Part shown: positions 1 to 64,000 of the stretch, piece by piece
Position numbering within the stretch: the stretch's first letter is position 1
Layout of the letters: each line of letters begins with the position of its first letter
NCBI GenBank assembly: GCA_019637675.1
Contig: JAHBVE010000002.1
Location: 207,797-271,796, forward strand
Length of the DNA: 64,000 nt
Reading direction: 5' to 3'
Source: Anaerolineales bacterium
GTDB lineage: Bacteria; Chloroflexota; Anaerolineae; Anaerolineales; UBA11579
Position numbers and translations under genes: made by a program
The notes under the pieces: generated by a model
Told to the model about the DNA's origin: nothing
Seen by the model: the letters and a program-made list of their open reading frames with translations, nothing else
Database searches by the model: none

Positions 1-337
1 GATGGATTGCCCAAAGCACAGGAGCTTTGCGCCAAATGCACAGCGCCGCCAGCATATTGGCATGATACATCCAAGTATGCACAACATCAGGTTCAAAGCG
101 AACAACCCGACTGTTGATCAAGAAGAGGCGCAAAAGTGAAATTGGATTCCGCGGATGGACATTCAAATACTCCACCTGAACACCTGCTTCAGAGAGAGTA
201 GTTCCAAGTGTGGTTGGCGATCCAAGGCACAAAACCCGATGCTCGTGTTGGCGAGAGTCCGGATGCGTCACCAGGCGTTGCAGCACCGTCTCGGCACCTC
301 CAACCATAAGCGTTGGAACTAAATGCAGTATCTTCAC
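1..337 (-). CDS. Glycosyltransferase, GT4-like (GT-B fold). Only the N-terminal 112 codons are present; the rest lies left of the window.
   Basis: Hand translation of the minus strand from GTG 337-335 gives VKILHLVPTLMVGGAETVLQRLV...HTWMYHANMLAAL, a typical GT4 N-terminus. The frame is open to position 1 and opens right after the in-frame TAG of the sulfotransferase (347-349). Confidence 0.65.
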   Translation of the reverse strand, partial: MKILHLVPTLMVGGAETVLQRLVTHPDSRQHEHRVLCLGSPTTLGTTLSEAGVQVEYLNVHPRNPISLLRLFLINSRVVRFEPDVVHTWMYHANMLAALCIWRKAPVLWAIH

Positions 338-346
338 GCCAAGGAC

Positions 347-1249
347 CTAGCTGGGCAACCAGGCAGACAGGTCACGCTGGATAATCAACTCCAAATCACG
401 CACTCCTTCTGCAAACCTATGGCGCAAGTGATTCTCCAGGTTGGGGTCCATTGGCGGATAAGCAAACGGCTTCGTATTGCTTCGCATCAGGAAAGTCTTG
501 AGTCTGTAGCGCATCTCCAAGGGTAGGAGACGCTTCACCACATCCTTGGCTCGTGAACGACCGCGGAGCAGAGTTTGCACGGTTCGAGATAGTGGTTGCC
601 CGGCCTTGTTGCTTTGAATCTTTTTAAACTGCGCTGGCTCTATATTTAAAAACCCATAGAGACCTTGGAGATAATCATTGGTAGGGTCTAGCAAATCCTC
701 TTGAAGCAAGAAATAAAACGAATCCTTGGAGAAGAATTCAAGAAACTTCCGAATTTGCCTTGCATACATACTGCCGCGCACATAACCGTACTGCATGGAG
801 CCTTGGGTGGTCAATTCATGAGCGAACTCTACCAGACGGGCATCTTCTTTTTGAAGAGCTTCAGCAAACGGCAACGTTTCGGTGCCCTCTTTGATCATAT
901 TCCAGTACCAAGAATAGGAGCGCTTAACCGGATCCCGCAGAATGACGATCAGCTTAGGTTTCTCGGCCTCTGCTTGATACTGCTCGGCCATTCTAGGCGC
1001 CACTTTGTCTGCCCAATAAAGGTAGTGAGGAGTGGCTTCGCCGCGCAGAGCATAATCCTCACTATCTTGAAAAAAACTTTGCTTGTACCACTTGGGGCCC
1101 TGAAGGTAGTATTCGTCCTTCGAAAAAAACATAGGCTCCTTTGCATAGGAAAGGTAGACATCAGGATGCCCCTTAATCATTTCGTAGAGCGAGGTGGTGC
1201 CGGCTTTGGCCGCTCCTATAATGTAGAAGTTTGGCATCCCTTTAATCAT
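347..1249 (-). CDS. PAPS-dependent sulfotransferase
   Basis: ORF 347..1303. The 5'-PSB loop (IIGAAKAGTTSL) and 3'-PB motif (RDPVKRSYSWY) are present. Start set to ATG 1249 (MIKGMPNFYIIG), which overlaps the upstream stop as ATGATTAA; ATG 1237 is also possible. Confidence 0.8.
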   Translation of the reverse strand: MIKGMPNFYIIGAAKAGTTSLYEMIKGHPDVYLSYAKEPMFFSKDEYYLQGPKWYKQSFFQDSEDYALRGEATPHYLYWADKVAPRMAEQYQAEAEKPKLIVILRDPVKRSYSWYWNMIKEGTETLPFAEALQKEDARLVEFAHELTTQGSMQYGYVRGSMYARQIRKFLEFFSKDSFYFLLQEDLLDPTNDYLQGLYGFLNIEPAQFKKIQSNKAGQPLSRTVQTLLRGRSRAKDVVKRLLPLEMRYRLKTFLMRSNTKPFAYPPMDPNLENHLRHRFAEGVRDLELIIQRDLSAWLPS

Positions 1250-2375
1250 TGACCCCTTCACTTTCAAATAACTGGATATAGCTTTCTGCGGCATAGGGAG
1301 CAATGTACTGTTTAGCTCTTTCTTTCAGTTGCCGCGCATCTTGGGGATCCGCGAGCACCTCAAGAATAGCTTGCGCCATCTCGGTTGCATCTCCAACTGG
1401 CACCAATTTTCCGTAGAAGCCATTATGGAGGATTTCGCGCGGGCCGGCTGGGCAATTGGTGGAAACCACGGATGTGCCGCACGCCATTGCCTCAATCAGA
1501 ACGCTAGGCAGACCTTCCCAGAGAGAGGAGAGCACGAAAAGGTTTGCTCGGGCGACATACCGCAATGGGTTGTCCACATATCCGGGTAAGGATACGATCT
1601 CTTGTAGAGCTAATTGCTCTACTAGAGCCTCTAGATTCGCCCTTTCACCCCCCTCCCCCAGGATCAGGAGCTGCACCGGCCGCGACTGATTGACTTTGTC
1701 CATAGCTCGAATCAAGGTATCAAAAGCCTTTTGGGGAGCCAACCGGCCTACGGCAATCACGAAAGGCTCTTGGATTTCCTTGAACCATGGATCTTCAGCA
1801 GGCAATTCAGCTTGACTGGAGAAATCGCCAGGCAAAATGGAATTATATACAACGAAAATCTCTTCATTTTGAAAGCCAGCCAGAGCGGCCAAGTCATCTG
1901 CTGCATCTTGCGATACAGCTAAAACTTTGTGTGCATAGGGATAAAACAATCGTGCAAGCAAAGGCCGTAAACGATCAGCAAGCTTCTTGCTATTGCGGAC
2001 TACTGAAGTCATATGGTTATGTTCAACCACATACAATAGAGCGCGGCTTTTAGCCCGCCAGCTTGCAAAAATGCTCAGGATATTTAAATGTGTCTGATTC
2101 GAAATGAATATATCAGGTTGATGCTGCTTGAAGTAATTCGCCAAGGCACGGACGCCATACAAACTGCGGGAGGAGCGCAGATCAAACACAGTAACTGTTT
2201 GACCAACTCCTGAGCGTAAGGCGCCTCCTGCGGCAGAAAGCACGACAAGGTCAACCTGATAACCTCGTCGAGCTAGTTCATTGGCCAAGTTGATAGTCAC
2301 ACGTTCAACACCTCCGGCACGAAAGGAGGCTACAAGTAGAGCAACTCTGGAAATTCTTTTTGGTGTCAGTTCCAT
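1242..2375 (-). CDS. Glycosyltransferase family 4 (Glycos_transf_1-like)
   Basis: 377 aa. N-terminal VALLVASFRAGGVERV and C-terminal EGLPSVLIEAMACGTSVVSTNCPAGPREIL are typical of GT4. GAGGAG SD lies upstream of ATG 2375. Confidence 0.85.
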   Translation of the reverse strand: MELTPKRISRVALLVASFRAGGVERVTINLANELARRGYQVDLVVLSAAGGALRSGVGQTVTVFDLRSSRSLYGVRALANYFKQHQPDIFISNQTHLNILSIFASWRAKSRALLYVVEHNHMTSVVRNSKKLADRLRPLLARLFYPYAHKVLAVSQDAADDLAALAGFQNEEIFVVYNSILPGDFSSQAELPAEDPWFKEIQEPFVIAVGRLAPQKAFDTLIRAMDKVNQSRPVQLLILGEGGERANLEALVEQLALQEIVSLPGYVDNPLRYVARANLFVLSSLWEGLPSVLIEAMACGTSVVSTNCPAGPREILHNGFYGKLVPVGDATEMAQAILEVLADPQDARQLKERAKQYIAPYAAESYIQLFESEGVND

Positions 2376-2421
2376 GGGCTCCTCTTGGGCAGTATACTCG
2401 GCTCAACGATAGCTGGGACGT

Positions 2422-2460
2422 ATTCAAACTAGATTCAAACCAATGGCCGTGTAGTATAAT
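2422..2460 (+). promoter_or_regulatory. Candidate sat/cysC promoter: TATAAT plus two phased direct repeats
   Basis: TATAAT at 2455-2460. ATTCAAAC occurs at 2422-2429 and 2433-2440 (11-bp register), and the second copy covers the -35 position. No good -35 hexamer. Confidence 0.3.
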
Positions 2461-2487
2461 TTTTCAAAATTAGAAACGTAGCTGTAA

Positions 2488-4275
<1,788 letters not shown>

Positions 4276-4292
4276 ACCACGTTTGTTCTAGT

Positions 4293-4325
4293 AAAAAAGC
4301 GCCAGGCAATGCCTGGCGCTTTTTT
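4293..4325 (+). terminator. Rho-independent terminator after sat/cysC
   Basis: AAAAAAGCGCCAGGC-AAT-GCCTGGCGCTTTTTT: a 10-bp GC stem flanked by an A-run and a T-run. Confidence 0.8.
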
Positions 4326-4373
4326 ACTATTCGTCATCTGAGCGCTAGTTGCCCCAACGCTAGAGCAGCGCAA

Positions 4374-4401
4374 TTGACAAAGGCTTTGCGCTCAATACGC
4401 T
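4374..4401 (+). promoter_or_regulatory. Candidate sigma-70-type promoter for the GT-C gene trio
   Basis: TTGACA (4374-4379), a 16-nt spacer, then TACGCT (4396-4401). It lies about 30 nt upstream of the start at 4433. Confidence 0.4.
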
Positions 4402-4432
4402 TAGTAGGTTAAACTTAGAAGGGGTGCATACA

Positions 4433-5803
4433 ATGCTCTTAAGAATAAACCGAATAACAGAGTTTCAAATTTGGTTAGTCTATTTCTTGTACACACTACT
4501 TGCAGGGTTTTTAGTTCAGTTCCTTCTCCTTCCGTATGTCTTTCCGCAATGGCACGCAGGTGACGGGTTGCTTATAGGCATTGATGCAACGCAATTCCAC
4601 AGCATTGCCATGGAAACGTATAAAACCCTCATCTCGGCCGGTTGGCAGGATTTTATTCTCTATCCCAGCGGGCAAGTCATTGCTGGGATAGCTGGAATTT
4701 TCTATTTCATCTTCGGCCCCACACCAGCAAGCATGTTGCCTTTCAATGCAGGGATGCATGCAGTTAGTGGTCTGTTACTTTACAAAATCCTGAGAAGTTT
4801 TTCTGAACAGAAGAGCTCGGCATTCCTGGCCGCAGGTTTCTGCATTGCTTTGCCCTCAACCTTTCTATGGACAACCCAAATGCACAACGAGACGCTTTCA
4901 GTGCTGGGGGCGACATGCTTTCTGTTCGCGTGGGTTCAGTTTCAGCAAGCGTTTCACAAAAAGGAACTGAAAAAGTGGTTCACAGCTTTGGTCTTTCTCT
5001 TTACGGGCTTGTTTCTTATCGGGCTAGTACGGGATTATCTATTAGTAGTTTACCGCGCGGCATCTTTGTTTCTGGGCACCTATCTGATTCTTCGCGGATT
5101 GGCAAAAAGAGAGCACAAATACTTGATCTCAGTTGCGGTCACGCTGCTCTGCTTAGTTTTTATCCAGGGGATATTCAATACTTTTATCCAAGGAAGCGTA
5201 CGCACTCTCAAACGAGTTCCTACGATCACATACTTAACAAATGGGATTACGCCAGGCACACCTGCGATCACAAATCGTTCGCCATCTACCCCGGCAAGCT
5301 GGTGGCAGAAGTCGCATTACATCCCTCAATCAATAGACAATCAGGTTTACTCACTAATCCTGAGGCGAGAAGGCGCCATTCGAAGTTGGAGCGAGGGAAG
5401 TACTGGGATAGATACTGATGTGCGAATTACAAGCTCACGAGAAGCTATTCTTTACACTCCACGAGCTTTACAAATAGCCCTTTTGTCTCCTTTTCCCTCC
5501 CAATGGTTCGAGGATGGGGCGAAAGTGGCGAGCAATTTTATGAAGTTGATTGGTTCAATTGAAATCTCTGCGTTCTATATCATCTATGTATTTTTTGCAC
5601 TGGGAGCTTACAATTGGCGAGGGCGGCCAGCGCTGCATTTAATTATCCTACACTCGATCTTCTTTCTTACGGTTTTTGCAATTGCCACGCCAAACGCTGG
5701 TAATCTGTATCGCTTTAGATACCCCTATCTTATTCCTATCGTTGGATTGGGCTTGACATACTTTTTAGACAACTACTTGCACAAGTTCCGTACCTCTTTA
5801 TAA
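4433..5803 (+). CDS. Polytopic membrane protein, GT-C-fold glycosyltransferase-like or glycan polymerase-like
   Basis: ORF 4424..5803. ATG 4433 is preferred (GAAGGGG about 8 nt upstream). Many hydrophobic helices, with an extracytoplasmic loop of about 100 aa (TITYLTNGITPGTPAITNRSPSTPASWWQ...). AT-rich codon usage. Function is only inferred. Confidence 0.55.
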   Translation: MLLRINRITEFQIWLVYFLYTLLAGFLVQFLLLPYVFPQWHAGDGLLIGIDATQFHSIAMETYKTLISAGWQDFILYPSGQVIAGIAGIFYFIFGPTPASMLPFNAGMHAVSGLLLYKILRSFSEQKSSAFLAAGFCIALPSTFLWTTQMHNETLSVLGATCFLFAWVQFQQAFHKKELKKWFTALVFLFTGLFLIGLVRDYLLVVYRAASLFLGTYLILRGLAKREHKYLISVAVTLLCLVFIQGIFNTFIQGSVRTLKRVPTITYLTNGITPGTPAITNRSPSTPASWWQKSHYIPQSIDNQVYSLILRREGAIRSWSEGSTGIDTDVRITSSREAILYTPRALQIALLSPFPSQWFEDGAKVASNFMKLIGSIEISAFYIIYVFFALGAYNWRGRPALHLIILHSIFFLTVFAIATPNAGNLYRFRYPYLIPIVGLGLTYFLDNYLHKFRTSL

Positions 5804-5811
5804 TCTATGGA

Positions 5812-8205
5812 ATGCTGCTGATTTTCAAATCTTTTTGGCGCGCAATAAAGCCAGAAATTCCGTTGTTAATAATTCTTTGTTTTGCTCTTTCCATTCGCTT
5901 GTTTAACTACTTAGGAGTAGTTCGTGGTGATGATTTTGACTACTCCTTATATGCATACCAGGTTTCGCAAGGGCTGCTTGATTCATCCTCAGGGGGATCT
6001 TCAGGTTCTAATCGCCCGGGCGTTTACTTACCAGTAGCAATGATTTATAAGATTTTTGGTGTCAGTGAATTTTCAGCTACACTTTTTCCTTTGCTTGCCT
6101 CACTGATTACCATAATCTTTATATATCTAACGCTTAGACAGATAGCTGACAAACCTACAGCTCTTGTGGGCGCGTTTCTGTGGTCCATCTTTCCATTGGA
6201 CGTCTTCTTGGCTACAAATCTAGATCCAGAAGGACCTTTGGCGATGGCGACGGCTGGAGCTGTCTATTTCTTTTTGCAAGCCACTCACAGGGCAAACAAT
6301 CGCAAACTGATAAATAGCGCGGTTAGCATAATCTTTGTCTACTGGGCGCTGCAAATCAAGTTATCTGCCACTCCGCTACTGATCGCGCTAGCTGTCCTAG
6401 TTTTATTTAGGTCTCGAGAAAAAATCCGGAGCATTCTCAAATCAATTCCCAGGCGTTTCGTTCTAGCCGGCATCCTGATTGCCTTGTCTGGGTTTGCTTT
6501 ACTAGCAGTTCCAATCAACATGGCTGCTCGCCCCCTACCCATTCTAATAAACAACATTGAACTCACAGCCTATGACGTTTTGCCAGCCTGGCTGACGGGT
6601 AGATCGAATACGGTATACCGTGACATCGTCGGCAAGGGGAATTGGGCAAGCAACAGACGCGAGGCAATAGTATCTATTCCTGTTTCTGGCAAAATTCTTT
6701 CGGAAACGTCGCAGCGCTTTGTCTCTTTCGACCCGTTCATTCTGCTCGCGCTCGTTGGAGCAGCACATGCAATTGTGAACAAAGATAAGCGAGCGTATGT
6801 TCCCTTAATATGGCTGGGCACCTTGCTCTTCTATCTTGAGTGGGGTTCATTCCCAACACGATTTGCATTTCCTCAGTTACTTATTTACTCCCCTCTACTA
6901 TATTGGGTTGCAGAGGACAACTTTCTTTATCTTGCGGTACCCCTAGTGCTTGTTGTTTCACTTTATCTTACAAAGGTTCTCCGTGGAAATTCTCTGCGCT
7001 CAATCTATATCGGAATTGTCTGTGCTCTGGGTACAGTTTTATTGCTAGCCAATTGGCCAACCAGTTTGCCGATTGGCAATCTTCCGGCAGCAGGCCTGCT
7101 GCTCACAGTGATATATGCTGCAGTCAGCGCGCGCCTTGTACGGGTTCGAAGGGACCATGCGATGTTGGCGATGATCTTGCCTGTCATGGCAATTGCGACG
7201 CTAATGCCTTCGGCACATTACAGCTCTGTCAGCTTCTACAAAGAGAAAGCTCTGAGAGAAAATCTTCGACTAGCAATTGGCTACATGGAAGACGATCCGG
7301 AGGAACTGATTTACGCCCCAAGCGTACAGCCCCGTCTAGATTTTTATTCAGGCTATAAGTATTCGACGGGAACTGAGGGCGGCGAAACTCTTTTTACAAC
7401 AGAGCGGGAGTTAGTAGAGCAAAATGGCGGTTATGAAATAATGCGAGGAAGATGTGATCAGCCGGCAGGAAATTTCAATGAATGGCCGACGGTCACTTTT
7501 GGTGAGCCTAGCTCAGATGAGTGTATAAGCGTAACACATCACCTCTCTGCCCGACAAGCCAGCGAGCAACTTGAAAGGATACGCTCAGAATTTAAACCCA
7601 ACAATGAGTACCAACTCGTTGAATTTTTGCAAGCCTCAGCACAGGCAGAAGATACTGAAGCATTTTTTGCAACCCTTTCCCTTTACGTAGATCTCTTTCC
7701 AGATACTGCACCGATCCAAAAAGCATCACTTCTGGCTACAGAAGCGGTCAAGTCTGCACCAAGCGAAATGACGGAGACCATAGACTTGCTCAAATTAGAG
7801 GCTAGCGACTGGCTGATCTCACCATTGCTTGGGCTGTCTTTCAGCAATACAGAAAACGGAAATGACAGGACTATGGTGATTGCGCTTCAAGAAGTGAGCC
7901 CAGAAGCTCAAACTGCCAGCATCCAAATCAATCTAGAGCCTAAAAGCATTTATCTCCTTGAGCTCGAGGCTCAGGGTTCGTTGCCGATCGATTTGGTCCG
8001 GTTCCCCGATCTAAGAATCCCCGATTCATACGGAGACCATTGGGAACATAATTTCGGCTTGACAAGCTATTCAATTATCTTTGTTACTCCACCCAGCCTA
8101 GATAGCTCGGAACTAACCACGCTCGAGCTCTTCCGGGTCTATGACCACGGATCAATTGAATTCCGGTCAATTAATCTCACCAGAGTTCCCGCAGGTGGGT
8201 GGTGA
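5812..8205 (+). CDS. GT-C-fold glycosyltransferase-like membrane protein (ArnT/PMT_2-like N-terminal ~470 aa) with a ~300-aa soluble C-terminal domain of unknown function
   Basis: 797 aa. The first loop carries RGDDFDYSLYAYQV, then NRPGVYLPVAMIYKIFG...LFPLLASLITIIFIYL..., the pattern of ArnT/PMT-type GT-C enzymes. There are no TM segments after about aa 480. Confidence 0.6.
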   Translation: MLLIFKSFWRAIKPEIPLLIILCFALSIRLFNYLGVVRGDDFDYSLYAYQVSQGLLDSSSGGSSGSNRPGVYLPVAMIYKIFGVSEFSATLFPLLASLITIIFIYLTLRQIADKPTALVGAFLWSIFPLDVFLATNLDPEGPLAMATAGAVYFFLQATHRANNRKLINSAVSIIFVYWALQIKLSATPLLIALAVLVLFRSREKIRSILKSIPRRFVLAGILIALSGFALLAVPINMAARPLPILINNIELTAYDVLPAWLTGRSNTVYRDIVGKGNWASNRREAIVSIPVSGKILSETSQRFVSFDPFILLALVGAAHAIVNKDKRAYVPLIWLGTLLFYLEWGSFPTRFAFPQLLIYSPLLYWVAEDNFLYLAVPLVLVVSLYLTKVLRGNSLRSIYIGIVCALGTVLLLANWPTSLPIGNLPAAGLLLTVIYAAVSARLVRVRRDHAMLAMILPVMAIATLMPSAHYSSVSFYKEKALRENLRLAIGYMEDDPEELIYAPSVQPRLDFYSGYKYSTGTEGGETLFTTERELVEQNGGYEIMRGRCDQPAGNFNEWPTVTFGEPSSDECISVTHHLSARQASEQLERIRSEFKPNNEYQLVEFLQASAQAEDTEAFFATLSLYVDLFPDTAPIQKASLLATEAVKSAPSEMTETIDLLKLEASDWLISPLLGLSFSNTENGNDRTMVIALQEVSPEAQTASIQINLEPKSIYLLELEAQGSLPIDLVRFPDLRIPDSYGDHWEHNFGLTSYSIIFVTPPSLDSSELTTLELFRVYDHGSIEFRSINLTRVPAGGW

Positions 8206-9734
8206 AAGTAGTGCCCAAGCTAACGCGCTTGCCATCAGTGTTTTGGCTAGCCGGGATCATTCTCCTGGGTCTGCTGGCAAGAGCTATTCTCTTTGACGGC
8301 GTAGTCTTTCTCGAAAGCACTAGCACTAGCTTCAAGGCCTGGGAACTCGCCAGAGTATTTGAAACCAATGGATTTGGAGGACTCAAAGAAGCTCTAAAAT
8401 ACATACTGGAACTGGACAATGAACTCAGGGCGCTGGTTGTTATGCAAGGGCTTGTTTATGGCTTGTTTGGGGCAACCGAACTCACGAGTATTCTTCCGAT
8501 GTTCGTTTTGTATGCTTTATCGACAATCGGGATTTATTTAGTTGGCAAACAATGGCTAAATGAAGCAAGCGGACTGGCAGCTGCACTTCTGTGGACAATT
8601 CTTCCACTTTCCATTTTCTTTTCAATTATCTTTGCCCCCACCGCCCTCTTGCTCACGCTTGACGTCGCAGTCATTTGGGTATATTGGTTAGCTAGGGACA
8701 AGCAGTCGTCCTTTCTCTACATTCTGGCAGTTTTACTGCTGGTTATGGGCATTTCTTCTTCATGGGTAATCTTTATCCCGACATTGGCTTTACTCGTTTT
8801 GTGGCACAGACCGGTACTCCTCAAAAGAATACCCTTTGAACCCATTCTAATAGCAGGTCTTCTATTGCTTCTCTTCTTTGGAGAAGAAATTTTGCAAGCG
8901 TACTATCAGCTACTTCTTCCACTTGACAATCTCTGGATCCTGCCCCTTTTGGCGCTAGCCTTGGTTCTCTCTCAAGCTTCAAGCGGACCATCATCACGAT
9001 TGCTTCAGTGGCTAAGCGTTAAATCCTTATGGCTGTTTGCAATCACGCCCTTCATTAGTCAAAGCGGCGGATTGATACCCCAAGGAATGTCAAGTTACTG
9101 GGCGATGATCATTCTGCCTGTACTCCTCATCCTGGGATGGGAATTGCTTGGTCGGGATAGAGACAGAAATGTCTTCTTTCCCTTTGTGTTAATCCTTCTC
9201 GGCTCATGGTTTATTGTCATGCTGCTGACTGAAGATTCACAAGCGGTCCACATGCTTTCAGGTATTTTTATTGGCCTATCCTCCCTAATGGCATTCTCGC
9301 TCTTTCTGCTGACATCTGTTTCAAGGAAAACAAGGGTGGCTTTGCTAGTCGTGGCATTTGTCACATTTGGCATTTCATCGAGTGCAATAGTCCGCACATA
9401 TATCGCTAGTTATGGGAAGCCTGCCTTACAGCTAAATCAAGCTTGGGACTTTTTGTCCGATAAAAGAGAAGAGCAACGCGTAGTTGTATTTGCCGAGGAA
9501 TCTCTCTATACAGGACTGATGTTTAAAAATCAGTTTGGAACCTTGCGTCAGGAAAACAAGAGGCCTATAGAAATCCTGCTCTTAGAACATGTCTCCGCCC
9601 CAAAGGAAGGACAGTTTGTACTACTGACCCAGGAACGACTTTCCTCGCTTGGGGCTATTCCTGCTACCTGGGAGCTCCTAAATGAGTTCGCAATCCCTGG
9701 CGCCACTCCCATGCTAATCTACAGTGCGCCATAA
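8199..9734 (+). CDS. GT-C-fold glycosyltransferase-like membrane protein
   Basis: 511 aa. GTG start overlaps the upstream stop (GTGGTGA). About 12 predicted helices and a ~110-aa C-terminal soluble tail. The LVYGLFG...ILPMFVLYALSTIGIYLVGK...AAALLWTILPLSIFF pattern resembles PMT_2. Confidence 0.55.
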   Translation: MVKVVPKLTRLPSVFWLAGIILLGLLARAILFDGVVFLESTSTSFKAWELARVFETNGFGGLKEALKYILELDNELRALVVMQGLVYGLFGATELTSILPMFVLYALSTIGIYLVGKQWLNEASGLAAALLWTILPLSIFFSIIFAPTALLLTLDVAVIWVYWLARDKQSSFLYILAVLLLVMGISSSWVIFIPTLALLVLWHRPVLLKRIPFEPILIAGLLLLLFFGEEILQAYYQLLLPLDNLWILPLLALALVLSQASSGPSSRLLQWLSVKSLWLFAITPFISQSGGLIPQGMSSYWAMIILPVLLILGWELLGRDRDRNVFFPFVLILLGSWFIVMLLTEDSQAVHMLSGIFIGLSSLMAFSLFLLTSVSRKTRVALLVVAFVTFGISSSAIVRTYIASYGKPALQLNQAWDFLSDKREEQRVVVFAEESLYTGLMFKNQFGTLRQENKRPIEILLLEHVSAPKEGQFVLLTQERLSSLGAIPATWELLNEFAIPGATPMLIYSAP

Positions 9735-9922
9735 ATCGAACAGCTACGATACCAATTTTGACTGTGCGCAGTTCCAGCCTTAGTGACACGACCAAAGGCA
9801 AAAACACTGAGCAGCCCTCCCAGCAGACTAACACCAAAGGTGTCTTGTGCACTTCCTTAAGCTGACTGCCCTGGGTTCTAGCAGTTGGTCATTAAAGCAG
9901 CCGAGAACGAATCTATGACGTT

Positions 9923-9931
9923 TGATATAAT
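9923..9931 (+). promoter_or_regulatory. Extended -10 promoter (TGaTATAAT) for tRNA-Gly (and probably pyk)
   Basis: TGATATAAT ends 9 nt before the mature tRNA 5' end (9941). Confidence 0.5.
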
Positions 9932-9940
9932 GAGTTTTAC

Positions 9941-10012
9941 GCGGGTGTCGCCAAGTGGTAAGGCACTTGCTTCCCAAGCAAGCATTCGTGGGTTCGAATC
10001 CCATCACCCGCT
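9941..10012 (+). tRNA. tRNA-Gly (anticodon CCC)
   Basis: Cloverleaf folded by hand. Acceptor GCGGGTG/CACCCGC, anticodon stem CTTGC/GCAAG with loop TTCCCAA, T-arm GTGGG-TTCGAAT-CCCAT, discriminator T. No encoded CCA. Confidence 0.92.
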
Positions 10013-10063
10013 CTAGTCTGCAATTTTGTGCAACCAGTCCCGCGTTTGCGGGTTATAACCTCC

Positions 10064-11539
10064 ATGCTGAAAGAACGCCGAGCCAAGATCGTTGCTACGC
10101 TGGGGCCATCCAGCCAGGATAGTGCCACGCTGGAGCGCATGATCGCTGCCGGCATGAGCGTAGCGCGCCTCAATTTCTCACACGGAACCCATGCCGAATA
10201 CGCTCAGCTGATCCAGCGAGTACGCGAGGCGGCCGAGAAGCTGGATGCCCCAGTGGCTATTTTGCAAGATCTGCAAGGCCCAAAGATCCGCGTTGGAGAC
10301 CTGGCGAACGGCAGCGTCATCCTCACCCGGGGTGACTGGATCACGCTCAGCACGATTGACGATAGCAACGGGGCCATCCCTGTAGATTTTGCCGACCTAC
10401 CCCGCTTTATAAAAAAAGGTGGGCGCATTCTGCTTGACGATGGCAGGCTGGAGCTGCGCGCCGGCGATGTGACCGATACCACCATTCAAGCAGAAGTCAT
10501 CATCGGCGGCACGCTCAAGTCAAACAAGGGCATCAACTTGCCGGGCGCCTATATTGATGTGCCCGGCCTAACCGCGAAGGATGAACAAGACTTGGCCAAG
10601 GGGCTGGAGCTGGGCGTCGACATGGTGGCGATCTCATTCGTGCGCACAGCTGAAGATGTAAACCGTGTCCGCGCTTTCATCAACCAGCACGCGCCAGCTC
10701 CTGACCGGATGGATGTGCCCATCATCGCCAAACTCGAACGCAGCGAAGCCCTGGAGAACCTGACAGAGATCGTGGCCGCCGCCAATGGCGTGATGGTGGC
10801 ACGCGGCGACCTGGGCGTAGAATTGCCGCCTGAGTATGTGCCAATCGCACAGAAGCAGATCATTGACGCGGCTAACCAAGCTGGCAAGATCGTGATCACC
10901 GCTACTCAGATGCTGGAGTCGATGATCTTGAATCCGCGCCCTACCCGCGCGGAAGCATCAGACGTGGCCAATGCCATCTTTGACGGCACGGATGCGGTGA
11001 TGCTCTCCGGTGAGACCGCCATGGGCAGCTACCCAGTTGAGACGGTGCGCATGATGGAAGCCATCATCCACGAGTCTGAGCTGCACCAATACAAATGGGG
11101 CCACTGGAAGGGCAGCGAGCCATCCTTGGAGCGCGAAGATGCGATCTCGATCACACGCGCGGCGCGTGAACTGGCGCAAGACGTGAATGTGGCTGCGATC
11201 ACAGTCTTCACCGAGTCCGGCCGCACCGCCTTGCTAATGTCCAAGGCCTTCCCGCGCGTTCCCATTCTGGCTTTGACTCCGGAGCATAAGACCTATAATC
11301 GCATGGCAGTCTACGCGGGCGTGCTTCCGATCATGGTAGCCCTCTCTCACAGCATTGACGAAATGCTGGAGAGCATTGAGATCAACACGCTGGGGCTACA
11401 TGGCTTGAAGCCCGGCCAGAAGGTAGTGGTAATCTCCGGCTACCCGATTGGAGACATGCGCCCTCCCAACCTGGTGATGCTTCATACATTGGGGCAGGAC
11501 CGCAATAAGCTGTACAAGCGTGAACTGTCGACAAGATAA
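10064..11539 (+). CDS. pyk: Pyruvate kinase
   Basis: ORF 10028..11539. Start set to ATG 10064 (MLKERRAKIVATLGPSS). Motifs ARLNFSHG, MVARGDLGVE and TQMLESM are present. Confidence 0.9.
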   Translation: MLKERRAKIVATLGPSSQDSATLERMIAAGMSVARLNFSHGTHAEYAQLIQRVREAAEKLDAPVAILQDLQGPKIRVGDLANGSVILTRGDWITLSTIDDSNGAIPVDFADLPRFIKKGGRILLDDGRLELRAGDVTDTTIQAEVIIGGTLKSNKGINLPGAYIDVPGLTAKDEQDLAKGLELGVDMVAISFVRTAEDVNRVRAFINQHAPAPDRMDVPIIAKLERSEALENLTEIVAAANGVMVARGDLGVELPPEYVPIAQKQIIDAANQAGKIVITATQMLESMILNPRPTRAEASDVANAIFDGTDAVMLSGETAMGSYPVETVRMMEAIIHESELHQYKWGHWKGSEPSLEREDAISITRAARELAQDVNVAAITVFTESGRTALLMSKAFPRVPILALTPEHKTYNRMAVYAGVLPIMVALSHSIDEMLESIEINTLGLHGLKPGQKVVVISGYPIGDMRPPNLVMLHTLGQDRNKLYKRELSTR

Positions 11540-11540
11540 T

Positions 11541-11568
11541 AAAAAGCCCTGGTTGCCAGGGCTTTTTT
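11541..11568. terminator. Bidirectional rho-independent terminator between convergent pyk and the 11570..12712 gene
   Basis: AAAAAGCCCTGG-TTG-CCAGGGCTTTTTT. Confidence 0.8.
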
Positions 11569-11569
11569 C

Positions 11570-12712
11570 TTACCAGCCAATTCGTTTGCGGTTGATCGGG
11601 ATGCCGGGCGAGGCCAATCGTTGGGACAAAGCGTAGCCAGCATACGCTAACGCGCCACCAATTGCCATCACGATCAAACCCTGCAACATTAGTGGCCCAC
11701 TGACGAAATCGAGCGCTCCACCAGCAATCGCGCTTCCCAAGGCTGCTGCAGCACCGCCCTCTTGCAGGAATGGTCCGGCAAACAAAGCATCCACAAACTG
11801 TAATGAGAAAACTTCAAGCCCAAGGCCAAAGATAAAGGTTATAAGGCCAGCGAACAGAAGCGGGCCGCCGAACCATGCTAATGCTCGGCGCCAGTTTTGA
11901 GTTGCCAGCAGGGCGCCTAGCAAGCCGATCCCCACGACTGCCAGCCAGCCCCACAGCAGCACACGGCGTAGTTGCACCAGGCTATCCTTCAACTCGGCCA
12001 GCTCTTCAGGCGCCCCAGCCAACTGGCCCAACGCGCCCACATCCACTGTGGAGGGCGCCTGGCTCAGGCTCACTTCGAAAATGGCGTCGGCGTTATCGAT
12101 CAGGGCCGAATAGACCGGCTCCGGTGGACGGCAACCACTGATCTGGCCTAACAGAGTTTCAAACGACTGCAACGCTCCCAGCACCATGCTAGCCACCTGG
12201 CTGCCACTACATTCCGGTAGGGCATCCATCACAACCCCCAACACAGGCCCAGCATTCTCCTGCACATTGGTCTTCCAGCCGTCGAGTTCGACCTGAATTT
12301 CTGGCAAGGGAGCGTCGCCGTCCAGCCATTCGGTGTAGCCGTTGACCACATCATCTACCGTGTTTTCCACCAAGTGCGTCGGCATGGTAAGCGCGGTGAT
12401 CGTGCGCCAATCATCTTCCGATAACTCAGAAAGTGTATTGCGTACGAACGCGCCAGTCAGCGTGTCCTGCCCATCTTCGGACATAAACACTTGCCGGGTG
12501 AGCTGCTGCGCTAATGCTGAAGCCATCTGCCCGCTGAGCAAATGTTCTCTCACCATGGTTTTGGTTGCTTCCGCGTCAAATACGAGCGTGCTGAGCTCAC
12601 GAAAAGCCAAACTTACAGGAAGGAGCAAAACAAGGACTGCAAGGGCGATCAAGCCAAGGGGACGCAAGATGAATTGTCGCAAGAAACACTGCCTCCACCA
12701 GCAGGCGGCCAA
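11570..12712 (-). CDS. Hypothetical membrane protein (N-terminal TM, ~220-aa acidic extracytoplasmic domain, C-terminal TM bundle)
   Basis: 380-aa ORF with coding-like composition. It is the last gene of a five-gene minus-strand run. No motif recognised. Confidence 0.6.
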   Translation of the reverse strand: MAACWWRQCFLRQFILRPLGLIALAVLVLLLPVSLAFRELSTLVFDAEATKTMVREHLLSGQMASALAQQLTRQVFMSEDGQDTLTGAFVRNTLSELSEDDWRTITALTMPTHLVENTVDDVVNGYTEWLDGDAPLPEIQVELDGWKTNVQENAGPVLGVVMDALPECSGSQVASMVLGALQSFETLLGQISGCRPPEPVYSALIDNADAIFEVSLSQAPSTVDVGALGQLAGAPEELAELKDSLVQLRRVLLWGWLAVVGIGLLGALLATQNWRRALAWFGGPLLFAGLITFIFGLGLEVFSLQFVDALFAGPFLQEGGAAAALGSAIAGGALDFVSGPLMLQGLIVMAIGGALAYAGYALSQRLASPGIPINRKRIGW

Positions 12713-12726
12713 AGCCGCCTGCCAAT

Positions 12727-13611
12727 TCAGTTGATTCTATCGGGCTGTGCAGCCATCCACAAGCACAGCAAAATGAGCATTGCCCCAACTGCAAACTGGA
12801 GCGTCAGCGGATCACCTAGCAGGCTTATTCCAAGCCCGGCGCCGACGAGCGGTTGTGCAAAGAACGTGAGACCTGCCGTGCCAGCTGGCAGCACAGCGAA
12901 GGCTTTATTCCACAAATAGGCTGCCACCGCAGTAGACACCACACCCAGATAAAAGATGCCCACAAGAACACCTGGACCTATTGGGCCGATCGTCTGAGCA
13001 CGCAATTCAAAGGCAGCCGCGGGCATAGCTATTAGCAAGCCGCCGATGAAAGCGATCAGTGTAAAGACCAGCGAATCGAGCGCTTGGGTAACTTTGCGCA
13101 CCAAGACGGAATACAGAGCCCAAGTCACAGCCGCGCCCACTAGCAGCAAATTGCCAAGCCACAATTGCGAGTCAAAGCGAGCCTGAAACGGATCGATCAC
13201 AAGCAGTACACCGACAGTAGAGAGCAACAATGCCAGAACCTGGCGACGTCCGATGCGCTCACGCAATACAAGCCAGGCGAACAGGAACACAAACGCAGGT
13301 GTAGCCGCGGTGATGACCGCCCCGTTGGTTGCAGTCGAAAGATGCGTGCCTGCGAATTGGAAGCCAAGTGAAATGCCATAACCCAGCACGCCAACGGCCA
13401 GCAACTGTTCCCATTGGCGGCGGCTAAGCTGCAGCCTAGCCCGCCCTAAGCCTATCCAAAGAGCCAGGCTACCGATGCCCAGCAACAAGCGTAGGGTCAG
13501 CAAGGTGAACGGCGGCACGACCTCCAGCACCACTTTGCTGACCACATACATACCGCCCCAGATGGCGGCTGCCAGCAAACCGAACACAAGGCCAGTACGG
13601 CGGCTTGTCAT
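12727..13611 (-). CDS. DMT-superfamily transporter (EamA-like, 10 TM)
   Basis: 294 aa with two EamA-like halves (AAAIWGGMYVVSKVVL...; ...AVTWALYSVLVRKV...). Confidence 0.75.
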   Translation of the reverse strand: MTSRRTGLVFGLLAAAIWGGMYVVSKVVLEVVPPFTLLTLRLLLGIGSLALWIGLGRARLQLSRRQWEQLLAVGVLGYGISLGFQFAGTHLSTATNGAVITAATPAFVFLFAWLVLRERIGRRQVLALLLSTVGVLLVIDPFQARFDSQLWLGNLLLVGAAVTWALYSVLVRKVTQALDSLVFTLIAFIGGLLIAMPAAAFELRAQTIGPIGPGVLVGIFYLGVVSTAVAAYLWNKAFAVLPAGTAGLTFFAQPLVGAGLGISLLGDPLTLQFAVGAMLILLCLWMAAQPDRIN

Positions 13612-13620
13612 CCAGGCAGG

Positions 13621-15003
13621 TTACTTGCGCTTGAGCAGGAACAGGGTGCGCTCAGACTCGGCGATGCTGGCTTCAGCCTCAATGTGATAGCGCTGTCCAA
13701 AGGCGTGCCGGAAACCATCCAGCGTGTATTCGTCAAAGATGTCTTTGCGGGCAGCCAGCAGGCGGCGGGTCTGCGAGTCGCTCTTGGGCACAAACTCAAT
13801 GATCAGCCAGGGGGCCAGGCCGGCAAAGAACTCCGCAATGCGACCTAGCGCCAGATTGTTGCCAATGGCCAGGTGGTGGACCAGGGCCAGCGCCATCAGC
13901 GCGTCCGGGGTCCCGCGCTCGGCCAGAGTATGGCGTTCGCCATAAGCCCAGCCAGAGGCCGGGCTGGGGTTCACCAGGTCAATTTGCAAGGGCAGTAGGT
14001 TTTGCTCTTTGTTGGCTTTGGCCTGCAAGTAGTTCTGCTCGACGGCGGCAGGGTCATAATCCTGAGAGACAGTGAAGATGCCCTGGCGGCTGGCGATACG
14101 GCTGTACAAGCCGTTGTTAGCACCAAGATCCCACACCGTCTTGACGGTGATCTTCTTTAGATACTGCTCTACTAACTCCGCCTTATGACGCTCGGCGGCG
14201 TTGCTGTAGTTGGTTTCAGCGTAGTAGTTGCCCCAGGCGCTGCCGGCGGGCTTCCACTTGAGGCCTTGCACGGTACTGCGTAAATGGTCGATCAGGCCGA
14301 GCAAGGCCGTCTTGGTGAGGCCGGGTTTGCCACCGCCGGCTTGCGGCTGGGCGGCGCCGGCATAGCGGCGCTGCGCGCCAGCGTGCGCATGGATATGCAG
14401 CAGCAGACCGCTGTTGAGGCGCGTATGCCAGGGCAGCAGGCGGGACGCCAGGCTGAGGTCTACCCCATCCAACCAGTTGCGCAGCAACTGGTTGAGGCGC
14501 ACATCCACATGGGCCATCAGCGCCAACGGGGCCAGGAAGTGCTGGCAGAACTGGCGATAGGCCGTCCAGGGTTGGCCCTCAGGATAGATCTCAAATGAGA
14601 GGGTGTCCATCAGCACTGGGCGGCCGTTGTGGAACTGGATGTTGCTGTTATTGGCATCCTTCAGCCACATGCCATACTTCAAAGCACGTTTTTGCAGACT
14701 GAGGGTCAAGAGCGCAGCGTCTTTAAGCTGGCTGAAGCTCCACTCGTATGCGTATGAGATATAGGGAATGCGTTCTGGTTGCAGGACCTTGTAGGCCAAC
14801 TCTGGATCGGCCGGCGCAACCTTGACTTCCGTATGCGGGATCATCAGACTGCGCTCGGTGACCTCCGCATACAAGCCCGAACTGTGGAGCAGATCGTAAT
14901 CTGCCTGATAACGCTTGTTCACCTGGCGATAAAGCTGCCCATCCCGCGTAAAAACGAAACCGCTGGGGTCTCTAAAGACTTCAGTTAGTCTAGTTTCAGC
15001 CAT
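13621..15003 (-). CDS. Class I SAM-dependent methyltransferase with a large N-terminal domain (NoeA-like architecture)
   Basis: 460 aa. Motif I is VWDLGANNGLYS, with the acidic post-I residue in SQDYD, in the C-terminal ~190 aa. The N-terminal ~260 aa are unassigned. Confidence 0.65.
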   Translation of the reverse strand: MAETRLTEVFRDPSGFVFTRDGQLYRQVNKRYQADYDLLHSSGLYAEVTERSLMIPHTEVKVAPADPELAYKVLQPERIPYISYAYEWSFSQLKDAALLTLSLQKRALKYGMWLKDANNSNIQFHNGRPVLMDTLSFEIYPEGQPWTAYRQFCQHFLAPLALMAHVDVRLNQLLRNWLDGVDLSLASRLLPWHTRLNSGLLLHIHAHAGAQRRYAGAAQPQAGGGKPGLTKTALLGLIDHLRSTVQGLKWKPAGSAWGNYYAETNYSNAAERHKAELVEQYLKKITVKTVWDLGANNGLYSRIASRQGIFTVSQDYDPAAVEQNYLQAKANKEQNLLPLQIDLVNPSPASGWAYGERHTLAERGTPDALMALALVHHLAIGNNLALGRIAEFFAGLAPWLIIEFVPKSDSQTRRLLAARKDIFDEYTLDGFRHAFGQRYHIEAEASIAESERTLFLLKRK

Positions 15004-15012
15004 GCAAGGAGT

Positions 15013-15240
15013 TTATTCTTCGTTGTCAGGATCAGTGGCGTCTTCATCCTTATTGCGGCGGAAGACTTTGAACAGGCGACCAATAGAATGGCGGAAGGCA
15101 TAGCTGACTGCGGCCGCGCCTGCGATGATCAGCTGCAGAATCAACGAACCGGAGCCCGGGTCAAGATATTGGGGGTCTGATGCAGCCGGGATAAAGAGCA
15201 CACCGGCCAACAGCCACTTAGAAAGTTCTTCTTTCTTCAT
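15013..15240 (-). CDS. Small membrane protein (75 aa) with YLDPGSGS motif and an acidic tail
   Basis: Two hydrophobic segments (WLLAGVLFIPAA; LILQLIIAGAAAVSYAF). It sits 9 nt upstream of the methyltransferase, with AAGGAA upstream of the ATG. Confidence 0.5.
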   Translation of the reverse strand: MKKEELSKWLLAGVLFIPAASDPQYLDPGSGSLILQLIIAGAAAVSYAFRHSIGRLFKVFRRNKDEDATDPDNEE

Positions 15241-15292
15241 TTGAGTTGTTCCTTATAGAGAATTTGCTTCAAAAAGCAACTATAACATCTTA

Positions 15293-16132
15293 CTAGCTCA
15301 TCAATTCCGCATGCAAGGCCTGCAGCCCCAGGATCGCCTGCCCCAGGCGTGTGCCTGGCCAGGTAAGCAGGCTGCCGTCCAGCAGGCGAACATGTTGAAC
15401 AGCGAACTGGCCCCCTAGCCCATCGGCCAGATACTGTGCATCCGCCTCGGCGAAAGCATAAGGCTCGGAAGGCAGCAGCGCGGCCCGCGGCCCCGCCGCG
15501 GCGATCTCTGCCAGGGTGACGCGCGGATAGCGCGTATCCCGCCCGGTGGCGTGCTCCGGGCGCGTACCCGCTTGGCCCAGGTCAGCGGCCAGCGGATAAC
15601 GGCGTTCACGCTCGGCAAAGATGTTGGCAAAGCCACATAAGGCCAGCAGATCATGTGTAAAAGTATGACGGTTGAGCGTCATCCACCACTCCGGATTGCC
15701 GGCCTGGTACCACACCGGCACGAAAACGGGCACAGGCTGCGGCTGCTGGCGGCGGGCGGCAGCCACTTGCTCCACAAGCTGCTGCACGCAGGCAGCAGCC
15801 TGGGCGCCGCCAAACAGGGCGGCCATACTGCCCAGATCGGCCAGGGCGTGCTCGACTGTGCGTGGAAAGTGCATCACGACATTCAGGCCGGCCGCTCGCA
15901 GGCCCTCAACAGCCTGTTGCGTGTTTTCTTCCTGATTGGCAAAGACGACATCGGGTTGCAGCGCAATGATCTCGGACAGGCGCGGGTTCTTGGTGCCGCC
16001 GATGCGCGGCAGGCCGGCCAACGCCTCGGCGGGATGGATGCAGTAGTCGGTGATGCCCACCAAGGCCTCACCGACACCGAGGTCAAACAGGCTCTCGGTG
16101 ATCGATGGCACCAGAGAAACGACGCGGCGCAT
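15293..16132 (-). CDS. TroA/BtuF-like (helical-backbone) substrate-binding protein without a signal peptide
   Basis: 279 aa. It starts directly with RVVSLVPSITESLFDLGVGEALVGITDYC and has GGTKNPRLSEIIALQPDVVF, the class III SBP pattern. No N-terminal hydrophobic leader. Confidence 0.65.
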   Translation of the reverse strand: MRRVVSLVPSITESLFDLGVGEALVGITDYCIHPAEALAGLPRIGGTKNPRLSEIIALQPDVVFANQEENTQQAVEGLRAAGLNVVMHFPRTVEHALADLGSMAALFGGAQAAACVQQLVEQVAAARRQQPQPVPVFVPVWYQAGNPEWWMTLNRHTFTHDLLALCGFANIFAERERRYPLAADLGQAGTRPEHATGRDTRYPRVTLAEIAAAGPRAALLPSEPYAFAEADAQYLADGLGGQFAVQHVRLLDGSLLTWPGTRLGQAILGLQALHAELMS

Positions 16133-16253
16133 ACGTTCAAGTATACAAGCGTGGTTTATGGAACTTAGGTGTAACCGATTCCATAATTAGCTGGTACTAA
16201 TCTGCTTCTTAAGCAGCCTGCCTATACTGAGCAAAACCTGAGGAGGTAGTGCA

Positions 16254-16703
16254 ATGAACTCGCTTTCACGCAACATTGCTTTCGCCATACTCCTGCTCCT
16301 TCTGCTGAGCGCCTGCGGCAGCCCGGCGCCCGCTACCGAGGCGCCTGCTCAAGCCACTGAAACCGAACATGTTGACCACCCCACTCAAGCGCCTGCGCCA
16401 ACAGCGGCTCCTACCCAGGCGCCAGCTGACGAAGACGGCGGGACGACTGTGACCATCGCCAATTTCTCTTTTGGCCCCGGAACGCTGACCGTGAAGGCGG
16501 GCACTACCGTGACCTGGCGCAACAACGAAGACGCGCCCCACACGGTGACGGCTGACGACGGCAGCTTTGGCAGCAACACCCTGGGTCAAGGCGACACGTT
16601 CAGCTTCACCTTTGACACGCCCGGCACTTACGACTACTACTGCCAGTTCCACGGCGGCGCGGGCCATGCTGGTATGTCCGGCACGATCGTTGTGGAAGAC
16701 TAG
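16254..16703 (+). CDS. Cupredoxin (plastocyanin/amicyanin-like) lipoprotein
   Basis: Lipobox LLLSAC. Type-1 Cu ligand pattern: H in EDAPHTV plus C-x2-H-x7-M in YYCQFHGGAGHAGMSG. GAGGAGG SD present. Confidence 0.8.
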   Translation: MNSLSRNIAFAILLLLLLSACGSPAPATEAPAQATETEHVDHPTQAPAPTAAPTQAPADEDGGTTVTIANFSFGPGTLTVKAGTTVTWRNNEDAPHTVTADDGSFGSNTLGQGDTFSFTFDTPGTYDYYCQFHGGAGHAGMSGTIVVED

Positions 16704-16720
16704 GCTGACTGGATAACAAT

Positions 16721-16754
16721 AAAAGAAACGCCCGCAAAATTGCGGGCGTTTTTT
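16721..16754. terminator. Bidirectional rho-independent terminator (cupredoxin / ricT convergent)
   Basis: AAACGCCCGCA-AAAT-TGCGGGCGTTTTTT: a 10-bp stem. Confidence 0.8.
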
Positions 16755-16755
16755 G

Positions 16756-17718
16756 TTAGTCGTCGGTCTTGGCCTTATCGCCGTAGTTGGCTTTGCCGCA
16801 GTCGCAGCCGCCGTTCTCATGGCGGTCACACGGCGCTTCGCTCTTGCGGCGCAGCGCCTCCAGCTCATCCCACGGCTCGATCTCGTGCTTGAGGAACTCA
16901 GCGCGCTTGCCCTCGGGCAGCGCCACCAACACAGCTTGCTTGAGCGGCACCACATCCACCACTTTGCCACGGCCCAGCGGGGTCTGCACTTCCTTACCGC
17001 GCTTGGGCAGGGTCTTGCGGGCCTCGACATACTGCTCGTATTCGTAGATCAGGCAGCAGCGCAAGCGGCCGCACATGCCGGTGATCTCGCCCGGGTCGAG
17101 CGAGATGCCCTGCGCCTTGGCCATCTTAATGGAGATGGGGCTGAAGTCGGTCAGGAAAGTGGAGCAGCAGCGGCTTTCCAGACCGCAGGCGCCCATGCCG
17201 CCCAGGATCTTGGCGACGTCACGCGGGCCAACCCGGCGCATCTCGATGTTGGTGTTCTTGTAGAGCTTGAGCATCTCTTTACGCAGCTTGCCCAGGTCTA
17301 TATCTTTGTCTTCTTCCGTGTTGTAGAGGAAAGTCAGCATCTTGCGGTCAAAGCTGAACTCAGCTTTGACGATCTTGACACCGCGGTAATTCAGCTTAGA
17401 TGCGGCGGCACGCGCCTCGATCATGGCTTCAATTTCTTTTTTCTGAATGTTTTTGTGAACTTCCAGGTCGCCCTGAGAGGCCTTGCGCTCAATCGCCTTC
17501 CAGGTACCCTGCTGCGGGGGCGCGGGCGGCTCCTCCAGGCGTTGGACTACCTGGCCGATCTGTACGCCGCGGCTGGTCTCGACAATGGCGTAGTCGCCAG
17601 GCTTGAGCTCAGGCTCTTTGCTGGCGTCAAAATGGTACAACTTGCCGATCTTTTGAAAACGGATGCCGACGATCAGCGGGCTTTGCGCCTGCTCAGCCGG
17701 TTGTGGCGAATCAGTCAT
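16756..17718 (-). CDS. ricT: PSP1-domain protein (RicT/YaaT family) with a Cys-rich C-terminal extension
   Basis: ORF 16756..17757. Start set to ATG 17718 (MTDSPQP). The PSP1 core is present: IVGIRFQKIGKLYHFDA, GDYAIVETSRGVQIG, CGLESRCCSTFL, GMCGRLRCCLIYE. The tail contains CDRHENGGCDCG. Confidence 0.8.
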   Translation of the reverse strand: MTDSPQPAEQAQSPLIVGIRFQKIGKLYHFDASKEPELKPGDYAIVETSRGVQIGQVVQRLEEPPAPPQQGTWKAIERKASQGDLEVHKNIQKKEIEAMIEARAAASKLNYRGVKIVKAEFSFDRKMLTFLYNTEEDKDIDLGKLRKEMLKLYKNTNIEMRRVGPRDVAKILGGMGACGLESRCCSTFLTDFSPISIKMAKAQGISLDPGEITGMCGRLRCCLIYEYEQYVEARKTLPKRGKEVQTPLGRGKVVDVVPLKQAVLVALPEGKRAEFLKHEIEPWDELEALRRKSEAPCDRHENGGCDCGKANYGDKAKTDD

Positions 17719-17771
17719 GTTGTTATCGCTGTGGGTGCTTTCACATCCACAGCGCACCTTTCTGCTTTGAG

Positions 17772-17851
17772 CGAATAGTGAGCAGTGATTAGTGATCAGG
17801 AACCTATTTTGGCACAGTCCTGTTCACTGGTCCCTATTCACTGCTCATTCG
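17772..17851 (-). other. About 24-bp imperfect inverted repeat spanning the mrp stop codon, with three AGTGA repeats at 7-nt spacing
   Basis: Left arm is 17772-17800 (AGTGA at 17777, 17784, 17791). Right arm is 17819-17851 (TCACT at 17824, 17838). GAGCAGTGATTAG pairs with CTATTCACTGCTC at 12 of 13 positions. The loop is 18 nt and there is no U-run. Confidence 0.45.
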
Positions 17852-18927
17852 ATTTTAATCGAGAAAGCCTGGATTTGCGCAGCCAAAGCGGCAACCGAAG
17901 TGCGCAGGGCAATATCGGCAGCAATTTCGGTGAGGGCGCGGGCGGCAGGCGAGTCAGGGTGGCTGATGACGATGGGCTTGCCGCTGTCTCCGCCGGCCCG
18001 CACCTGCGGCTCCATAGGCACCGCTCCGATAAAGGGCACACCGAACTCATTAGCCAGCGCTTCGCCGCCACCTTTGCCGAAGACTTCCATACGCTTGCCG
18101 TCCGGCAATTCAAGGTAGCTCATGTTCTCCACGACGCCCATGAGCGGCACACGCAGCTGACGGAACATCTCGGCCCCGCGGCGGGCGTCGTCGGTGGAGA
18201 CTTGCTGCGGCAGCGTGACAATGACCCCGCCGCTGAGCGGCGTGGTCTGCGCCAGGCTGAGCTGCACATCACCGGTGCCAGGCGGCATATCGACGATGAG
18301 ATAATCCAGCTCGCCCCACTCCACATCATTGATGAACTGGCGGATGGCGTTGTGCAGCATGGGGCCGCGCCACACCATGGCCTGCTCGGGCTTGACCAGG
18401 AAGCCGATCGACATCATTTTGACGCCGTAGGCTTCGGCGGGCAGCAGGTGGCCGCTGGCGTCCGGCGGCGCCGGCAGGTGCTTGACGCCCATCATGGTGG
18501 GCACATTGGGGCCATAGACGTCTGAGTCGAGCAGGCCCACGCGGGCGCCGGCTTTGGCTAGCGCAGCAGCCACATTGACCGAGACCGTGCTTTTGCCCAC
18601 CCCGCCCTTGCCGGAGGCGATGGCTACTGTGTTCTTGACGCCGGCGGCCGAACCCGCCCGCGGGCGTCCGTCACCAGGTACTTGCAGGGCAAATTGCAGG
18701 TCGATCTTCTTGGCGCCAGCTTTCTCGAGCGCCTTGCGCACATCTTTCTCAATCTCAGCCAGGAAGGGATGATGGGGGCTGACCAACCCAAGTGTCAGGG
18801 AAACGCTATCACCCTTGACGTCAAGTTTCTGCACCGCATTCAGCAGGACAAAGTCTTTTTGAACAGCGGGCTCTTTAACTTTAGCAAGCGCGGCGAGGAC
18901 AGTTTCGTTGGTGATCTCTTTGGACAT
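17845..18927 (-). CDS. mrp: Mrp/NBP35 (ApbC) family Fe-S cluster carrier ATPase with an N-terminal DUF59-like domain
   Basis: 360 aa. Deviant Walker A IASGKGGVGKST, plus DYLIVDMPPGTGD. Confidence 0.88.
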   Translation of the reverse strand: MSKEITNETVLAALAKVKEPAVQKDFVLLNAVQKLDVKGDSVSLTLGLVSPHHPFLAEIEKDVRKALEKAGAKKIDLQFALQVPGDGRPRAGSAAGVKNTVAIASGKGGVGKSTVSVNVAAALAKAGARVGLLDSDVYGPNVPTMMGVKHLPAPPDASGHLLPAEAYGVKMMSIGFLVKPEQAMVWRGPMLHNAIRQFINDVEWGELDYLIVDMPPGTGDVQLSLAQTTPLSGGVIVTLPQQVSTDDARRGAEMFRQLRVPLMGVVENMSYLELPDGKRMEVFGKGGGEALANEFGVPFIGAVPMEPQVRAGGDSGKPIVISHPDSPAARALTEIAADIALRTSVAALAAQIQAFSIKIE

Positions 18928-18957
18928 ATTATGAATTCTAACTCGGTGAGGCTAATC

Positions 18958-19272
18958 CTACTCAGCAGCTTCTTCTAGATCCTTGGCCGCCTTATCGATC
19001 TGTTTGAGCAGCGCCTTCTCACCGCCACGGAAGCGGCGCACATTGTCTTGCGAGCACTCTGTGCAGCCTTTCATGGCGCGGAACGAGTCAGCGTTGCAGT
19101 TATGGCAGCCGTTGACCCGCGCCATAGCCAACACGAACACCACCGCATCCTGGCCATCCGGCCCGGCTTTGTGAGCTTTCTCGGCAGCAGCATGCCACGC
19201 CGCCCCGTGCAGATCACGGATGGCGGGGGTCACGCGTAGCGGATAGAGCAGCTCAGTATCTTCGTTGTACAT
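18958..19272 (-). CDS. Hypothetical small Cys-rich protein (CHNC ... CTEC)
   Basis: 104 aa, between nuoI and mrp on the same strand. Two CxxC pairs (GCHNCNADSFRAMKGCTECS). No family recognised. Confidence 0.5.
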   Translation of the reverse strand: MYNEDTELLYPLRVTPAIRDLHGAAWHAAAEKAHKAGPDGQDAVVFVLAMARVNGCHNCNADSFRAMKGCTECSQDNVRRFRGGEKALLKQIDKAAKDLEEAAE

Positions 19273-19285
19273 CGTGCCTTTTACA

Positions 19286-19312
19286 ACGAAGCGAGGCTAT
19301 GCCTCGCTTCGT
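19286..19312 (-). other. Strong intercistronic hairpin between nuoI and the Cys-rich ORF
   Basis: ACGAAGCGAGGC-TAT-GCCTCGCTTCGT: a 12-bp perfect stem. No U-run on the minus strand, so it is more likely an mRNA processing or stability element than a terminator. Confidence 0.5.
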
Positions 19313-19335
19313 GTCTTTCAGTAGTGATTTTCTAC

Positions 19336-20007
19336 TTACTGCGCCGGCGTGCTGCCTGCGGCAGCGCCATCGGCTGGCTTGGCAGCGGCCGCAGCGGCTT
19401 TAGCCGCAGCGGCGGCAGCCTTCTTGGCGGCTTCCTCAGCCTTCAGGGTCTCCTCACGGTTGTAGTTCGTGGGACGAATGCCGGCGTAGTAGCTGGCAGG
19501 CTTGGAGAGCTTCTCTTTGTTGAAGATGTGCTCAGCATGGCGGTCGAACGAGGCCATCTCATAGTCATGGTCCATCTTGATGGCATCGAACGGGCAGTAT
19601 TCCGCACAATAACCACAGTTCATGCAGATATCCACATCGATGAAGAAATCCACCGGCTCAGGCACGGGGCGCTTGGTCACAGGGTCTTCCGTGCGCACGA
19701 TCCAAATGCACTGCGGCGGGCAAACTTTGGCGCAGATACCGCAGGAGGTACAGCGGTCATGCTTGTTGCCTTCCTCGTCTACATCGTAGACGAGGAAAGG
19801 TACAAAGCGAAACTCCTCTGGCACCGGCAGCTTCTCTTCCGGGTATTGCACGGTGAAGATGCCTTTGGTGTCCTTACTGCGGCGGTGCTGGATGCCCTCT
19901 TTCGAGTAATAGCGGTTGCGGCCCAGCCACTTAATGTCTTCGACATACGAGTCGATGAAGTGGGTCAGGGTCACCCACATGCCTTTGAGAATACCGAGTC
20001 CGTACAT
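19336..20007 (-). CDS. nuoI: NADH-quinone oxidoreductase subunit I (2x[4Fe-4S]) with an Ala/Lys-rich C-terminal tail
   Basis: CTSCGICAKVCP and CMNCGYCAEYCP. GGAGAT SD. The tail reads EEAAKKAAAAAAKAAAAAAKPADGAAAGSTPAQ. Confidence 0.9.
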   Translation of the reverse strand: MYGLGILKGMWVTLTHFIDSYVEDIKWLGRNRYYSKEGIQHRRSKDTKGIFTVQYPEEKLPVPEEFRFVPFLVYDVDEEGNKHDRCTSCGICAKVCPPQCIWIVRTEDPVTKRPVPEPVDFFIDVDICMNCGYCAEYCPFDAIKMDHDYEMASFDRHAEHIFNKEKLSKPASYYAGIRPTNYNREETLKAEEAAKKAAAAAAKAAAAAAKPADGAAAGSTPAQ

Positions 20008-20028
20008 AGTCTTTATCTCCAGCCTGCC

Positions 20029-21798
20029 TTAGCGGTCTACTTCGCCAAGCACAATGTCAATGGAACCGAGGTTGACCACTACGTCAGCCACCTTTTGGCC
20101 TACGCACATCTTCTCGAGCACCGTCAGGTTGATGAAGCTTGGGGCGCGCACATGGTAGCGGGCCGGGTTGCCCTTGCCGTTGGAAACGATGTAGAAGCCC
20201 AGCTCACCCTTAGGGCCTTCCACACGGCCGTAAGACTCGCCAGCCGGCACACGCACCTGATAGGGGTTCTTACCGTTCATGATCTCACCGCCAGGCAGGT
20301 CTTTCAGGGCCTGGTTGAGGATCTGCAAGCTCTGGCGCATTTCATCAATGCGGATCATGTAACGGTCGTACACATCGCCATGCTGGCGCACCGTAACATC
20401 GAACTTGAAGCGGTCATAGATGCTATAGGGGTCCGCGCGGCGGACATCGTACGGCACGCCAGAGGCACGCAGCACGGGGCCGGCGGTGGAGAAGGCGATG
20501 GCCTCCTCCGGAGTGATGACGCCGATGCCTTCGGAGCGGCTGCGCACCAGCTCGTTCTCGGAGAGGTAAATGTCCAGTTCGTCGATCTTACGCGGCAGGC
20601 GCTCGGTCACGAGGGACTTGATCTTCTCCAGCACGCCTTCGGGGAGATCACGCGCTACCCCACCGAAGCGGAAGTAGTTGCACATCATGCGCGAGCCGGT
20701 GGTGGCCTCGAAGATATCCAGGATCAGCTCACGTTCAACGATGGCGTACAGCGCCGGGGTGAAGAAGGCGCCCAGGTCGTTCAGCAGGAAGCCGATGGCC
20801 CACAAGTGGTTACTGATGCGGGTCAGCTCAGCCATGATGACGCGGATGTATTCGGCGCGCTCAGGCGGAGCCGCCTTGTCGCCCATCAGTTTCTCGACTG
20901 CCAGGGCGTAGCCAAAGTTGTTGCTCATAGAGGAAAGATAGTCGAGGCGGTCGGTGAACGGCATGTTCATCGTCCAGGTGTTGCGCTCGCCGATCTTCTC
21001 GTGATTGCGGTGCAGATAGCCCATGACCGGCTTAAGCGCCACGATGGTCTCACCATCCAGGCGCACGGCCATACGGAACACGCCGTGGGTGGAAGGATGC
21101 TGCGGGCCGAGGTTGACGACTACCTGCTCGGTGTCGATATCTTCGCTATATTCACGGGCGGCCTTCTCCAACACTTCATAGAGCTTGGGGTCGTCGGTTT
21201 CTTTGAAACCCGTGGGGTCAAAGCCTTGGGGATAGGCATTATTCTTGTTGAAGGGGTTACGGTCCTCAATGCGATAGACCTGGCCTTCAGGCCAGCGGTT
21301 CTTAAAAGGCTTGACCTCTTCTTCGAAGTAGGCTTCCTTCCAGTCCTTGCGCATTGGGTAACCAGCAAAGCCCTCCCACATCAGAATGCGGCGCTGGTCA
21401 GGATGGCCTTCAAAATTCACGCCGTACAGGTCATACGCTTCGCGCTCCTGGAAGTCAGCGCCAGCGTACAGCGGCGTGAGCGAGGGCACGGTGGAGTTCT
21501 CGCGGGGAGTCTGGACCTTCAGTTCCAGCGCCCCACCACCGGTGGACTTGTAAAAGTGGTAGACCACTTCGATGAAGTTCTCGGCATTGGGGGCGTCAGA
21601 GTAATAGTCGACTGCGGTGACAGAGGAGAGATAGTCGTAGCCCATCTCATCCCGCAAGGCAGTGGCGACTTCGATCAGCTTGCTGGTGTCTACCAAAAAA
21701 CCAGCATAGCCAGGGCGCGCGTCTGCCTTTACGGCATCCGGGAAGCGCTTCTCCAGCTCGCTCTTTTCAACGGGGGCGGCAGTTGTTGCTTCAGTCAT
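20029..21798 (-). CDS. nuoCD: Fused NADH-quinone oxidoreductase subunits C and D
   Basis: 589 aa. A NuoC-like N-terminal ~190 aa is followed by NuoD ([16 protein letters not shown] ... DIVLGEVDR). No NiFe-hydrogenase CxxC ligands. Confidence 0.9.
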
Positions 21799-21807
21799 GC
21801 TTGCCTC

Positions 21808-22488
21808 TTAGCTGGCCGCTTCGGCGGCGGGTGCGGGAGCAGCAGGTGCAGCCGCGGGAGCGGCAGGCTTCTTGCTGGTTTCCTGCTTGATGAGTTCGTT
21901 GTCACGCGGGTCGATCAGATCGGGCCCGAGCAGCGGCACCGGAATGGCCGGGATGTCTTCCTTACCGTACCAGCGCACCTGGGTGATGGATTCGGAGTCG
22001 ATCTTCTCCTGCAATTTCATCAGGCCGTGCAGCAGGGCTTGCGGGGTCGGTGGGCAGCCGGGCACATACACATCCACCGGCACGTATTGGTCCACACCCG
22101 AGACTACGTTGTAGCCCTCTTTGAACGGGCCACCGCCGGAGGCGCAGGCGCCCATCGCCAGCACATACTTGGGCTCAGGCATCTGGTTATACAGACGCAC
22201 GATCTGCGGGATCATTTTCTTGGTGACAGTACCGGAGACGATCATGAGGTCAGACTGGCGCGGGCTGGGGCGCATCACTTCCATACCGAAACGGGCCAGG
22301 TCATAGCGGCTGGCGGCGGTACAGATCATCTCGATGGCGCAGCAAGCCAGACCGAACATCATGGGCCAGACGGAGTAACGGCGGCCCATGTTCCAGATCT
22401 TGTCCAGCGTGGTGATGGCCACGTTCTGGCGCAGCTCAGGCGGAACTTCGTAGCCGGCGCTGTTCACGGTGGGATTGGTTTCAGTCAT
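21808..22488 (-). CDS. nuoB: NADH-quinone oxidoreductase subunit B with an Ala/Pro-rich C-terminal tail
   Basis: [27 protein letters not shown]. The tail reads [21 protein letters not shown]. Confidence 0.9.
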
Positions 22489-22526
22489 GTACGTTCATCT
22501 CCACTAGCGTTGTCCACTACCCCGGT

Positions 22527-22739
22527 TCACACCGGGTTGATTTCCTCAAACCACTCCTGGTAAATTGCAGCCAGGATCTCATCATTGGCCAGCTCCGGAT
22601 CATCCGCAAAGCTGGGCAGAGCGATCGTCCATTGAAAGATCTCACCCAATGAGACGTTTTCCAACGTCTCGTGCGGGTATCGTGCTTTCAACGCCAGCAC
22701 GATCTCATATATGGCGTCCCAATACAGTTGCTGGGCCAT
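22527..22739 (-). CDS. iscX: IscX (YfhJ)-like Fe-S assembly accessory protein
   Basis: 70 aa. It aligns by eye to E. coli IscX as I remember it (W.D..EI..AL...YP......V.....QW...L..F.DDP...N..IL.AI...W.EE). GGGAG SD. Confidence 0.7.
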   Translation of the reverse strand: MAQQLYWDAIYEIVLALKARYPHETLENVSLGEIFQWTIALPSFADDPELANDEILAAIYQEWFEEINPV

Positions 22740-22819
22740 CGCTCCCGATTGTTCTTTCGTTCACATTATACATGGTTGAACATTTGAGTCAACGCCTGTG
22801 AATAAAGTAAATATTTATT

Positions 22820-22828
22820 TGCTAAAAT
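22820..22828 (+). promoter_or_regulatory. Extended -10 promoter (TGcTAAAAT) placed 5 nt before GTG 22834
   Basis: TGCTAAAAT followed by ATAGC, then GTG. No SD. This implies a leaderless transcript. Confidence 0.45.
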
Positions 22829-22833
22829 ATAGC

Positions 22834-23421
22834 GTGCAATCCACTCGCCAAAGCATCCTGGACTACCTAGCTTCCCGCGGCAGCGCTAGTGCCCAGCAAA
22901 TGGCGCAGGCCTTCGGTATGAGCACGCAAAATCTGCGCCGCCACTTGCGCATTCTGGAGCAGCGCGGCCTGATCGCGGTCAGCCAACCCGCAGCCAGCGG
23001 CCGCGGGCGCCCACAGCTGACCTACTCCCTCACTGCGCAGGCCCAGCCTGACCATCTGGCCGGGCTCAGCAGCGCCCTGTTGAGCGGCCTGCGCCCAGCC
23101 AGCCTGCGCCCGCTGGCACAGCGCCTGCTGGGCGGGACGCCCCGCCCAGCCCGCAATACCAGCCAGCGGCTGGTGGCGGCCATGCGCCAGCTGGAGCCAA
23201 TGGGCTACCGGCCGCGCTGGGAGGCCCGCCCCGGTGGTCCGCAGGTGGTGCTCGGCCATTGCCCCTTCGCGGCCATCATCGATAAGCACCCAGAGCTATG
23301 CCAGGTGGACGCGCACATGCTGGAGGAACTGCTGGGCACGGATGCAGAACAAGCCAGCAAGCTGCAGCCTGGTCCACAGGGCACGCTGCAGTGCGTCTTC
23401 CGAATCAAAGAGCGCCGCTGA
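22834..23421 (+). CDS. Winged-helix (ArsR/HTH_20-like) transcriptional regulator with a C-terminal CPF-motif domain
   Basis: ORF 22798..23421. The HTH is STRQSILDYLASRGSASAQQMAQAFGMSTQNLRRHLRILEQRGLI; the C-terminal part has GHCPFAAIIDKHPELC. Start set to GTG 22834 because of promoter geometry; 22798 is not excluded. Confidence 0.7.
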   Translation: MQSTRQSILDYLASRGSASAQQMAQAFGMSTQNLRRHLRILEQRGLIAVSQPAASGRGRPQLTYSLTAQAQPDHLAGLSSALLSGLRPASLRPLAQRLLGGTPRPARNTSQRLVAAMRQLEPMGYRPRWEARPGGPQVVLGHCPFAAIIDKHPELCQVDAHMLEELLGTDAEQASKLQPGPQGTLQCVFRIKERR

Positions 23422-23437
23422 TTGCGGCGCTCTTTTT
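23408..23437. terminator. Bidirectional rho-independent terminator with the regulator's stop codon in the loop
   Basis: AAGAGCGCCGC-TGATT-GCGGCGCTCTTTTT: an 11-bp stem. Confidence 0.75.
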
Positions 23438-23448
23438 AGTGGTGGGGC

Positions 23449-24102
23449 CTAGGGAAACAGTGATGGCAAGTTGAGGCCGATACTGACACCGCCTGAGCCG
23501 CCCCCTACCCCTACTTGCAGGGTATCTAGCACATTGAGGTTAATGCCTTCATCCTCATCGCCATTCTGCTCGTTGCCTCCCTGCAGGTCTAGGTCGACCT
23601 GAAGCTGGAGATTGCCAGTATCGTCATCCGCATCGACATCCAGCTGGGTGCCGACTGCAGGCACTTCGACGCCGAGGTTCGGCAGATCAGTATTGTCGGT
23701 GCCCTGCCTGGGGGCGGCGGTGGCGGTCGCCTTACCGAGATCCAGGTTCACGATCCCGGTCTCGCCCAAGCCAGCATCCACACTCAGGCAGAGCAGACCC
23801 AGCAAGCAGTGATTGCCCGCTACCCCTGTGCCGTTGCCAGGCGGATCCTGCGGCCCGCCCGTGGTGGGCGGTGGGTCTCCGATGGGAGGCACGGCCCCGC
23901 CGCCGGGCAGTAGGCTCGGCCCGCCGTTGTATACGATCAGCGGCGGCTGGCCGGCGCGTTGCGGCCCAAAGCTCAGCGAAAAGTATGGTGAGGTAATTTG
24001 CAGGTGGCTGGCAAAAGCCCCTGCAATGCATAATGCTGGCACCAGGAATAATGTGAGCAGCAGTGCAAGCCAGCGCGAAACTGAAGATGTACGTCCCTGC
24101 AT
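23449..24102 (-). CDS. Secreted or anchored hypothetical protein (signal peptide, Pro/Gly-rich middle, D/N/G-rich C-terminus)
   Basis: 217 aa. N-terminal RWLALLLTLFLVPALCIAGAFA. Low-complexity PPGGGAVPPIGDPPPTTGGPQDPPGNG. No family recognised. Confidence 0.5.
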   Translation of the reverse strand: MQGRTSSVSRWLALLLTLFLVPALCIAGAFASHLQITSPYFSLSFGPQRAGQPPLIVYNGGPSLLPGGGAVPPIGDPPPTTGGPQDPPGNGTGVAGNHCLLGLLCLSVDAGLGETGIVNLDLGKATATAAPRQGTDNTDLPNLGVEVPAVGTQLDVDADDDTGNLQLQVDLDLQGGNEQNGDEDEGINLNVLDTLQVGVGGGSGGVSIGLNLPSLFP

Positions 24103-24277
24103 AGCAATCCCTCCCTGGCGCTTTTTCGTGAACTCATTTTATGAAATAGTCTGCGTAAAAAAATTAACAGCTTTGAAAATAGACTAAGGTCTAACCTGAA
24201 TAGACTTGTCATTCTTGCTAACCGCCCATTCATCAGTTGCCAAAAGCAAAGTGGTAGCATTTATTATTAGCGTCCTT

Positions 24278-25345
24278 ATGCGTACTCTGCTCCGTTGGCT
24301 GTCCCTCGCCTCACTATTCCTCATCAGCGCTGCCCCTGCTTATGCTCCCGCGCCGCAAGGCTCTCCGAGCGAGGTGGTGGCGCTTATCAACGCCTACCGC
24401 GCCGAGTTCGGCCTGCCCCCTTACGAAGAGAATCCGCTGCTCTACCAGTTGGCCCAGGGCCAGGCAGACTATCTAGCCTCCACCCAAGGCGCCACCGGCG
24501 GCGACATCCATACCGGGCCGGGCGGCACGCGCCCGCGTGACCGCGCCTACGCGGCGGGTTATGGCGGCGGCTCCACCATCTTCATCTCAGAGATCGCCAA
24601 GTATGGAATGGGAGAGACCTCCCAGAGCGCTATTAACTGGTGGAAGCAATCCCCGAACCACAACCCCACAATGATCGCATCCACCTATATCCATATTGGC
24701 TGCGGCGTAGCCAATGATGGAACGACGCGTTATTACTTTGTGTGTGTAACCGGCTATAGCGCTGGCGGCGTGCCATCCACTGGGTCAGGTACGCCTGCTG
24801 TATCCGGTGGGCAAGGCAGCCAACCTCCCGTCCAGATCATGATCCCGGTTACCAAGGCCGAGCCACAGCCGGATGGGTCGATCATGCACATTATCCGCAC
24901 CGGCCAAACCCTATGGACCGTGGCAGCGGTGTACGAGGTGCCGCTGGAGCAGCTGCTTGAGCTCAATGGCTTCACGGAATGGGAAGTACTGCACCCCGGC
25001 GACGAGGTCATGGTGGCGCCGCCCGGCAGCGTAGCCACCAGCGTACCGACGAAAGACCCCAACGCCACGCCAACGGCTACGGCTACCTTGTCGCCAACGC
25101 CCACCGCCACGGCGACCGTGCTTTCAGCCGCCGATACTGACGCCACGGTGCAGGCCGCCCTGGCACTGGCCCAGCAGGAAGTTCAGCAGGCCAACGAACA
25201 GCGCACCGCCAATAGCAGCGTGCAATTGGTGGTGGGAATCGCCATGATCAGCATTCTCAGCGTCGTAGTAGCCAGTTTCTTTATTCAGCGGCCGGCAACA
25301 GAACCCGAGCCTGACGAGAACGACCCCTTCGCTCCGATCACTTAG
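24278..25345 (+). CDS. CAP/SCP-domain plus LysM-domain protein with a C-terminal TM anchor
   Basis: ORF 24206..25345. Start set to ATG 24278 (MRTLLRWLSLASLFLISAAPAYA signal). CAP motifs INAYRAEFGLPP and WWKQSPNHNPTM are present. LysM is HIIRTGQTLWTVAAVYEVPLEQLLELNG. The TM segment is VVGIAMISILSVVVASFFI. Confidence 0.75.
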   Translation: MRTLLRWLSLASLFLISAAPAYAPAPQGSPSEVVALINAYRAEFGLPPYEENPLLYQLAQGQADYLASTQGATGGDIHTGPGGTRPRDRAYAAGYGGGSTIFISEIAKYGMGETSQSAINWWKQSPNHNPTMIASTYIHIGCGVANDGTTRYYFVCVTGYSAGGVPSTGSGTPAVSGGQGSQPPVQIMIPVTKAEPQPDGSIMHIIRTGQTLWTVAAVYEVPLEQLLELNGFTEWEVLHPGDEVMVAPPGSVATSVPTKDPNATPTATATLSPTPTATATVLSAADTDATVQAALALAQQEVQQANEQRTANSSVQLVVGIAMISILSVVVASFFIQRPATEPEPDENDPFAPIT

Positions 25346-25366
25346 CCAGGCTCACAATGGCTTGCC

Positions 25367-25375
25367 TGTTAGAAT
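25367..25375 (+). promoter_or_regulatory. Extended -10-like element (TGtTAGAAT) 9 nt before the azlC ATG
   Basis: TGTTAGAAT, then CTGCCCGGC, then ATG. No SD. Confidence 0.35.
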
Positions 25376-25384
25376 CTGCCCGGC

Positions 25385-26104
25385 ATGCCACCCACCCCAT
25401 CTGATCGCAAACAACATTTTCTGGCCGGCGCGCGTGACACCTTCCCGTTGCTGGTCGGCGCGTGGCCGTTCGGGCTGATCTATGGTGCGCTGGGCATCGC
25501 CAGCGGCCTCAGCCCGCTGGCTACCGCCGCCATGTCGGCCGTGGTGTTTGCCGGCTCAGCGCAATTCATTGCGGTGAGCCTGGTGGCGGCCGGCACGCCG
25601 GTGCTGGTGATCGCGCTCACCACCTTCGTAGTGAACGCGCGTCACATCCTGTACGCCGCCACCTTGGCTCCCCAACTCAAGGGATTGAGTACACGTTGGC
25701 TGGCACCGCTGGGCTTCTGGCTTACCGATGAATCCTTCGTGGTGGCCGCCAAAGGTTTTGAAGCACGCACCACGCCACACGAGCGCAAGTGGTATCTACT
25801 GGGTAGCGAGCTGGCCATGTTCCTGAATTGGCAGATCGCCACTTGGGTTGGCATAGCCGCTGGCCAGGCGATCCCTGACCCGGCCAGTTGGGGGTTGGAG
25901 TTTGCGCTGGTAGTGACCTTCCTCGGTATGCTGGTGCCGATGCTCAAGGGCAGGCCAGAGCTTATATCTGTGCTGGTGGCGGCGGCGACAGCCCTACTGG
26001 CGGTCAACCTACCCCACCGCAGCGGCCTGCTGTTGGCCGCCGTGCTCGGCATTCTGGCCGGTCTGCTGGCTGAGCAAGTCTGGCCCCGCAAGGAGCCGGC
26101 ATGA
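25385..26104 (+). CDS. azlC: AzlC-family branched-chain amino acid exporter subunit
   Basis: 239 aa. [42 protein letters not shown] is typical of AzlC. Confidence 0.8.
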
Positions 26105-26415
26105 ACGAGTTCTGGCTGCTGTTCGGGATGGCCGTGGCCACCATGGCCACGCGTATCCCGGTGCTCATTACGCTCAGCCGGCGCGAGCTGCCCAGCGGGG
26201 TGCGGCGCGGGCTGCACTACGTGCCGCCCGCCGTGCTGGCGGCGATCATCGCTCCGATCGTGCTATTGGACGAGGGCAAGCCTTATCTCGCGCTCGACAA
26301 TGCCATGCTGGTGGCCAGCCTCATCGCCGTGTTGATCTCATGGCGCACCAAGAACTTGCTGCTTACCATCGTGGTGGGTATGGCGGCTTTTCTGGCATGG
26401 CGCGCCCTGTTCTAG
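26101..26415 (+). CDS. azlD: AzlD-family small membrane subunit
   Basis: 104 aa. ATGA overlap with azlC. Hydrophobic, with the ATRIPVLI motif. Confidence 0.75.
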
Positions 26416-26427
26416 TGGGAGACAAGT

Positions 26428-27375
26428 ATGACTTACGCTCCACCAAGCCCTTCCACTCTTGATTGGCTACTGGATTCCGATCCGGCCATTCGCTGGCAGG
26501 TGCTTCGCGACATTACCGGTTCACCCGCCGACGAAGTGGCCGCCGAGCGTGCCCGCGTGGCGACCGCAGGCTGGGGCGCGCAGCTGCTAAGCCTGCAGGA
26601 GGCGGATGGCGATTGGGGCGGCGGCGCGTGGGTGTACAAGAGCTGGGCTTCCACATTTGAGACGTTGATGTTGCTGCGCGAGATGGGCCTGGAGCCGCAT
26701 AGCCACCCTGCTCGCAATGCAATCGACCTGGTCAAGCAGAACAGCAACTGGGGCGAGTACCACAACCACGCGCCCTTCTTCGAAGGCGAGAGCGAGCCGT
26801 GCATCAATGGCCGCGTGTTGGCAATTGGCGCGTATTTTGGCGAAGCCAGCGCCAAGCTCGCCGAGCGGCTGCTCAGCGAGCAGTTACCCGATGGCGGCTG
26901 GAACTGCGACGCGCCCGAAAGCACACGCGCTTCATTCAACACCACCTTGTGCGTGCTGGAAGGCTTGTACGCGTACGAACAGGCAACCGGAGACAGCTCG
27001 GTGACCACGGCGCGCCGGAGCGGCGAGGAGTACTTGCTGGCACGCGGATTGTACAAGTCTCTGCGAACCGGGCAACCTATTGAAATTGACCGCAAGAGCG
27101 AGAAGGACTGGCGCAGGATCAGCTTCCCCACTCGCTGGTATTACGACATCCTGTGGGCGCTGGACTATTTGCGCAAAACCGGCGCTGCGCCCGACCCGCG
27201 CGCCGCCGATGCGGCAGCACTCATCGCCAGCAAGCAAACTGCCGAAGGCGCCTGGCTGCTGGAAACCTATCATGATGGCGCCGAGCACTTCCTCATGGAA
27301 GCTGTTGGCCAGCCCAGCCGCTGGTTGACACTGCGAGCCTTGCGCGTGCAGCGCTGGCACTCTCAGACCCCTTAG
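26428..27375 (+). CDS. Hypothetical protein with prenyltransferase/squalene-cyclase-like (alpha/alpha toroid) repeats
   Basis: 315 aa with a repeated aromatic/Gly pattern (EADGDWGGGAW; LPDGGWNCDAP; TAEGAWLLE). The assignment is tentative. Confidence 0.45.
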   Translation: MTYAPPSPSTLDWLLDSDPAIRWQVLRDITGSPADEVAAERARVATAGWGAQLLSLQEADGDWGGGAWVYKSWASTFETLMLLREMGLEPHSHPARNAIDLVKQNSNWGEYHNHAPFFEGESEPCINGRVLAIGAYFGEASAKLAERLLSEQLPDGGWNCDAPESTRASFNTTLCVLEGLYAYEQATGDSSVTTARRSGEEYLLARGLYKSLRTGQPIEIDRKSEKDWRRISFPTRWYYDILWALDYLRKTGAAPDPRAADAAALIASKQTAEGAWLLETYHDGAEHFLMEAVGQPSRWLTLRALRVQRWHSQTP

Positions 27376-27390
27376 CCCAGCAAATAGCTC

Positions 27391-27436
27391 TTGCACTTAC
27401 CGGCGTCTTGGCGTATATTAGTAACCAATAGGTTAC
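27391..27436 (+). promoter_or_regulatory. Sigma-70-type promoter plus palindromic operator of the SRPBCC-ArsR operon
   Basis: TTGCAC (27391-27396), a 17-nt spacer, TATATT (27414-27419). The perfect palindrome GTAACC-AATA-GGTTAC (27421-27436) lies immediately downstream. GGAGGG SD at 27442. Confidence 0.55.
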
Positions 27437-27452
27437 ATATCGGAGGGCATAT

Positions 27453-27917
27453 ATGCTCAGCAAACATTCCCCGCGGGAACTCAAGATCGAATTCGAAATC
27501 TTCATAAACGCCTCGCCCGCCAGAGTCTGGACTCTGATGTCCAGCGTCGATGGCATGAACCAATGGCTGGCGCGCAACCTGGTGTTCGAGCACAGGCTGG
27601 GCGGCCGCTTTGAGATGAAAGGCAACCTGCCTGGCGAAGGCCCCTATCGCTTCACTGGTGAGGTTGTTACTCTGGAGCCCAAGCGCGAACTGGCCTTCAC
27701 ATGGAAACATGACCCGGAGGATGGCACACCCTGGCCGGTCAGCACCCTGGTGACCCTGCGCCTGCACCCAGAGGGCGAGGGAACCCGCGTGACCCTGACC
27801 CACACCGGCTTTGAAGCGCTGGGCGAAACCGGCAAGAGCCAATACGAGGGCCACATCCAGGGTTGGACCATTGCCGAGAACCTGACCGATCTCAAGAAGG
27901 CCGTGGAGGCCAGCTAA
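27453..27917 (+). CDS. SRPBCC (AHSA1/START-like) domain protein
   Basis: 154 aa. INASPARVWTLMSSVDGMNQWL is typical of the family. The stop overlaps the next start (TAATG). Confidence 0.75.
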   Translation: MLSKHSPRELKIEFEIFINASPARVWTLMSSVDGMNQWLARNLVFEHRLGGRFEMKGNLPGEGPYRFTGEVVTLEPKRELAFTWKHDPEDGTPWPVSTLVTLRLHPEGEGTRVTLTHTGFEALGETGKSQYEGHIQGWTIAENLTDLKKAVEAS

Positions 27918-28228
27918 TGCCAGGCAGTTCGCCTTTCCATGCGATAGCCGACCCGACCCGGCGGCGTATCCTGGACGCCCTGCTGGCTGGCCCCCTGCGA
28001 GCCGGCGAACTGGCGCAGCGCTTTCCGCGCATCAGCCGCCCTGCCGTAAGCAAGCATCTGCGCGTGCTGCGCAGCAGCCACCTGGTATTTACGGAACAGC
28101 GCGGCCGCGAGGTCTGGTACCGCATTGACCCTGCCCCACTGGCCGAGGTCGAAAAATGGGTACAGCAATACCGCGCCTTCTGGGAAGAGAAGCTACAGGC
28201 ACTCAAGAAAGCAGCCGAGGAAAGCTAA
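27917..28228 (+). CDS. ArsR/SmtB-family transcriptional regulator
   Basis: ORF 27863..28228. Start at ATG 27917. Sequence FHAIADPTRRRILDALLAGPLRAGELAQRFPRISRPAVSKHLRVLRSSHLV. Confidence 0.85.
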   Translation: MPGSSPFHAIADPTRRRILDALLAGPLRAGELAQRFPRISRPAVSKHLRVLRSSHLVFTEQRGREVWYRIDPAPLAEVEKWVQQYRAFWEEKLQALKKAAEES

Positions 28229-28241
28229 ATCTGTTAATCAG

Positions 28242-28276
28242 AAAAAAGGCCATCGATCAATCGATGGCCTTTTTTG
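28242..28276. terminator. Bidirectional rho-independent terminator (ArsR / glmS convergent)
   Basis: AAAAAAGGCCATCGA-TCAA-TCGATGGCCTTTTTT. Confidence 0.8.
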
Positions 28277-28311
28277 ATGCTTCTTTGGAATGGGTCAGTG
28301 TTAAGGCTGGT

Positions 28312-30153
<1,842 letters not shown>

Positions 30154-30583
30154 ATGAAGAATCCTCCAACTATGTCTACAGGCCGCTGCTGGAGCGTTTG
30201 TCCGCATGGTTGCCCACGCGGCGTTGTGCGCCAGCTCTATCTTGGAGGGAAGTTCGGGGGCGGGTCTCCCGGAGGGCATCCGCTGATCTTCGCAACTGCG
30301 CCGCCAACTGCGTTGTCGGGCTTGTTGCTTATGGCGTTCCGCAAAAGCGGCGGAACGCCATACTTATTCGATTTTCACGGCCGCTAGGCCGCTTATCTTT
30401 GCCGTGAGGCAAGGCGAATGCGCCTTTTGCATTCGCCCGCGCTTACCTGCCAACGGCTTTGCCGTTGGCCGTAAGCGCAAGAACCACTCAACCTCGTCAC
30501 CCGGCATTGCCGGGCCGTGCGCTATTCCCTCGGTGTCAGTTAGCTTCGCTTTGTCTCTATTCACCTCATATTTAACTGGAGTG
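30154..30583 (-). promoter_or_regulatory. Long, hairpin-dense 5' leader of glmS. It is an unconfirmed glmS-ribozyme candidate or another structured RNA.
   Basis: Six near-contiguous stem-loops in plus-strand coordinates: 30331-30361 (12 bp), 30378-30391, 30397-30414, 30413-30437 (9 bp), 30439-30478 (17 bp), 30500-30514. On the minus strand, GACGAGG lies at 30492-30498 and AGCGGAUGCCCUCCGGG at 30268-30284, resembling glmS ribozyme core blocks. I could not assemble the full core. Confidence 0.35.
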
Positions 30584-30589
30584 GGCATG

Positions 30590-30595
30590 ATTATA
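30590..30595 (-). promoter_or_regulatory. Candidate glmS -10 element (TATAAT on the minus strand)
   Basis: Perfect TATAAT. The nearest -35-like TTGAAC is 20 nt upstream, which is too far. It lies back-to-back with the mreB promoter candidate. Confidence 0.3.
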
Positions 30596-30646
30596 CCCAG
30601 CACCTGGCCCAAATTGTTCAAGCCGGGTGAACGCCGGCCGGCTGCA

Positions 30647-30655
30647 TGGTAAAAT
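30647..30655 (+). promoter_or_regulatory. Extended -10 promoter (TGgTAAAAT) for mreB
   Basis: TGGTAAAAT about 132 nt upstream of the mreB ATG. The leader contains the hairpin CACCCTGCC-CC-GGCAGGGTG (30739-30758). Confidence 0.45.
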
Positions 30656-30787
30656 CACTTGATTTTCTGCAAGGTCTGCCGTACGTTCATACGCTGCCTA
30701 CTTCAATAATGAAGAAGTTGCTTACACCACAAGAGCTTCACCCTGCCCCGGCAGGGTGCTTTACATTGGTATACCCGCGGGGTACCC

Positions 30788-31852
30788 ATGGCCTTTAACC
30801 CCCTCAACTGGATCCTCGGTTTTTTCTCGCTTGATATTGGCATTGACCTTGGCACCGCCAACACCCTGGTGTTCGTGCGCGGCAAGGGCATCGTCATCAA
30901 CGAACCTTCCTGGGTAGCGGTGGAGAAGAAGTCCCTCATCCCCATCATGGTGGGCGACAAAGCGGCCGTCGGCCAGGTGGCCAAAGAAATGTCTGGCCGC
31001 GCCCCCAAGAATGTGATGGTCGTGCGCCCGTTGCGGGATGGCGTGATTTCGGAATTTGAGATCACCGAAGCCATGCTGGCCCACTTCATCGGCAAAGCCC
31101 ATGAGCAGAGCATTGTGCCTCTCCCCCGTCCCCGCGTTGTGGTTGGCGTGCCCACTGGCGTGACCGAAGTCGAGAAACGCGCCGTCAACGACGCGGCCCT
31201 GCTGGCCGGCGCCCGCGAGGTCTACTTGATCGAGGAGCCTACAGCCTCCGCCCTGGCGGTTGGCCTGCCCATCAACCAAGTGGGCGGCAGCGTCGTACTC
31301 GATATTGGTGGTGGCACCTCAGAGGTGACTGTTTTCTCGCTGGGCTCTGTCGTGGCCAATCGCAGCCTGCGCGTCGCAGGTGACGAGCTTGACCAGGCCA
31401 TCGTGCAATACATTCGCAATAAGTACAACATCCTCATCGGTGAACGTGCTGCCGAGCAGGTAAAGATCAAAGTTGGCTCGGCCTTTCCCCTCAAGGAAGA
31501 GAAGACCACCACGGTACGCGGCCGCAACCTGGTCAGCGGCCTGCCGGAAACGCTGGAGATCTCCTCCATTGAGATCCGTGAGGCACTGAGCGGCCCGGTG
31601 GACCAGATCATCCAAGCTGTCAAAGAAGCCCTGGATGATGTGCCCGCTGAAATGGTGGGCGATGTAATGGACAACGGCGTGTGCATGTGTGGCGGCGGCG
31701 CCTTGCTGCAAGGCCTGGCGGAGCGCCTTAGCGATGAACTGCGCCTACGCTGCTGGGTGGCAGATGACCCGCTTACCTGCGTGGCGCGCGGCGCCGGCTT
31801 GGTGCTGGATGATCTTGAGGGATACCGCCACTTCCTGATCCAGATGGATTAA
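30788..31852 (+). CDS. mreB: Rod shape-determining protein MreB
   Basis: IDLGTANTLV and DIGGGTSEV actin-fold motifs; 354 aa. Confidence 0.93.
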   Translation: MAFNPLNWILGFFSLDIGIDLGTANTLVFVRGKGIVINEPSWVAVEKKSLIPIMVGDKAAVGQVAKEMSGRAPKNVMVVRPLRDGVISEFEITEAMLAHFIGKAHEQSIVPLPRPRVVVGVPTGVTEVEKRAVNDAALLAGAREVYLIEEPTASALAVGLPINQVGGSVVLDIGGGTSEVTVFSLGSVVANRSLRVAGDELDQAIVQYIRNKYNILIGERAAEQVKIKVGSAFPLKEEKTTTVRGRNLVSGLPETLEISSIEIREALSGPVDQIIQAVKEALDDVPAEMVGDVMDNGVCMCGGGALLQGLAERLSDELRLRCWVADDPLTCVARGAGLVLDDLEGYRHFLIQMD

Positions 31853-31923
31853 CAGCGCTTAAGCGCCGTGCCAGCCTCCCCGCAGGCGGCTGACGTTTGA
31901 CGATATGATTTCTGCGGTCTTTC

Positions 31924-32766
31924 ATGCGCCCTTCTCGTAACAACCCCTACCAACTTGCTGCCCTGCTGGTTGCCGCCGCGGGCATTTTGTTGCTCGCCCT
32001 GGGCGGCTATCTTACGCCGCTATTCAACGGCGCCCTTAGCCCCGTGGAGGGTGTACAGGGCTGGCTGTACACACGCTTCCAAGCCATTCAGGATTTTGTG
32101 AATGCCCCGGTCAACATCGCCAGCTTGCGCCAGGAGAATGCCGAGCTGCGCGCCGAGAATGCCCAGCTGCAAACGGAGATCATTGCTCTTCAACAGCAAG
32201 TGACTGAAGGCGAACTGCTGTCCGCGTTGCTGGACTTTGCCCGTGCCCGGCCCGAGAACACCTATCAGGCCGCCAGCGTCATCGGCCAGGATCCCAGCCC
32301 CTTTCTGCATTACGTGATCATCAACCGCGGCTCTGATGACGGCCTGCGCCGCGGCATGCCGGTAGTCTCGCAACAGGGCCTGGTTGGCCGCATCACTCAG
32401 GTGACTGCTACTGCCTCACGGGTGGAGCTGATCACGGACCCTGGCAGCCAGGTGAGCGTACGCATGCAGCCGTCTGAGGTAGACGGCCTGCTCAGCGGCA
32501 GCGTCACCAGCCAACTGAGCATTGACCTCATTCCGCTGGAAGCCAACCTGCAAGCCGGCGACCTTGTGCTGACCTCCGGCATTGGCGGTATGTACCCTGG
32601 CAATATCCTCATTGGCCAGATCAGCAATGTTCGCCGTGAGGCTACCGCCCTGTTTCAAACAGCGTCTGTGCAGCCAGCCGTGGATTTCACCCGGCTTGAG
32701 ATCGTGTTGGTCATCGTCAACTTCCAGCCGCTGGATATCAGCCCCTTACTGGATACCGGAGAGTAG
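31924..32766 (+). CDS. mreC: Rod shape-determining protein MreC
   Basis: N-terminal TM, a coiled coil (ENAELRAENAQLQTEIIALQQQV), then GMPVVSQQGLVGRITQV and the beta-barrel repeat. Position after mreB supports the call. Confidence 0.85.
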   Translation: MRPSRNNPYQLAALLVAAAGILLLALGGYLTPLFNGALSPVEGVQGWLYTRFQAIQDFVNAPVNIASLRQENAELRAENAQLQTEIIALQQQVTEGELLSALLDFARARPENTYQAASVIGQDPSPFLHYVIINRGSDDGLRRGMPVVSQQGLVGRITQVTATASRVELITDPGSQVSVRMQPSEVDGLLSGSVTSQLSIDLIPLEANLQAGDLVLTSGIGGMYPGNILIGQISNVRREATALFQTASVQPAVDFTRLEIVLVIVNFQPLDISPLLDTGE

Positions 32767-32768
32767 GC

Positions 32769-33266
32769 TTGCGCACGCTGACAGCTGTGCTGCTTTTGTT
32801 AGGTGCCACTTTGCTCCAAGTCACCCTGCTGCCGCGCATCCGCATGCTGCAAGGCAGTGTGGACCTGGTGTTGATCGTCTTGCTCACATGGATGCTACAG
32901 GAAGATAACCGCCCAGATTGGCGGCTTGGCCTGGTTGCCGGCCTCATGGTGGGCTATGCCAGTGCTCTGCCTGATCTGATATTGATCGTAGGTTACACCC
33001 TGGCCGCCCTGATATGCCAACTATTGCACCGCCGTATTTGGCAGGTGCGCATGCTTACCCTGCTGACCAGCCTGCTGCTGGGTACTCTCGCGATCCACCT
33101 GATCACCTTGAGCTATCTGTGGCTCTCGGACAATCCACTGTCAGCTGGGGACGCCTTCAATCTCGTCACCTTGCCCACCCTGCTTCTAAATCTCATCCTT
33201 CTCTTACCCGTAAATGCTTTAATTTCAGAGTTGAACAAACTGATCGCCCCACCGGCCAACTCATGA
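32769..33266 (+). CDS. mreD: Rod shape-determining protein MreD
   Basis: 165-aa polytopic protein between mreC and PBP2. TTG start 3 nt after the mreC stop. The call rests mainly on position. Confidence 0.65.
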   Translation: MRTLTAVLLLLGATLLQVTLLPRIRMLQGSVDLVLIVLLTWMLQEDNRPDWRLGLVAGLMVGYASALPDLILIVGYTLAALICQLLHRRIWQVRMLTLLTSLLLGTLAIHLITLSYLWLSDNPLSAGDAFNLVTLPTLLLNLILLLPVNALISELNKLIAPPANS

Positions 33267-35356
33267 ATCTACTCGACGGAACTCCCCCCAAAGCCCCGAC
33301 TTCCCTGGAACAGTGGCGTCTGCTCACCTTCTTCGGTTTCGTGGGGCTCATCTTCTTTATCTTCATCCTGCGGCTCTTTTACCTGCAGGTGCTGGAACAC
33401 GAGAACTGGCTAAGCCAGGCAGAGGGGAACCGCACCGAGGTCATCAGCCTGGCGCCGCAACGCGGCGTGATCTATGACCGCAATGGGGTCATCCTGGCGC
33501 AGAACGAGGCATCCTACAACATTGTTGTTGTGCCGGCCGACCTGCCTGCTGATGACGGCGAGGTTGAAGAGATCATCTACGCGCTAGCCAACTTGACTGA
33601 CCAACCCGTCAGTCTGGGCAGCATTGATGACCCGTTGATCCCGTGTGGCACCAACCTGGGCGTTCGCCAGATGATCGAAGTGCAGAACAGTTTCTCGCCC
33701 TACGACCCGGTGGCCATCCAGTGCAACGTATCCCGCCAGCTCGCTCTGGCTGTAAAAGAGCGGGCTGTGGATTGGCCGGGCGTGTCGGTCGTCGTGGAGC
33801 CGGTGCGCCAGTACCCGACAGGCTCCATGACCGCCGCCATCATTGGCTACCTGGGCCCAATCCCCGCCGCTCAGGAAGCAGAGTTGCGTGCGCTGGGTTT
33901 TGTGCCCAACCGCGACAAGGTTGGGTACGGCGGCCTGGAGCTGTACTTTGACGAACTGCTGCGCGGCACCCCAGGCCGCCGCGTTGTTGAAACAGATGCA
34001 GGTGGTCAGATCTTGCGAGACCTGGAGCCTCCGATCGAGCCGATCGCTGGCGAAAACATCGTGCTGACCATCGATGCTCGCTTGCAATCGGCTGCCTCCG
34101 CCATTATTGAAGAAGAGCTGGGTCTGTGGAACACATACTTCCGCGACCTGCCGCGCAGCCACATGACCAGCGGGGTCATCATTGCCATGAACCCCAAAAC
34201 AGGCGAACTGCTGGCCATGGTCTCCTGGCCCACATTTGAGAACAACCGCATGACGCGCTTCATCCCCGCGTACTACTATGAGCAACTACTGGCAGACGCC
34301 ACCAAGCCGCTCATCAATCATGCTGCCGGCGCTGAGTTGCCCGCAGGCTCCGTGTTCAAGATCGTCACCGCGGTAGGCGCGTTGAATGAAGGCATTGTGA
34401 CGCCTGAAACCGTGGTCCAAACGCCTGGTTCCATCACGGTGAGCCAGCGCTTTTACGAAGGCGAAGCTGGCCAAAACCGCGAGTTTGTGGACTGGAACCG
34501 CGCCGGTTTCGGCCAACTCAACTTTTATGGCGGCATCGCCAACTCCAGCAATGTGTACTTCTACAAGCTGGGCGGCGGCTATGAAGGCGAGATCCCCGAG
34601 GGGCTTGGCATCTGCCGGCTGGGCACTTACGCCCGCGCTATGGGCTACGGCAGCGCGCTCGGGGTAGAGTTGCCGTACGAAGTCGATGGGCTTGTACCAG
34701 ACCCCACCTGGAAACGCCTGAGCCAAGGTGAAAACTGGTCAACGGGTGACACTTACATCACCAGCGTGGGCCAGGGCTACATCCTCTCCTCTCCGTTGCA
34801 GGTGCTTGTGTCCGCGGCTACCATTGCCAATGACGGCGCTCAAATGCGCCCCACCCTGCTGCGCCAGATCGTCGACGGCGAAGGCAACATCATCCAAGAC
34901 TTTGAGCCTGACCTGCGCTGGGATATCACCAAAGACCCGGTCATCGAGCATTATGAAAATCCACAAGGCATCGGCGCATGCCGCGCTACGGGTGAGCTAA
35001 CCACAGTAGACCCCTCGGTGATCGATGCCGTTCAGCGCGGCATGCGCGAAGCCGTAACCTACGGCACGCTGGCAGAGCGTTTCGCCAATCTGACCATTGC
35101 GGCGGCTGGCAAAACCGGCACCGCCGAGTACTGCGATCAAGTCGCCCTTGCCAACAATCGCTGCCAATACGGCGCCTGGCCCAGCCATGCCTGGTCAGTG
35201 GCCTACGCGCCGTACGACGATCCTGAACTGGCCGTGGTGGCTTTTGTCTACAACGGCAGTGAAGGTTCGTCTGTCGCCGGCCCCATCCTCAATCGCGTCA
35301 TCCAGGCTTACTTCGAGATCAAGTCCATCGACACACAGCTCGGGCTAGCGCCTTAA
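33263..35356 (+). CDS. mrdA: Penicillin-binding protein 2 (elongasome transpeptidase)
   Basis: ORF 33014..35356. Start at ATG 33263 (ATGA overlap with the mreD stop). TM helix LLTFFGFVGLIFFIFILRLFYLQV; SxxK = SVFK, SxN = SSN, KTG = KTGT. Confidence 0.9.
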   Translation: MNLLDGTPPKAPTSLEQWRLLTFFGFVGLIFFIFILRLFYLQVLEHENWLSQAEGNRTEVISLAPQRGVIYDRNGVILAQNEASYNIVVVPADLPADDGEVEEIIYALANLTDQPVSLGSIDDPLIPCGTNLGVRQMIEVQNSFSPYDPVAIQCNVSRQLALAVKERAVDWPGVSVVVEPVRQYPTGSMTAAIIGYLGPIPAAQEAELRALGFVPNRDKVGYGGLELYFDELLRGTPGRRVVETDAGGQILRDLEPPIEPIAGENIVLTIDARLQSAASAIIEEELGLWNTYFRDLPRSHMTSGVIIAMNPKTGELLAMVSWPTFENNRMTRFIPAYYYEQLLADATKPLINHAAGAELPAGSVFKIVTAVGALNEGIVTPETVVQTPGSITVSQRFYEGEAGQNREFVDWNRAGFGQLNFYGGIANSSNVYFYKLGGGYEGEIPEGLGICRLGTYARAMGYGSALGVELPYEVDGLVPDPTWKRLSQGENWSTGDTYITSVGQGYILSSPLQVLVSAATIANDGAQMRPTLLRQIVDGEGNIIQDFEPDLRWDITKDPVIEHYENPQGIGACRATGELTTVDPSVIDAVQRGMREAVTYGTLAERFANLTIAAAGKTGTAEYCDQVALANNRCQYGAWPSHAWSVAYAPYDDPELAVVAFVYNGSEGSSVAGPILNRVIQAYFEIKSIDTQLGLAP

Positions 35357-35421
35357 AACAAGCTAAAACACCGCTCCTACTCATCTGCAGAGTCGTATCT
35401 TCAGCGCGTCGTAAACCGCGA

Positions 35422-35430
35422 TGCTATAAT
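35422..35430 (+). promoter_or_regulatory. Extended -10 promoter (TGcTATAAT) placed 6 nt before the minC GTG
   Basis: TGCTATAAT, then TTTTTG, then GTG 35437. No SD. This implies a leaderless min transcript. Confidence 0.45.
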
Positions 35431-35436
35431 TTTTTG

Positions 35437-36141
35437 GTGAGCGAAGTAGAAGCCATACAGATCGATATCAAAGGCATCCGCGAAGGACTGCTGGTCAGCC
35501 TGCCTGAGGGCGAATGGCCCGCGCTGGAGCAAGCCTTGCTGGATGAACTAGCCCGCCGGGGTGACTTCCTGAAGGGCGCCAAGCTCATCATCAACGCCGC
35601 CGAGCACGAACTCAATGTGGCTACCATGAGCCGCCTGCGCGACCGCGTGACCGACAGCGGCCTGCTGCTGTGGGGGGTGCTCAGCAGCTCGGCGCAGACC
35701 GAGCGCAGCGCCCAGCTGATGGGCCTGGCCACCCGCATCCACGACGGCGCCCGCCCTCCTGACGCCGAGCCTGACGAAGAGTACGAGCCGGCCGCCCCGC
35801 AAGACCTGGGGCCGGATGCTGGCATCATGGTGCGCCGCACACTGCGCTCTGGCGCCAGCCTGCACGCGCCCGGCCACATCACCATCATTGGTGACGTCAA
35901 CCCCGGCGCCGAAGTGGTAGCCGGCGGCAACGTGGTGGTGTGGGGCCGCCTGCGCGGCCTGGTGCACGCCGGCGCCGGCGGTAATCAAGACGCCTTCGTC
36001 TGCGCGATGGATCTCTCACCCACCCAGCTGCGCATCGCCGGGCACATTGCCATCCCGCCCGCTGAGCGCGGCCAGGTTTCCCCCGAAATTGCCCGCGTGC
36101 AAGACGGGCAGGTAATTGCAGAAAATTGGACACTAGGATAA
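35437..36141 (+). CDS. minC: Septum site-determining protein MinC
   Basis: The ORF track starts at TTG 35434; GTG 35437 is preferred. The C-terminal beta-helix is IIGDVNPGAEVVAGGNVVVWGRLRGLVHAG. Confidence 0.85.
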   Translation: MSEVEAIQIDIKGIREGLLVSLPEGEWPALEQALLDELARRGDFLKGAKLIINAAEHELNVATMSRLRDRVTDSGLLLWGVLSSSAQTERSAQLMGLATRIHDGARPPDAEPDEEYEPAAPQDLGPDAGIMVRRTLRSGASLHAPGHITIIGDVNPGAEVVAGGNVVVWGRLRGLVHAGAGGNQDAFVCAMDLSPTQLRIAGHIAIPPAERGQVSPEIARVQDGQVIAENWTLG

Positions 36142-36146
36142 ATACG

Positions 36147-36959
36147 ATGACTGGACGCGTAATCACTATCACTTCTGGCAAAGGCGGCGTGGGTAAAACC
36201 ACCGCCACGGCCAACATCAGCGCCGCGTTGGCGGCCATGGGCCACAAGGTGGTCTGCATGGACGCCGACATCGGCCTGCGCAATCTTGACGTAGTGCTTG
36301 GCCTCGAGAACCGCATCGTCTACGATCTGGTGGACGTGGTGGAAGGCCGCTGCAAGGTGCGCCAGGCGATGATCCGCGACAAGCGCCTGGAGGAGCTCTA
36401 CCTCATCCCCGCCGCTCAGACGCGTGACAAAAACGCGGTCGCTCCCAAGGATATGGTACGCATCTGCGATGAGTTGCGCCAGGACTTTGACTACATCGTG
36501 ATCGACTCGCCGGCCGGCATTGAGCGCGGCTTCAAGAACGCCATCGCTCCCGCAGACGAGGTGGTCATCATCACCAACCCGGAAGTCTCGGCCGTGCGTG
36601 ACGCCGACCGCATCATCGGGCTGGTGGAAGCGGAGCAGAAAGGCCCGGCCAAGCTGGTGGTCAACCGCATCAACACCGACATGGTGGAACGCGGCGACAT
36701 GCTGGCGGTGGCGGACGTGCTGGAGCTGCTGGCGGTCGAACTCATCGGCATCGTGCCGGATGATACGGCCGTACTGGTCAGCACCAACAAGGGCGCGCCG
36801 ATCGCCCTGGAGCCCAAGAGCAAGACCGGCCAGGCCTTTCGCGATATTGCCCGCCGCCTGACTGGCGAAGAGGTGCCTTTCAGCACCAGCAACGGCAACA
36901 ACGGCTTCCTGGGCCGCATCTCCAAGCTGATGAAGTCCAAAGAAGGGCGCAATGCCTAG
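36147..36959 (+). CDS. minD: Septum site-determining ATPase MinD
   Basis: ORF 36126..36959. Start at ATG 36147 (MTGRVITITSGKGGVGKTT). It has a C-terminal amphipathic helix. Confidence 0.92.
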   Translation: MTGRVITITSGKGGVGKTTATANISAALAAMGHKVVCMDADIGLRNLDVVLGLENRIVYDLVDVVEGRCKVRQAMIRDKRLEELYLIPAAQTRDKNAVAPKDMVRICDELRQDFDYIVIDSPAGIERGFKNAIAPADEVVIITNPEVSAVRDADRIIGLVEAEQKGPAKLVVNRINTDMVERGDMLAVADVLELLAVELIGIVPDDTAVLVSTNKGAPIALEPKSKTGQAFRDIARRLTGEEVPFSTSNGNNGFLGRISKLMKSKEGRNA

Positions 36960-37218
36960 CCTGAGTGAACTGCTCGGGCGCAAGCGCAGCGCCAGCACCG
37001 CCAAGGACCGCCTGCGGGTCGTGTTGATCCATGACCGCAGCGCCCTGCCGCCCGGCGTGATGGACGCGCTGCGCCAGGAGCTGATCGAGGTGGTGGCGCG
37101 CCACATTGACGTGGACCGCCACGCGGTGCGAGTGGAAATGGTGCAGGAGGGCCGCAGCGCCACGCTGCAGGCTGAGATTCCCATTAAAGCCGCCCCCAAG
37201 CATCCCTCATCTGAGTAA
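36952..37218 (+). CDS. minE: Cell division topological specificity factor MinE
   Basis: 88 aa, with SASTAKDRLRVVLIHDR. Overlaps the minD stop. Confidence 0.88.
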   Translation: MPSLSELLGRKRSASTAKDRLRVVLIHDRSALPPGVMDALRQELIEVVARHIDVDRHAVRVEMVQEGRSATLQAEIPIKAAPKHPSSE

Positions 37219-37220
37219 TA

Positions 37221-37252
37221 ATCTGCCCTGCTGACGCAGGGCAGATTTTTTC
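37221..37252 (+). terminator. Rho-independent terminator immediately after minE, 21 nt before rodA
   Basis: ATCTGCCCTGC-TGAC-GCAGGGCAGATTTTTT: an 11-bp stem. Confidence 0.75.
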
Positions 37253-37272
37253 GCCCACTCGGCACGAAACTC

Positions 37273-38379
37273 ATGCGAACCGCGATCTGGCGACACTTTG
37301 ACTTCTGGCTGCTTGGCGCAGTCATCGTTCTGCTGACCTTCGGCGTGGCTATGATCCGCTCCACCATCGCCGGCAACCCCGAACTGATCGAGCTCAACGT
37401 GCTCGGCCGCCAGATCTACTTCGCTCTGGCCGGCCTGGCCGTCATCGTGGTCTGCACCCTGCTCGACTATCGTCTGTGGGTCTCGGCCAGCCGCGTGCTG
37501 TATGTGCTGCTGGTCATCCTGCTGCTCTTCACCATCTTGGCCGGCCAAACCAGCTTCGGCGCCCAGCGCTGGCTTAACATCGGCCTGGTGGTGCTGCAGC
37601 CCTCCGAGTTGGCCAAGATCACCATGATCATCATCCTGGCCGACTTCTTTGCGCGCAACCGTGACAAGATCGGCGATCTGCGCTGGGTGGCGCGCAGTGT
37701 GCTGCTCACCGCTGGCCTGGTGGTGCTCATCTTGCTGCAGCCCAATCTGAGCACCTCCATCGTGCTGCTTACGGTGTGGTTCTCATTGTTGTGGGCCAGC
37801 GGGTTGAAGCTCAAACATTTAGCCCTGTTCATCGTGGGTGGCCTGTTGGTCGCCGCGATCAGCTTTCCCTTATTGGCAGACTACCAGCGCGACCGCATCA
37901 TCCGTTTCATTGCGCCTGAGGAAGATGCCCGCTACGGCAGCAGCTACAACGTGACCCAGGCGCTCATCAGTATTGGCTCCGGCGGCGTGCTGGGCCAGGG
38001 TTATGGGCAGGCTACCCAAGTGCAATTGCGCTTTCTCAAAGTGCGCCACAACGACTTTATTTTCTCGGCCATTTCTGCCGAATTCGGGCTGGTGGGCGCC
38101 GTCGCCGTGCTAGGGATGGAGTTGTTCATCATCTGGCGTTGCGTGCGCGCGGCGCGGCTCTCGCAAGATGCGTTCGGTTCGCTGATCGCGTATGGAATTG
38201 GCGTTATTATTGCCCTACATACCATCGTGAACGTGGGCATGAACATCCAGCTATTACCCGTGACCGGCTTGCCGTTGCCATTCGTCAGCGCGGGCGGCAG
38301 TTCATTGCTGACCTTCATGTTTGGTATCGGCCTGGTGGAGAGCGTGATCGCCCGCCACCGCGCCCTCAACTTCTCATAG
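37273..38379 (+). CDS. rodA: SEDS glycosyltransferase RodA (FtsW/RodA/SpoVE family)
   Basis: 368 aa and 10 TM. Motifs QPSELAKI and GLPLPFVSAGGSSLL are present. Confidence 0.88.
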   Translation: MRTAIWRHFDFWLLGAVIVLLTFGVAMIRSTIAGNPELIELNVLGRQIYFALAGLAVIVVCTLLDYRLWVSASRVLYVLLVILLLFTILAGQTSFGAQRWLNIGLVVLQPSELAKITMIIILADFFARNRDKIGDLRWVARSVLLTAGLVVLILLQPNLSTSIVLLTVWFSLLWASGLKLKHLALFIVGGLLVAAISFPLLADYQRDRIIRFIAPEEDARYGSSYNVTQALISIGSGGVLGQGYGQATQVQLRFLKVRHNDFIFSAISAEFGLVGAVAVLGMELFIIWRCVRAARLSQDAFGSLIAYGIGVIIALHTIVNVGMNIQLLPVTGLPLPFVSAGGSSLLTFMFGIGLVESVIARHRALNFS

Positions 38380-38396
38380 CAAAGGCTTCGCAGTAC

Positions 38397-39887
38397 ATGA
38401 CGCAAACCAACGCAGCCCGGGTGCGCTTTGCGCCCTCCCCGACTGGCCTTACCCACCTGGGTAGCGGCCGCACCGCCCTGTACAACTATTTGCTTGCCCA
38501 CCAAACCGGCGGGCAATTTATTTTGCGCATCGAAGACACGGACCAGAAGCGTTTCAACCCGGATGCCGAGCAAGACCTGACCAGCAGCCTGCAGTGGCTG
38601 GGCCTGCCGTGGGGCGAAGGCCCCGGCGTGGGCGGCCCGCACGCGCCGTATTACCAATCCCAGCGCATGGAGATCTACCGCCAGCACGCCGAGGAGCTGG
38701 TGGAGCGCGGCAAGGCCTTCTACTGCTTCTGCACGCCGGCCGAGCTCGACGCTGTGCGCAAAGCCCAGCAGGAGGCCAAGCAGCCGCCGCATTACTCCGG
38801 CAAGTGCCGCGATCTGCCGCTGGCCGAGGCCAAGCAGCGCGTGGCGGCCGGCGAGACGCATGTCGTGCGCTTCAAGGCGCCCAAGGACGGCAGCATCACG
38901 GTGCACGATGAGCTGCGCGGCGATATCACCGTCGAGAACCGCACCATTGACGACCGCGTCCTGCTCAAGAGCGATGGCCACGCCCTATATCACCTGGCGG
39001 CGATGGTGGACGACCACCTGATGGACATTACCCATGTGCTGCGCGGCGAGGAATGGCTGCCCAGCCTGCCGCTGCACGTGCATATCTACGAAGCCTTTGG
39101 CTGGCCGCAGCCCAAATGGATCCACCTCTCGGTGTTCCTCAAGCCCAGCGGTAAGGGCAAGATGAGCAAGCGTGAGACCGAGGCGATGAAGCTGACCGGC
39201 CAATCGATCTTTATTCAAGACCTGGCGGCGATGGGTTACCTGCCCGAGGGCGTGCTCAACTGGATCGCGCTGATGGGCTGGAGCTACGATGACAAGACGG
39301 AATTCTTCACGCTGCCGGACTTGATCGAGAAGTTCGACATCAGCAAACTCAACCCGTCGCCGGCGGCGATCGACTTCAAGAAGCTGGACCATTTCAACGG
39401 GCTGCACATCCGCGCCCTGCCCGCCGAGGAGCTGGCCCGCCGCCTGCTGCCCTTCTTCGAGAAGGCCGGCTACCAGGCCGACCCGGCCGTGGTGACCCGC
39501 ATCACGCCGCTGATCCAGGAGCGCATCGTCACCCTGGACGATGCGCCTGAGATCGCCGGCTTCTTCTTCCGCCCCAGTGTGGATGTACCGGCTGAGAAGC
39601 TGCTCATCAAAGATAAGAGCGCGGCCGAGTCCGCCGCGGCCCTGGCCAAGGCGCTGGCTGTGCTGGAAGCCCTGCCGGAGCTGACGGCCGCTGCGGCCGA
39701 GGCGCCCATGCGGGCCGCCGCCGACGAGCTGGGCATCAAAGCCGGGGCGCTGTTCACCCAACTGCGCAACGCCACTACCGGCCAGGAGATCAGCCCGCCG
39801 CTGTTCGAGAGCATGGAACTGATCGGCCGCGAGACGGTGCTGGCCCGCCTACGGGCGGGGCTGGACGCGCTCAGCAAGCTCAGCTAG
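38397..39887 (+). CDS. gltX: Glutamate--tRNA ligase
   Basis: ORF 38139..39887. Start at ATG 38397 (MTQTNAARVRFAPSPTGLTHLGSGRTALYNY, the HIGH region). KMSKR is present. Confidence 0.92.
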   Translation: MTQTNAARVRFAPSPTGLTHLGSGRTALYNYLLAHQTGGQFILRIEDTDQKRFNPDAEQDLTSSLQWLGLPWGEGPGVGGPHAPYYQSQRMEIYRQHAEELVERGKAFYCFCTPAELDAVRKAQQEAKQPPHYSGKCRDLPLAEAKQRVAAGETHVVRFKAPKDGSITVHDELRGDITVENRTIDDRVLLKSDGHALYHLAAMVDDHLMDITHVLRGEEWLPSLPLHVHIYEAFGWPQPKWIHLSVFLKPSGKGKMSKRETEAMKLTGQSIFIQDLAAMGYLPEGVLNWIALMGWSYDDKTEFFTLPDLIEKFDISKLNPSPAAIDFKKLDHFNGLHIRALPAEELARRLLPFFEKAGYQADPAVVTRITPLIQERIVTLDDAPEIAGFFFRPSVDVPAEKLLIKDKSAAESAAALAKALAVLEALPELTAAAAEAPMRAAADELGIKAGALFTQLRNATTGQEISPPLFESMELIGRETVLARLRAGLDALSKLS

Positions 39888-39891
39888 CAAA

Positions 39892-39982
39892 CCCCCTCAC
39901 CCATTGGTTTGCGTCCTTCGCTTAACTTCTATCTGCCCTCTCCCCATGGGAGAGGGCGCGAGCGAAGCGAGCGGGTGAGGGG
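39892..39982. repeat. Nested GC-rich inverted repeat of about 90 nt downstream of gltX
   Basis: Outer arms CCCCTCACCC (39893-39902) and GGGTGAGGGG (39973-39982). Middle arms CTTCGCT (39916-39922) and AGCGAAG (39961-39967). Inner hairpin CCCTCTCCC-CAT-GGGAGAGGG (39936-39956). Confidence 0.6.
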
Positions 39983-39985
39983 CCT

Positions 39986-39991
39986 TATAAT
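39986..39991 (+). promoter_or_regulatory. TATAAT hexamer 7 nt before the lipoprotein ATG
   Basis: TATAAT, then CACTCGC, then ATG 39999. No SD. Leaderless geometry. Confidence 0.4.
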
Positions 39992-39998
39992 CACTCGC

Positions 39999-41099
39999 AT
40001 GAATACAACAAAGGTGGGTTATGTACTAGCCCTGCTCCTGCTCCCCCTGCTTGCCGCCTGCAGCCCGGCGACCAGCGAACCAGCCACCACAGCTACCGAA
40101 GCCGCCACCGCCGCGCCGCCAACGGCCATTTTTACGCCTGAACCAACCGCTGCACCGACTGAGATCCCTCTCCTGGAGGTTACGTTTGAGCAGCTGTCCC
40201 AGATGGATCGCAGTCTCGGGAGTTTTACACAAGACGATGCAGGCAACCTGCTCTATAGCTCACCGCTTCAGAGCGCGGTGGGTAAGAATGTTGAATTTAT
40301 TCAAGAAGAGCGAACAATTGGCTTGGGTGGTGGTCCGGAAACCTGGTTCTCACCTGCTGAACATCCTAATGCCCCTGCGGTTATTTACGACAGGCTGACC
40401 GACGAATTTAGGCGCGGCCCTTTCGGATACATTGAAATAAATAAGGATGGCTATACTTTCATAAAAAGAGGGGAATACGGTGGAGGCATTTCTACACTTG
40501 ACTTTCTTGTGGGTAAGAAAATCTCTAACAACTTCGTAGAATTGATACAGAAGGATAATGCCACAATGTATGCGGTATCTGTTTTTCCGCAAGAAGAGTT
40601 TTCTCTTGAAAACAAGGATGGGTATTTCTCTCTGCTGGTTGCGACACCAATTGATTCTAGTGGAAGCAGTTACTCTCTAATCTATAGAGTGATACTTTTC
40701 CCATATGAGAAGGATCCTGCGTACAAGGGATACCTGAGCTTGTATAACAATAAAATCCCAGAACAAGGCTTCGCCTTGTCTGAAGATAATGGAATTGAAC
40801 CACTGAGAACGGATGAGGAGTATAGAAGGAAGGCAATTATATACTTCAGAGATACATGGCGAACTGGCTCGCAAAGTCTCGTATATGGCATGAGAGAGGC
40901 TCCATCTAGGGAGGACATTCCAAGAGAGGCTGGTAGTCAGCATTATTTCTTATCTCAATATAGGCTCTCTTACGATAAGTCAGAACAGATGGATATCTTA
41001 TTCAGGATACTTGAGTCTGGCGCCCTGCCTGAAGATTTGACAAAAGTTGGAGAGAGCTTGAAACTCTTTGGGCTAGCAGCGTGGTACTATGATGAATGA
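39999..41099 (+). CDS. Hypothetical lipoprotein
   Basis: ORF 39909..41099. Start at ATG 39999 (MNTTKVGYVLALLLLPLLAAC lipobox). An Ala/Thr/Pro linker is followed by an AT-rich body with no recognised motif. Confidence 0.65.
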   Translation: MNTTKVGYVLALLLLPLLAACSPATSEPATTATEAATAAPPTAIFTPEPTAAPTEIPLLEVTFEQLSQMDRSLGSFTQDDAGNLLYSSPLQSAVGKNVEFIQEERTIGLGGGPETWFSPAEHPNAPAVIYDRLTDEFRRGPFGYIEINKDGYTFIKRGEYGGGISTLDFLVGKKISNNFVELIQKDNATMYAVSVFPQEEFSLENKDGYFSLLVATPIDSSGSSYSLIYRVILFPYEKDPAYKGYLSLYNNKIPEQGFALSEDNGIEPLRTDEEYRRKAIIYFRDTWRTGSQSLVYGMREAPSREDIPREAGSQHYFLSQYRLSYDKSEQMDILFRILESGALPEDLTKVGESLKLFGLAAWYYDE

Positions 41100-41147
41100 A
41101 GGGATATTTGTTGTAGACTGTTGAGAATCTTAGGTAAACCAATAAGT

Positions 41148-41177
41148 AAAGAGCGGGCCATCTGGCCCGCTCTTTTT
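41148..41177. terminator. Bidirectional rho-independent terminator (lipoprotein / SDR convergent)
   Basis: AAAGAGCGGGCC-ATCT-GGCCCGCTCTTTTT. Confidence 0.8.
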
Positions 41178-41199
41178 ATATAATGACTCCAAAATCAGC

Positions 41200-41898
41200 C
41201 TACCACCAACCCCCGTCCACATCCAAGTTCACGCCGTTGACGCCCTTATTCTCGAGCAGGAAGATGGCTGCGTCGGTCACGTCCTTGATTGTCACCAGCT
41301 GCTTGGTCAGCGTGCGGGCGGCCAGCGTTTCCAGCACGCCGGCCGGCTTGTCGGCCCAATACGGGGTCTCGCCCACCACGCCAGGGTGGATGGCGTTGAT
41401 GCGCAGCGGGGACAGCTCAACTGACATGGCGCGCACCAGCGTGCTTACGCCGCCGTTGATGGTCGTCACTGTGGCCGAGCCCGGGTACGGGCGCTCCTTG
41501 GCCATGCCGCCGTACAACAGCACCGCGCCGTCGGCGCGCATCTCGGGCAGCAGGGCGTGCACCACTTCCGGGTAGCCTACCAGCTTAAGGGTCACCAACT
41601 CGACCGCCTGGTCAATGTCATAGGTCTTGACGCTGTTCTCGTCGCGCGCGATCGAAACCAGCACCAGGTATTGCACATCCTTCACGCCGGCCAGCGCCTT
41701 GCCGATCTCCTTGGGCTTGCTCAGGTCAAAGTTGATGCCCACCGCGCCATTGCCGATCTCCTCGGCCACCTTCTGGGCGCGGCCGGCCTCGCGGCCGGTC
41801 ACCACCACGGGGTGGCCCTTGCCGGCGTAATGCACGGCCACGGCCTTGCCCAGTTCAGACGTGCCGCCAACAACAACCACAGTGCCTTTATCAGCCAT
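41200..41898 (-). CDS. SDR-family oxidoreductase
   Basis: 232 aa. Rossmann motif VVVGGTSELGKAV, plus NAIHPGVV. Confidence 0.75.
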   Translation of the reverse strand: MADKGTVVVVGGTSELGKAVAVHYAGKGHPVVVTGREAGRAQKVAEEIGNGAVGINFDLSKPKEIGKALAGVKDVQYLVLVSIARDENSVKTYDIDQAVELVTLKLVGYPEVVHALLPEMRADGAVLLYGGMAKERPYPGSATVTTINGGVSTLVRAMSVELSPLRINAIHPGVVGETPYWADKPAGVLETLAARTLTKQLVTIKDVTDAAIFLLENKGVNGVNLDVDGGWW

Positions 41899-41918
41899 TA
41901 TGTTCTCCTCGCCTGTGC

Positions 41919-42824
41919 CTATTTCTCGCTCTTGAGCTGCTCTTCAAAATAATCCCAGTCGCGGCCGAAGCGGTAGGCATGCCGCGAGGGGGATTGCGGC
42001 GCCGAGGTTTCCAGCCACTGCACCGTGGTATTCGTCTTGTTCTTGAAACCGTGCACGCAGCCCACACCCGCCCAGGCCACATCGCCGGGCTTCAGGGTAA
42101 AGGTCTGGTTGTCGAACCAGGCCTCCACCTCGCCATTGAGGATCATGTAGGTTTCCTCGAACGGGTGATCGTGGCTGCCGGCGCCGCCGCCGGGGATGTA
42201 CTTGACCATGAACATGGTATGCAAATGGGCGCCCAGGTCGCTGTCCACCATCATCTTGACGGTGATGCCGGTGTACACCAGCAGCGCCGTGCGCATGCTG
42301 CCGGAAACCGCCAGCAGCTCCTGCGACTGCTTGCCCGGGTCCATATGCTCGTCAGTGATATTGCCGAAGAAGCGCGTGCGCGTGTCACGCGGGTTGACCC
42401 GGATCGGCTCACCCACCTGGGCCACCCGCCCCTTGACCGGGAACACATCGCCGTCCTTCCACAGCCGCGGCTGCGGGGCCAGCATCTCGACCCAGCGCAC
42501 CTTGCTGGCGCCGCGGTTCTTGTAACCGTGCGCCGCGCCCACATGCATCAGGCCGTAGTCGCCCTTCTCCAAGGCGAACGCGCCGTCGCCCGTCTCGCAG
42601 ATCAGCTCCCCGTCCAATACATATACGCTCTCTTCGAACGTGTGCAGATGCGTGTCCACCTGGCCGCCGGGCTCCAGCTCACAAATATTGAACTCCTGGT
42701 GCACCGAGCCCGACTCGCCGTTCACAATAGACCAGCGGCTGAACCCCTTGCTGATGCCTTCAAAGGCTTTGGGCAGCATAAACTCGGCCTGGTCTGCCGT
42801 GCGTACTAAGAAGCGTTCCTTCAT
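41919..42824 (-). CDS. Bicupin metalloprotein (paralogue of 56793..57641)
   Basis: ORF 41919..42956. Start at ATG 42824 (AGGAGA SD). The two cupin motif sets are GGQVDTHLHTFEESVYVLDG...GAAHGYKN and GAGSHDHPFEETYMILNG...GCVHGFKN. Confidence 0.75.
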   Translation of the reverse strand: MKERFLVRTADQAEFMLPKAFEGISKGFSRWSIVNGESGSVHQEFNICELEPGGQVDTHLHTFEESVYVLDGELICETGDGAFALEKGDYGLMHVGAAHGYKNRGASKVRWVEMLAPQPRLWKDGDVFPVKGRVAQVGEPIRVNPRDTRTRFFGNITDEHMDPGKQSQELLAVSGSMRTALLVYTGITVKMMVDSDLGAHLHTMFMVKYIPGGGAGSHDHPFEETYMILNGEVEAWFDNQTFTLKPGDVAWAGVGCVHGFKNKTNTTVQWLETSAPQSPSRHAYRFGRDWDYFEEQLKSEK

Positions 42825-42867
42825 GTATTCTCCTGAACTGCAGGCGGCTGCCCGCGGCAATGGTTGG

Positions 42868-45321
42868 CTAGATGGCGGGCAATTTGAAGCGAGAGCGGCG
42901 CAGCACGTAATCACGCGCGTCGTAGACCATATTCTTGACCGCGTTGAGGTCCACATTCACCAATTGGCCGCCGCGCTTGAGGATCTTGCCGGCCACCATC
43001 ACGGTGTCCACGTTGCTGGTGTCCATACCCCAAACCACCGCCGCCGCCGGATCATTGATGGGCGTGACGTTGATCTTGTTGGTGGTCAGCATCAGGATGT
43101 CGGCATCCTTGCCGGGGGTCAGCGTACCGATCTTATGGTCCAGGCCGTTGGCGCGTGCGCCTTCGATGGTGGCGTACTCCAGCACCTCCTGATCCGTGAT
43201 CAGGTTGGATTTGACATCTTCGCCCGCCAGGCGGCGCTCATGGAGCAGGCTATGCTGCAACGAAATGACCGAGCGCATCTGCGTGAACATATCGCCCGGT
43301 ACGTTGGTCTCCACGTCCACGCTCAGGCTGGGCTTGAGCCCGCGGTCGAGGAACTTTTGCGTGGGCGGCATGCCGTGGCCCATCATCATCTCCACCGGCG
43401 CGGCCAGCGAGACCGAGCCGCCCGAATCGACGATCATCTGGATCTCGGTGTCGTTGAGCGTAGTGCAGTGAATGTAGGTGGTGTCCGGCCCCATCAGCTC
43501 TGGCCCCTTGCGGCCAAACTCCTCCACCTTGCGGCGTTGGCCGAATGTGCCAACGCCGACGTGGGTGGTGATGCGGGCGTCCACCGAGCGCGCCATGTTC
43601 CAATGCGAGCGAGTAATCTCAAAGTCAGTGAACTCCGGCCCGGCCGCCGCCAGCGCATAGGTCAGCAGTTGGTCCTTGCTGGTGAAGTGCGCCCGCGCCG
43701 CCCGCACGAACCAGCCGGGCTGCTTGGGCTCATACTTACCCCACCACGGGAAGCCGTAGGCGAACACGCCGCGCATATTGGAATCGCGCAGGGCCTGCAC
43801 CACCGCGTCGGTGTGCTCCGGCGAAGCCTGAATATGCGACCAGTCGAGTAGCGTAGTGATGCCGGCGTCAATAGCGCCGAAGGCGCTCACGATGTTGCCG
43901 GCGTAGGCGTCTTGCGGGCGGTACGCGCGGCCCAGGCGGCCCAGCACGAAGGTGATATAGCTGCTGCGGCCTTCCAGCGGCACATCCGTGCCGATGTTGC
44001 GCAACAGGCCTTCCCAAATATGGCGGTGCGTATCCACAAACCCAGGCATCACGATCATGCCCTTGGCATTCACCACCTGAGTGGTGCCGTTGGCCTGGAT
44101 ATTCTCGCCCACCTGCACGATCTTGCTGCCCTCGATGAGCACATCGCCGATAAGCAACGTGCCGATCTTCGGATCGAGCGAGATCACGGTGCCGCCTTTG
44201 AGCAGCATTTGCTGGCCGGGCTGCAAGCCGCTTTCTACTGTGGCGGGCGGCTCAACGAATACATTGGCCAGCGCATAGTCCTTGTTACGTTCACGGCGGG
44301 CCGTGAAGACGCGGCGCAGCTTCTTCCAGTTCTCCTTGATAAGCATGCGCAGGTCGTGCACTTGATACAGCACCAGACCAATAATGGTCAGGCCGCCCAT
44401 CACGATCGGGTCATTCAGCCAGCTGCTAGTGATGATGCGCAGTGAGAACATGTTGCTGATCAGCGCCAGGAACAGGCTCACCGCCAGCGCGCCGGTGAAG
44501 TGGCCCACGCCGCCGGCCAGGCTGGTGCCGCCCAAGCCGGCCGCGGCAATGCTGGTGAGCGCGAAGGTGCTGCCCGCACGGGAGTCACCCACGCCCACTT
44601 GCACCGCCAAAAAGAACGAGGCCACTGCGGCCAGCAAGCCCGAGAGCACCAGACCGCGCACCTGCACCCACTTGGTGCGGATGCCCAGGCGGCGGCCGGA
44701 GCGCACGTCATGCCCGGTGGCACGCACACGCAGGCCGCCGGCGGAGCGGCGCAGCCAGATATCCCACAAAATGGCCACGACCAGCACAACAATGAAGGCG
44801 ACCGGCACCATGCCCACTTTTGTGCGCAGGGCCGCCAGCAGCGAGCTGTTGATCGAGCCGGAGGCCACCGGGCGCAGTACCAGGGCTACGCCCTCCAGAA
44901 TGCTAAGGGTGGCCAGCGTGGCAATGATCGAGGGCAGCTTGACCCAGCGCACCAACAGCGCATTCAACAGGCCCACCAGCACACCGCCCAGCAGGATCAG
45001 ACCGGCGCCGATCATCACGGCTTGCGGAGTGGCGTCATTGGTAATGATGAACGAGGCCGCCACGATGCTGAACGACATCACGGCGCCGACAGAAATATCC
45101 AGATAGCCCACTAGCATGGCGTTCACCTGGGCCATGGCAACGATCGCCAACGGCAGGGTGGCCTGCAGCAGGTTGCTCAGGTTGTATTCGGAAAGAAACG
45201 CGCTGCTCTTGTTACCCGAATATGCGCCCAGCGTATAGATCATGAGCAGGAGCAGCATCAGGGGATACCACTCCTGGATGCGGATGGCGGCCTTCTTGAG
45301 CCGCTCCTTGTTCCGGTTCAT
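42868..45321 (-). CDS. Fusion protein: CUT2-type (RbsC/AraH-like) ABC permease (aa 1-~330) fused to a TRZ/ATZ-type amidohydrolase (aa ~375-817)
   Basis: A single uninterrupted 817-aa ORF. The N-terminal part is a polytopic permease (LLQATLPLAIVAMAQVNAMLVGYLDISVGAVMSF...). A ~45-aa basic linker (LIKENWKKLRRVFTARRERNKDY) follows. The amidohydrolase part has MPGFVDTHRHIWEG (HxH) and IGTLTPGKDADILML. Confidence 0.8.
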   Translation of the reverse strand: MNRNKERLKKAAIRIQEWYPLMLLLLMIYTLGAYSGNKSSAFLSEYNLSNLLQATLPLAIVAMAQVNAMLVGYLDISVGAVMSFSIVAASFIITNDATPQAVMIGAGLILLGGVLVGLLNALLVRWVKLPSIIATLATLSILEGVALVLRPVASGSINSSLLAALRTKVGMVPVAFIVVLVVAILWDIWLRRSAGGLRVRATGHDVRSGRRLGIRTKWVQVRGLVLSGLLAAVASFFLAVQVGVGDSRAGSTFALTSIAAAGLGGTSLAGGVGHFTGALAVSLFLALISNMFSLRIITSSWLNDPIVMGGLTIIGLVLYQVHDLRMLIKENWKKLRRVFTARRERNKDYALANVFVEPPATVESGLQPGQQMLLKGGTVISLDPKIGTLLIGDVLIEGSKIVQVGENIQANGTTQVVNAKGMIVMPGFVDTHRHIWEGLLRNIGTDVPLEGRSSYITFVLGRLGRAYRPQDAYAGNIVSAFGAIDAGITTLLDWSHIQASPEHTDAVVQALRDSNMRGVFAYGFPWWGKYEPKQPGWFVRAARAHFTSKDQLLTYALAAAGPEFTDFEITRSHWNMARSVDARITTHVGVGTFGQRRKVEEFGRKGPELMGPDTTYIHCTTLNDTEIQMIVDSGGSVSLAAPVEMMMGHGMPPTQKFLDRGLKPSLSVDVETNVPGDMFTQMRSVISLQHSLLHERRLAGEDVKSNLITDQEVLEYATIEGARANGLDHKIGTLTPGKDADILMLTTNKINVTPINDPAAAVVWGMDTSNVDTVMVAGKILKRGGQLVNVDLNAVKNMVYDARDYVLRRSRFKLPAI

Positions 45322-46890
45322 CTAATCCTCTCTTCCGCCGAACGCAAACTGATCTTCCACGTTGCCGATCTTGGCGCCGCGCACCATGGCGTCAATGATC
45401 GTGCGCTCGCTCAAGTGCTCCTGCGGAATGTCGTGCACGATCTGCCCGCGTGAGATCACGAACACGCGGTTGCACAGGCTCGCCAGCTCAATAGGATCGC
45501 TAGATTTCACCACCACGGCCGCGCCCTGCGCCGCCTTGGTGTGCAAAGCTTCATAGATGTCAAAACGGGCCGCCACGTCTACGCCCTGCGTAGGCTCGTC
45601 AGCCAGAATGACATTGACGTTATCGCGTAGGAAGGGGCGCGCCATCACGACCTTCTGCTGGTTCCCGCCGGAGAGGAAGCTCACCGGCATATCCAGTGAC
45701 GGCGTGCGCAGCTTGAGCTGCTGGCCCATCGCCCCCACGGCTTCGCGCTCGCGGCGCGGCATCAGCCAGCCCAGGCGGGTGAACTTCTGCAGCGCCTGCA
45801 GCGACGCGTTGGTAATCGCGCCGAGCACAAGGAACAGGGCATCCCGCTTGCGGTCACCCGCCAGCAGCATAATGCCTGAGTTGAGCGCGCCGGTGGGCGA
45901 TGTCAGGTTGACGTGCTTATCAAGCACCTGCACCTGCCCACCCTTGGGTGGGATGGCGCCACACAGCGTCCAGAACAGGTCGCCCTGGCCGTTGCCTTCG
46001 ACGCCGGCAATGCCGATCACTTCGCCGCGGCGCACACTGAAGCTCACCGGGCCGAAGTATTCGCCGTGCAGGTCGGTTACTTTCAGCACGGTCTCGGTTT
46101 CATCCGTAATTTCCAACCGGGTCGGGAAGGCTGATTCCAGCGGGCGGCCGATCATCAGCTCCACGATTTCTTTCTCGGTTATCTTGTCTGCATCGTAAGT
46201 GCCCTGGTTCTGGCCATCCCGCAAAACCGTAATGCGGTCAGCCAGACCCAGCACCTCAGGTAGACGGTGACTTACATACACCACAGCCACACCGCGCTCA
46301 GTATGTTCTTTGATCGTGCGCTGCAGCCATTCCACTTCGGAGGGACCCATGGCCGTCGTGGGTTCATCCAGCAGCAGCACCTTAGGGTCAGACAGCAAAG
46401 CCTTGGCTACTTCCAGTAGCTGGCGCTCCGCCAGGGCCAATGAGCCGATCGGAGCTTCAGCAAAAATGTCATCCAACTCAAAACGGGCCAGAATTTGAAT
46501 GGCCCAGTCTTTCAATCGCCAATAAAGGGAAGGGCGGGCGTCTTTCGACGCGGATAAGTACAGGTTTTCGGCCACGGTCATGCCAGCCACTTGCGAGATG
46601 TCCTGATAGGCCATCCCCAGGCCGAGCTCGCGCGCCTTGGCGGGCGAATCCGTGGTGAGCGGCTTGCCCATGATGTGCACAGTGCCTTCGTCCTGCTCCA
46701 CAAAGCCGCTGGCAATGCCCAGCAACGTGGATTTGCCCGAGCCGTTCTCGCCGACCACGGCGTGAACTTCCCCAGGCAAAACTTGCAGGCTCATGCCCTG
46801 GAGGGCTTGCACCGTGCCGTAGCGTTTGGAAACTCCCAGCAGCGAGAGCGCGTAGCTCTCGCTGCTGGGGTTCTGATTCTTGTCAGTCAC
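45322..46890 (-). CDS. Sugar-type (CUT2) ABC transporter ATPase with duplicated NBDs
   Basis: 522 aa. Walker A is GENGSGKST, the second-domain signature is LSGGNQQKV, and the stop abuts the next start. Confidence 0.88.
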   Translation of the reverse strand: MTDKNQNPSSESYALSLLGVSKRYGTVQALQGMSLQVLPGEVHAVVGENGSGKSTLLGIASGFVEQDEGTVHIMGKPLTTDSPAKARELGLGMAYQDISQVAGMTVAENLYLSASKDARPSLYWRLKDWAIQILARFELDDIFAEAPIGSLALAERQLLEVAKALLSDPKVLLLDEPTTAMGPSEVEWLQRTIKEHTERGVAVVYVSHRLPEVLGLADRITVLRDGQNQGTYDADKITEKEIVELMIGRPLESAFPTRLEITDETETVLKVTDLHGEYFGPVSFSVRRGEVIGIAGVEGNGQGDLFWTLCGAIPPKGGQVQVLDKHVNLTSPTGALNSGIMLLAGDRKRDALFLVLGAITNASLQALQKFTRLGWLMPRREREAVGAMGQQLKLRTPSLDMPVSFLSGGNQQKVVMARPFLRDNVNVILADEPTQGVDVAARFDIYEALHTKAAQGAAVVVKSSDPIELASLCNRVFVISRGQIVHDIPQEHLSERTIIDAMVRGAKIGNVEDQFAFGGRED

Positions 46891-46939
46891 TCTAGACCAG
46901 AGTTTCCTGTTCCGAATTCAGTGAGGTTCTGTGCCCGGA

Positions 46940-48202
46940 TTAGGGGTACATCGCCCGCACGACATCATGCGGAACCATGGAGGAGATGGAAGCATCGTCC
47001 GGCAGGTCAGGGTAGCAGTGGCTCTCATTGACCGGCTGGATATACGGCGGGATCACGATGCTGTTCGGCACGTCGTAGCCGTTCAGGTGCATCATGGCCG
47101 CAGTCAGGGCGATGCGGGACTGGTAGTTACCACCCGAGCCGAAGAAGATCTTGAACTCATCCGGCTGGCCCATATCAACCCATTCGCAGAACAGGACGGT
47201 CTCGTCCGTGCGCAGGGTCAGCACCAGGTTCACCGGCAGGCCGGCGGCCTCGTAAGCGCTCAAACCACCCATGAAGGAGCCGGCAGCTTCGTAGCTTACA
47301 CCCGCCAGATCGGGGTGGGCGCTCAGGAAGCCAGACATGGCCTCGAAGGTACCCTCACGGGTCCAGAAGGTGTCAGCAACACCAACCAGCTCCAGGCCGG
47401 AACCCAGCTCAGGCTGCTCGCAGCTCTGCCAGTAGGCAGACAGCGGGTTGCCAGGGGTACCACCCAGGAAGGCCACCTTGCCGGTGCCGACTTCCTCGTT
47501 CAAGATGCGGGCAAATTCCTGGCCCAGCAGACATACATCCTCAGAGATCGAGGAGAAATAGGCGCTGCCATCACCCAACACACCGTAGGAGTGGGTTACG
47601 TAGATCACGCCAGCGTCAGTGGCCTCTTGCACCACCGGCAGCAGCGCGTCACCCGCATCCGGGAAACCAACGATGATGTCAACATCCTGGGCGATCAAGC
47701 CGCGGATGTCAGCAATGGCTTGCTGGGTGTCGAACATGGCGGTGGTGTAGATGATGCGGCCGATCTCAGGGTAGGTCAGGGCCTGCAGCACCATTTCCAT
47801 GTGGGTCACTTCACGCCACAGGTTCTCACCAAAACCGTCAGCCAGAGCCACGGTGATGGGGCCGCCGGTGCCGGTGTCACACACTTTCTCGCGCCAGCAT
47901 TCCAGAGCCTTGGCTGCCATCTCATCGCTCACGGGCAGGCCGGCGCGGTACATGGCCGCCAGCACAACCTCGTTCACCTGAGAGGCATCCGACACACCCA
48001 TCGTCTTCATCAAGACTTCAGGGTCGGCGTCGAAAATTTCCTCGGAGCCACCAGCCTCACCCGTGGGCTCATCGCCACCATCAGTAGACGGCGCCGAGGT
48101 TGCCGGAGCGGCAGTAGCGCTCGCACCACCGCCACAGGCTGCCAACACCATTGCCAACATGGCAATGAGGAAGGCGATCGTTTGCAGTTTGCTAAGTTTC
48201 AT
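46940..48202 (-). CDS. ABC transporter substrate-binding lipoprotein (type I periplasmic-binding fold, long form)
   Basis: 420 aa. Lipobox MVLAACGGG, a low-complexity linker, then alternating beta-alpha PBP1-like segments (ITVALADGFGEN...DIIVGFPDAG...KVAFLGGTPGNP). Confidence 0.7.
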   Translation of the reverse strand: MKLSKLQTIAFLIAMLAMVLAACGGGASATAAPATSAPSTDGGDEPTGEAGGSEEIFDADPEVLMKTMGVSDASQVNEVVLAAMYRAGLPVSDEMAAKALECWREKVCDTGTGGPITVALADGFGENLWREVTHMEMVLQALTYPEIGRIIYTTAMFDTQQAIADIRGLIAQDVDIIVGFPDAGDALLPVVQEATDAGVIYVTHSYGVLGDGSAYFSSISEDVCLLGQEFARILNEEVGTGKVAFLGGTPGNPLSAYWQSCEQPELGSGLELVGVADTFWTREGTFEAMSGFLSAHPDLAGVSYEAAGSFMGGLSAYEAAGLPVNLVLTLRTDETVLFCEWVDMGQPDEFKIFFGSGGNYQSRIALTAAMMHLNGYDVPNSIVIPPYIQPVNESHCYPDLPDDASISSMVPHDVVRAMYP

Positions 48203-48322
48203 CTTTCGACTTCTCCTTTTCCTTCTTTTTTGCTTAATTGCTTTAGTTGAACGATACGATCCGCGACGATTCTGTCGATTGACCGTTTGTCGCTGTTACC
48301 TCCTTCTTGTAAACCGTAATCG

Positions 48323-49345
48323 TCATTCTTCAGCTTTGGCAAAACGCCGTTGAAACAGCCCCTCGACCATGTCCACGATCCGGTCACCGGATACGGCCAT
48401 GCCGCCGATAATGGCAACACCAAACACTACGAACTGCAAAGAGGTGGGCAACCCCATCACTCGGAGCATCTGGTCCAACACCGTGAGGAAGAATGCGGCC
48501 AGCGCTGTGGAGAAGACGCTCGCCAGTCCACCACTCAGGGATGCGCCGCCGATCACGACTGCGGCGATGGGGCCAAGAAGATATGCAGCGCCAAGCCCCT
48601 GGGTTGGGCTGCGAATAAATGCGGCCAGCAAAAAGCCGGCCAGGCCGTACATCATGGCGGCAACTACATAGGCCATGACCACATACAGGGTCACGCGCAA
48701 GCCGCTGATGCGAGCCGCGATCTGGTTGGCGCCTACGGCGCGGAAACGCCGCCCCACCCCCGTATACGTCAGGATGATGCTCAAGGCCAGTGTCACGATC
48801 ACGGCGATCCAGAAGATCCACCCTGCGCCGTAGACCTGGCTGATGGCCCAGCGCGACAAGCCAGTCGGCACCGAGGCTTCATTGGCGATCTGGGTAGCGT
48901 ACTTGAGCAAGGCGCCCCGCGTGATCTGCCCGATCGCCAGGGTTACGATCAGCGCGTTCAGGCGGAACACACCTACCAGGAAACCGTTAGCAAGCCCGAT
49001 CAGGGCGGAAACAGCCAGCGCCATGCCCAAACCCTTGAGAATGTTGGCGTCCTGGCCAGCGCCGTACCCCACGGTTACAAAGGCAGCCAACGTCATCACG
49101 CCAGGAGTGGAGAGGTCAATACCGCCGGTCATTACGACCAGCATCTGGCCCAGGCTGACAATGACTAAAAATGCGGTGAGGGGGAGTATTGCGGTGAAGG
49201 AGGCGGGGGAAAGTGTGGCGGGGGCTACAAAATACGCGGCTACAAGCAAAATACACATCGCGATCCACACAGGGATATAACGCGATGAAATGACGACAGA
49301 AGTAAGGAATTCAGTAAAACTCTGGTTCGATTTGCTTTTTAGCAT
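48323..49345 (-). CDS. CUT2-type ABC transporter permease (stand-alone)
   Basis: 340 aa, RbsC/AraH-like (LPLTAFLVIVSLGQMLVVMTGGIDLSTPGVMTLAAF). Confidence 0.85.
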   Translation of the reverse strand: MLKSKSNQSFTEFLTSVVISSRYIPVWIAMCILLVAAYFVAPATLSPASFTAILPLTAFLVIVSLGQMLVVMTGGIDLSTPGVMTLAAFVTVGYGAGQDANILKGLGMALAVSALIGLANGFLVGVFRLNALIVTLAIGQITRGALLKYATQIANEASVPTGLSRWAISQVYGAGWIFWIAVIVTLALSIILTYTGVGRRFRAVGANQIAARISGLRVTLYVVMAYVVAAMMYGLAGFLLAAFIRSPTQGLGAAYLLGPIAAVVIGGASLSGGLASVFSTALAAFFLTVLDQMLRVMGLPTSLQFVVFGVAIIGGMAVSGDRIVDMVEGLFQRRFAKAEE

Positions 49346-49409
49346 TCTGCCCTTAGGTACAGTACTCCAGTGAAAATGAGGCGAGGGTCATTCTTTTTCT
49401 GTGCAAAGC

Positions 49410-49439
49410 CTAGGGGGGATTTGTTTGTTTATAAACAAA
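49410..49439. promoter_or_regulatory. AT-rich palindrome in the divergent control region (candidate operator)
   Basis: Perfect 16-bp palindrome TTTGTTTATAAACAAA (49415-49430), flanked by ATTTGT and ACAAAT. It lies between the ABC operon and the amidohydrolase gene. Confidence 0.45.
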
Positions 49440-49615
49440 TACACAAATTTAGTCAAGCCCCATCAAACAGGATGCCTGGAAATGTTCACCGCTATTTGAC
49501 ATTTCAGGGGGTGTATTGAACACTAAACATTAGAAAAGCTGGAAATGTAGATATCTGTTTGATAATGCTAAACGCTATTACAATGTGGCTAGCTTTATAA
49601 GCAGAGGTGCTGCAG

Positions 49616-50905
49616 ATGGAAAACCGCAAGCTCATTAAGTCCGCCGCCGTGCTTAGCATGGATCCACGGGTGGGCAATCAGCTCGACCACGACATCCTCA
49701 TCGAGGGCGACAAGATCATTCAAGTTGCTCGCGGCATCTATGACACCACCGCCGAGGAGATCGACGGCTCCAGCATGATCGCTATGCCGGGCTTTGTTGA
49801 TGCTCATCACCACATGTGGCTGGGAGCGCTACGCAACACCGGCGCAGCGTACGTTATGGACAAGCAGGTCTTCGACGGCGCCAAGCAGCGCGCACTGGCG
49901 GCCACCTTCAGCCCGGATGACGTCTATGCCAGCACCCTCGCCAGCGCCATCAACGCCATTGACGCCGGCATCACCACCGTGCTGGACCATGCCAACCTGC
50001 CGGGCGCCGAGCACCTGACCGCCAATGCCAAGGCCCTGACGGAATCTGGCTTGCGGACTGTACTGGCCGCCCCTGCTAACCTGGGTAAAGCCGGGCTGGA
50101 AGCCTTGCGCACCAGCCTGCCTGAGCGCATCAGCCTCGCCCTAGCTTCATCTGACCCGCAAGACAGCAACCTGGATGCCCTCAAAGCGGAGTGGGAACTG
50201 GCCCGCAGCCTGGGCCTACGCATCTCGGCCCAGGTGGGCATGGGTACGCCGCCGGGTGACCAACTCAGCGAGTTGAACAAGGCCAAGCTGCTGGGGCCTG
50301 ACGTCATGCTCGCCCACGGCAACACGCTGTCAGACCGCGACATCAACGCCATCAAAGATGCCCGCGCCGCTGTAGTCATGGCCCCCGCGGCGGAGATGAT
50401 GCAAGGGTACGGCGCCCCCACCATCCAGCGCTTCACCGATGCAGGCCTGGCGCCTGGCCTCGGCATTGACACCGAGCTGGCCAACCGCGGCGACATGTTC
50501 ACCCAAATGCGCAACGCCATCTCCATGCAGCATGCGATGCGCTTTGACAAGAAGCTGGCCGGCAGCATCTTTGCCGACCGCATGATGACCACGCGTGACA
50601 TCATTCAATTCGTCTGCGCCTACGGCGCTGAAGCCCTGGGCCTGCAAGAGCATATCGGCACGCTGACCCCCGGCAAACAGGCCGATATCATTCTGCTGCG
50701 CCAGCACCACATCAATGTGATGCCGGTCAACGACCCGATCGGCGCCGTGGTGTGGGCCATGGACTGCAGCAACATCGACTCTGTGATGGTGGCCGGCAAG
50801 TTCCTCAAACGCAACGGCGAACTACTGAACTGTGACTTGGACAGACTGCAACAGCTGACCACGGCCACCTGCCAGCGCGTCCTCGGCGCTCCCGTTGCCG
50901 CCTGA
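49616..50905 (+). CDS. TRZ/ATZ-type amidohydrolase (paralogue of the C-terminal domain of 42868..45321)
   Basis: ORF 49607..50905. ATG 49616 is preferred. Motifs MPGFVDAHHHMWLG and IGTLTPGKQADIILL align along the full length with the fused domain. Confidence 0.85.
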   Translation: MENRKLIKSAAVLSMDPRVGNQLDHDILIEGDKIIQVARGIYDTTAEEIDGSSMIAMPGFVDAHHHMWLGALRNTGAAYVMDKQVFDGAKQRALAATFSPDDVYASTLASAINAIDAGITTVLDHANLPGAEHLTANAKALTESGLRTVLAAPANLGKAGLEALRTSLPERISLALASSDPQDSNLDALKAEWELARSLGLRISAQVGMGTPPGDQLSELNKAKLLGPDVMLAHGNTLSDRDINAIKDARAAVVMAPAAEMMQGYGAPTIQRFTDAGLAPGLGIDTELANRGDMFTQMRNAISMQHAMRFDKKLAGSIFADRMMTTRDIIQFVCAYGAEALGLQEHIGTLTPGKQADIILLRQHHINVMPVNDPIGAVVWAMDCSNIDSVMVAGKFLKRNGELLNCDLDRLQQLTTATCQRVLGAPVAA

Positions 50906-50928
50906 GCAATCCACCGATCCCTGCAAAC

Positions 50929-50955
50929 AAAAGAGCGCCTTACGGCGCCCTTTTG
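50929..50955. terminator. Bidirectional terminator (amidohydrolase / ALDH convergent)
   Basis: AAAAGAGCGCC-TTAC-GGCGCCCTTTT. Confidence 0.6.
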
Positions 50956-50997
50956 TCTCCATTCTGTAGCTGTTGGCCCAGTAGCGGCCCACTGGTG

Positions 50998-52488
50998 CTA
51001 CTCCCGATTGTTGAATGTAATTAGCTTCAGCTCCGTCATCTCTTCAATGGCATAGCGCAAACCTTCGCGGCCGAAGCCAGACTGCTTTACGCCGCCATAC
51101 GGCATGTGGTCGATCCGGAAAGTCGAAACATCGTTCACCATCAAGCCCCCGACCTCGATCTCCTCAAAAGCCTTATTGACAATGTTCATATCCTTGGTGA
51201 AGATGCCGGCTTGCAGGCCAAAGTCTGACGCGCCCACCGAGTGGATTGCCTGATCCACATCTGTGTAATGGAACAGACCTACCAGCGGGCCAAACACCTC
51301 CTGGCAGGAGACGTTCATGTCTTCCTGCAGCGAAGCCATCACTGTCGGCTCATACAGGTTGCCATCGCGCTTGCCGCCCGCCAGCACCTCGGCGCCGGAG
51401 GCCTTGGCCTCAGCGACCCATTCCTCGATGCGGTCGGCTGCCCCGCTATCGATCACGGGGCCAACATCGGTTTTCTCGTCCAGCGGATCGCCAACCACCA
51501 GCGCCTTGACGCGCGGGATCAGGTCATCCACAAAGTCCTCATAGATCTTGGCCGAGGCGTACACGCGTTGTACCGAGATACACGACTGGCCAGCATATGA
51601 GAAGCCGCCCCAGGCCACACGCTCGGCGGCGTACTTGACATCCGCATCTTCGTGCACGATGACGCCGGCGTTGCCGCCCAGCTCCAGCGTGACGCGCTTC
51701 ATGCCAGCCTTGCCCTTCAGGCTCCAGCCAACGGCCGGGCTGCCCGTAAAGGTCAGCAGCTTGATGCGCGGGTCTTCGATCAGCGGGGCAGCATCCTTGG
51801 TGGCCGAGGTCACGACGGAATACCCGCCATCCGGCCAACCGGCCTCCTGGATGATCTCGCCCAGTTTGAGGGCGCTCACCGGGGTGGCGCTGGCCGGGCG
51901 CAGCACGATGGGATTGCCGGCTGCCATGGCGGGCGCCACCTTGTGCGCCACCAGGTTCAGCGGGAAGTTAAACGGGGCAATGCCCGCGATCGGCCCGAGC
52001 GGCACGCGGTGGATGTGGGCCACGCGGTTCTCGGTGCCCGGCAGCCAGTCGAGCGGCACGATCTCGCCATAGTGGCGCTTGGATTCCTCCGCTGCCACCT
52101 GGAAGGTATAGGCGGCCCGGTCGACTTCCAAACGAGCCGTGCGAATCGGCTTGCCGGCCTCCAGCGCGATCGTGCGCGCCAGGTCTTCCCGACGCGCTAG
52201 GATGCCTTCGCTCACCTTCATGAGCACATCGGCCTTCTTCCACGAGGGCAGCTTGCGGGTCACTTCAAAGACACGGGTCGCGTCCGCAATGGCCTGCTCG
52301 ATCTCTTTGGGGCCGGCGCGGTGCACTACGGCTACCAGCGCGTCGTTATAGGGACTGCGCACTTCAATAGCGTCACCCGTCTTGACCCACTGGCCGTTCA
52401 GCAATGCGCCATATTCGCCTAACTCGGATGTGCCGCCGCTGGCTTTGCGAGCTTCAGACCCGCGCAACCGCTTGATCTCTTCTGCCAT
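50998..52488 (-). CDS. NAD(P)-dependent aldehyde dehydrogenase
   Basis: 496 aa. ELGGNA and the catalytic Cys in YAGQSCIS. Confidence 0.88.
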   Translation of the reverse strand: MAEEIKRLRGSEARKASGGTSELGEYGALLNGQWVKTGDAIEVRSPYNDALVAVVHRAGPKEIEQAIADATRVFEVTRKLPSWKKADVLMKVSEGILARREDLARTIALEAGKPIRTARLEVDRAAYTFQVAAEESKRHYGEIVPLDWLPGTENRVAHIHRVPLGPIAGIAPFNFPLNLVAHKVAPAMAAGNPIVLRPASATPVSALKLGEIIQEAGWPDGGYSVVTSATKDAAPLIEDPRIKLLTFTGSPAVGWSLKGKAGMKRVTLELGGNAGVIVHEDADVKYAAERVAWGGFSYAGQSCISVQRVYASAKIYEDFVDDLIPRVKALVVGDPLDEKTDVGPVIDSGAADRIEEWVAEAKASGAEVLAGGKRDGNLYEPTVMASLQEDMNVSCQEVFGPLVGLFHYTDVDQAIHSVGASDFGLQAGIFTKDMNIVNKAFEEIEVGGLMVNDVSTFRIDHMPYGGVKQSGFGREGLRYAIEEMTELKLITFNNRE

Positions 52489-52494
52489 AGGGAA

Positions 52495-53868
52495 CTACTC
52501 CTTGATCTCGGCGGCCTCAATGAGGCCGGCCAGGGTGTCTAAGAATTGGGCGCCGCGCAAACCATCGAGCACGCGATGGTCGCACGATAGGGTCAGTGCC
52601 AACATCGGCCGTACGGCTGGCTGGCCGTCCACCGGAACCACGCGCTCCACAATGCGCCCAACCGCCAGAATGGCGGCGTTGGGCGCATTGACGATAGCGG
52701 TGAAGCTGTCGATGGCATACATGCCGAGGTTGCTGATCGTAAATGTGCCGCCCTGTATATCTGCGGGCAGCAATGACTTGCTGTTGGCCTTATGGACTAG
52801 CTCGGCGCGGCGCACGGCCACGTCTTGCAGGCTCAGTTTGTCGGCATTTGCCACCACGGGCACCACGAGGCCGTCCTCCACCCCCACCGCCAGGCCAATA
52901 TTGATGTGCTCGTTGGGCCAGATGGTACGGCTGCGCCAGGTGGCGTTGACATTGGGGTGTTGCTCCAGCGCCGCAGCGCAGAACTTGACCAGCAGGTCCG
53001 TGAAGGTGATCTTGGCTTCGCTGTTGGCCTGCGCTGTCTTGCGGGCCGCCATCATGTTGCTGGCATCCACCTCGCGGCTCAGCACAAAATGGGGAATGTC
53101 CTGCCAGCTCTCGGTGACGTGCTCGGCCATCACCTTCCACAAGCTGCTCAGCGGCGGGCCGGCGGGCTCTTGAGGAGCCGCGGCGGCTCCATCGCCATTC
53201 AATACATCGATCGCCAGCACTGCCCCTTCCGGCCCGCTGCCGCGCAGCAAGGCCAGATCAATATTCATCTCCTGCGCCAAGCGCTTGGCCTTGGGGGAGG
53301 CTAACACCTTCTCACCCGCTGTGCGCGTCACCGGCGCAAAACCATGTGCCGGAGTGGCTCCGTGCGTGCGGATATATTCGCGCACGTCTTCCTTGCTGAT
53401 GCGCCCGCCAGATGGGCGCACCTGCGCCAAGTCCACACCATGTTCGGCGGCAATTCGGATCGCGATCGGACTGGCGTTGACCACGACCGCGCCAGCCGGC
53501 ACATAGCTCGGCGCAGCCTGCGGGCGGGCCGCCGGAGCGCTGCCCCGGCCAGCTGGGACCGGCTTGGCGGCCGCCGGCGCACTGGGCGGCGGGGCCGAGG
53601 CGGCCTTGAGCGCCGCCAGCAGCTCTTCACGCGGCGGGGCCGGCTCACCCTCGGCCAATATCAGCGCAATCGCCTGCCCCACCGGCACGTCCTGCCCGGC
53701 AGTGGCAATGATATTAGCCAGAACGCCGCTTTCGGTCGCGTCAATCGAAACCGTCACTTTGTCGGTTTCGATCTCCATCAAGGGCTCGCCCTTGGCAACC
53801 ACATCGCCTTCCTTCTTGAACCACGCGAGCAGTTTGCCAGTCTCTTGCGCCATTCCCAGCGCGGGCAT
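52495..53868 (-). CDS. Dihydrolipoamide acyltransferase (E2) of a 2-oxoacid/acetoin-type dehydrogenase complex
   Basis: One lipoyl domain (EIETDKVTV), a peripheral-subunit-binding domain (ASPIAIRIAAEHGVDL) and a catalytic SCDHRVLDG. The real start may be CTG 53886 (see findings). Confidence 0.88.
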   Translation of the reverse strand: MPALGMAQETGKLLAWFKKEGDVVAKGEPLMEIETDKVTVSIDATESGVLANIIATAGQDVPVGQAIALILAEGEPAPPREELLAALKAASAPPPSAPAAAKPVPAGRGSAPAARPQAAPSYVPAGAVVVNASPIAIRIAAEHGVDLAQVRPSGGRISKEDVREYIRTHGATPAHGFAPVTRTAGEKVLASPKAKRLAQEMNIDLALLRGSGPEGAVLAIDVLNGDGAAAAPQEPAGPPLSSLWKVMAEHVTESWQDIPHFVLSREVDASNMMAARKTAQANSEAKITFTDLLVKFCAAALEQHPNVNATWRSRTIWPNEHINIGLAVGVEDGLVVPVVANADKLSLQDVAVRRAELVHKANSKSLLPADIQGGTFTISNLGMYAIDSFTAIVNAPNAAILAVGRIVERVVPVDGQPAVRPMLALTLSCDHRVLDGLRGAQFLDTLAGLIEAAEIKE

Positions 53869-53895
53869 GATGACTTTAGTAGCCAGCCGGGCCTC

Positions 53896-54897
53896 CTAGG
53901 CAGCGCCGCACAGGGTCTTGGCCATCTCGAACACCGTATCCGGCGTCGGGACGGTGAGGTCTTCCAACACCGGCGAGAACGGAATGGGCACGTCCATAGC
54001 GCCCATGCGTTTCACCGGCGCATCCAGACAATAGAAAGCGCCATCGGCGATCACCGAAGCCAGCTCGGCCGTGACGCCATAACGTTCATAGCCTTCATCC
54101 ACCACGATCACGCGGCTGGTCTTCTTGGCTGAGTTGATCAGCGCATCTTTGTCCAACGGGAAGGTGCAGCGCGGGTCGACGATCTCAGCGCTGATGCCGA
54201 TCTCGGCCAGTTTGTCCGCCGCCGCTAACGAGACCTGCACCATGCTGCTGGTAGCCACAATGGTGATGTCGCTGCCCTCGCGCTTCACATCCGCCACACC
54301 TAGCGGGATGATGTATTCCTCTTCAGGCACTTCGCCTTTCAACTGGTACATCATCTTGTCTTCGAAGAAGACCACCGGGTTTTCGTCGCGGATGGCGCTC
54401 TTGAGCAAACCCTTGGCGTCATACGGGGTGGATGGGATGACAACTTTGATACCCGGTACATGGCTGAACCAGGCATGCAGCGACTGCGAGTGCTGGGCCG
54501 CTGAGCGCCGCGTGGCGCCCATCGTTGTACGCAGCACCATGGGCACTTTGAGCTTGCCGCCCGACATGTAGTGGATCTTGGCGGCCTGGTTAACCATCTG
54601 GTCCATGATCAGCGTGCTGAAATCGCCGAACATGATATCCACCACAGGCCGCATGCCAGTCATGGCCGCGCCGACACCCAAGCCGGTAATGCCAGGTTCA
54701 GAAATGGGCGAGTCGATCACACGCTCCGGCCCGAACTCATCCACCAGCCCTTTGAGCACCTTGAAGGCGGTGCCGGCTTCGGCCACGTCCTCGCCCATCA
54801 CATACACAGTCGGGTCGCGGCGCAGCTCTTCGGCCAGGGCTTCTTTAATGGCCTGGCCCATCGTGATCACGCGGCCGTTGCCGTTAGGCGTAGACAT
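53896..54897 (-). CDS. TPP-dependent dehydrogenase E1 beta subunit
   Basis: ORF 53896..54933. Start at ATG 54897 (MSTPNGNGRVITMGQAIKEAL). Transketolase-like pyrimidine-binding and C-terminal domains. Confidence 0.88.
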   Translation of the reverse strand: MSTPNGNGRVITMGQAIKEALAEELRRDPTVYVMGEDVAEAGTAFKVLKGLVDEFGPERVIDSPISEPGITGLGVGAAMTGMRPVVDIMFGDFSTLIMDQMVNQAAKIHYMSGGKLKVPMVLRTTMGATRRSAAQHSQSLHAWFSHVPGIKVVIPSTPYDAKGLLKSAIRDENPVVFFEDKMMYQLKGEVPEEEYIIPLGVADVKREGSDITIVATSSMVQVSLAAADKLAEIGISAEIVDPRCTFPLDKDALINSAKKTSRVIVVDEGYERYGVTAELASVIADGAFYCLDAPVKRMGAMDVPIPFSPVLEDLTVPTPDTVFEMAKTLCGAA

Positions 54898-55903
54898 TCG
54901 TATCCACCTCGCTGGGGTCCGGGTACGGCGCATTCAGGGCGAACTCGGCGCCGCGCGCCACTTCGCTCTTCACATCCGCCTGGATGTGGTCGAGCACGCT
55001 CTGGTCAGACAATTTCTGCCCAATGATCCAGTCCGCCAGGATCGTGATCGGGTCACGCTGCTGCCATTCGAGTTCTTCTTCTTTTGGGCGGTAGTAGGCC
55101 CGATCAATATCACCGACATGGTGACCGTGGTAGCGGTAAGTATTGCACACCAAGAAAGCTGGCCCCTCGCCCTTGCGAGCGCGCTCTACCAGCCGCTTGG
55201 CCACTTCATTCACCACGCGGATGTCCTGGCCGTCGATCTCCTCGGTGTAGATGCCGAAGGCTTCGGCGCGGCCGGTCAGCGTACCCGCGGCGGTCTCGTT
55301 GTAGTGGGTGTACTCGTTGTACATGTTGTTCTCGCACACAAAGATCACCGGCAGCTTCCACAACTGAGCCATGTTCATGGTTTCGTACAGCAAGCCTTGG
55401 CCGAGCGCGCCTTCACCAAAGAAGCACACCGCCACCTGGCCGGTGCCTAACCGCTTGGCGCTGAAGGCCGCCCCGGCGGCGATGCCGGCGCTGCCGCCCA
55501 CGATGGCGTTGGCGCCCAGGTTGCCGTTGGCCTGATCGGCGATGTGCATGGAACCGCCCTTGCCGCCGCAGTAGCCGGCGGCTTTGCCGAGCAGCTCAGC
55601 GAACATGATGTCGACTGCCGCGCCTTTGGCGATGCAATGGCCGTGGCCGCGGTGCGTGCTGGTAATGTAATCGTCTGAGTTGAGCGCTTCGCATACGCCC
55701 ACAGCGATGGCTTCTTCACCAATATACAGGTGCGCCAACCCTGGCATCTTCGCCGAGGTGTAGAGCTCATTTACCTTGTCTTCAAATTCACGGATGCGCA
55801 CCATCTGCTCATACATCTGCAGCAGGTCCTCCACATCCTCTTTGCCAGCCGGCTTGCCCGCAGGCTTGGTGCTCTTGGCCTTGGTGCCTTTTGCTTTCGC
55901 CAT
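54884..55903 (-). CDS. TPP-dependent dehydrogenase E1 alpha subunit
   Basis: 339 aa. TPP motif GEGALGQGLLYETMNMAQLWKLPVIFVCENN. YRYHGHHVGD is also present. Confidence 0.88.
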   Translation of the reverse strand: MAKAKGTKAKSTKPAGKPAGKEDVEDLLQMYEQMVRIREFEDKVNELYTSAKMPGLAHLYIGEEAIAVGVCEALNSDDYITSTHRGHGHCIAKGAAVDIMFAELLGKAAGYCGGKGGSMHIADQANGNLGANAIVGGSAGIAAGAAFSAKRLGTGQVAVCFFGEGALGQGLLYETMNMAQLWKLPVIFVCENNMYNEYTHYNETAAGTLTGRAEAFGIYTEEIDGQDIRVVNEVAKRLVERARKGEGPAFLVCNTYRYHGHHVGDIDRAYYRPKEEELEWQQRDPITILADWIIGQKLSDQSVLDHIQADVKSEVARGAEFALNAPYPDPSEVDTNVYA

Positions 55904-56778
55904 TACTTCGCTCCCATGTGCTTCACCGCGTCGATCAAGATCGCAAAGTCTTTCTCGCCCCAGCCTTTTTCTTGAGCAAAGGCCAGCACGCGTTGGGCTG
56001 TCTCGGTTGTCGGTAGCGCTACGCCCAGCTCAGCGCCCAGTTCCAAGGCCAGCTTAATGTCCTTCTGCATCATATCCACTGGATACCAGGCCACATCGGG
56101 CAGGTTCACCAGCTGCGGCGCCTTGTACTTGACTAGCGGCGAGCCGATCACGCTGTTGGTCAGTACTTCGATGGCGGTAGTGCGCGGGATGCCTGCCGCC
56201 TCGGCCAGCAAAATAGACTCGGCCAGCGCCAAGACTTGCACACCTACGCTCAAATTCGTTGCCACCTTCATGGAAACGGCGAGGCCGCTGGCACCGACAT
56301 AGGTCGCCTTGGAGCCGATCGCCAGCAGCACCGGCTCGGCAGCCTTGAAAGCAGCCTCGTCGCCGCCCACCATCATGGTGAGCTGGCCGGCTTCCAAAGT
56401 TGCAATGCTGCCCGAGACCGGGCAGTCCAGCATGGGCGCGCCGGCTGCAGCGGCCTTAGCTGCCAGCTCGCGGCTGGCGGCGGGGCTGACCGTGCTCATC
56501 TCCATCCAGGTCTTGCCCTGGCCGAGCGCAGCCAGCACGCCATCCGGCCCTTCAGCGATCTGGCGCAGCGCAGCCGTGTCGCTGACGATGCTAAAAACGA
56601 TCTCAGACGCTTCGGTCACTGCCCGCGGCGTATCGCCCCAGGCCATGCCAGCATCCAACAAGTCTTGTGCTTTGGCCTTGGTGCGGTTGTAGCCGGTCAC
56701 CTTGTGCCCAGCTGCCATCAGCCGCGTCACCATGCGGCTGCCCATCACCCCTAAGCCAATAAATCCAACATTTGCCAT
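55903..56778 (-). CDS. 3-hydroxyisobutyrate / tartronate-semialdehyde reductase family (HIBADH-like) NAD(P) oxidoreductase
   Basis: 291 aa. Starts MANVGFIGLGVMGSRM. TAATG overlap with the E1 alpha start. Confidence 0.8.
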   Translation of the reverse strand: MANVGFIGLGVMGSRMVTRLMAAGHKVTGYNRTKAKAQDLLDAGMAWGDTPRAVTEASEIVFSIVSDTAALRQIAEGPDGVLAALGQGKTWMEMSTVSPAASRELAAKAAAAGAPMLDCPVSGSIATLEAGQLTMMVGGDEAAFKAAEPVLLAIGSKATYVGASGLAVSMKVATNLSVGVQVLALAESILLAEAAGIPRTTAIEVLTNSVIGSPLVKYKAPQLVNLPDVAWYPVDMMQKDIKLALELGAELGVALPTTETAQRVLAFAQEKGWGEKDFAILIDAVKHMGAK

Positions 56779-56792
56779 CTATCTATCTCCAA

Positions 56793-57641
56793 CTAGCCGG
56801 CGTACTTGCCAGCCCAGTCTCTTTCAAAGCGGAAGGCTTCTTTGGCGGGCGGCAGCGGAGCCTGGGTTTCGATCCAGCGAACCGGCTCGTCACCTACCTG
56901 CTCAAAGCTGTGAATGCAGCCCACACTGGTCCAGATCAGATCGCTCGGCCCCAGTTCATAGGTCTTGCCGTCCGCGATCGCCTTCACGCGTCCACTGACA
57001 ATGTAATACGACTCTTCAAACGTATGGTCATGCGCATCGATCTTGGCGCCTGGCTGGTATTGAATAAGAAACAGCGACTGGTGCGTAGCGCCGGACGAGC
57101 GGTCTACGAACATCTTGATCGCCACACCTGTGGTGGCATTGAAGCCCTCCATCTGGCCGGGTTCGCCAGGCTTGGGCAGTTGCGCCTCGTCGAAGTGGCT
57201 CACCATCGTCTCCGCGGCCTGCGCCGGGTTGGGCGCCTGGCCGCTAGCAGCCAACTCGCCGGGAACGAAGAAAGTGTCGGTTCCATCCGTACGCGGCTGC
57301 GGCGCCTGCATCTCGACCCAGCGGGCCGGCACACTGCCCTTGTTCTGCCAGGCGTGCGCAACACCGGTCGGGATCAGGCCATAGTGGCCCGGCCCCAGTT
57401 CGTAAGCGGCCTCGCCAATCTGGCAGATCAGGCTGCCTTCCAAGATATAGAAGCTCTCTTCGAACGCATGCAGGTGATGGCTGATGTGGCCGCCCGGCTC
57501 CAGCTGGCTGATGCCGGTGCCCATGTGCAACGAGCCCATGCCGGGCTCCACGTAGGTTTTGCGCGCATATCCCGCGCTCTTGCCCTCATAGCCCGCAGGC
57601 ACTGCGCTGGGCAACTGGTCAAGGTGAGTGGTGTGATGCAT
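56793..57641 (-). CDS. Bicupin metalloprotein (paralogue of 41919..42824)
   Basis: ORF 56793..57737. Start at ATG 57641. Motifs GGHISHHLHAFEESFYILEG...GVAHAWQN and AKIDAHDHTFEESYYIVSG...GCIHSFEQ. It shares RWVEMxAPQPR and RFxRDW with the paralogue. Confidence 0.75.
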   Translation of the reverse strand: MHHTTHLDQLPSAVPAGYEGKSAGYARKTYVEPGMGSLHMGTGISQLEPGGHISHHLHAFEESFYILEGSLICQIGEAAYELGPGHYGLIPTGVAHAWQNKGSVPARWVEMQAPQPRTDGTDTFFVPGELAASGQAPNPAQAAETMVSHFDEAQLPKPGEPGQMEGFNATTGVAIKMFVDRSSGATHQSLFLIQYQPGAKIDAHDHTFEESYYIVSGRVKAIADGKTYELGPSDLIWTSVGCIHSFEQVGDEPVRWIETQAPLPPAKEAFRFERDWAGKYAG

Positions 57642-57660
57642 GGCGTTGGCCTGCACTTGC

Positions 57661-59001
57661 CTACTGGTCGTCAGGCAGGCCGGCGCCGCCGTAGTTGACC
57701 CCGGTGTAGTCAAGGTTGCGGTGCGACTGGGTGTCACGCGTGGTGGGCAGCCAGCCGTTGGTGGTGAAGTAGCGCTTGCCCGCCACCATCAACTCCTCGG
57801 CCGGGAAGCGCGTGATCACTTCCACGCCGTCCTTGGTCACCACCATCTGCTCTTCAATGCGGGCAGCCGACCAGCCATCGCTGGCCGGCCAATACGTTTC
57901 GAGGGCGAAGACCATGCCCTCCTCAATTTCCTGCGGGCTGTCGAACGAGACCAGGCGGCTGAACACCGGCTTCTCCCAGATACCTAGACCCACGCCGTGG
58001 CCATATTGCAATGCGAAGCAGGATTCTTCGTTCGGGAAGCCGAACTCTTGCGCCTTGGGCCACAACTTGACCACGTCCGCGGTGGTCACACCGGGGCGGA
58101 TGGCATCGATGGCCGCGTCCAGATAATAGCGACAGCGTTTGTACGCATCCACCTGGGCCTGTGAAGCTGAGCCGATGGCGAAGGTGCGGTAATAGCAGGT
58201 GCGATAGCCCATGTAGGAGTGCAAGATATCGTAGAAGGCCGGGTCGCCTGGGCGCATCACGCGGTCACTAAAGATATGCGGATGCGGGCTGCAGCGCTCG
58301 CCGGAGATGGCGTTGACGCCCTCCACATGCTCAGAACCCAGTTCATACAGCACCTTATTGACCAGTGCTACGGCTTCACTTTCCTTGACGCCGGGCTTCA
58401 TAAAGCGATACAGCTCTTCATAGGCCGCGTCCACCATCATGCAGGCCATGTTGAGCAAGGTGACTTCGTCTTGGGTCTTGATGACGCGCGCATCCAGCAT
58501 TAGCTGCTGGCCGTCGACCACATTGATGCCCTCTTTTTGCAGGGCGAACAGCACGGGCGGCTCAACCATATCCACGCCAACCGGCTCGTTCTGCAGGCCG
58601 CGCTCCTCGAGTTCAATGCGGATCTTGCGGGCCACGTCCTCCGCCCGCATGGCGCCTGGCGGCATGGCGCCGCGCAGGGTGGAAATGCCGGCGCGGGAGC
58701 GTCCCTCGCCCAGCCAGGGGGCGTAGAGTGTGTGGTGCTTGGCCGCTGAGCCAAAATCCCAGTTGATCGGCTCATCATCCTGCGGCAGCAGGCAGAAGCG
58801 CCCCAGCTTATCGATGGCCCAGGTGCCAATGGTGGTATTGGTGATATAGCGAATGTTGTTCATGTCGAAGCACAGCAAAGCGCCGATGTTCGACTCTTTG
58901 AGCTTCGCCTTGATGCGAGCCAGACGTTCCGTGCGCAACCGTTCGAAATCAACACGTTGCTCCCAATCCACACCCATTGTTCCGTACGTTCGCAAATCCA
59001 T
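57661..59001 (-). CDS. M24-family (creatinase/prolidase fold) metallohydrolase, long form
   Basis: 446 aa. N-terminal LLCFDMNNIRYITNTTIG. Pita-bread C-domain with HGVGLGIWE, FALETYW and IEEQMVVT. Confidence 0.75.
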   Translation of the reverse strand: MDLRTYGTMGVDWEQRVDFERLRTERLARIKAKLKESNIGALLCFDMNNIRYITNTTIGTWAIDKLGRFCLLPQDDEPINWDFGSAAKHHTLYAPWLGEGRSRAGISTLRGAMPPGAMRAEDVARKIRIELEERGLQNEPVGVDMVEPPVLFALQKEGINVVDGQQLMLDARVIKTQDEVTLLNMACMMVDAAYEELYRFMKPGVKESEAVALVNKVLYELGSEHVEGVNAISGERCSPHPHIFSDRVMRPGDPAFYDILHSYMGYRTCYYRTFAIGSASQAQVDAYKRCRYYLDAAIDAIRPGVTTADVVKLWPKAQEFGFPNEESCFALQYGHGVGLGIWEKPVFSRLVSFDSPQEIEEGMVFALETYWPASDGWSAARIEEQMVVTKDGVEVITRFPAEELMVAGKRYFTTNGWLPTTRDTQSHRNLDYTGVNYGGAGLPDDQ

Positions 59002-59098
59002 GTTGCCATCCTTTCAAACGGAAACTACAGAAATGACTGCTGGCGTTGCATCATGCCCGCACGGCCAAAATTCTCACCGGCGAGTTATGTTTCGTGTA

Positions 59099-59160
59099 AT
59101 TGAACGCATTATAGTAGCAAACACCGCCCTGTCAACCAGGATTGAACGCACTGAACACTA
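59099..59160. promoter_or_regulatory. Repeated TGAAC(G/A)C boxes in the divergent M24 / XRE-regulator control region
   Basis: ATTGAACGCA occurs at 59099-59108 and 59141-59150, and CTGAACACTA at 59151-59160. TGAACACTA recurs identically at 49517-49525. Confidence 0.4.
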
Positions 59161-59212
59161 TTTGGCGTGGCATATTTACCCTTCCTGTATTAGACTGTAC
59201 AAATCTCTAGCC

Positions 59213-59893
59213 ATGTCTGACTTGATTGAACAAAATCCCAGCGAAATTGGTCGCAAACTATGGGCGGCCCGCCAAAAACACAAGATGAGCCTGCGAGACC
59301 TGGCTCGCGCCGCCGAGATCAGCGCCAGCATGCTGAGCCAGATCGAAACCGGCAAGGCTTTTCCTTCCGTACGCTCACTTTACAAGATCGCCGCCGCGCT
59401 GGGTGTCTCGGTGGATTATTTCTTCCCCGCCCAGGAGGAGAACGGCCCCGCGGCCAATGGCGTGGTCAACAGCACCGAGCTGACGGCCAGCCAGATGCGC
59501 GAAGCCCTGCTCACCAACGAGAGCGGCGAGGGCATGGTCAGCTTCCCCAACACCCACAAAGCGCCGATCGTGCACGCCGCGGCCCGCCCCACTCTCGAGC
59601 TCAATAGCGGTATCACCTGGGCGCGCTTAACCGCCATAGCCGAGACCGACACCGAATTCCTCGAGATCCAATATGCTCCAGGCGCAGAATCTGGCAAGAA
59701 CATGTCCAGCCACTCCGGCCGCGAGTTCGGTCTGGTGCTCGAAGGCCAGCTTATGGTCGAGCTGGGCTTCGAGACCTACACCCTCGGCACGGGTGACAGC
59801 ATCATCTTTGATTCCAGTACACCTCACCGTTTGACAAACAATGGCAACACCTCCATGCGAGCCTTGTGGGTGGTGCTCAACCCTCAATCCTAG
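59213..59893 (+). CDS. XRE-family HTH plus cupin-domain transcriptional regulator
   Basis: ORF 58853..59893. Start at ATG 59213 (MSDLIEQNPSEIGRKLWAARQKHKMSLRDLARAAEISASMLSQIETGK). C-terminal cupin GREFGLVLEGQL...GDSIIFDSSTPHRLTN. Confidence 0.82.
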   Translation: MSDLIEQNPSEIGRKLWAARQKHKMSLRDLARAAEISASMLSQIETGKAFPSVRSLYKIAAALGVSVDYFFPAQEENGPAANGVVNSTELTASQMREALLTNESGEGMVSFPNTHKAPIVHAAARPTLELNSGITWARLTAIAETDTEFLEIQYAPGAESGKNMSSHSGREFGLVLEGQLMVELGFETYTLGTGDSIIFDSSTPHRLTNNGNTSMRALWVVLNPQS

Positions 59894-59910
59894 ACGCGTA
59901 CAGCAGTGCG

Positions 59911-59919
59911 TGTTAAAAT
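59911..59919 (+). promoter_or_regulatory. Extended -10 promoter (TGtTAAAAT) for tRNA-Gln
   Basis: TGTTAAAAT ends 11 nt before the mature tRNA 5' end. Confidence 0.5.
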
Positions 59920-59930
59920 AGCTTTCGCAG

Positions 59931-60001
59931 TGCGGATTCGTCTAGTGGTAGGACGTCTGACTCTGACTCAGAAAGCCCTGGTTCGAGCCCAGGATCCGCA
60001 T
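59931..60001 (+). tRNA. tRNA-Gln (anticodon CTG)
   Basis: Folded by hand. Acceptor TGCGGAT/ATCCGCA (U1-A72), anticodon stem TCTGA/TCAGA with loop CTCTGAC, T-arm CCTGG-TTCGAGC-CCAGG. No encoded CCA. Confidence 0.9.
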
Positions 60002-60005
60002 CACT

Positions 60006-60035
60006 AAAACTGCCAGCCAAGCTGGCAGTTTTTTT
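60006..60035 (+). terminator. Rho-independent terminator after tRNA-Gln
   Basis: AAAACTGCCAGC-CAA-GCTGGCAGTTTTTTT. Confidence 0.8.
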
Positions 60036-61910
60036 ATGCCACGCTACGAATGCTCGCAGCAGATGTTCAATTCGGCCAGCGGGTATACTGCGAGGCGCCT
60101 CCCAAAAAACATGCCCTTTTTCGGTTCTCGTACCCAATGGCACTTGCTGCGTCTGGTGACCGTCCTTAGCTTAGGAGTGGCCGTACTGGCTCGCCTCGGA
60201 GACGGAAAGTGGGTTGACCTATTCCCCATCGCTCTGCTGGCGCTTCTGGCAGCTCTCTGGCTGAAGCCCGCCATATACGCTCGGCTTGAACACAGTATCA
60301 CCAGCCAACCCAAACGAAGTGTTGGCTGGCTTATCGCTGTTGCAGTAACAGCTGGACTCGCATCCCTGGCAAGTGGCTTGATGGTATTTCTGTTCAGCCG
60401 CCTTACCCATTCCAACGACTTGCCTCTTTCCATATGGCTGATCGATCTGCTCCTGAGCATCCTGCTCGTGGTTATCGTCTACGACCAGACTCAAGTTGCA
60501 AAGAGCGAAGATCAGAACAGGCCGCGCAACCTATGGTCCTTTCTGATCTTTTTTGCATTCGGTCTGGGCATGGTCTGGAAAGCCCTTGCATACCCCATGA
60601 CCTGGGATGACTTGCACCTTATACGTTTTTTTTCGGTTGACAATTTGCAGTCCACGTGGACTGGCTATTGGGACCCGGACCGGATCGAGACGCCGGGGTA
60701 CCGCCCACTGACCACCGCTTTCAACCACTTTCGCTACATACTGTTTCGAGAAGACGTTGTTCTACACAGGGTATTTTTAGTTGGCCTGTATGCTGCCTTT
60801 CTGGCACGAACAGTAACAATTGCTCAACGCTTTGGGTTGGCCTGGCAGTTTGGCGTCGTTGGGGGTCTTTTTGCGTTTGCAGCTCGCCAAAGTGTGTATC
60901 ACTATGTATGGCTTTCTGACGGCATTCATCTGATACAGGCCCTGCTTGTAGTACAAACTCTCTTTCTGATCACAGAAGCGATCAGGCGGCATGAGGGGGT
61001 CTATTTCGTTTATGCAGCAGTCTTTGCCGGGGCCTCTTTGCTCGTGCGCGAAGACAACCTGATACTGGTTCCCCTCGCACTCTTCATGAGCCTGATCTAT
61101 CTAGGTTTCTTAGACGCCCCTCCATCCGTGCGCAGAACTACTTACATTTTCTGCTTTGGGCTGGTGGTTACCGCGCTCTCTTTTTACCTACTACGCAACC
61201 ACCTAATAGACACCGACTCCAGCACATTGGGACTGGAGGGCGTGAGGAATATAGCCCTGCTGACCTTCTTTGGCTTTACGGGTGGTCAGAGCTTTGACGC
61301 ACTGTCTGGTTTTTTTGTCGCTACATGGCCGCTTGTGCTGCTACTGTGCGCAGTACTTCTTATCAAGTTGGTCTATGAAAGCCGCTGGCAGCCGTCCTTG
61401 CTATGGTTTGCAGTAACCGTCATCACCTGCAGTGTAGGGTTGATAAATAATCGCGCGAACCTGCTCGTATTCTCAGTGACTGCATTCGGCTTCTTCCTCG
61501 CCACGATCATTGCTGCCTTGTGGGCAAGGCGCCAACTCGTGCAGGCAGCGGTATGTTTAGTGGTTGCTGTCTATCTCGCCGGAACTCTCTACATTAGTCA
61601 AACAGCCATAGAAACATTTCACCCCTCTGCTGATAATGTGGTTTATTGGAATGCAGAGTTCGTCTATGGACGCCACTCCCATGCGGCTACCATTCCAGAG
61701 CAGCGCGCTGAAGCCATCAAGCAACAGTTGGCAGCCTTCAACATTTATAGTGCGGCGGATATTCCCTCTGCGTATCAACTATCGCATAGTTATGCAGACG
61801 GTTCTGATACTTTTTCGGCCTTGGTCAACCAAGCTATGCGGCAAGGGATCAGGCGCCCCGCTGCAGATGGACGCTTCTTTGTGCCCTTGTTGGGGGTTTT
61901 CACCCCCTAG
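60036..61910 (+). CDS. Large polytopic membrane protein, GT-C-fold glycosyltransferase-like
   Basis: 624 aa. The first-loop acidic motif is YPMTWDDLHLIRFF, followed by GYRPLTTAF. There are about 14 helices and GC is lower than in the neighbours. The start is uncertain: ATG 60036 abuts the terminator T-run, and ATG 60063 or 60111 are possible. Confidence 0.55.
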   Translation: MPRYECSQQMFNSASGYTARRLPKNMPFFGSRTQWHLLRLVTVLSLGVAVLARLGDGKWVDLFPIALLALLAALWLKPAIYARLEHSITSQPKRSVGWLIAVAVTAGLASLASGLMVFLFSRLTHSNDLPLSIWLIDLLLSILLVVIVYDQTQVAKSEDQNRPRNLWSFLIFFAFGLGMVWKALAYPMTWDDLHLIRFFSVDNLQSTWTGYWDPDRIETPGYRPLTTAFNHFRYILFREDVVLHRVFLVGLYAAFLARTVTIAQRFGLAWQFGVVGGLFAFAARQSVYHYVWLSDGIHLIQALLVVQTLFLITEAIRRHEGVYFVYAAVFAGASLLVREDNLILVPLALFMSLIYLGFLDAPPSVRRTTYIFCFGLVVTALSFYLLRNHLIDTDSSTLGLEGVRNIALLTFFGFTGGQSFDALSGFFVATWPLVLLLCAVLLIKLVYESRWQPSLLWFAVTVITCSVGLINNRANLLVFSVTAFGFFLATIIAALWARRQLVQAAVCLVVAVYLAGTLYISQTAIETFHPSADNVVYWNAEFVYGRHSHAATIPEQRAEAIKQQLAAFNIYSAADIPSAYQLSHSYADGSDTFSALVNQAMRQGIRRPAADGRFFVPLLGVFTP

Positions 61911-63001
61911 ATTGCAAAAAGCCACAAGCTCATCACTGTAAACACCAGCCCATAGACCAGTACGCGCTTCACCGCATGGCGAGCCGCAAACAGTAACGCG
62001 GCCAGCTGCAGCCCGATGGCCAGCCGTACCGCCCCATACGGCTCTATATACAAAGCCAACGACATGAAAGGGAACATGGCCGCATGGAGCAGCAAGGCCA
62101 GCGCGCTGAAGTCAGCATGCTCTCGTAACCACGCACGCGCGCCAGCCCACAGCCCCCATACCGTCGGCAGGAAGATAGTCGGCAAATACAGCAGGCCAAC
62201 TACCAACATCCACACCGGGCTGTATTGCCCTATACGCCACCAGCCATTGAATGGGATCCACTCCAGCCCGGTCGCATTCGCCCCGCCTAAGCCAAAACCC
62301 AGGCTACCAAACTGGCTCAACAGCCAGATGCGGAAAGCCAGCATGGGCAGTCCGGCGACGATCGCCAGCCCGGCGGCATCCCGCCAGCGGCGGGCGAACA
62401 GATAACTCAACCCTTGAGCCGCCACGAACAGCAGGGTAGTTTCCTTGGCAAAGATCGCTAGCGAGAAACATACCCAAGTCCAGCGCGCCCGACCAGTTTG
62501 CTCCAGCCATATCGCCGCGATCACCAGCGCAAAAGCGAGCGTCTCTGGCAATGCCAGGCGGATCGAGAGCAGGCACCCGAGCATCAAACCATAAGCCAAG
62601 GCATACCAGTGGCTATAGCCTGCACGCTGTAGCACCTTGCCTAGCATGTGTACACCTGCCACATGCGCTCCTAGCGCAATAAGTGGCAGCATCCATGCCA
62701 ACAGATCAGCGTCGCCGAAACTTAGCCAGCGCGCCAACAGTGGCAGCAGGATGCGCTGGTAGCGATAGGCCGGCACATCCAGATATTGTGCTGCCTCTTG
62801 CGGATCAGCATAGCGCGCAATTGCGTAGAAGAACTGCCCATCGTAGCCTTCCGTGCCGGCAAGGTCGCCTTGAGTGAACTGAGTGCCGGGGCGTATGAGC
62901 TCATTCACGTCCCAGTCAGCGCGCGCCAGCACCACGCCCAGCACCAACAACCCAGCTACCGGGGTTACCAACGCTGGTGAAAACAAGCGGCGCAACATCA
63001 T
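61907..63001 (-). CDS. Polytopic membrane protein, putative glycopolymer glycosyltransferase (GT-C-like)
   Basis: ORF 61907..63016. Start set to ATG 63001 (ATGA overlap with the upstream stop). The motif EGYDGQFFYAIARYADP...YRYQRILLPLLA recalls membrane GT families. The stop overlaps the convergent 60036..61910 stop by 4 nt. Confidence 0.5.
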   Translation of the reverse strand: MMLRRLFSPALVTPVAGLLVLGVVLARADWDVNELIRPGTQFTQGDLAGTEGYDGQFFYAIARYADPQEAAQYLDVPAYRYQRILLPLLARWLSFGDADLLAWMLPLIALGAHVAGVHMLGKVLQRAGYSHWYALAYGLMLGCLLSIRLALPETLAFALVIAAIWLEQTGRARWTWVCFSLAIFAKETTLLFVAAQGLSYLFARRWRDAAGLAIVAGLPMLAFRIWLLSQFGSLGFGLGGANATGLEWIPFNGWWRIGQYSPVWMLVVGLLYLPTIFLPTVWGLWAGARAWLREHADFSALALLLHAAMFPFMSLALYIEPYGAVRLAIGLQLAALLFAARHAVKRVLVYGLVFTVMSLWLFAI

Positions 63002-64000
63002 GCGGTGCGCCGCCACAAAACTATCCAGAGCAGCCAGGCGAGCAGGCTGCTGACCAAACCGAGGCTGAAAGCGAGAGGCCGATAGCGGAATTCAACCTCA
63101 TGCGCGCCAGCGGGTATTTCCACGGCGCGGAAGGCTCCGTAAGCCGGCGTGATCTCAACCGGCTCCCCATCGACCTCCGCCCCCCAGCCCGGGTAGTACG
63201 TATCCGCCAGCAGCAGCCAGCCGCCCTGGCTCACATCTACGCTTACGCTGACATGGTTGGCCCCGCTGTGTGTCAAACGCGCGCCATCGTCAATAAGCGG
63301 GCAACCTGGCAATTCAGTTGCCAGGTCCACACGCGGCTGGCAGCCATACAACTGGGCGCGTGGCAAGGCCGCCACAGTTTCAAAACGTACCTGCCCACCC
63401 TGCTCCACATGCTGCAGCACGCTAACGTTCATCAGCGCCAACATATCAGTACGCGTTCGTGCGTCGGCCGCTTCCAGCGCTTCGATCCACTGCACATAAC
63501 GCGCCGGCAGCAAGGGATCAAAGTTGTTGGCGCTGGGCAGGCCTTCGAGCACGCCAACGTTCGGCAGCAAGCTGGTACGCATCTCCATAGGATCGGCACT
63601 GTAAAAAGTATCGAAGCGAAACAGGTGCCCGAACTTCAGCTCGCGTTCATCCTCGGCAGGCATATACAAGCGGCCGCCGTCTAGCTGCAGCAGCATTTCT
63701 GCATGCACGGGTTTCTCAGCATACAAAGCCAGCGGCGCCCCCTGGTTGAGCCCCCAGCCGGCAACCAGCAACTCTGCGGCTACGAACAATGCTAATACCC
63801 AAGTGCCGACACGTTCCGGCAATTGCCAGCCGCGCAAATTGAACACCGACACTGCCAGCAGGGTCAGCCCCAGCCACAACATGGCACTCGGGTAACTAGC
63901 TGGAATGTCAAAGCGCGAGCCTGAACGCAACAAAATACCCACGACCCCACCCAATATGACAGCCACCGCTCCAGCGACTGCCAGGCGGCTCCAATATAGG
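62998..64000 (-). CDS. YfhO-like membrane glycosyltransferase, C-terminal part. The gene continues beyond the right window edge.
   Basis: The frame is open to position 64000. The C-terminal signature AYGAFRAVEIPAGAHEVEFRYRPLAFSLGLVSSLLAWLLW is typical of the YfhO C-terminus. Confidence 0.6.
   Translation of the reverse strand, partial: LYWSRLAVAGAVAVILGGVVGILLRSGSRFDIPASYPSAMLWLGLTLLAVSVFNLRGWQLPERVGTWVLALFVAAELLVAGWGLNQGAPLALYAEKPVHAEMLLQLDGGRLYMPAEDERELKFGHLFRFDTFYSADPMEMRTSLLPNVGVLEGLPSANNFDPLLPARYVQWIEALEAADARTRTDMLALMNVSVLQHVEQGGQVRFETVAALPRAQLYGCQPRVDLATELPGCPLIDDGARLTHSGANHVSVSVDVSQGGWLLLADTYYPGWGAEVDGEPVEITPAYGAFRAVEIPAGAHEVEFRYRPLAFSLGLVSSLLAWLLWIVLWRRTA

Follow-up and report, generated by a model that had tools for sequence, protein, structure and literature searches.

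The window, as we term the whole stretch of DNA analysed here (64,000 nucleotides of contig JAHBVE010000002.1, below C2, from the Anaerolineales assembly GCA_019637675.1), very probably contains the operon for the hydrophilic Q-module of a second complex I, an enzyme that has no N-module and belongs to the split “2M” type of Anaerolineae. This split arrangement is already published for the group, and the core finding is a routine instance of it rather than a discovery. In the enzyme that we propose, NuoB with cluster N2, NuoCD with the quinone-site histidine and tyrosine, and NuoI with clusters N6a and N6b would dock on a membrane arm of composition NuoA-H-J-K-L-M-M'-N, to give a 12-subunit enzyme that would reduce quinone and pump protons. 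NADH oxidation would be handled by a separate canonical 14-subunit complex encoded by nuoA-N.

The Q-module genes

The minus-strand run iscX-nuoB-nuoCD-nuoI-104 aa ORF-mrp-ricT had been proposed in a preliminary description of this DNA, and every gene in it is confirmed by Pfam and NCBIfam. The 226 aa product of nuoB (21808-22488, minus strand) scores above the cut-offs of both PF01058 and NF005012 (242 bits for the latter) and retains all the ligands of cluster N2, namely C49 and C50 in the motif GLACCAIEM, C115, and C145 in VPGCPP; its C-terminal tail is rich in alanine and proline. NuoI (19336-20007, minus strand; 223 aa) carries two 4Fe-4S motifs of the form CxxCxxCxxxCP, corresponding to N6a and N6b (C86/89/92/96 and C128/131/134/138), and ends in a tail rich in alanine and lysine. 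Its TIGR01971 score of 92.8 bits lies below the cut-off of 113, yet NuoI is still the best NCBIfam family for this protein.

The nuoC and nuoD genes are fused into a single ORF of 589 aa (20029-21798, minus strand; PF00329 and PF00346). When NuoCD is aligned with Thermus Nqo4 both quinone-site residues are seen to be kept, the histidine in GPQHPSTHG, which begins at residue 231, and the tyrosine in DRLDY, which begins at residue 283; in structures of complex I such as 2fug and 4hea these residues face the quinone cavity at the boundary to NuoH. The NiFe-binding cysteine pairs of group-4 hydrogenases were looked for in NuoCD and are missing, the C-terminus reading ...LGEVDR, and NuoD matches complex I chains with E = 1e-100 compared with 1e-51 for Mbh and 1e-45 for FHL. 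A tblastn search of the whole genome with 14 Nuo subunits found no nuoA, nuoH, nuoJ-N or nuoE-G in the contig region of the window, in agreement with the earlier view that no other nuo genes are present here.

A probable partner membrane arm

The preliminary description regarded the module as stand-alone, which no longer holds, as a partner arm is present in the genome. An orphan nuoA-H-J-K-L-M-M-N set of the “2M” type lies at C3:103443-112568, with two nuoM genes (C3:106377-107984 and C3:104894-106369) between nuoL and nuoN and with no B, C, D or I gene beside it. The Q-module is thus indeed encoded apart from its membrane arm, on another contig. The genome also possesses a complete canonical nuoA-N operon at C3:51090-65428 that includes its own B, C, D and I genes; a second operon of this kind had been named beforehand as evidence against the earlier reading if the window genes were silent, and the operon part of that expectation is borne out. 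In the 2M type NuoL has a longer lateral helix that reaches across the additional antiporter-like subunit; NuoL of the orphan arm (NuoL2) is 719 aa long and the canonical NuoL 697 aa. Only a single set of nuoE, nuoF and nuoG was found by tblastn, consistent with the claim that the module has no nuoEFG of its own.

Unsplit 2M operons exist in other Chloroflexota (L093 and L095), and on comparison of the sequences the window B/CD/I genes and the orphan arm together correspond to one such operon. With nuoN left out of the comparison, most subunits of the unsplit operons resemble the window set and the orphan arm more closely than they do the canonical copies: NuoD is 60-63% identical to the window set vs 43% to the canonical protein, NuoI 40-42% vs 26-29%, and, for the orphan arm, NuoA 52-62% vs 39-48% and M' 52-54% vs 36-37%. 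NuoH is non-discriminating (41-43% vs 40-44%). The two parts therefore share their descent with the unsplit operons, and they also co-occur phyletically across the class. All 16 genomes with split B-CD-I also have an H2-type NuoH, at a distance of 241-559 kb in closed genomes, and both genomes that are without complex I lack it.

The physical isolation of the B/CD/I genes from every membrane subunit gene could suggest that the Q-module forms a soluble oxidoreductase, or that it docks elsewhere, for example on an Mrp-antiporter-type module as in Mbh/Mbx-like enzymes, and an Mrp antiporter operon does exist in this genome at C1:225372-231463. We consider this very improbable given the exactly complementary orphan arm descended from the same ancestral operon, the strict phyletic co-occurrence of the two parts, and the retention in NuoCD of the histidine and tyrosine that in complex I face NuoH. 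The antiporter operon on C1 was ruled out as a membrane partner, as it contains no NuoH-like gene. The Q-module would assemble with the orphan arm, and the electron donor would presumably be ferredoxin-like, since nuoEFG are missing from both loci. The canonical membrane arm could in principle also accept the window Q-module.

Relation to known enzymes

In the summary of Chadwick, Hemp, Fischer and Orphan 2018 (ISME J 12:2668) given in PMC7117926, Chloroflexi 2M complex I is described as split, with fused nuoCD. As far as that summary goes, the window shows no essential difference from the Chloroflexi type: both have two nuoM genes between nuoL and nuoN, nuoB/CD/I detached from the membrane-arm operon, fused nuoC and nuoD and an origin in Anaerolineae, and neither locus carries an N-module. 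The same summary does not mention IscX, the four-Cys protein, the cysteine-less Mrp, RicT, or the three-Cys regulator with its palindrome as neighbors, and no account of the split is given in the main text of Hug 2013 (PMC3971608).

Complex I without an N-module is also known in 11-subunit form as cyanobacterial NDH-1 and as the Dehalococcoidia nuoABCDHIJKLMN (Moparthi and Hagerhall 2011; PMC3144371). The proposed enzyme likewise lacks NuoEFG and keeps the canonical N2 and N6a/b ligands and quinone-site residues, and the window NuoD is 56-59% identical to that of 11-subunit operons from small-genome Chloroflexota vs 39-43% to the canonical copy in its own genome. Unlike these enzymes, it has an extra NuoM, a gene set distributed over two loci and a fused nuoCD. 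No donor-docking subunits of the NdhS, NdhV or NdhO type were identified for it.

Operon organization

The seven genes are predicted to form a single transcription unit of ~6 kb, iscX-nuoB-nuoCD-nuoI-(four-Cys)-mrp-ricT, as the preliminary description had supposed in calling them co-transcribed. A near-consensus sigma-70-type promoter (TTGACT-16-TATAAT, 22765-22792, minus strand; 11/12 consensus matches) reads toward iscX and nuoB and is the only strong minus-strand site within 15000-23600; its TTGACA/TATAAT elements are kept in most orthologous loci. At the other end, a strong intrinsic terminator (16726-16751, minus strand; 11-bp stem with 7 GC pairs and a U-run; -20.8 kcal/mol, z = -5.4) begins five bases past the ricT stop. 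Intergenic gaps are short, 9-126 nt, with no match to a promoter or terminator inside the seven-gene run.

Two further hairpins lie within the predicted unit. A GC-rich 12-bp hairpin with no U-run (19283-19314, minus strand; -27 kcal/mol, z = -4.6) is located just past the nuoI stop, has similar counterparts in 23/71 orthologous loci, and may act as an mRNA stabilizer or as a partial attenuator that divides the structural from the accessory genes. Because it may partly uncouple the downstream genes, a single operon is given here as a prediction. A long imperfect hairpin (17772-17851, minus strand; -33.9 kcal/mol, z = -3.35) covers the mrp stop and the mrp-ricT spacer.

A divergent regulator and its candidate operator

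An ArsR/SufR-like winged-HTH regulator, which was not remarked on in the preliminary description, is encoded divergently on the plus strand at 22834-23421, with a GTG at 22834 as its likely start within a longer ORF from 22798. Numbered from that longer ORF, its C-terminal domain contains three cysteines, C155, C168 and C199, conserved in 98-100% of 59 orthologues, and at 59 of 80 loci the gene lies upstream in divergent orientation. Between the two transcription units lies a candidate operator palindrome, GTAAATATTTATTTGC (22807-22822), with the family consensus ACGCAAAT-N4-ATTTGCGT. The core of this palindrome begins 27 bp ahead of the -35 box on the nuo side, and its end falls 11 nt short of the regulator GTG. 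With up to two mismatches the palindrome recurs in 38/59 orthologous intergenic regions, compared with ~1.8 in shuffles, and the spacing between match and promoter is constant. The three-Cys regulator encoded beside the Q-module operon would thus have its putative site abutting the promoter.

The arrangement resembles that of cyanobacterial and actinobacterial SufR, in which a winged HTH (SufR_cyano is the best match of the window protein) is likewise joined to a C-terminal cysteine domain, here C-x12-C-x30-C, and the gene is divergent from an Fe-S-related operon with a palindromic site. Unlike SufR, the window regulator scores far below the family cut-off (54.9 bits against 178.8), aligns through the HTH alone and does not adjoin a suf operon. 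A genome-wide scan for GCAAAT-N3-5-ATTTGC with at most one mismatch gave 22807-22822 as the one intergenic match in the neighborhood of these genes and none upstream of sufC. The idea that this is the SufR of the suf operon was therefore rejected, and the regulator looks local. Neither the regulator nor the palindrome was found in a search outside the order.

The accessory proteins

The operon begins with iscX (22527-22739, minus strand), encoding a cysteine-free protein of 70 aa that exceeds the cut-offs of TIGR03412 (49 bits, cut-off 40.4) and PF04384 (43.5 bits, cut-off 25). The gene heads the nuoB operon and is not the last gene of an isc operon with IscS and IscU; the Fe-S machinery found in this genome is sufCBD-x-SU at C1:754920-760964.

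Downstream of nuoI, the 104 aa ORF (18958-19272, minus strand) belongs to no family and contains a CxxC-x10-CxxC arrangement, its invariant residues being C56, C59, C70, C73, P11 and W26 (alignment A1). An AF2 model (pLDDT 89.7, pTM 0.81) is all-helical, and a Foldseek search with it gave no match in the PDB below E = 3; in NCBIfam at E <= 10 only an insignificant match to the PriA zinc finger was obtained. The four-Cys protein is rare, with only 284 representatives among 1.84 billion proteins, and patchily distributed within the class.

The mrp gene (17845-18927, minus strand) encodes an Mrp/ApbC-like P-loop ATPase with PF10609 and PF01883 matches (DUF59 and NUBPL-type domain), and the protein is 44% identical to E. 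coli Mrp (8zkc; E = 3.5e-76), including the DUF59 N-domain. A homologue search with it returned only close Anaerolineales relatives. In Mrp/NBP35/ApbC carriers a CxxC motif ligates a bridging [4Fe-4S] cluster, and eukaryotic complex I requires one such protein, Ind1. The genomic link between the window Mrp and complex I Fe-S subunits echoes this requirement, and like Ind1/NUBPL and the ApbC/Mrp carriers it is a P-loop protein with a deviant Walker A, here GKGGVGKS from residue 106, as that motif is defined in PMC6345978. Unlike them, it has neither the CxxC nor any other cysteine: the defining motif is replaced by E-L-P-D, and the segment ENMSYLELPDG aligns to ENMSVHICSNCG of 8zkc and ENMSYFVCPNCG of 2ph1 (AF2382). 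The motif is lost in every Anaerolineales orthologue in which it is readable (66/70), and two other families of the class lack the loop altogether. Canonical cluster carriage is therefore not possible for this Mrp; in characterized Mrp/NBP35/ApbC members the CxxC is essential (PMC6345978). That the four-Cys protein lends Mrp its cysteines in trans is an idea weakened by nine genomes of the same order in which the cysteine-less Mrp is present and the four-Cys gene is nowhere found.

The last gene, ricT (16756-17757, minus strand; likely start ATG 17718), encodes a RicT/PSP1 protein well above the NF041131 cut-off (196.6 bits, cut-off 70), in which it resembles B. subtilis RicT (YaaT, of RicAFT). 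It likewise keeps the cysteine motifs GACGLESRCC and CGRLRCC (C191/197/198 and C229/234/235). In contrast to B. subtilis, the genome has no RicA/RicF homologue, with no match to PF06133 at E <= 0.1. The gene context in Bacillus is presumably holB-yaaT-yabA; the window ricT instead adjoins mrp and the nuo genes.

Significance of the conserved gene order

The gene order flanking the Q-module is not unique to this genome but recurs in 80 Anaerolineales loci, an answer to the comparison of related genomes that the preliminary description had called for. From this neighborhood it had proposed a dedicated maturation cassette, in which IscX, the four-Cys protein, Mrp and RicT would be specialized factors inserting the three [4Fe-4S] clusters of NuoB and NuoI, in analogy to Ind1/NUBPL. 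The conserved order speaks for such a role, as do the occurrence of mrp no more than 5 kb from nuoBCDI in two additional families of the class, the bracketing of all seven genes by one promoter and one terminator, the position of iscX directly upstream of nuoB across the class (in 39/80 loci and in two other families), and the confinement of the four-Cys protein to genomes with the split module (4/4). We nevertheless judge the proposal unlikely. The Mrp has no cysteine to hold a cluster, and Mrp, RicT and IscX are the sole copies in the genome and must therefore also serve every other client or other functions. The mrp-ricT pair is adjacent even in two related genomes that have no NuoD or NuoH (G076 and G148), the split B-CD-I of families f12, f17 and f42 has none of these accessory neighbors, and about one locus in two lacks iscX, with a similar share lacking the four-Cys gene.

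An alternative is that mrp-ricT and the regulator adjoin the nuo genes for historical reasons: a rearrangement at the level of the order would have placed nuoBCDI beside a pre-existing mrp-ricT pair, with the result kept by inertia and devoid of functional meaning. The independent existence of that pair, the restriction of the linkage to one order or class, and the variability of genes further out (a CAP protein and a TroA-like protein) are all in keeping with this, although we see it as rather less likely than not. The order, including mrp-ricT with the nuo genes, has stayed stable across 62-86% NuoCD identity and many genera, the short gaps enclose no internal promoter or terminator match, and conservation of the regulator site is an argument for selection on co-expression at the least. 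The functional tie of mrp-ricT could be stronger than we allow here. We prefer to think of the accessory genes as general, single-copy Fe-S-related genes that are probably co-regulated with a very Fe-S-rich module, and not as a private cassette; any contribution of IscX, Mrp, RicT and the four-Cys protein to its maturation is putative. A quite speculative extension, to which we attach little weight, is that the three-Cys regulator senses Fe-S or redox state and couples the Fe-S arm of the 2M enzyme to maturation by IscX, the four-Cys protein (a new fold), the cysteine-less Mrp and RicT; this would be a counterpart of Ind1 in which Mrp acts as an ATP-driven chaperone and a partner gives the cysteines.

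Implications

To our knowledge, cluster delivery to complex I is understood mainly from eukaryotic Ind1. Should any of the accessory genes prove to encode assembly factors or additional subunits, they would shed light on cluster delivery to bacterial complex I, and they might also point to the electron donor of the 2M enzyme. We know of almost no characterized regulators in Chloroflexota, and the palindrome and regulator constitute a directly testable regulatory element in this phylum. What emerges is a conserved and apparently regulated operon in which a cysteine-less Mrp, RicT, IscX and a four-Cys protein with no known fold are linked to the Fe-S arm of a complex I without an N-module.

Gene content and transcription signals

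The ORF listing and profile searches of the window place seven genes on the minus strand: iscX (22527-22739), nuoB (21808-22488), nuoCD as a single 589-aa ORF (20029-21798), nuoI (19336-20007), a 104-aa ORF belonging to no family (18958-19272), an Mrp/ApbC-like ATPase (17845-18927) and RicT/PSP1 (16756-17757). This agrees exactly with the list in the preliminary description, whose statement that no other nuo genes lie here was upheld: every complex I subunit was run by tblastn against the full assembly (2.25 Mb), and no further nuo gene turned up in the window. The flanking genes (EamA, a TroA-like protein, a CAP-domain protein, AzlCD and GlmS) are unrelated. A TroA/BtuF-like “helical backbone metal receptor” binding protein is encoded just beyond the operon terminator (15293-16132, minus strand), with a homologue downstream of ricT, at varying distance, in 31 of 80 related loci. 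A stop-free ORF of 1079 aa also runs along the plus strand (19324-22563), antisense to nuoI, nuoCD and nuoB; since the family matches are all on the minus strand, it seems to be a shadow ORF produced by the region's high GC content and strong codon bias, not a gene.

TTGACT-16-TATAAT (22792-22765) is the sole strong minus-strand promoter in 15000-23600, and the sole strong minus-strand terminator (16751-16726) lies five bases past the ricT stop codon; the gaps between the operon genes measure 9-126 nt. Stable hairpins that lack U-runs are found after nuoI and across the mrp stop codon, and could grade mRNA stability inside the predicted transcript.

A probable split complex I

The Fe-S Q-module nuoB-nuoCD-nuoI had been regarded as stand-alone, a view that has to be given up because a complementary orphan membrane arm is present on contig C3 of the source genome. 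This second nuo cluster (C3:103443-112568) comprises nuoA, H, J, K, L, M, M and N only, and the subunits missing from it are exactly those encoded in the window. The search for the remaining nuo genes located, besides this arm with no B, C, D or I of its own, a complete canonical nuoABCDEFGHIJKLMN operon (C3:51090-65428); nuoE, F and G occur once each genome-wide. Directly downstream of nuoN of the two-nuoM (2M) arm, in the same direction, lie F-type ATP synthase genes (C3:101048-103399), recognizable by sequence motifs as AtpI-like, a subunit, c subunit and b/delta-like.

Other Chloroflexota families carry an unsplit operon of the same gene lineage, ordered A-B-C-D-I-H-J-K-L-M-M (loci L093 and L095). 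Most of its subunits are nearer in identity to the window B/CD/I and orphan-arm set than to the canonical copies, as seen for D (60-63% vs 43%), I (40-42% vs 26-29%) and M' (52-54% vs 36-37%); NuoH identity is non-discriminating, and nuoN is not among the genes captured in those loci. A further locus, L091 (G002:C142:6594-8312), has a 14-subunit-style operon, nuoEFG-A-B-CD-H-I-J-K-L, whose fused CD belongs to the same lineage. Three TGA codons lie in frame within the CD match and might reflect a pseudogene, assembly errors or recoding.

Among 20 sampled genomes, H2-type NuoH was found wherever split B-CD-I was found, at a distance of 241-559 kb in closed genomes, and two genomes of the same order that have no complex I lack both. 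The NuoD domain retains the quinone-site His and Tyr and has no NiFe cysteines, while all twelve cluster ligands are kept in NuoB and NuoI. Together, the orphan arm, the co-occurrence and the retained residues make it highly probable that the window encodes the Q-module of a 2M complex I that is split and lacks an N-module. This layout is a known arrangement, published for Chloroflexi (Chadwick 2018, summarized in PMC7117926), and the original reading of the genes is correct. Low-complexity tails of roughly 20-40 residues, Ala/Pro-rich in NuoB (21808-21880, minus strand) and Ala/Lys-rich in NuoI (19336-19500, minus strand), could be docking sites for the electron donor.

Conservation of the gene order

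Adjacency of the module to its neighbors is not confined to the source genome. The 80 loci fetched, all from Anaerolineales and among them Bellilinea caldifistulae and a MAG of Anaerolinea thermophila (NuoCD identity 67-86%), share a near-invariant order of a divergent regulator followed by [iscX] nuoB nuoCD nuoI [four-Cys gene] mrp ricT; about half of the loci have iscX, and about half have the four-Cys gene. Two genomes of the same order, G076 (C1) and G148 (loci L104 and L105; 99% and 98% complete), have ricT directly after mrp, with neither regulator nor iscX beside the pair; no NuoD or NuoH was found in either, so they have no complex I of either kind. Families f12, f17 and f42 have split B-CD-I alone, without these neighbors. 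Such uneven spread of the linkages implies that the pieces were joined in steps: the iscX-nuoB link and the proximity of mrp to nuoI would date to class level, and the mrp-ricT pairing, the regulator and its adjoining palindrome to order level.

The 104-aa four-Cys protein is a real gene product under purifying selection, with P11, W26, C56, C59, C70 and C73 invariant. AlphaFold predicts a confident helical bundle (pLDDT 89.7) for which no fold match was found in the PDB, and only 284 representatives occur among 1.84 billion proteins. The gene is confined to genomes with the split module, yet its absence from nine same-order genomes and its location away from nuo genes in two of four carriers argue for an accessory, not a required, component.

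Regulator and palindrome

The divergent regulator matches SufR in the winged HTH alone, scoring far under the family cut-off. Three of its cysteines are kept in 98-100% of 59 orthologues. The core of a palindrome, ACGCAAAT-N4-ATTTGCGT, begins 27 bp ahead of the nuo promoter's -35 box and ends 11 nt short of the probable regulator GTG start. With up to two mismatches it occurs in 38 of 59 intergenic regions, vs ~1.8 in shuffles; it was found neither upstream of the suf operon nor outside the order. Only one other genomic site lies within one mismatch of GCAAAT-N4-ATTTGC (C1:772715-772730, GCAAATACCAATTTGT). The long regulator ORF begins at GTG 22798, and 22798-22833 (plus strand) is AT-rich and holds the palindrome and a -10-like box. 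Conservation starts at residue 17 of this ORF, and GTG 22834 is the likelier start, which would make a leaderless mRNA.

Role of the iron-sulfur neighbors

The preliminary description saw these neighbors as a dedicated, co-transcribed maturation cassette, an idea that has weakened considerably. The CxxC motif is a signature of the Mrp family, and characterised members cannot do without it (PMC6345978). Mrp here keeps the deviant Walker A motif but contains no cysteine, the CxxC of the bridging cluster aligning to E-L-P-D; the loss is common to every orthologue with a readable motif (66 of 70), and two further families of the class show a deletion of the CxxC loop. Mrp, RicT and IscX are each encoded once in the genome, and, in contrast to Bacillus, where RicT has RicA and RicF as partners, both are absent from it. 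Because of these features, and because mrp-ricT persists without NuoD and NuoH while B-CD-I stands alone in families f12, f17 and f42, we consider a specific role of the neighbors in maturing this module unlikely. Purely historical adjacency is somewhat easier to entertain, though still doubtful. We prefer a middle ground as the most likely explanation, in which Fe-S-rich and Fe-S-related genes are co-regulated by the local cysteine-bearing regulator.

Follow-up and report, generated by a model that had tools for sequence, protein, structure and literature searches.

The 634 bp that separate glmS (minus strand) from the divergent mreB (plus strand) raise the question of what kind of RNA precedes glmS in this Anaerolineales genome. 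An earlier note on the 64,000-nt stretch of DNA analyzed here (the window) had seen six stem-loops and two blocks resembling the glmS ribozyme core in the glmS leader, and had left two readings standing, an insertion-bearing glmS ribozyme or a different regulatory RNA. We propose that the minus-strand leader between 30183 and 30531 is very probably a glmS ribozyme-riboswitch of an Anaerolineae type, the P2 domain of which has expanded to 208 nt through six hairpins that fold independently of one another. The evidence consists of homology, anatomy, covariation in both the core and the inserted hairpins, the strand under selection and the lack of repeats. The coordinates of all features are collected in Table 1.

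Gene calls and profile matches agree on the divergent arrangement that had been described (glmS: TIGR01135, 768 bits with a cut-off of 418; mreB, ATG at 30788: TIGR00904, 416 bits). The back-to-back promoter candidates also hold up among relatives: GGTATAAT, with the minus-strand TATAAT inside it, is unchanged in 16 of 16 aligned genus sequences, and the plus-strand TGGTAAAAT is kept in several of them. The TATAAT was left uncalled by a generic promoter scan because its TTGAAC -35 candidate lies 20 nt away. A terminator scan of the glmS strand gave no U-tract site, in line with the remark that the hairpins lack U-tracts. Open reading frames within the leader run through the palindromes and were discarded as unsupported.

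Table 1. Features of the glmS leader and its flanks in window coordinates.
Feature	Position	Strand	Details
glmS coding sequence	28312-30153	-	613 aa; N-terminus MCGIVG; ATG 30153-30151
Ribosome-binding site UUGGAGG	30163-30169	-	9 nt 5' of the ATG; complementary to J3/4 CCUCCAA
P3.1 3' strand GCGG	30183-30186	-	pseudoknot with the P3 loop
P4 GCUGGCGC/GCUCCAGC	30188-30235	-	encloses P4.1 and GGACAAA
GGACAAA	30197-30203	-	within P4
P4.1 CGCGUGG-GCAA-CCAUGCG	30203-30220	-	GCAA is a GNRA loop
Extended J3/4 UUCCCUCCAA	30242-30251	-	UUCCCUC 30245-30251; CCUCCAA 30242-30248
P3 hairpin CGGG...CCCG	30255-30271	-	loop holds the P3.1 5' strand CCGC 30260-30263
P2 3' strand CCCUC	30272-30276	-	
GCGGAUGCC core block	30275-30283	-	GCG 30281-30283 is the P2.1 3' strand; invariant in relatives
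P2-domain region	30284-30491	-	208 nt; canonical ~21 nt; holds the P2 5' strand and hairpins A1-A3, B, C and D
Hairpin D	30292-30328	-	contains the tandem repeat
Hairpin C	30330-30362	-	13-bp stem
Invariant GAAAAUCGAAUA	30365-30376	-	
Hairpin B	30377-30392	-	5-6 bp
Hairpin A3	30400-30411	-	4-5 bp
Hairpin A2	30412-30438	-	9-10 bp
Hairpin A1	30439-30478	-	8+9 bp
P2 5' strand GAGUGG	30484-30489	-	inside the P2-domain region
GACGAGG core motif	30492-30498	-	invariant in 38 aligned relatives
P1 hairpin GCCCGGC-AAU-GCCGGGU	30499-30515	-	96.6% paired; 6/7 pairs with both-side changes
Cleavage-site motif AGCGCAC	30517-30523	-	predicted cut between A30523 and G30522; C30521-C30519 is the P2.1 5' strand
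Leader strand GAGGGAA	30525-30531	-	pairs with J3/4 UUCCCUC; helix named P0, bridges the cleavage site
GAGGUGA, Shine-Dalgarno-like	30561-30567	-	5' leader; no ORF behind it; conserved in the genus as (G/U)GAGGUG
Probable glmS promoter -10 TATAAT	30590-30595	-	inside GGTATAAT
Probable mreB extended -10 TGGTAAAAT	30647-30655	+	read as ATTTTACCA on the opposite strand in relatives

The standard covariance model does not recognize this leader. At the gathering score, a search of the whole window with all Rfam families yields no glmS ribozyme; with E-values up to 10 allowed, the region 30050-30900 yields two RF00234 fragments of 11.3 bits (E ~5.6), in agreement with a genome-wide search, and a fragment match spans 30197-30220 in the P4/P4.1 region. 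The other matches in this region (sucA and GadY, 15 bits each) are chance-level fragments. The Rfam search that the earlier note had proposed fails on the window itself and succeeds on its orthologues: orthologous leaders carrying 41-116 nt of insert score 55.5, 45.5, 41.5, 40.6 and 37.6 bits with RF00234, for which the gathering score is 37 bits, and six further orthologous leaders reach 27-37 bits. In each of the orthologue alignments a long stretch between the P2 5' strand and GCGGAUGCC stays unaligned. Gathering-score matches cover only three of the 15 genus genomes with a scanned glmS leader and none of the seven large-insert members (window included), and valid full-length RF00234 matches are absent from all glmS leaders whose insert measures at least 155 nt. 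We attribute the failure on the window to the length of the insert, to which the standard model is thus blind.

The conservation of orthologous leaders, another check that had been suggested, is strong. Two blocks of the spacer (~30194-30294 and 30480-30534) are retained in the more distant genus members and, beyond the genus, in further families of the same order; their spacing differs among relatives. The two core-like blocks recognized earlier are exactly the stretches kept by distant relatives; GACGAGG lies where it had been placed, and AUCAGCGGAUGCCCUCCGGG is present as well, at 30268-30287, 3 nt away from the position first given. When nhmmer profiles were built on relatives with the window's own subclade left out and searched against the 2.25-Mb genome, the profile of the 5' half found the window at 30487-30528 (E = 3.3e-7) and that of the 3' half at 30177-30290 (E = 7.7e-18). 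A second copy of GGGAAUAGCGCAC at 2777-2789 of the window is considered a chance occurrence since it lies inside a coding region without any other ribozyme motif nearby.

The core pairings, which could not be fully built before, are now in place: P2, P3, P3.1, P4 and P4.1 are all present and covary. In an alignment of 38 Chloroflexota sequences from which the insert was spliced out, the proposed core fold pairs 79.7% of the cells, compared to 65.3% in shuffles (none of 500 reaches this level); with slid partners the pairing drops to 36-48%. Changes on both sides of a pair occur in P1, P3 (87.5% paired), P3.1 (86.2% paired; three of its four pairs), P4 and P4.1 (all 15 pairs of the latter two across relatives). 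P2 covaries through GAGGG/CCCUC, GAAGG/CCUUC, GGCGG/CCGCC and GACGG/CCGUC, and the window's version (GAGUGG/CCCUC) carries a bulged U. P2.1 consists of three CGC/GCG pairs, followed by an A/A mismatch; the pairs are invariant in 38 of 38 sequences and therefore uninformative, so that covariation lends no support to this helix. Of the P2.2 pseudoknot, the GACGAGG strand is intact. AGCGC is likewise invariant in the aligned relatives, and the fifth base after the cut (GCGCA) is A in 36 of the 38. The change to GCGCA, together with a G-to-A change in the partner strand, is found in the whole Anaerolineae group, as opposed to GCGCC in the canonical ribozyme. Judged from its sequence, the glmS-leader element carries every structural feature of the class that we looked for, the Rfam score being the exception.

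The extra length resides in the P2 domain. Between GACGAGG and GCGGAUGCC there are 21 nt in a canonical-like Chloroflexota sequence (L066), in keeping with the ~21 nt of the Rfam consensus (GACGAGG to GCGG), and 41-118 nt in most Anaerolineae; distances of 155-258 nt occur only in the seven-species subclade of the window, which itself has 208 nt. Most Anaerolineae share the layout P2, UU, hairpin A, CUAAG, hairpin B, GAAAAUCGA(A), AGAUCA and GCGG. In the subclade, the single hairpin A is replaced by A1-A3, hairpin B is retained, and hairpins C and D sit in the loop of a short P2a stem (AUC/GAU). One of the seven species lacks C and two have an extra hairpin. A class-wide pattern scan of 401 genomes is unfit for statistics because its reversed-pattern control also matched often; among the matches listed, the recognizable ribozymes span 65-167 nt, compared to 249 nt for the window. 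All six stem-loops of the earlier note exist, with the correction that the sixth, of 7 bp at 30499-30515, is ribozyme P1, and the tandem repeat reported at 30293-30312 is indeed a pair of CAACTGCG copies (30293-30300 and 30305-30312) within hairpin D. A different regulatory RNA is unneeded: no other Rfam family matches and all hairpins either belong to the P2 domain or are P1. The insertion-bearing glmS ribozyme is the reading that stands, with RF00234 matching orthologous leaders and the core pairings present and covarying.

Several other explanations of this architecture deserve weighing. A ribozyme inactivated by its insertions, leaving a structured UTR or a relic, would account for the failure of RF00234 on the window, the bulged U in P2 and the reduction of P2.1 to 3 bp plus the A/A mismatch. 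Yet AGCGC, GACGAGG, GCGGAUGCC, the P4.1 GNRA loop and the ACAAA block are kept in seven of seven large-insert species, the P1, P3.1, P4 and P4.1 helices of these species show compensatory changes, and GCGCA with A/A also occurs in relatives above the Rfam gathering score. A relic is not expected to retain all this at ~70% overall identity, and we consider decay very unlikely. Somewhat less improbable, but still unlikely, is that the inserted hairpins are more than a passive scaffold and form a separate functional module, which might, for example, act as another sensor, bind proteins or be targeted by an sRNA. The hairpins are linked by the invariant single-stranded segments AGAUAAG, GAAAAUCGAAUA and AGAUCA, and their structure is maintained by compensatory changes. 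They occupy homologous positions between species, with double changes in 14 of 70 RNAalifold pairs, e.g., GCGCUUAC/GUAAGCGC versus GCGCAAGC/GCUUGCGC in A1 and GGCGAAUGC/GCAUUCGCC versus GGAGAAACG/CGUUUCUCC in A2, and on the glmS strand the 208-nt stretch folds with z = -7.0 relative to dinucleotide shuffles, none of 200 being as stable. However, hairpin sequence, length and number differ among close relatives, the invariant linkers also occur in short-insert and in part in canonical ribozymes (AUCGA), and no Rfam family matches within the insert. Given the variable hairpins, the shared linkers and the lack of an Rfam match, expansion segments fit better than a ligand pocket.

The palindromes might also be REP- or MITE-like mobile elements whose insertion between glmS and mreB was fortuitous, as the genome has other GC-rich hairpin arrays and the 21-nt hairpin GCCAACGGCTTTGCCGTTGGC (30449-30469) has an exact copy on a different contig, where it follows the stop codon of groEL. 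That copy is the only recurrence in a BLAST search of the insert and the 634-bp spacer against the 2.25-Mb genome; everything else is single-copy. Seven species also carry orthologous modules in syntenic positions within the ribozyme, and we consider a chance landing highly improbable. The least probable option is that the structure serves mreB from the plus strand, either as an antisense RNA or as an element upstream of the gene. The plus-strand fold is equally good (z = -8.5), but any set of perfect palindromes would fold in this way, and the G-U pairs favor the glmS strand (57 versus 20 in the subclade folds; 127 versus 76 across 42 sequences), which also gives the more stable fold for six of the seven subclade inserts. 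In addition, on the plus strand the hairpins precede the candidate mreB promoter, so that the mreB transcript would not contain them. We therefore return to the expanded glmS ribozyme and read the insert as a set of lineage-specific expansion segments at the P2/P2a junction, selected as RNA structure, and as neither a mobile element nor a second riboswitch.

A further element bridges the cleavage site. Across relatives, the 7-9 nt immediately 5' of the cut are complementary to the extended J3/4, and this complementarity is kept while the sequence shifts: GAGGGAA/UUCCCUC, GGAGAGA/UCUCUCC, GCAUGG/CCAUGC, GACAGAU/GUCUGUC, GGGAAAGAU/AUCUUUCCC and GAGGAAAGA/UCUUUCCUC. Duplexes of leaders with their own partner average -11.7 kcal/mol, compared to -7.7 kcal/mol for shuffled leaders, with p <= 0.05 in 29 of 46 cases. 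When 12 divergent types were swapped against each other (12 x 12), the own partner came out best in five rows. The anchored count is weaker (67.4% paired versus 63.9% in shuffles, a value reached by five of 500).

Another element of the glmS class lies elsewhere in this genome, on the minus strand of contig 2 (420592-421062, outside the window), and has its own promoter TTGACA-17-TATAGT. The bases after its cut-site A are GCGG for GCGC, UACGAGG stands for GACGAGG, and its insert measures 145 nt. Leader and J3/4 pair as in the window's ribozyme, and a further helix between J3/4 and downstream sequence, CCCUUCCAAA/UUUGGAAGGG, covaries in relatives. On its 3' side follow an intrinsic terminator and a gene with a weak match to a glutamate-synthase domain. 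The genus and two further families retain this element, and two relatives score 50-53 bits with RF00234.

Next to the P0 stretch, J3/4 contains CCUCC(AA), the complement of the ribosome-binding site of glmS. The two pairs on either side of CCUCC/GGAGG covary (A-U 13, G-C 7, U-A 3, unpaired 10) and the covariation score is 0.103 compared to 0.060 in shuffles (none of 500 reaches it); support for this J3/4-SD helix is only moderate because a one-column slide scores equally well. In the window, P0 and the J3/4-SD helix share 4 nt, and in a nearest-neighbor model the probability of the latter is 0.0 when the leader is present and 0.65-0.68 when it is removed. Across 46 sequences the modeled SD accessibility is low both ways, 0.19 with and 0.12 without the leader. 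Elsewhere, in the paralogous family as well as in many relatives, the helices lie end to end without overlap, an arrangement in which J3/4 might merely splint the 5' and 3' flanks together.

No expression platform is known for glmS ribozymes. This one might have a platform that couples cleavage to translational shut-off besides RNase J decay, a model that we regard as possible but rather doubtful. Before cleavage, the leader GAGGGAA would hold J3/4 and keep CCUCCAA off the ribosome-binding site; self-cleavage would free the leader, J3/4 would sequester UUGGAGG, and translation would stop. The conservation of both helices speaks for such a switch.

The main route expected for the ribozyme is simpler. 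Transcription probably starts near the glmS -10, a few nucleotides past it, and the RNA would adopt the double-pseudoknot core, from which the extra hairpins would protrude at the P2/P2a junction. Glucosamine-6-phosphate (GlcN6P) would bind as cofactor and the RNA would cut itself between A30523 and G30522; the resulting 5'-OH glmS message would decay by RNase J, and GlmS synthesis would drop, closing a negative feedback loop. Catalysis, cofactor, cut site and feedback are expected by homology. The decay step is suggested by context, as the genome encodes RNase J (583 bits with a cut-off of 400) and RNase J1 carries out the decay after glmS ribozyme cleavage in B. subtilis (PMC10810187). A catalytic domain with 208 nt of insertion might fold more slowly or less well.

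Four features depart from the described glmS ribozymes: the ten-fold expansion of P2, the GCGCA and A/A form of P2.1, a helix across the cut site and a J3/4 complementary to the SD. We found no description of them in the searchable full-text literature, a scope outside which the main glmS consensus and structure papers lie. The P1-P2 catalytic domain apparently tolerates an insertion larger than the canonical ribozyme while the core elements stay under selection, making this leader a natural test case for the effects of peripheral RNA on double-pseudoknot folding. P0 and the SD-complementary J3/4 make direct translational control by a glmS ribozyme, beyond RNase J decay, testable. There is also an annotation blind spot, as long-insert glmS ribozymes are missed at the Rfam gathering score.

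Compared to the canonical glmS ribozyme (RF00234; Bacillus subtilis, B. anthracis, Thermoanaerobacter tengcongensis), the element has the same location in the glmS 5' UTR, the same strand and a common set of parts, comprising the cleavage motif AGCGC with the predicted cut after its A, P1, GACGAGG, P2, GCGGAUGCC, P3/P3.1, P4/P4.1 with its GNRA loop and GGACAAA. By homology, the same mechanism of GlcN6P-dependent cleavage followed by RNase J decay is expected. It differs in having 208 nt rather than ~21 nt from GACGAGG to GCGGAUGCC, a GCGCA motif and an A/A mismatch in the place of the fourth P2.1 pair, an RF00234 score of 11 bits, and a J3/4 that is ~15 nt longer, pairs with the pre-cut leader and is complementary to the ribosome-binding site. 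Close counterparts are also the Anaerolineae ribozymes with a two-hairpin P2 (L012-L023, L025-L069), which share with the window the layout, GCGCA, the leader-J3/4 helix and CCUCC. Here the difference lies in A1-A3 taking the place of A and in the addition of C and D in the P2a loop; the insert accordingly grows from 41-118 nt to 155-258 nt, and only in the subclade is the Rfam match fully lost.

Translational riboswitch platforms (SD/anti-SD/anti-anti-SD) resemble the J3/4 pyrimidines in that these can pair either with upstream purines or with the ribosome-binding site, except that in the window the upstream competitor lies beyond the self-cleavage site and, in our model, would be removed by cutting instead of refolding. 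The peripheral helices of group I introns and RNase P and the expansion segments of rRNA likewise consist of variable, lineage-specific hairpins around a constant core, added at a tolerated site and maintained by compensatory changes. In contrast to those elements, the site used in the window is the P1-P2 core of a ribozyme that is itself small and has a regulatory role, and the addition exceeds the length of the whole canonical ribozyme.

The glmS ribozyme of the window is not the only RNA of its class in this genome: a paralogous element lies on another part of contig C2. This second element has its own predicted promoter, TTGACA-17-TATAGT, and carries the cleavage motif A|GCGGCUGG, with GCGG replacing GCGC, together with UACGAGG and a P2 insert of 145 nt that shares linker motifs with the window ribozyme. 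Its leader GGAGAA and a downstream UUUGGAAGGG both pair with its J3/4 sequence UUUCUCCCCUUCCAAA, J3/4 being the junction that pairs in the window ribozyme with the leader just 5' of the cut. An intrinsic terminator, AUGGGCACGCCCUGCGUGCCCAUUUUU, follows, and then an ORF of 459 aa whose sole Pfam match is weak (Glu_synthase, PF01645, 23.7 bits). The element is retained in at least eight relatives, members of two other families among them, and the Rfam glmS ribozyme model RF00234 (gathering score 37 bits) scores its counterparts in two relatives at 52.9 and 50.0 bits. In a genome from another family of the order (G021), the paralogous glmS-like element (L110:1393-1613) is situated directly downstream of a 6S RNA gene (L110:1159-1335; RF00013, 65.6 bits).

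Coordinates of the second glmS-class element and of predicted signals between glmS and mreB
Feature	Position	Strand	Remarks
Paralogous glmS-class ribozyme-like RNA	G000 (genome containing the window) C2:420592-421062 (loci L001/L106), outside the window	minus	not upstream of glmS
glmS promoter	window 30590-30597	minus	GGTATAAT invariant in 16/16 genus sequences
mreB promoter	window 30647-30655	plus	extended -10 TGGTAAAAT, kept in several genus sequences
Shine-Dalgarno-like GAGGUGA (relatives: GGAGGUG)	window 30561-30567	minus	conserved genus-wide

Shorter sequences of the window ribozyme also recur. The exact 21-mer GCCAACGGCTTTGCCGTTGGC, the inner hairpin of A1 in the P2 insert (30449-30469), has a second copy in the same genome (C1:267118-267138; L004:1501-1521), where it comes straight after a groEL-like gene's stop codon and opens a row of three consecutive hairpins that ends ahead of a terminator; the gene for RNase J begins about 360 nt further along. 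Small hairpin modules may have been copied from site to site, or the recurrence may be due to chance. The exact 13-mer GGGAAUAGCGCAC, comprising leader and cleavage-site sequence, is found again at window 2777-2789 (minus strand) within a coding region, and this copy was judged a chance occurrence because no other ribozyme motif is located nearby.

Sequence conservation supports both of the predicted back-to-back promoters of glmS and mreB; the -35 candidate for glmS, TTGAAC, is placed 20 nt upstream, an unusual spacing. Between the glmS promoter and the ribozyme, the Shine-Dalgarno-like motif precedes the cleavage site by about 40 nt and is not followed by any plausible ORF. GAGGUGA could act as a STAB-SD-type 5' stabiliser, which would shield the mRNA against RNase J as long as it is uncleaved and would be lost on cleavage.

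Follow-up and report, generated by a model that had tools for sequence, protein, structure and literature searches.

A cross-phylum enzyme core and a Chloroflexota-specific uptake module in a catabolic locus of Anaerolineales

Which compound is taken up and degraded by a locus whose gene combination resembles no textbook pathway, and do its genes belong together? The question is raised by positions 41200-59893 of a 64-kb stretch (the window) of an Anaerolineales (Chloroflexota) MAG, where the ORF list and Pfam give 15 intact genes (Table 1). The genes listed in the original prediction were all found with the strand, place and order given there; Pfam scores for all ORFs greatly exceed the gathering score, and chance is not an issue for the gene assignments. 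Several of the longest ORFs run into their neighbours, and starts were reset by the gene calls of close relatives, giving the lengths in Table 1 for E1 beta, both bicupins and the XRE-cupin protein.

Layout of the locus

Two operons lie on the minus strand, with successive gaps of 120, 49, 0, 43 and 20 nt in operon 1 and of 6, 27, −14, −1, 14 and 19 nt in operon 2 (E1 beta start re-read). A promoter-like site and two terminator-like hairpins fit this two-operon reading, and a 12-nt inverted repeat (49419-49448) lies inside the putative divergent control region, the largest intergenic gap of the locus. Catalytic motifs are intact in the translations, namely 'ETDK' and 'DHRVLDG' in the lipoyl E2, 'GEG...ENN' in E1 alpha, and 'ELGGN' and 'GQSC' in the ALDH. 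A Phaeobacter LpdA query found no match in the whole window, in agreement with the predicted absence of E3. The GC content of the locus (0.60-0.64) resembles that of the surrounding genome, and related Anaerolineales MAGs have the same locus with the same flanks; hence the earlier term 'island' is not supported in the sense of a recent insertion.

Table 1. Features of the locus, with the genes of each operon in 5′ to 3′ order.
Feature	Position	Strand	Evidence or remark
ABC permease, 340 aa (operon 1, gene 1)	48323..49345	-	BPD_transp_2 102.8 bits
Substrate-binding lipoprotein, 420 aa (operon 1)	46940..48202	-	Peripla_BP_4 71 bits
ABC ATPase, two nucleotide-binding domains, 522 aa (operon 1)	45322..46890	-	two ABC_tran stretches
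ABC permease-PRK08204 amidohydrolase fusion, 817 aa (operon 1)	42868..45321	-	BPD_transp_2 48-314; Amidohydro_1 423-781
Bicupin-1, about 301 aa (operon 1)	41919..42824	-	two Cupin_2 stretches, 97.4 bits
SDR, 232 aa (operon 1)	41200..41898	-	adh_short_C2 80.6 bits; adh_short 66.3 bits
Second PRK08204-type amidohydrolase, 432 aa (divergent)	49607..50905	+	Amidohydro_1 98.2 bits
M24 'pita-bread' hydrolase, 446 aa (operon 2, gene 1)	57661..59001	-	Peptidase_M24 128 bits
Bicupin-2, 282 aa (operon 2)	56793..57641	-	two Cupin_2 stretches, 102 bits; both domains have metal motifs
Beta-hydroxyacid dehydrogenase or semialdehyde reductase (HIBADH-like), 291 aa (operon 2)	55903..56778	-	NAD_binding_2 + NAD_binding_11
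TPP-dependent E1 alpha, 339 aa (operon 2)	54884..55903	-	E1_dh 246 bits
E1 beta, 333 aa (operon 2)	53896..54897	-	Transket_pyr + Transketolase_C
Lipoyl E2 acyltransferase, 457 aa (operon 2)	52495..53868	-	Biotin_lipoyl, E3_binding, 2-oxoacid_dh (243 bits)
ALDH, 496 aa (operon 2, final gene)	50998..52488	-	Aldedh 478.9 bits
XRE-cupin (PuuR-like) regulator, about 226 aa	59213..59893	+	HTH_3 + Cupin_2; divergent from M24
Promoter-like site, operon 2	59108..59135	-	TTGACA-16-TATAAT, 12/12; 107 nt 5′ of M24 start codon
Terminator-like hairpin, operon 1 end	41148..41175	-	12-bp stem, 8 GC pairs; 25 nt past SDR stop
Terminator-like hairpin	50935-50948	+	3′ of second amidohydrolase
Putative divergent control region, operon 1 / second amidohydrolase	49346..49606	.	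261 nt

A cross-phylum core and a Chloroflexota accessory layer

The genes, earlier treated as a 14-gene set, are not one indivisible unit; the locus consists of two layers, a five-gene core found across phyla and an uptake and hydrolysis module specific to Chloroflexota. The core comprises the HIBADH-like, E1 alpha, E1 beta, M24 and lipoyl E2 genes, most commonly in the order HIBADH-E1a-E1b-M24-E2 and sometimes with an ALDH added, and its carriers, from at least six phyla, are Chloroflexota, Actinomycetota, Acidobacteriota, Binatia/delta-proteobacteria, Bacillota and Roseobacters. Among the 53 genome loci in which M24 is flanked by 5 kb or more on each side, both E1 genes are present at 47, the HIBADH-like gene at 46, E2 at 37 and ALDH at 15. 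M24 identity is 73-98% over 80 genome loci of several phyla, and the median identity of E1 beta across genome loci is 79%. In Paenarthrobacter, Rhodococcus and Streptomyces M24 is still linked to TPP-dependent E1/E2 genes, the E1 there being a non-orthologous fused alpha/beta protein (34-37% identical).

The accessory layer, that is, the ribose-type ABC importer with its fusion protein, the second amidohydrolase, the two bicupins, the SDR and the XRE-cupin regulator, was seen only in Chloroflexota, and in most phyla the core stands without bicupin or amidohydrolase. The accessory families accompany the core in rearranged order in L006, L011, L017 and L018, and in other Chloroflexi (L104, L105, L106) the whole set is one operon. 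Thus the two operons, rather than never being conserved together, which the original prediction had named as the outcome that would speak against it, are co-inherited. The SDR, which reaches no NCBIfam equivalog cut-off, lies directly 3′ of a bicupin-1-type gene in L104 and L106, where the reading frames overlap, and in L018 (61% identical). The XRE-cupin protein, with 77 bits to the PuuR model (cut-off 211), is paired with M24 in Chloroflexi and also in Paenarthrobacter, Rhodococcus and Streptomyces (33-36% identity).

Core enzymes and their closest known systems

The view of the locus as a regulated system of uptake and catabolism, ending in a lipoamide-dependent E1/E2 pair that should yield an acyl-CoA, is supported. 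As in the PDH, BCKDH and AcoABC(L) complexes, the E1 encoded here is heteromeric (alpha/beta) and TPP-dependent, and the E2 combines lipoyl, E3-binding and acyltransferase domains. Unlike in PDH-type complexes, however, the E1 alpha of the locus (TIGR03182, 344.5 against a cut-off of 393.85) and E2 (TIGR01349, 336 against 445) miss the PDH equivalog cut-offs, and the operon embeds an M24 hydrolase and a strictly linked beta-hydroxyacid dehydrogenase; we know of no described 2-oxoacid or acetoin complex that includes either. An acetoin/2,3-butanediol-type cleavage system, or a housekeeping pyruvate dehydrogenase with unrelated neighbours, would agree with the E1 alpha, which among solved structures comes nearest to human PDH E1 alpha (203 bits), with the E1 beta, which passes the PDH E1-beta subfamily model PRK09212 (403 against 321), and with the window lacking E3. 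We consider it very unlikely, because besides the missed cut-offs the AcoC model covers the lipoyl end only (79.7 bits against 307), most phyla have M24 placed between the E1 beta and E2 genes, under GntR or XRE regulators and with importers adjoining, L106 has a separate adjoining SucA/SucB pair, and acoR, acoX and butanediol dehydrogenase were none of them seen. Moreover, the comparison of the missing E3 with acetoin-type complexes carries no weight, since lpdA (E3) adjoins the homologous genes in Phaeobacter and Paenarthrobacter, and many acetoin operons carry acoL. Clusters with an added lpdA or ALDH occur in Phaeobacter, Tritonibacter and Paenarthrobacter.

M24 shares with DddP, DoeA/EutD and creatinase the pita-bread fold, a creatinase/prolidase-like N-terminal domain and four of five metal ligands, whereas its scores to these families (120, 62 and about 30 bits, respectively) are far under their cut-offs, its gene context differs, and an invariant Cys replaces the second metal-binding Asp (invariant residues D258, C269, H335, E368 and E383). 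EutD forms a complex with the next enzyme of its pathway, a precedent for tight coupling. Over its full length M24 matches DddP best, among curated families as well as structures, a DMSP_lyase Pfam model hits bicupin-2 (28.2 bits), and homologues occur in Roseobacters (55-58% identity), all of which would suit a DMSP/acrylate-type route with M24 as DddP-like lyase and the bicupin as cupin DMSP lyase. Such a route is nevertheless extremely improbable, given the DddP cut-off of 600, an alignment of 83 bits to the nearest structure (DddP 4s00), the Cys, carriers that are chiefly soil, groundwater and sludge bacteria, and no acrylate-CoA genes.

The best equivalog of the HIBADH-like protein is tartronate semialdehyde reductase (193 against 340.75), and its nearest structures are 3pdu, 3doj and 3pef, which are glyoxylate/succinic-semialdehyde reductases. 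Among NCBIfam models, the ALDH matches lactaldehyde dehydrogenase best (494.7 bits against 650), then the SafD and PhnY types. RidA, an imine/enamine deaminase, adjoins M24 on one Paenarthrobacter plasmid and is encoded about 3 kb upstream on the other, which would fit the conversion of an imine or enamine to a 2-oxo acid. Assignments to acetoin, PDH, DddP, ectoine, creatinine, ureide and triazine systems all stayed below curated cut-offs, as did the curated equivalog models for all proteins of the locus, and full-text literature searching found no description of this gene set. The earlier overall interpretation is partly supported: it holds for the type of locus and its mismatch with textbook pathways, and is unsupported or in need of revision as to the single unit, the E3 argument and the substrate class.

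Candidate substrates

The gene content of related loci suggests that the substrate may contain an aromatic or hydroxyquinol-type ring, which the original prediction had not considered. Bicupin homologues of other phyla (65-68% identity) belong to a bicupin/HpaB/flavin-reductase triad; in L016 a single operon unites the core with a bicupin, HpaB, flavin reductase and an intradiol dioxygenase, and the 3′ end of L104 encodes a VOC protein and an intradiol dioxygenase. In C. necator N-1 and Sinorhizobium, PRK08204 homologues adjoin genes for ring-cleavage dioxygenases and maleylacetate reductase. The alpha/beta hydrolase with the most frequent link to the core has its closest match in 2,6-dihydroxypseudooxynicotine hydrolase, a C-C hydrolase (2jbw, E = 6e-34). 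Resorcinol and hydroxyquinol routes (gra/tsd genes) use an HpaB-type two-component hydroxylase, intradiol dioxygenase and maleylacetate reductase. The related loci resemble them in having HpaB, flavin reductase, intradiol dioxygenase and Amidohydro_2 beside bicupin or core, whereas the window holds none of these genes and neither a monooxygenase nor a maleylacetate reductase, and the route as described has no place for bicupins, M24 or E1/E2.

Our preferred but tentative reading, which we hold with less than even confidence, is that an aromatic or N-heteroaromatic compound would be imported, hydrolysed and cleaved, and that M24 and then E1/E2 would convert the product to an acyl-CoA; we infer every chemical step, whereas gene content, intact catalytic motifs, co-inheritance and the distribution in two layers are observed. 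The lipoprotein would bind the substituted ring compound for import, and the permease-tethered (cytoplasmic) amidohydrolase and its free paralogue might replace ring amino or similar leaving groups by hydroxyl. The SDR and bicupins may oxidise and then cleave the ring or a ring-derived enediol or beta-dicarbonyl, and M24 would act on the fission product by hydrolysing a C-N bond in an amide, enamide, lactam or amidine group to give a 2-oxo acid or acyloin. E1/E2, with an E3 encoded elsewhere, could form acyl-CoA from either, 2-oxo acid decarboxylation and acyloin cleavage not being discriminated by the sequence, and an aldehyde or semialdehyde co-product would be oxidised by the ALDH or reduced by the HIBADH-like enzyme.

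The transporter speaks against an aromatic substrate, as it is a sugar-type (CUT2) system. As in CUT2 importers, one Peripla_BP_4 protein is combined with two BPD_transp_2 permeases and a single ATPase that has two nucleotide-binding domains and matches best the AraG, XylG and RbsA types of NCBIfam. Unlike in these importers, the second permease bears a 450-aa C-terminal enzyme domain, no equivalog cut-off is reached, and the binding lipoprotein (lipobox LAAC, then a Gly/Ala/Ser/Thr-rich linker) is only weakly similar to sugar-binding proteins of the PDB (≤41 bits). The permease-amidohydrolase fusion is a conserved family: its best 120 homologues (60-100% identical) are all two-domain proteins, 118 of them 809-842 aa long and the others 720 aa (a partial entry) and 792 aa.

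Together with the sugar-type binding proteins or LacI regulator of Roseobacter clusters and one Streptomyces cluster, the CUT2 importer suggests that a sugar- or cyclitol-derived substrate would fit at least equally well. A polyol-like compound might be imported and oxidised by SDRs to a keto-sugar, the transketolase-like E1 and E2 would cleave the alpha-hydroxyketone in acetoin fashion to acyl-CoA and an aldehyde, the ALDH or HIBADH-like enzyme would remove the aldehyde, and M24 and the amidohydrolases any N-substituents. In agreement with this, the Phaeobacter M24-E1-E2-ALDH genes adjoin a sugar-type ABC system, SDRs and ThuA, a LacI regulator and binding protein adjoin the genes in Streptomyces YIM 121038, the HIBADH family takes in L-threonate, tartronate-semialdehyde and sulfolactaldehyde enzymes, lactaldehyde dehydrogenase is the best match of the ALDH, and aldehyde-releasing cleavage would fit the strict linkage of an aldehyde-handling enzyme. 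Catabolism of such a sugar-, amino-sugar- or cyclitol-derived compound is nonetheless rather unlikely in our judgement: the binding protein resembles sugar binders weakly, the enzymes typical of sugar routes (kinase, isomerase, aldolase) are absent from the locus, related loci hold the ring-cleavage genes, and most core loci have Liv-type importers and GntR/FCD regulators. Because the commonest version of the core has a Liv-type amino-acid/amide importer, the core may also act on a small aliphatic N-compound that has nothing to do with aromatics.

The amidohydrolases also bear on the aromatic reading. Like TrzN, AtzA/AtzB and the 8-oxoguanine and SAH deaminases of COG0402, they are (beta/alpha)8 metal hydrolases; the fused domain has HxH, His(beta5), His(beta6) and Asp(beta8) and clears NCBIfam PRK08204 (503 bits against 391), a 'hypothetical protein' subfamily with no member named for a function there, and the second enzyme stays slightly below (366 bits). 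Unlike the deaminases they resemble, both lack the HxxE Glu, and the second has Gln for the metal-binding beta5 His in all orthologues examined, which makes this a subfamily trait and not decay. Both features count against the preferred reading, and the 'amide or N-containing' substrate suggested earlier remains a prediction from enzyme families.

If PRK08204 enzymes deaminated aminophenols to hydroquinone or hydroxyquinol and the remaining enzymes handled ring fission, 4-aminophenol-type xenobiotics or drug residues (paracetamol, sulfonamide breakdown products) could be the substrate. The C. necator N-1 neighbourhood, where the dioxygenase is of the intradiol type, is consistent with this, engineered or contaminated habitats are the source of several of the closest relatives, and on the Paenarthrobacter sp. 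R1 sulfonamide plasmid, where the sad cluster is located (PMC10873849), an M24/HIBADH/SDR/LpdA/RidA/XRE block adjoins sadA-type monooxygenase genes, YceI and the SulR flavin reductase. That adjacency, however, falls within a transposon-rich region, and the M24-block genes go unmentioned in PMC10873849. Moreover, hundreds of MAGs from soil and groundwater, belonging to many phyla, share the core at >73% conservation, which argues for a natural, widespread substrate and leaves a xenobiotic one improbable.

The bicupins, 42% identical to each other, have been weighed against ureide enzymes. Bicupin-1 has HxH...E...H motifs in both halves (THLHTFEE/GAAHGY and SHDHPFEE/GCVHGF), and bicupin-2 belongs to a family of 1032 homologues; its AF2 model (pLDDT 88) gave only generic bicupins in Foldseek (OxdC, YxaG, salicylate 1,2-dioxygenase, ureidoglycine aminohydrolase-like; 12-18% identity), a fold search that does not discriminate among dioxygenase, decarboxylase and hydrolase. 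In a variant purine/ureide (allantoin-like) route, deamination of a purine-like base would fall to the amidohydrolases, the bicupins would take the part of ureidoglycine aminohydrolase, M24 would free urea in the manner of creatinase, and glyoxylate would pass to the TPP enzyme and a glyoxylate/tartronate-semialdehyde reductase. Both bicupins weakly match ureidoglycine aminohydrolase, the fold search shows structural similarity to DR1152, EF2996, YlbA and 4e2q, tartronate-semialdehyde and glyoxylate reductases are closest to the HIBADH-like enzyme, and the amidohydrolases are distant relatives of guanine and 8-oxoguanine deaminases. Even so, there is very little likelihood of this route: scores are far under the cut-offs (25-33 bits against 200-445, besides the 193 against 340.75), the locus has no allantoinase, allantoicase, ureidoglycolate lyase, glyoxylate carboligase or glycerate kinase, most phyla have the core without bicupin or amidohydrolase, and the bicupins hold full metal sites in both cupin domains, which ureidoglycine aminohydrolase is not known to do.

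Nicotinate fermentation may be cited as a precedent for the preferred reading: there an enamidase opens the ring, and after it acts 2-(hydroxymethyl)glutarate dehydrogenase, a member of the HIBADH family. The structure of this dehydrogenase, 3cky, is among the structural matches of the HIBADH-like protein.

Locus layout and genomic setting

ORF listing and Pfam/NCBIfam scans returned the gene content, strands and order that the original prediction had read from the DNA, namely two minus-strand operons and one divergent gene with an XRE-cupin regulator at the far end (see table), and its statement that no E3 accompanies E1 and E2 holds for the entire 64-kb window, which contains no lipoamide dehydrogenase gene. 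With starts corrected by gene calls in relatives, the gaps in operon 2 are 6, 27, −14, −1, 14 and 19 nt, and the transcription units are framed by a perfect promoter-like match and two hairpins; the M24/XRE intergenic region showed no inverted repeat. The translations show intact catalytic motifs in E1 alpha, E2, ALDH and the dehydrogenase. The locus is not a recent insertion in this genome, because its GC content (0.60–0.64) is like that of the rest of the window and because the locus and its YfhO-containing flank are common to related Anaerolineales MAGs; the window M24 is 100% identical to an Anaerolineales MAG protein at NCBI.

The tRNA-Gln gene lies 38 nt past the XRE-cupin gene. In related MAGs (locus L004), Pfam-less ORFs stand beside the YfhO gene on the corresponding side and are likened by position alone to the large ORFs that flank the locus here. 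A low-GC segment (0.46–0.47, against ∼0.60 elsewhere) ends at the tRNA-Gly gene, encodes two membrane glycosyltransferases of PMT_2 type and a Pfam-less protein of 459 aa, and may be an acquired cell-envelope segment.

Features of the locus and of its surroundings in the window
Feature	Position	Strand	Content or remark
Fused ATP-sulfurylase/APS-kinase	2500–4275	+	upstream housekeeping gene
Low-GC segment	4424–9734	+	
tRNA-Gly(CCC)	9941–10013		
Pyruvate kinase	10028–11539	+	upstream housekeeping gene
Large flanking ORF	39909–41099	+	396 aa, no Pfam match
Strong hairpin	41175–41148	−	frames transcription units
Operon 1	49345 to 41200	−	BPD_transp_2 permease, Peripla_BP_4 lipoprotein, two-NBD ABC ATPase, permease-amidohydrolase fusion (817 aa), bicupin, SDR
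Permease-amidohydrolase fusion	42868–45321	−	conserved family
Second amidohydrolase (free paralogue)	49607–50905	+	divergent gene
Hairpin	50935–50948	+	frames transcription units
Operon 2	59001 to 50998	−	M24, bicupin, HIBADH-like, E1 alpha, E1 beta, E2, ALDH
M24	57661–59001	−	
TTGACA-16-TATAAT	59135–59108	−	perfect match; frames transcription units
XRE-cupin regulator	59213–59893	+	divergent from M24
tRNA-Gln(CTG)	59931–60002	+	right edge of locus
Large flanking ORF	60036–61910	+	624 aa, no Pfam match
Large flanking ORF	61907–63016	−	369 aa, no Pfam match

Distribution and linkage of the core

The distribution of the gene set is layered, with a widespread core around M24 and an accessory layer. 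M24 has more than 8000 close homologues in the protein collection, the best 120 being 70–100% identical and those bearing a name all labelled 'Xaa-Pro peptidase' or similar; a representative-library search put the family at 610 clusters at E ≤ 1e-30, mostly fragments. Reference genomes, with one genome per species, hold at least 600 M24-encoding stretches, and our locus comparison covers the best 80 of these matches (73–98% identical), which come from Chloroflexota (Anaerolineae, Ktedonobacteria, Thermoflexus), Actinomycetota (Thermoleophilia, Solirubrobacterales), Acidobacteriota, Binatia and delta-proteobacteria, and Ca. Sysuimicrobiota, and include Alicyclobacillus sp. ALC3 and Thermogemmatispora tikiterensis T81. 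Co-occurrence was counted by tblastn of the window's 15 proteins, because greedy ORF calling in GC-rich loci had picked antisense ORFs (clusters 14, 15 and 17). Flanks of 5 kb or more were available on either side of M24 in 53 loci; E1 alpha and E1 beta are present in 47 of these, the HIBADH-like gene in 46, E2 in 37 and ALDH in 15, with bicupin in 8 and the PRK08204 amidohydrolase in 6. These core genes are co-inherited, usually in the order HIBADH-E1a-E1b-M24-E2, and over all 80 loci the median identity is highest for E1 beta (79%), followed by E1 alpha (68%), the HIBADH-like protein (53%) and E2 (47%). In loci outside Chloroflexi, the core is most often accompanied by a GntR/FCD regulator, a Liv-type ABC importer and an alpha/beta hydrolase, for which the closest solved structure is that of 2,6-dihydroxypseudooxynicotine hydrolase, a C-C hydrolase.

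More distant relatives keep the association in altered form. On Roseobacter plasmids (M24 55–58% identical), M24 is found with E1a, E1b, a lipoyl protein, ALDH and an E2 catalytic domain beside a sugar-type ABC system, and LpdA is added in Phaeobacter. In Paenarthrobacter, Rhodococcus opacus 1CP and Streptomyces, M24 (65–68%) is kept with the HIBADH-like and XRE-cupin genes, E1 is a non-orthologous fused alpha/beta protein accompanied by an E2, and flavin reductase, VOC and RidA genes are often added. The strongest argument that M24 and the TPP-dependent E1/E2 act in one pathway is that their linkage survives a change of E1 type. M24 is as conserved as E1 beta and lies inside the E1/E2 operon, which suggests, at the level of sequence, a physical or kinetic coupling between them; to our knowledge, neither a hydrolase of this family embedded in an E1/E2 operon nor such coupling has been described for 2-oxoacid dehydrogenase complexes. 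The core is testable in cultured carriers, namely Phaeobacter inhibens P92, Tritonibacter mobilis F1926, Paenarthrobacter ureafaciens SD-1, R. opacus 1CP and the Alicyclobacillus and Thermogemmatispora strains.

The accessory genes for bicupin, PRK08204 amidohydrolase, SDR, CUT2 importer and XRE-cupin join the core only in Chloroflexota loci, and their order varies among four of these (L006, L011, L017 and L018). In three lineages at a greater distance, the complete set forms one co-directional operon, ordered E1a, E1b, M24, E2, bicupin, amidohydrolase, permease, binding protein, ATPase, fusion and SDR in the first (L105), with the same families and two bicupins in the second (L106), and closed by genes for a VOC protein and intradiol dioxygenase in the third (L104). 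Thus this neighbourhood check indicates that the two operons, grouped as one island in the original prediction, are co-conserved.

Comparison with known pathways

The prediction had also matched the set to no textbook pathway, and indeed PDH, acetoin, DddP, DoeA, creatinase, ureide and TRZ/ATZ systems each fail a defining test, and no description of the gene set was found in the full-text literature searched. In kind the locus is a known one: it works like a catabolic cluster that has a 2-oxoacid-dehydrogenase-type complex as its final step. We know of no such cluster described with either M24 inside the E1/E2 operon or an ABC permease fused to an amidohydrolase.

Among curated families and solved structures, M24 comes closest to the DMSP lyase DddP (PDB alignment of 83 bits), as a DMSP-type route would have it, but the protein scores 120 bits against a cut-off of 600 with NF043017 and C269, an invariant Cys, occupies the position of the family's second metal-binding Asp, and we assign this route one of the smaller probabilities. 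The other metal ligands D258, H335, E368 and E383 are invariant; C44, C237 and C290 are likewise invariant across phyla. The AF2 model of M24 was poor (pLDDT 53, from an 18-sequence, low-diversity alignment) and was not used. Ectoine hydrolase DoeA/EutD was rejected at 61.7 against 613 with TIGR02993, and the locus, unlike the DoeA/EutD pathway with its doeB, doeC and doeD neighbours, has no deacetylase or transaminase. Creatinase was rejected at 30.5 bits with PDB 7yto and 20.3 against a cut-off of 22 with Creatinase_N, and the sarcosine oxidase and N-methylhydantoinase neighbours of the creatinine route are absent from the window. M24 was also rejected as a phloroglucinol ring-opening enzyme, which belongs to another family, the 'cyclase' family (PMC10470551). 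The M24 family has no function in the current NCBIfam release, and none was found in the full-text literature searched.

E1 alpha has human PDH E1 alpha as its nearest structure and E1 beta passes the PDH E1-beta subfamily PRK09212 (403 versus 321), and both would fit a housekeeping PDH; however, the equivalogs are not reached by E1 alpha (TIGR03182, 344.5 bits versus 393.85), E1 beta (PRK11892, 402.7 versus 454) or E2 (acetyltransferase TIGR01349, 336 versus 445). The model for the AcoC-type E2 of acetoin systems (PRK14875) aligns to nothing but the lipoyl end, at 79.7 bits against a cut-off of 307, and neither the window nor the annotated homologous loci that we inspected showed acoR/acoX or butanediol dehydrogenase genes; an acetoin system or housekeeping PDH is a minor alternative. 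The nearest structures of the HIBADH-like protein are 3pdu, 3doj and 3pef, which we take to be glyoxylate/succinic-semialdehyde reductases; tartronate-semialdehyde reductases and 2-(hydroxymethyl)glutarate dehydrogenase come next. ALDH is closest to lactaldehyde dehydrogenase, under the model cut-off. Valine and pantothenate/pantoate catabolism were dropped, as no methylmalonate-semialdehyde dehydrogenase model is among the ALDH matches listed, E1 is PDH-like, and acyl-CoA dehydrogenase and dimethylmalate dehydrogenase are lacking.

Both bicupins have complete HxH...E...H motifs in each domain. In Foldseek, the confident bicupin model (pLDDT 88) resembles oxalate decarboxylase, YxaG quercetinase, salicylate 1,2-dioxygenase and ureidoglycine-aminohydrolase-like proteins to much the same degree, at 12–18% identity, so that on this predicted fold dioxygenase, decarboxylase and aminohydrolase relatives are not separable. 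The last of these matches would suit a variant of the ureide (allantoin) pathway, to which we again give little weight: ureidoglycine aminohydrolase models score 25–33 bits against 200–445, tartronate-semialdehyde reductase 193 against 340.75, and allantoinase and glyoxylate carboligase genes are absent.

Import, hydrolysis and a proposed route

The importer is a CUT2 (ribose-type) set with a Peripla_BP_4 binding protein, two BPD_transp_2 permeases and a two-NBD ATPase; all substrate-specific equivalogs score under their cut-offs, and in PDB sequence searches neither kind of binding protein had a match that hinted at the ligand. The fusion is not a sequencing artefact, as both domains are present in every one of the best 120 homologues, which reach down to 60% identity (118 are 809–842 aa, the others 792 aa and, in a partial entry, 720 aa). 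Its junction is Arg/Lys-rich, and because of this and of known features of the permease family the enzyme domain is probably cytoplasmic. The architecture suggests that hydrolysis may be coupled to import, which would make it a rare example among ABC importers of transport-coupled hydrolysis. Both amidohydrolases are placed in the NCBIfam subfamily PRK08204, whose model (cut-off 391) the fused copy passes at 503.4, with the free copy just under at 366.4. The fused copy has the complete metal/catalytic set of TRZ/ATZ and COG0402 deaminases (HxH, His(beta5), His(beta6), Asp(beta8)), and the free paralogue keeps HxH, His(beta6) and Asp(beta8), with a conserved Gln in place of the beta5 metal-binding His. 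Nevertheless both lack the HxxE catalytic glutamate of those deaminases, the position reading H/Q-V-G-V/M-G in all copies, and the best TRZ/ATZ/COG0402 equivalogs give 105–155 bits against cut-offs of 444–617. No function is named for PRK08204 in the current NCBIfam release, and none was found in the full-text literature searched.

Clues to the chemistry come from neighbouring genes. Bicupin homologues (65–68% identity) in Acidobacteria and other phyla lie in a compact unit with an HpaB monooxygenase and a flavin reductase; in an Anaerolinea locus (L016), a single operon unites the core with genes for a bicupin, HpaB, flavin reductase and an intradiol dioxygenase; in Cupriavidus necator N-1 and Sinorhizobium, PRK08204 homologues adjoin ring-cleavage dioxygenases, maleylacetate reductase and citryl-CoA lyase; and RidA is beside M24 in one of two Paenarthrobacter plasmids and ∼3 kb upstream in the other. 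Because the HpaB, dioxygenase, maleylacetate reductase and RidA associations point there, we favour a substituted aromatic or N-heteroaromatic ring as substrate, and they point to an N-containing ring-fission product that would be hydrolysed to a 2-oxo acid. Aminophenol-type xenobiotics are given a smaller probability. A hydroxyquinol/resorcinol pathway was rejected for the window, which lacks the two-component hydroxylase, intradiol dioxygenase and maleylacetate reductase, although some of these genes are present in L016 and L104. Against the aromatic reading stand the sugar-type importer of the window, the sugar-type uptake or LacI regulator in Roseobacter and one Streptomyces cluster, and the amino-acid/amide-type importer of most core loci. 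The main rival, a sugar- or cyclitol-derived substrate with acetoin-type cleavage, would account for the sugar-type uptake and not for the ring-cleavage neighbours, and we consider it unlikely. Since importer types differ among loci, the core may take a small intermediate made by different upstream modules.

For the aromatic reading, the substrate would enter through the CUT2 system, the tethered and free PRK08204 enzymes would hydrolytically replace ring substituents, the SDR and bicupins would provide redox steps and C-C cleavage, M24 would hydrolyse a C-N bond to give a 2-oxo acid or acyloin that E1/E2, helped by a housekeeping E3, would turn into an acyl-CoA, and ALDH or the HIBADH-like enzyme would clear an aldehyde or semialdehyde co-product. 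As a whole this route is tentative, and we hold it somewhat short of probable. A bolder and rather unlikely version is that M24 has a new activity as obligatory fourth partner of lipoamide-dependent E1/E2, handing an unstable 2-oxo acid or acyloin, which would come for example from an alpha-keto-lactam or enamide, straight to E1, and that in Chloroflexi the supply is an ABC importer hydrolysing its substrate at the cytoplasmic exit via the permease-tethered amidohydrolase; if true, this would be an unrecognised, widely transferred class of dehydrogenase module. For this widespread unnamed pathway, knowledge of the substrate would give a function to genes that number in the thousands, in bacteria from soil, groundwater, sludge and the sea.

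Two further arrangements were seen. The bicupin/HpaB/flavin-reductase unit occurs without the M24 core in three loci (L100, L101 and L102, ∼10001–13000), once with YceI, and appears to be an independent, uncharacterised module. The sulfonamide-degradation papers make no mention of the M24 block; on the Paenarthrobacter sp. R1 plasmid NZ_CP127116.1 (9229–19464), an XRE/RidA/M24/HIBADH/SDR/LpdA block in a transposon-rich region directly adjoins sulfonamide-degradation genes, namely sadA-type monooxygenases, YceI and the SulR flavin reductase.

Follow-up and report, generated by a model that had tools for sequence, protein, structure and literature searches.

A single gene in an environmental Anaerolineales genome appears to join an ABC importer permease to a complete amidohydrolase, raising the question of whether such a protein is real and what a cell might gain from building an enzyme into a pump. 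We analysed this gene in its setting, a stretch of 64,000 nucleotides of contig JAHBVE010000002.1 (the window). The reading that we favour, with a probability of roughly 60%, is that the fusion is a genuine, evolutionarily fixed protein that provides one half of a heterodimeric CUT2-type importer channel and continues from TM10 through a linker of about 51 residues into a cytoplasmic, mononuclear-metal amidohydrolase.

The gene forms one uninterrupted 817-codon open reading frame from an ATG at 45321 to a stop codon at 42868–42870 (Table 1). The ORF list, its translation, Pfam and NCBIfam all bear out the claim of the first-pass annotation that permease and amidohydrolase share this 817-aa frame, and a protein of 100% identity (P0001) is annotated as one single protein in an NCBI Anaerolineales MAG. 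The segment GKDADILML begins at residue 737. Pfam also recovered the operon partners that had been named for the fusion: a stand-alone permease, an ATPase with duplicated nucleotide-binding domains (NBDs) and a binding lipoprotein.

Table 1. Coordinates of the fusion gene, its parts and its neighbours within the window.
Feature	Coordinates	Strand	Evidence
Fusion gene: permease, linker and amidohydrolase; 817 aa plus stop	42868..45321	-	Pfam, NCBIfam
Permease domain, aa 1–319; 10 predicted TM helices, BPD_transp_2/CUT2 type	44365..45321	-	Pfam, AF2 helices, K/R count
Linker, aa 320–370	44212..44364	-	AF2 secondary structure
Amidohydrolase domain, aa 371–817; PRK08204 subfamily	42871..44211	-	NCBIfam; PDB relatives AtzA, MTA/SAH deaminase, TrzN; conservation
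HxH metal-binding motif DTHRHIWEG, aa 430–438	44008..44034	-	Translation, alignment
Short-chain dehydrogenase/reductase (SDR), 232 aa	41200..41898	-	Profile matches
Bicupin, probable start M45 of the listed ORF	41919..42824	-	Pfam Cupin_2, 2 stretches
ABC ATPase with two NBDs, 522 aa; AraG/XylG/RbsA-like	45322..46890	-	Pfam ABC_tran, 2 stretches
Substrate-binding lipoprotein, Peripla_BP_4, 420 aa	46940..48202	-	Signal peptide, lipobox LAAC, Pfam
Stand-alone partner permease, BPD_transp_2, 340 aa	48323..49345	-	Pfam; 24% identical to the fused permease domain
Free paralogous amidohydrolase, 432 aa	49607..50905	+	PRK08204-like, 366 bits, slightly under the 391 cutoff
Catabolic genes: aldehyde dehydrogenase, E2, E1-beta, E1-alpha (PDH-like), tartronate-semialdehyde-reductase-like reductase, second bicupin, M24/creatinase-like hydrolase	50998..59001	-	Profile matches

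Chance is far from accounting for this frame, since the same pair of domains turns up in over 120 clusters of proteins drawn from NCBI, JGI, ENA and Logan assemblies. Among the best 120 clusters, at 60–100% identity, all carry both domains and measure 809–842 aa, save one 720-aa partial. The first-pass annotation had left it to related genomes to show whether the fusion is kept or interrupted by a stop codon between the domains. It is kept: the junction lies in one continuous frame in 64 of 68 reference-genome loci, which come from independent species-level genomes of two phyla, and none of the 68 has an in-frame stop between the domains. The notion that two adjoining genes were merged by a sequencing or assembly error, through a lost stop or a frameshift, is already effectively refuted: although the window stems from a metagenome-assembled genome and the reading frame is broken at the junction or close to it in the other four loci, these breaks are frame shifts and are confined to MAGs whose isolate names include 'MFD', and the same in-frame architecture is shared by these many clusters and 64 genomes with the linker length kept to the residue. 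At the level of the predicted protein, this covalent and conserved fusion shows transporter and enzyme to be physically tethered.

The fusion is carried by dozens of genomes from uncultured Chloroflexota and Actinomycetota, all of the sources being MAGs or metagenomes and none of the 79 loci deriving from an isolate. A 50% clustering of 1.84 billion proteins holds one sole full-length representative, and nearly all other best matches there are stand-alone enzymes. Two longer permease-containing proteins (P0255 and P0263) proved to be ATPase–permease joins and were set aside. A distance tree of the enzyme domains (neighbour-joining, midpoint-rooted, without support values) places those of all fusions in one clade, with Chloroflexota basal and Actinomycetota nested, and the comparison indicates a single origin of the fusion.

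The N-terminal domain matches BPD_transp_2 (PF02653) over residues 48–314 (1e-21; 77.7 bits against a cutoff of 26.8; profile positions 2–267 of 269). None of the named CUT2 permease equivalogs in NCBIfam (RbsC, AraH, LsrC, AlsC, MglC and others) was reached, the top score being 107 bits for LsrC, whose cutoff is 388. Sequence searches of the PDB with the fused N-domain, the stand-alone permease and an N-domain profile returned zero matches to solved structures, so the topology rests on prediction and on fold matches to BtuC, PsaC and FhuB, the transmembrane domains (TMDs) of Type II importers, which were the best found and have weak E-values (8e-3 to 0.1). Helix borders from AlphaFold 2 (AF2) predict ten TM helices, and ten is the commonest number in CUT2 permeases (PMC3654945). 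They also predict a basic coupling loop at residues 193–213 between TM6 and TM7, and the coupling helix of Type II importers sits between these same two helices (PMC3971661). A positive-inside count over the same borders finds 22 K/R inside and 3 outside. Both permease termini are predicted to be cytoplasmic, which upholds, as a prediction, the earlier placement of the C terminus on that side of the membrane.

Beyond TM10, AF2 secondary structure and comparison of homologues describe a basic helix that prolongs TM10 (about residues 321–342), followed by a Pro-rich stretch of variable sequence. The linker had been described as basic and about 45 aa long; it is indeed basic, in its first ~25 residues only, and its length is about 51 aa (residues 320–370). 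Elsewhere it measures 51 aa in 54 of 59 loci and 55 aa in the window clade, and its first 30 residues hold on average 8.4 K+R and 2.4 D+E across loci.

On these positive-inside counts and the BtuC-like fold, the enzyme domain is strongly predicted to lie in the cytoplasm. An extracytoplasmic enzyme that converts a precursor outside the cell before uptake could appeal to a topology that is predicted only, in a permease family for which sequence searches detected no solved structure. Such a placement is nevertheless highly improbable given ten predicted helices and a basic N terminus, a basic coupling loop that must touch the cytoplasmic ATPase and is followed by four more helices, the 22-to-3 distribution of K/R, a strongly basic linker and the BtuC-like fold matches. 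How the enzyme sits relative to the pore is another matter. The AF2 model of the full-length fusion (mean pLDDT 71, pTM 0.61) drops below 50 over much of residues 557–675, leaving the catalytic core weak, and was used for secondary structure only, not for domain docking. The first-pass annotation went too far in setting the hydrolase at the exit of the translocation pathway and in proposing substrate channelling, for a model with a pTM of 0.61 is too weak to place the enzyme against the pore.

The C-terminal domain is matched by Pfam Amidohydro_1 over residues 423–781 (7e-30; whole profile, 1–345) and by the NCBIfam model NF006056 (PRK08204) over residues 370–811 (503.4 bits against a cutoff of 391; profile positions 3–445 of 449), a family labelled 'hypothetical protein' in NCBIfam. 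Doubt about this domain had been made to hang on its metal ligands, and on proper alignment all of them are there. H432 and H434 (HxH, strand 1), H587 (strand 5), H618 (strand 6) and D669 (strand 8) align with the ligands of 4f0r and 3hpa and are invariant in 53 aligned fusions. The wider pattern D430/H432/H434/E437/H496/H587/H618/E644/H649/D669/E671 is the same in 68 of 70 fused-like domains. Invariant metal ligands and second-shell residues together form the pattern of an active enzyme, with a site that is apparently intact.

Its assignment to the TRZ/ATZ type stood as regards a full-length amidohydrolase and gave way as regards the type, which is the related PRK08204 subfamily. The difference concerns the HxxE motif, whose glutamate is the proton shuttle in TRZ/ATZ/COG0402 deaminases and chlorohydrolases. 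HIHE of 4f0r and HLAE of 3hpa align to H587-V-G-V590, which puts Val at the Glu position; 68 of the 70 fused-like domains and all 53 aligned fusions have Val there. The characterised equivalogs in NCBIfam all score the fused domain far under cutoff: 5'-deoxyadenosine deaminase (155 against 522), N-ethylammeline chlorohydrolase (151 against 609), 8-oxoguanine deaminase (117 against 532) and guanine deaminase (64 against 375). Because the HxxE glutamate is replaced by Val, and with every named deaminase and chlorohydrolase equivalog out of reach, the deamination suggested earlier is doubtful, and the chemistry cannot be read off relatives. The reaction is probably not a canonical HxxE-dependent deamination.

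The main task of the enzyme domain might instead be cytoplasmic sensing or regulation of the pump, through trans-inhibition by substrate or product as in the C-terminal regulatory domains of MalK, MetN and ModC; catalysis would then be a minor activity or have been lost. Substrate-binding regulatory accessory domains are a known precedent among ABC importers (PMC3971661, PMC4245157), and a linker of conserved length could pass a conformational change to TM10. We nonetheless regard this role as unlikely. Known regulatory domains sit on the NBD and not on the TMD (PMC3971661); a trans-inhibition domain is non-catalytic and lies at the NBD C terminus, whereas the fused domain is on a TMD and has a full catalytic site, with the invariant residues of an active enzyme. 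It is also better conserved than the permease, at 66–73% identity between the phyla versus 42–49%.

The genes around the fusion form a compact unit. The stop codon of the ATPase abuts the fusion ATG, and the bicupin begins 43 nt downstream of the fusion stop. A conserved order runs from the free paralogous amidohydrolase through the plain permease, the binding lipoprotein and the double-NBD ATPase to the fusion; 52 of 54 loci have the full operon (double-NBD ATPase, second permease and Peripla_BP-type protein), and in 48 of 51 the gene next upstream of the plain permease codes for an amidohydrolase. The free paralog in the window, at 40% identity to the fused domain, has Gln in place of the H587 ligand. 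Of the 39 fusion loci that span 20 kb or more, 24 include a bicupin, and two actinobacterial loci (L025 and L054) also flank the fusion with the bicupin, M24 hydrolase, E1-alpha, E1-beta and reductase classes. Stand-alone orthologues of the enzyme domain adjoin this bicupin and SDR as well, in places where we detected no transporter, which ties the enzyme to that catabolic module.

Matches of these neighbours to NCBIfam equivalogs are at family level, with zero at cutoff: a lactaldehyde-dehydrogenase-like aldehyde dehydrogenase, PDH-like E1/E2, a tartronate-semialdehyde-reductase-like reductase and, for the M24 hydrolase, a DddP-like match of 120 bits against a cutoff of 600. DMSP, ectoine, creatinine, pyrimidine and triazine pathways were weighed against the neighbour genes, and none was supported. 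As no equivalog model for permease, ATPase or binding protein reaches its cutoff, the substrate does not appear to be among the known sugars.

In the mechanism that we propose, the lipoprotein would catch a nitrogen-containing solute, and the two permeases and the double-NBD ATPase would take it in. The tethered hydrolase, in 1:1 stoichiometry at the cytoplasmic face, would perform an early hydrolytic step; the free paralog, bicupins, reductases, aldehyde dehydrogenase and PDH-like complex would then bring the product to small C2/C3 units. We infer that the imported compound is the substrate of the fused enzyme, and that closeness to the pump speeds or protects the hydrolytic step. Trapping by hydrolysis is not obviously needed, because ABC importers are unidirectional already.

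The fusion could also be real and have no kinetic function, merely securing co-expression, 1:1 stoichiometry or membrane localisation while the substrate diffuses freely. Several observations fit this view: the closest stand-alone orthologues of the enzyme domain (57–68% identity) have no neighbouring transporter, one locus (L062) keeps the enzyme though its transporter genes are deleted, the second half of the linker varies in sequence, and the full-length model was too weak to predict a docking interface. Against this view, linker length is nearly invariant over two phyla, the 68 loci include no genuine re-split, and a free amidohydrolase is retained in the same operon in 48 of the 51 loci; since this second enzyme is there, co-expression is already achievable without a fusion. 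A tether with no kinetic role is thus possible, and the strongest of the competing accounts, yet we judge a functional one the better bet.

A bolder form of coupling can be envisaged, in which the protein is an ABC-driven 'group translocator'. The linker, fixed in length, would dock the hydrolase, possibly paired with the free paralog, under the inward-facing cavity; substrate would be handed over directly to the active site, and feedback through TM10 on the ATPase cycle would make import and conversion one coupled reaction. We hold this version to be quite doubtful.

Literature searches on permease–amidohydrolase fusions, ABC-importer transport metabolons, accessory domains and PRK08204 yielded no description of this architecture and nothing on PRK08204, in keeping with the earlier remark that the annotator knew of no such description for CUT2 importers. 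The reviews that we consulted treat ABC importers as modular pumps with accessory domains of two sorts, external ones that bind substrate and internal ones that regulate the ATPase, and mention no complete catabolic enzyme on a membrane subunit. Because the fusion has persisted to about 55% identity in two phyla, its conservation suggests that selection favours having the first hydrolytic step take place at the pump; possible benefits are the avoidance of a toxic or unstable free intermediate, a pull on flux and a fixed stoichiometry. The fusion is a defined natural system in which to test the coupling of transport to metabolism. It also draws attention to a large, uncharacterised PRK08204 amidohydrolase subfamily without HxxE, to a catabolic island of ~18 kb in environmental Chloroflexota and Actinomycetota, and to a permease family without a solved structure detectable by sequence.

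Among known systems, the transporter resembles the CUT2 importers (TC 3.A.1.2) RbsABC, AraFGH, LsrACDB and YtfQRT-YjfF, in which two BPD_transp_2 permeases of ~10 TM helices form the channel and which have a single duplicated-NBD ATPase and a Peripla_BP_4 binding protein. It departs from them in the 50-kDa enzyme on the C terminus of one permease. The enzyme shares the N-terminal beta-sandwich and TIM barrel of AtzA (4v1x), TrzN (3ls9), MTA/SAH deaminase (4f0r), isocytosine deaminase (7ww2) and Tm0936, and its HxH, strand-5 His, strand-6 His and strand-8 Asp all align with those of TRZ/ATZ and COG0402 amidohydrolases. Unlike these, it has Val for the HxxE glutamate and is fused to a membrane protein, and its identity to them is ~20–25% only.

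ABC-importer accessory domains include substrate-binding domains on TMDs (OpuA, GlnPQ) and regulatory domains on NBDs (MalK, MetN, ModC), and those in the cytoplasm are able to bind the solute being transported (PMC3971661, PMC4245157). The fusion is like all five in having an extra domain covalently on a core importer subunit; theirs are non-catalytic, with the cytoplasmic ones on the NBD, whereas here a complete enzyme sits on the TMD. Bacteriocin ABC exporters carry a fused C39 peptidase domain that acts on the cargo, again an enzyme within an ABC transporter polypeptide. Their TMD fold is unrelated, and their enzyme is N-terminal and acts before transport; in the importer described here, it would act afterwards. 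SulP–carbonic anhydrase fusions exist among secondary carriers, and carbonic anhydrase forms a transport metabolon with bicarbonate transporters (PMC3794380). Both match our fusion in concept, as a transporter joined to an enzyme that consumes or produces its substrate, the coupling here being hypothetical; they differ from it in transporter class and in enzyme.

The window encodes a single uninterrupted reading frame of 817 codons, seen in both the ORF listing and its translation, that joins a BPD_transp_2 permease to an amidohydrolase. The first-pass annotation had proposed such a protein, with a full-length amidohydrolase carrying two characteristic motifs, and ORF, Pfam and NCBIfam analyses bear this out: the Amidohydro_1 match is complete and both motifs are present. 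NCBIfam assigns fusion residues 370-811 to NF006056/PRK08204 (503 bits against a cutoff of 391). The permease, proposed to be of RbsC/AraH type, bears a weak likeness to LsrC, AlsC, AraH and RbsC, far below every NCBIfam equivalog cutoff. In public annotation the fusion is named 'amidohydrolase family protein' or carries the names of both COGs.

Features of the fusion protein and its neighbourhood in the window
Feature	Position	Strand	Source or role
Fusion ORF	42868..45321	-	ORF listing, translation
BPD_transp_2	fusion aa 48-314		Pfam
Amidohydro_1, full length	fusion aa 423-781		Pfam
DTHRHIWEG motif	starts fusion aa 430		
GKDADILML motif	starts fusion aa 737		
Double-NBD ATPase	45322..46890		operon partner
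Peripla_BP_4 lipoprotein, lipobox LAAC	46940..48202		operon partner
Stand-alone permease	48323..49345		operon partner
Free amidohydrolase paralog	49607..50905	+	
Aldehyde dehydrogenase, PDH-like E2, E1-beta, E1-alpha	50998..59001	-	companion block
Tartronate-semialdehyde-reductase-like enzyme, second bicupin, M24/creatinase-like hydrolase	50998..59001	-	same block
396-aa ORF	39909..41099	+	

The genes run in the order free amidohydrolase paralog, plain permease, binding protein, ATPase and fusion, with the ATPase stop codon abutting the fusion ATG; all three transporter partners anticipated from the sequence are present. Scanning one genome per GTDB species recovered 79 loci; 54 of them extend far enough upstream to show the whole transporter, and in 52 it is complete. 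In 48/51 loci the paralog is found immediately upstream of the plain permease, divergent from the operon in the window's clade and co-directional in most loci. The transporter and the companion block, which is conserved, together form a catabolic island of about 18 kb. Of the 39 fusion loci that span 20 kb or more, 24 include a bicupin (a protein with two Cupin_2 stretches) and 8 a short-chain dehydrogenase/reductase (SDR) at least 45% identical to that of the window. The fusion is also flanked by bicupin, M24 hydrolase, E1-alpha, E1-beta and reductase classes in two actinobacterial (Acidimicrobiia) loci, L025 and L054. No gene around the window fusion reached an NCBIfam equivalog cutoff; the M24/creatinase-like hydrolase has DddP as its top match (120 bits, cutoff 600). 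Separately, GC content falls sharply to 0.41-0.44 at window 39909-41250, against about 0.60-0.65 in the operon. This stretch, which could be of foreign origin or a recent acquisition, spans the 396-aa ORF, whose N-terminus is lipoprotein-like and which contains a Thr/Ala/Pro-rich linker; the ORF directly adjoins the SDR gene.

Orthologues that stand alone, 57-68% identical to the fused enzyme (loci L065, L068, L072 and L073), adjoin a bicupin and/or an SDR, and no transporter was detected beside them, indicating that the enzyme is part of a catabolic module that also occurs without the pump. The best-supported reading is that an ABC importer has been hard-wired to a hydrolytic enzyme acting early in the pathway by which the imported compound is consumed. 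The enzyme would then act on the incoming solute, and its proximity to the pump would bring a kinetic or protective benefit. It is also plausible that fusion serves co-expression or stoichiometry alone. In locus L062 the enzyme appears to have outlived loss of the transporter. There, the tail of TM10 ('MLLGIVLFQIGD') opens ORF 10234..11700, which continues through the basic linker into a full amidohydrolase and lies directly behind an N-terminal piece of the paralogous enzyme. The region (L062:10010-11700) resembles a remnant of the fusion; either the plain permease, binding protein, ATPase and most of the fused permease seem to have been lost by deletion or the contig was wrongly assembled.

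The active site of the fused hydrolase is intact. Its nearest solved structures, by sequence and fold, are AtzA, TrzN, MTA/SAH deaminases, isocytosine deaminase and Tm0936, at about 20-25% identity. H432 and H434 (HxH), H587 (strand 5), H618 (strand 6) and D669 (strand 8) align with the ligands of these relatives and are invariant in 53 aligned fusions, answering the earlier concern that metal ligands might be missing on proper alignment. The wider pattern D430/H432/H434/E437/H496/H587/H618/E644/H649/D669/E671 is identical in 68/70 fused-like domains, and the enzyme looks catalytically competent. The HxxE glutamate of deaminase/chlorohydrolase relatives aligns to Val590, and this position is Val in 68 of the 70 domains. 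Judged from these alignments, the enzyme, for which hydrolysis or deamination was first suggested, is probably not a canonical deaminase, and its relatives do not reveal its reaction type. The possibility that the fused domain is a regulatory sensor of the pump sits poorly with the full conservation of the catalytic site and with its joining to the membrane domain (TMD) rather than the nucleotide-binding domain (NBD). The window paralog, 40% identical to the fused domain, carries Gln at the position of H587 and differs at several second-shell positions, sites that are highly variable among the free paralogs of other loci. These differences suggest that the two amidohydrolases probably catalyse different steps; the free paralogs may be partly degenerate, or act at a different step.

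AF2 secondary structure places ten long helices in fusion aa 19-319, short helices 194-212 in the basic loop between TM6 and TM7, and a continuation of TM10 into helix 321-342. Most CUT2 permeases are predicted to have 10 TMS (PMC3654945), and Type II importers have a coupling helix between TM6 and TM7 (PMC3971661). With AF2 helix borders, the predicted cytoplasmic loops hold 22 K/R in 105 residues and the outside loops 3 in 49. Since the ATPase is cytoplasmic, the coupling loop has to lie on that side of the membrane; with four more helices after this loop, the fused amidohydrolase is strongly predicted to be cytoplasmic as well, in agreement with the C-terminal placement first assumed for the permease; charge distribution and topology make an extracytoplasmic enzyme unlikely. 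The permease-domain model (pTM 0.76) has BtuC, PsaC and FhuB as top fold matches (TM-scores 0.44-0.52, weak E-values). Sequence/profile search of a 2026 PDB copy found no solved structure for either window permease of this BPD_transp_2/CUT2 type (48323-49345, 44365-45321); the one likeness found, at fold level and weak, was to these Type II importers.

Counted between the L[YF]Q that closes TM10 and the enzyme's first strand, the linker is 51 residues long in 54/59 scorable loci, 55 in the window's clade and 78 in locus L074. A conserved basic helix makes up its first ~25 residues (mean K+R 8.4 versus D+E 2.4 over the first 30); the rest is variable in sequence, with recurring Pro and aromatic positions. 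That the length stays fixed while overall divergence reaches about 55% points to a geometric constraint and away from a free tether. Neither this length nor the full-length model (pTM 0.61, too weak for placing the enzyme) gives its position.

Searching 5.8 billion protein clusters yielded 1,686 matches to the fusion. The best 120 (60-100% identity), one 720-aa partial apart, carry both domains in 809-842 aa. Cluster P0001, 100% identical to the window fusion, comes from an Anaerolineales MAG whose annotation has it as a single protein. Orthologues keep the fusion: the junction is one continuous frame in 64 of 68 loci with both domains adjacent, and none of the 68 has a genuine permease gene plus a separate amidohydrolase gene at this position. 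The remaining four (L061, L063, L064 and L067), all from MAGs with 'MFD' isolate names, show frame shifts between or within domains without in-frame stops; we suspect that indels introduced in assembly, not a splitting of the gene, account for them. As the fusion recurs independently in NCBI, JGI, ENA and Logan assemblies, the sources of the best 120 clusters, a sequencing artefact wrongly joining two genes in the window is essentially excluded.

Exhaustive HMMER searching of 1.84 billion representatives clustered at 50% identity returned 25,603 relatives, only one of them a full-length two-domain representative (P0121, 822 aa); the other best matches are nearly all stand-alone ~450-aa amidohydrolases, with a few permease-only. 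The 79 loci are all from MAGs, with no isolate genome seen among them. The fusions belong to Chloroflexota (Anaerolineae, Aggregatilineales) and Actinomycetota (Acidimicrobiia, Ilumatobacteraceae, Nitriliruptoraceae, Jiangellaceae), with a few MAGs labelled with other taxa. In a neighbour-joining tree of the enzyme domain, all 63 fused tips form a single clade whose only non-fused tips are L060 (cut by a contig end) and the deletion relic L062. Chloroflexota fusions are basal and actinobacterial ones nested, and the sister groups are stand-alone enzymes, including the operon-head free amidohydrolase of several Chloroflexota loci. This topology, indicative only because the tree lacks support values, suggests one fusion event behind all fusions, probably in Chloroflexota and possibly preceded by duplication of the operon's own amidohydrolase, with later transfer to Actinomycetota. 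Two further proteins, P0255 (657 aa) and P0263 (1265 aa; permease, ATPase, permease), carry an ABC ATPase and a permease of the fusion's type in one polypeptide. They may be genuine fusions or gene-call read-throughs and, as ATPase-permease joins only, are unrelated to the amidohydrolase fusion.

Reviews of ABC importers describe as accessory domains only substrate-binding domains on TMDs and regulatory domains on NBDs (PMC3971661, PMC4245157). We found no description of a permease-amidohydrolase fusion or of PRK08204 in the full texts searched, in keeping with the initial impression that the architecture was undescribed for CUT2 importers; it is robust, apparently unreported and open to direct test. 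Peptidase-containing ABC exporters and transporter-carbonic-anhydrase fusions are its conceptual relatives. Transporter-carbonic-anhydrase metabolons are another (PMC3794380). Given such relatives, we would not regard the architecture as categorically new.
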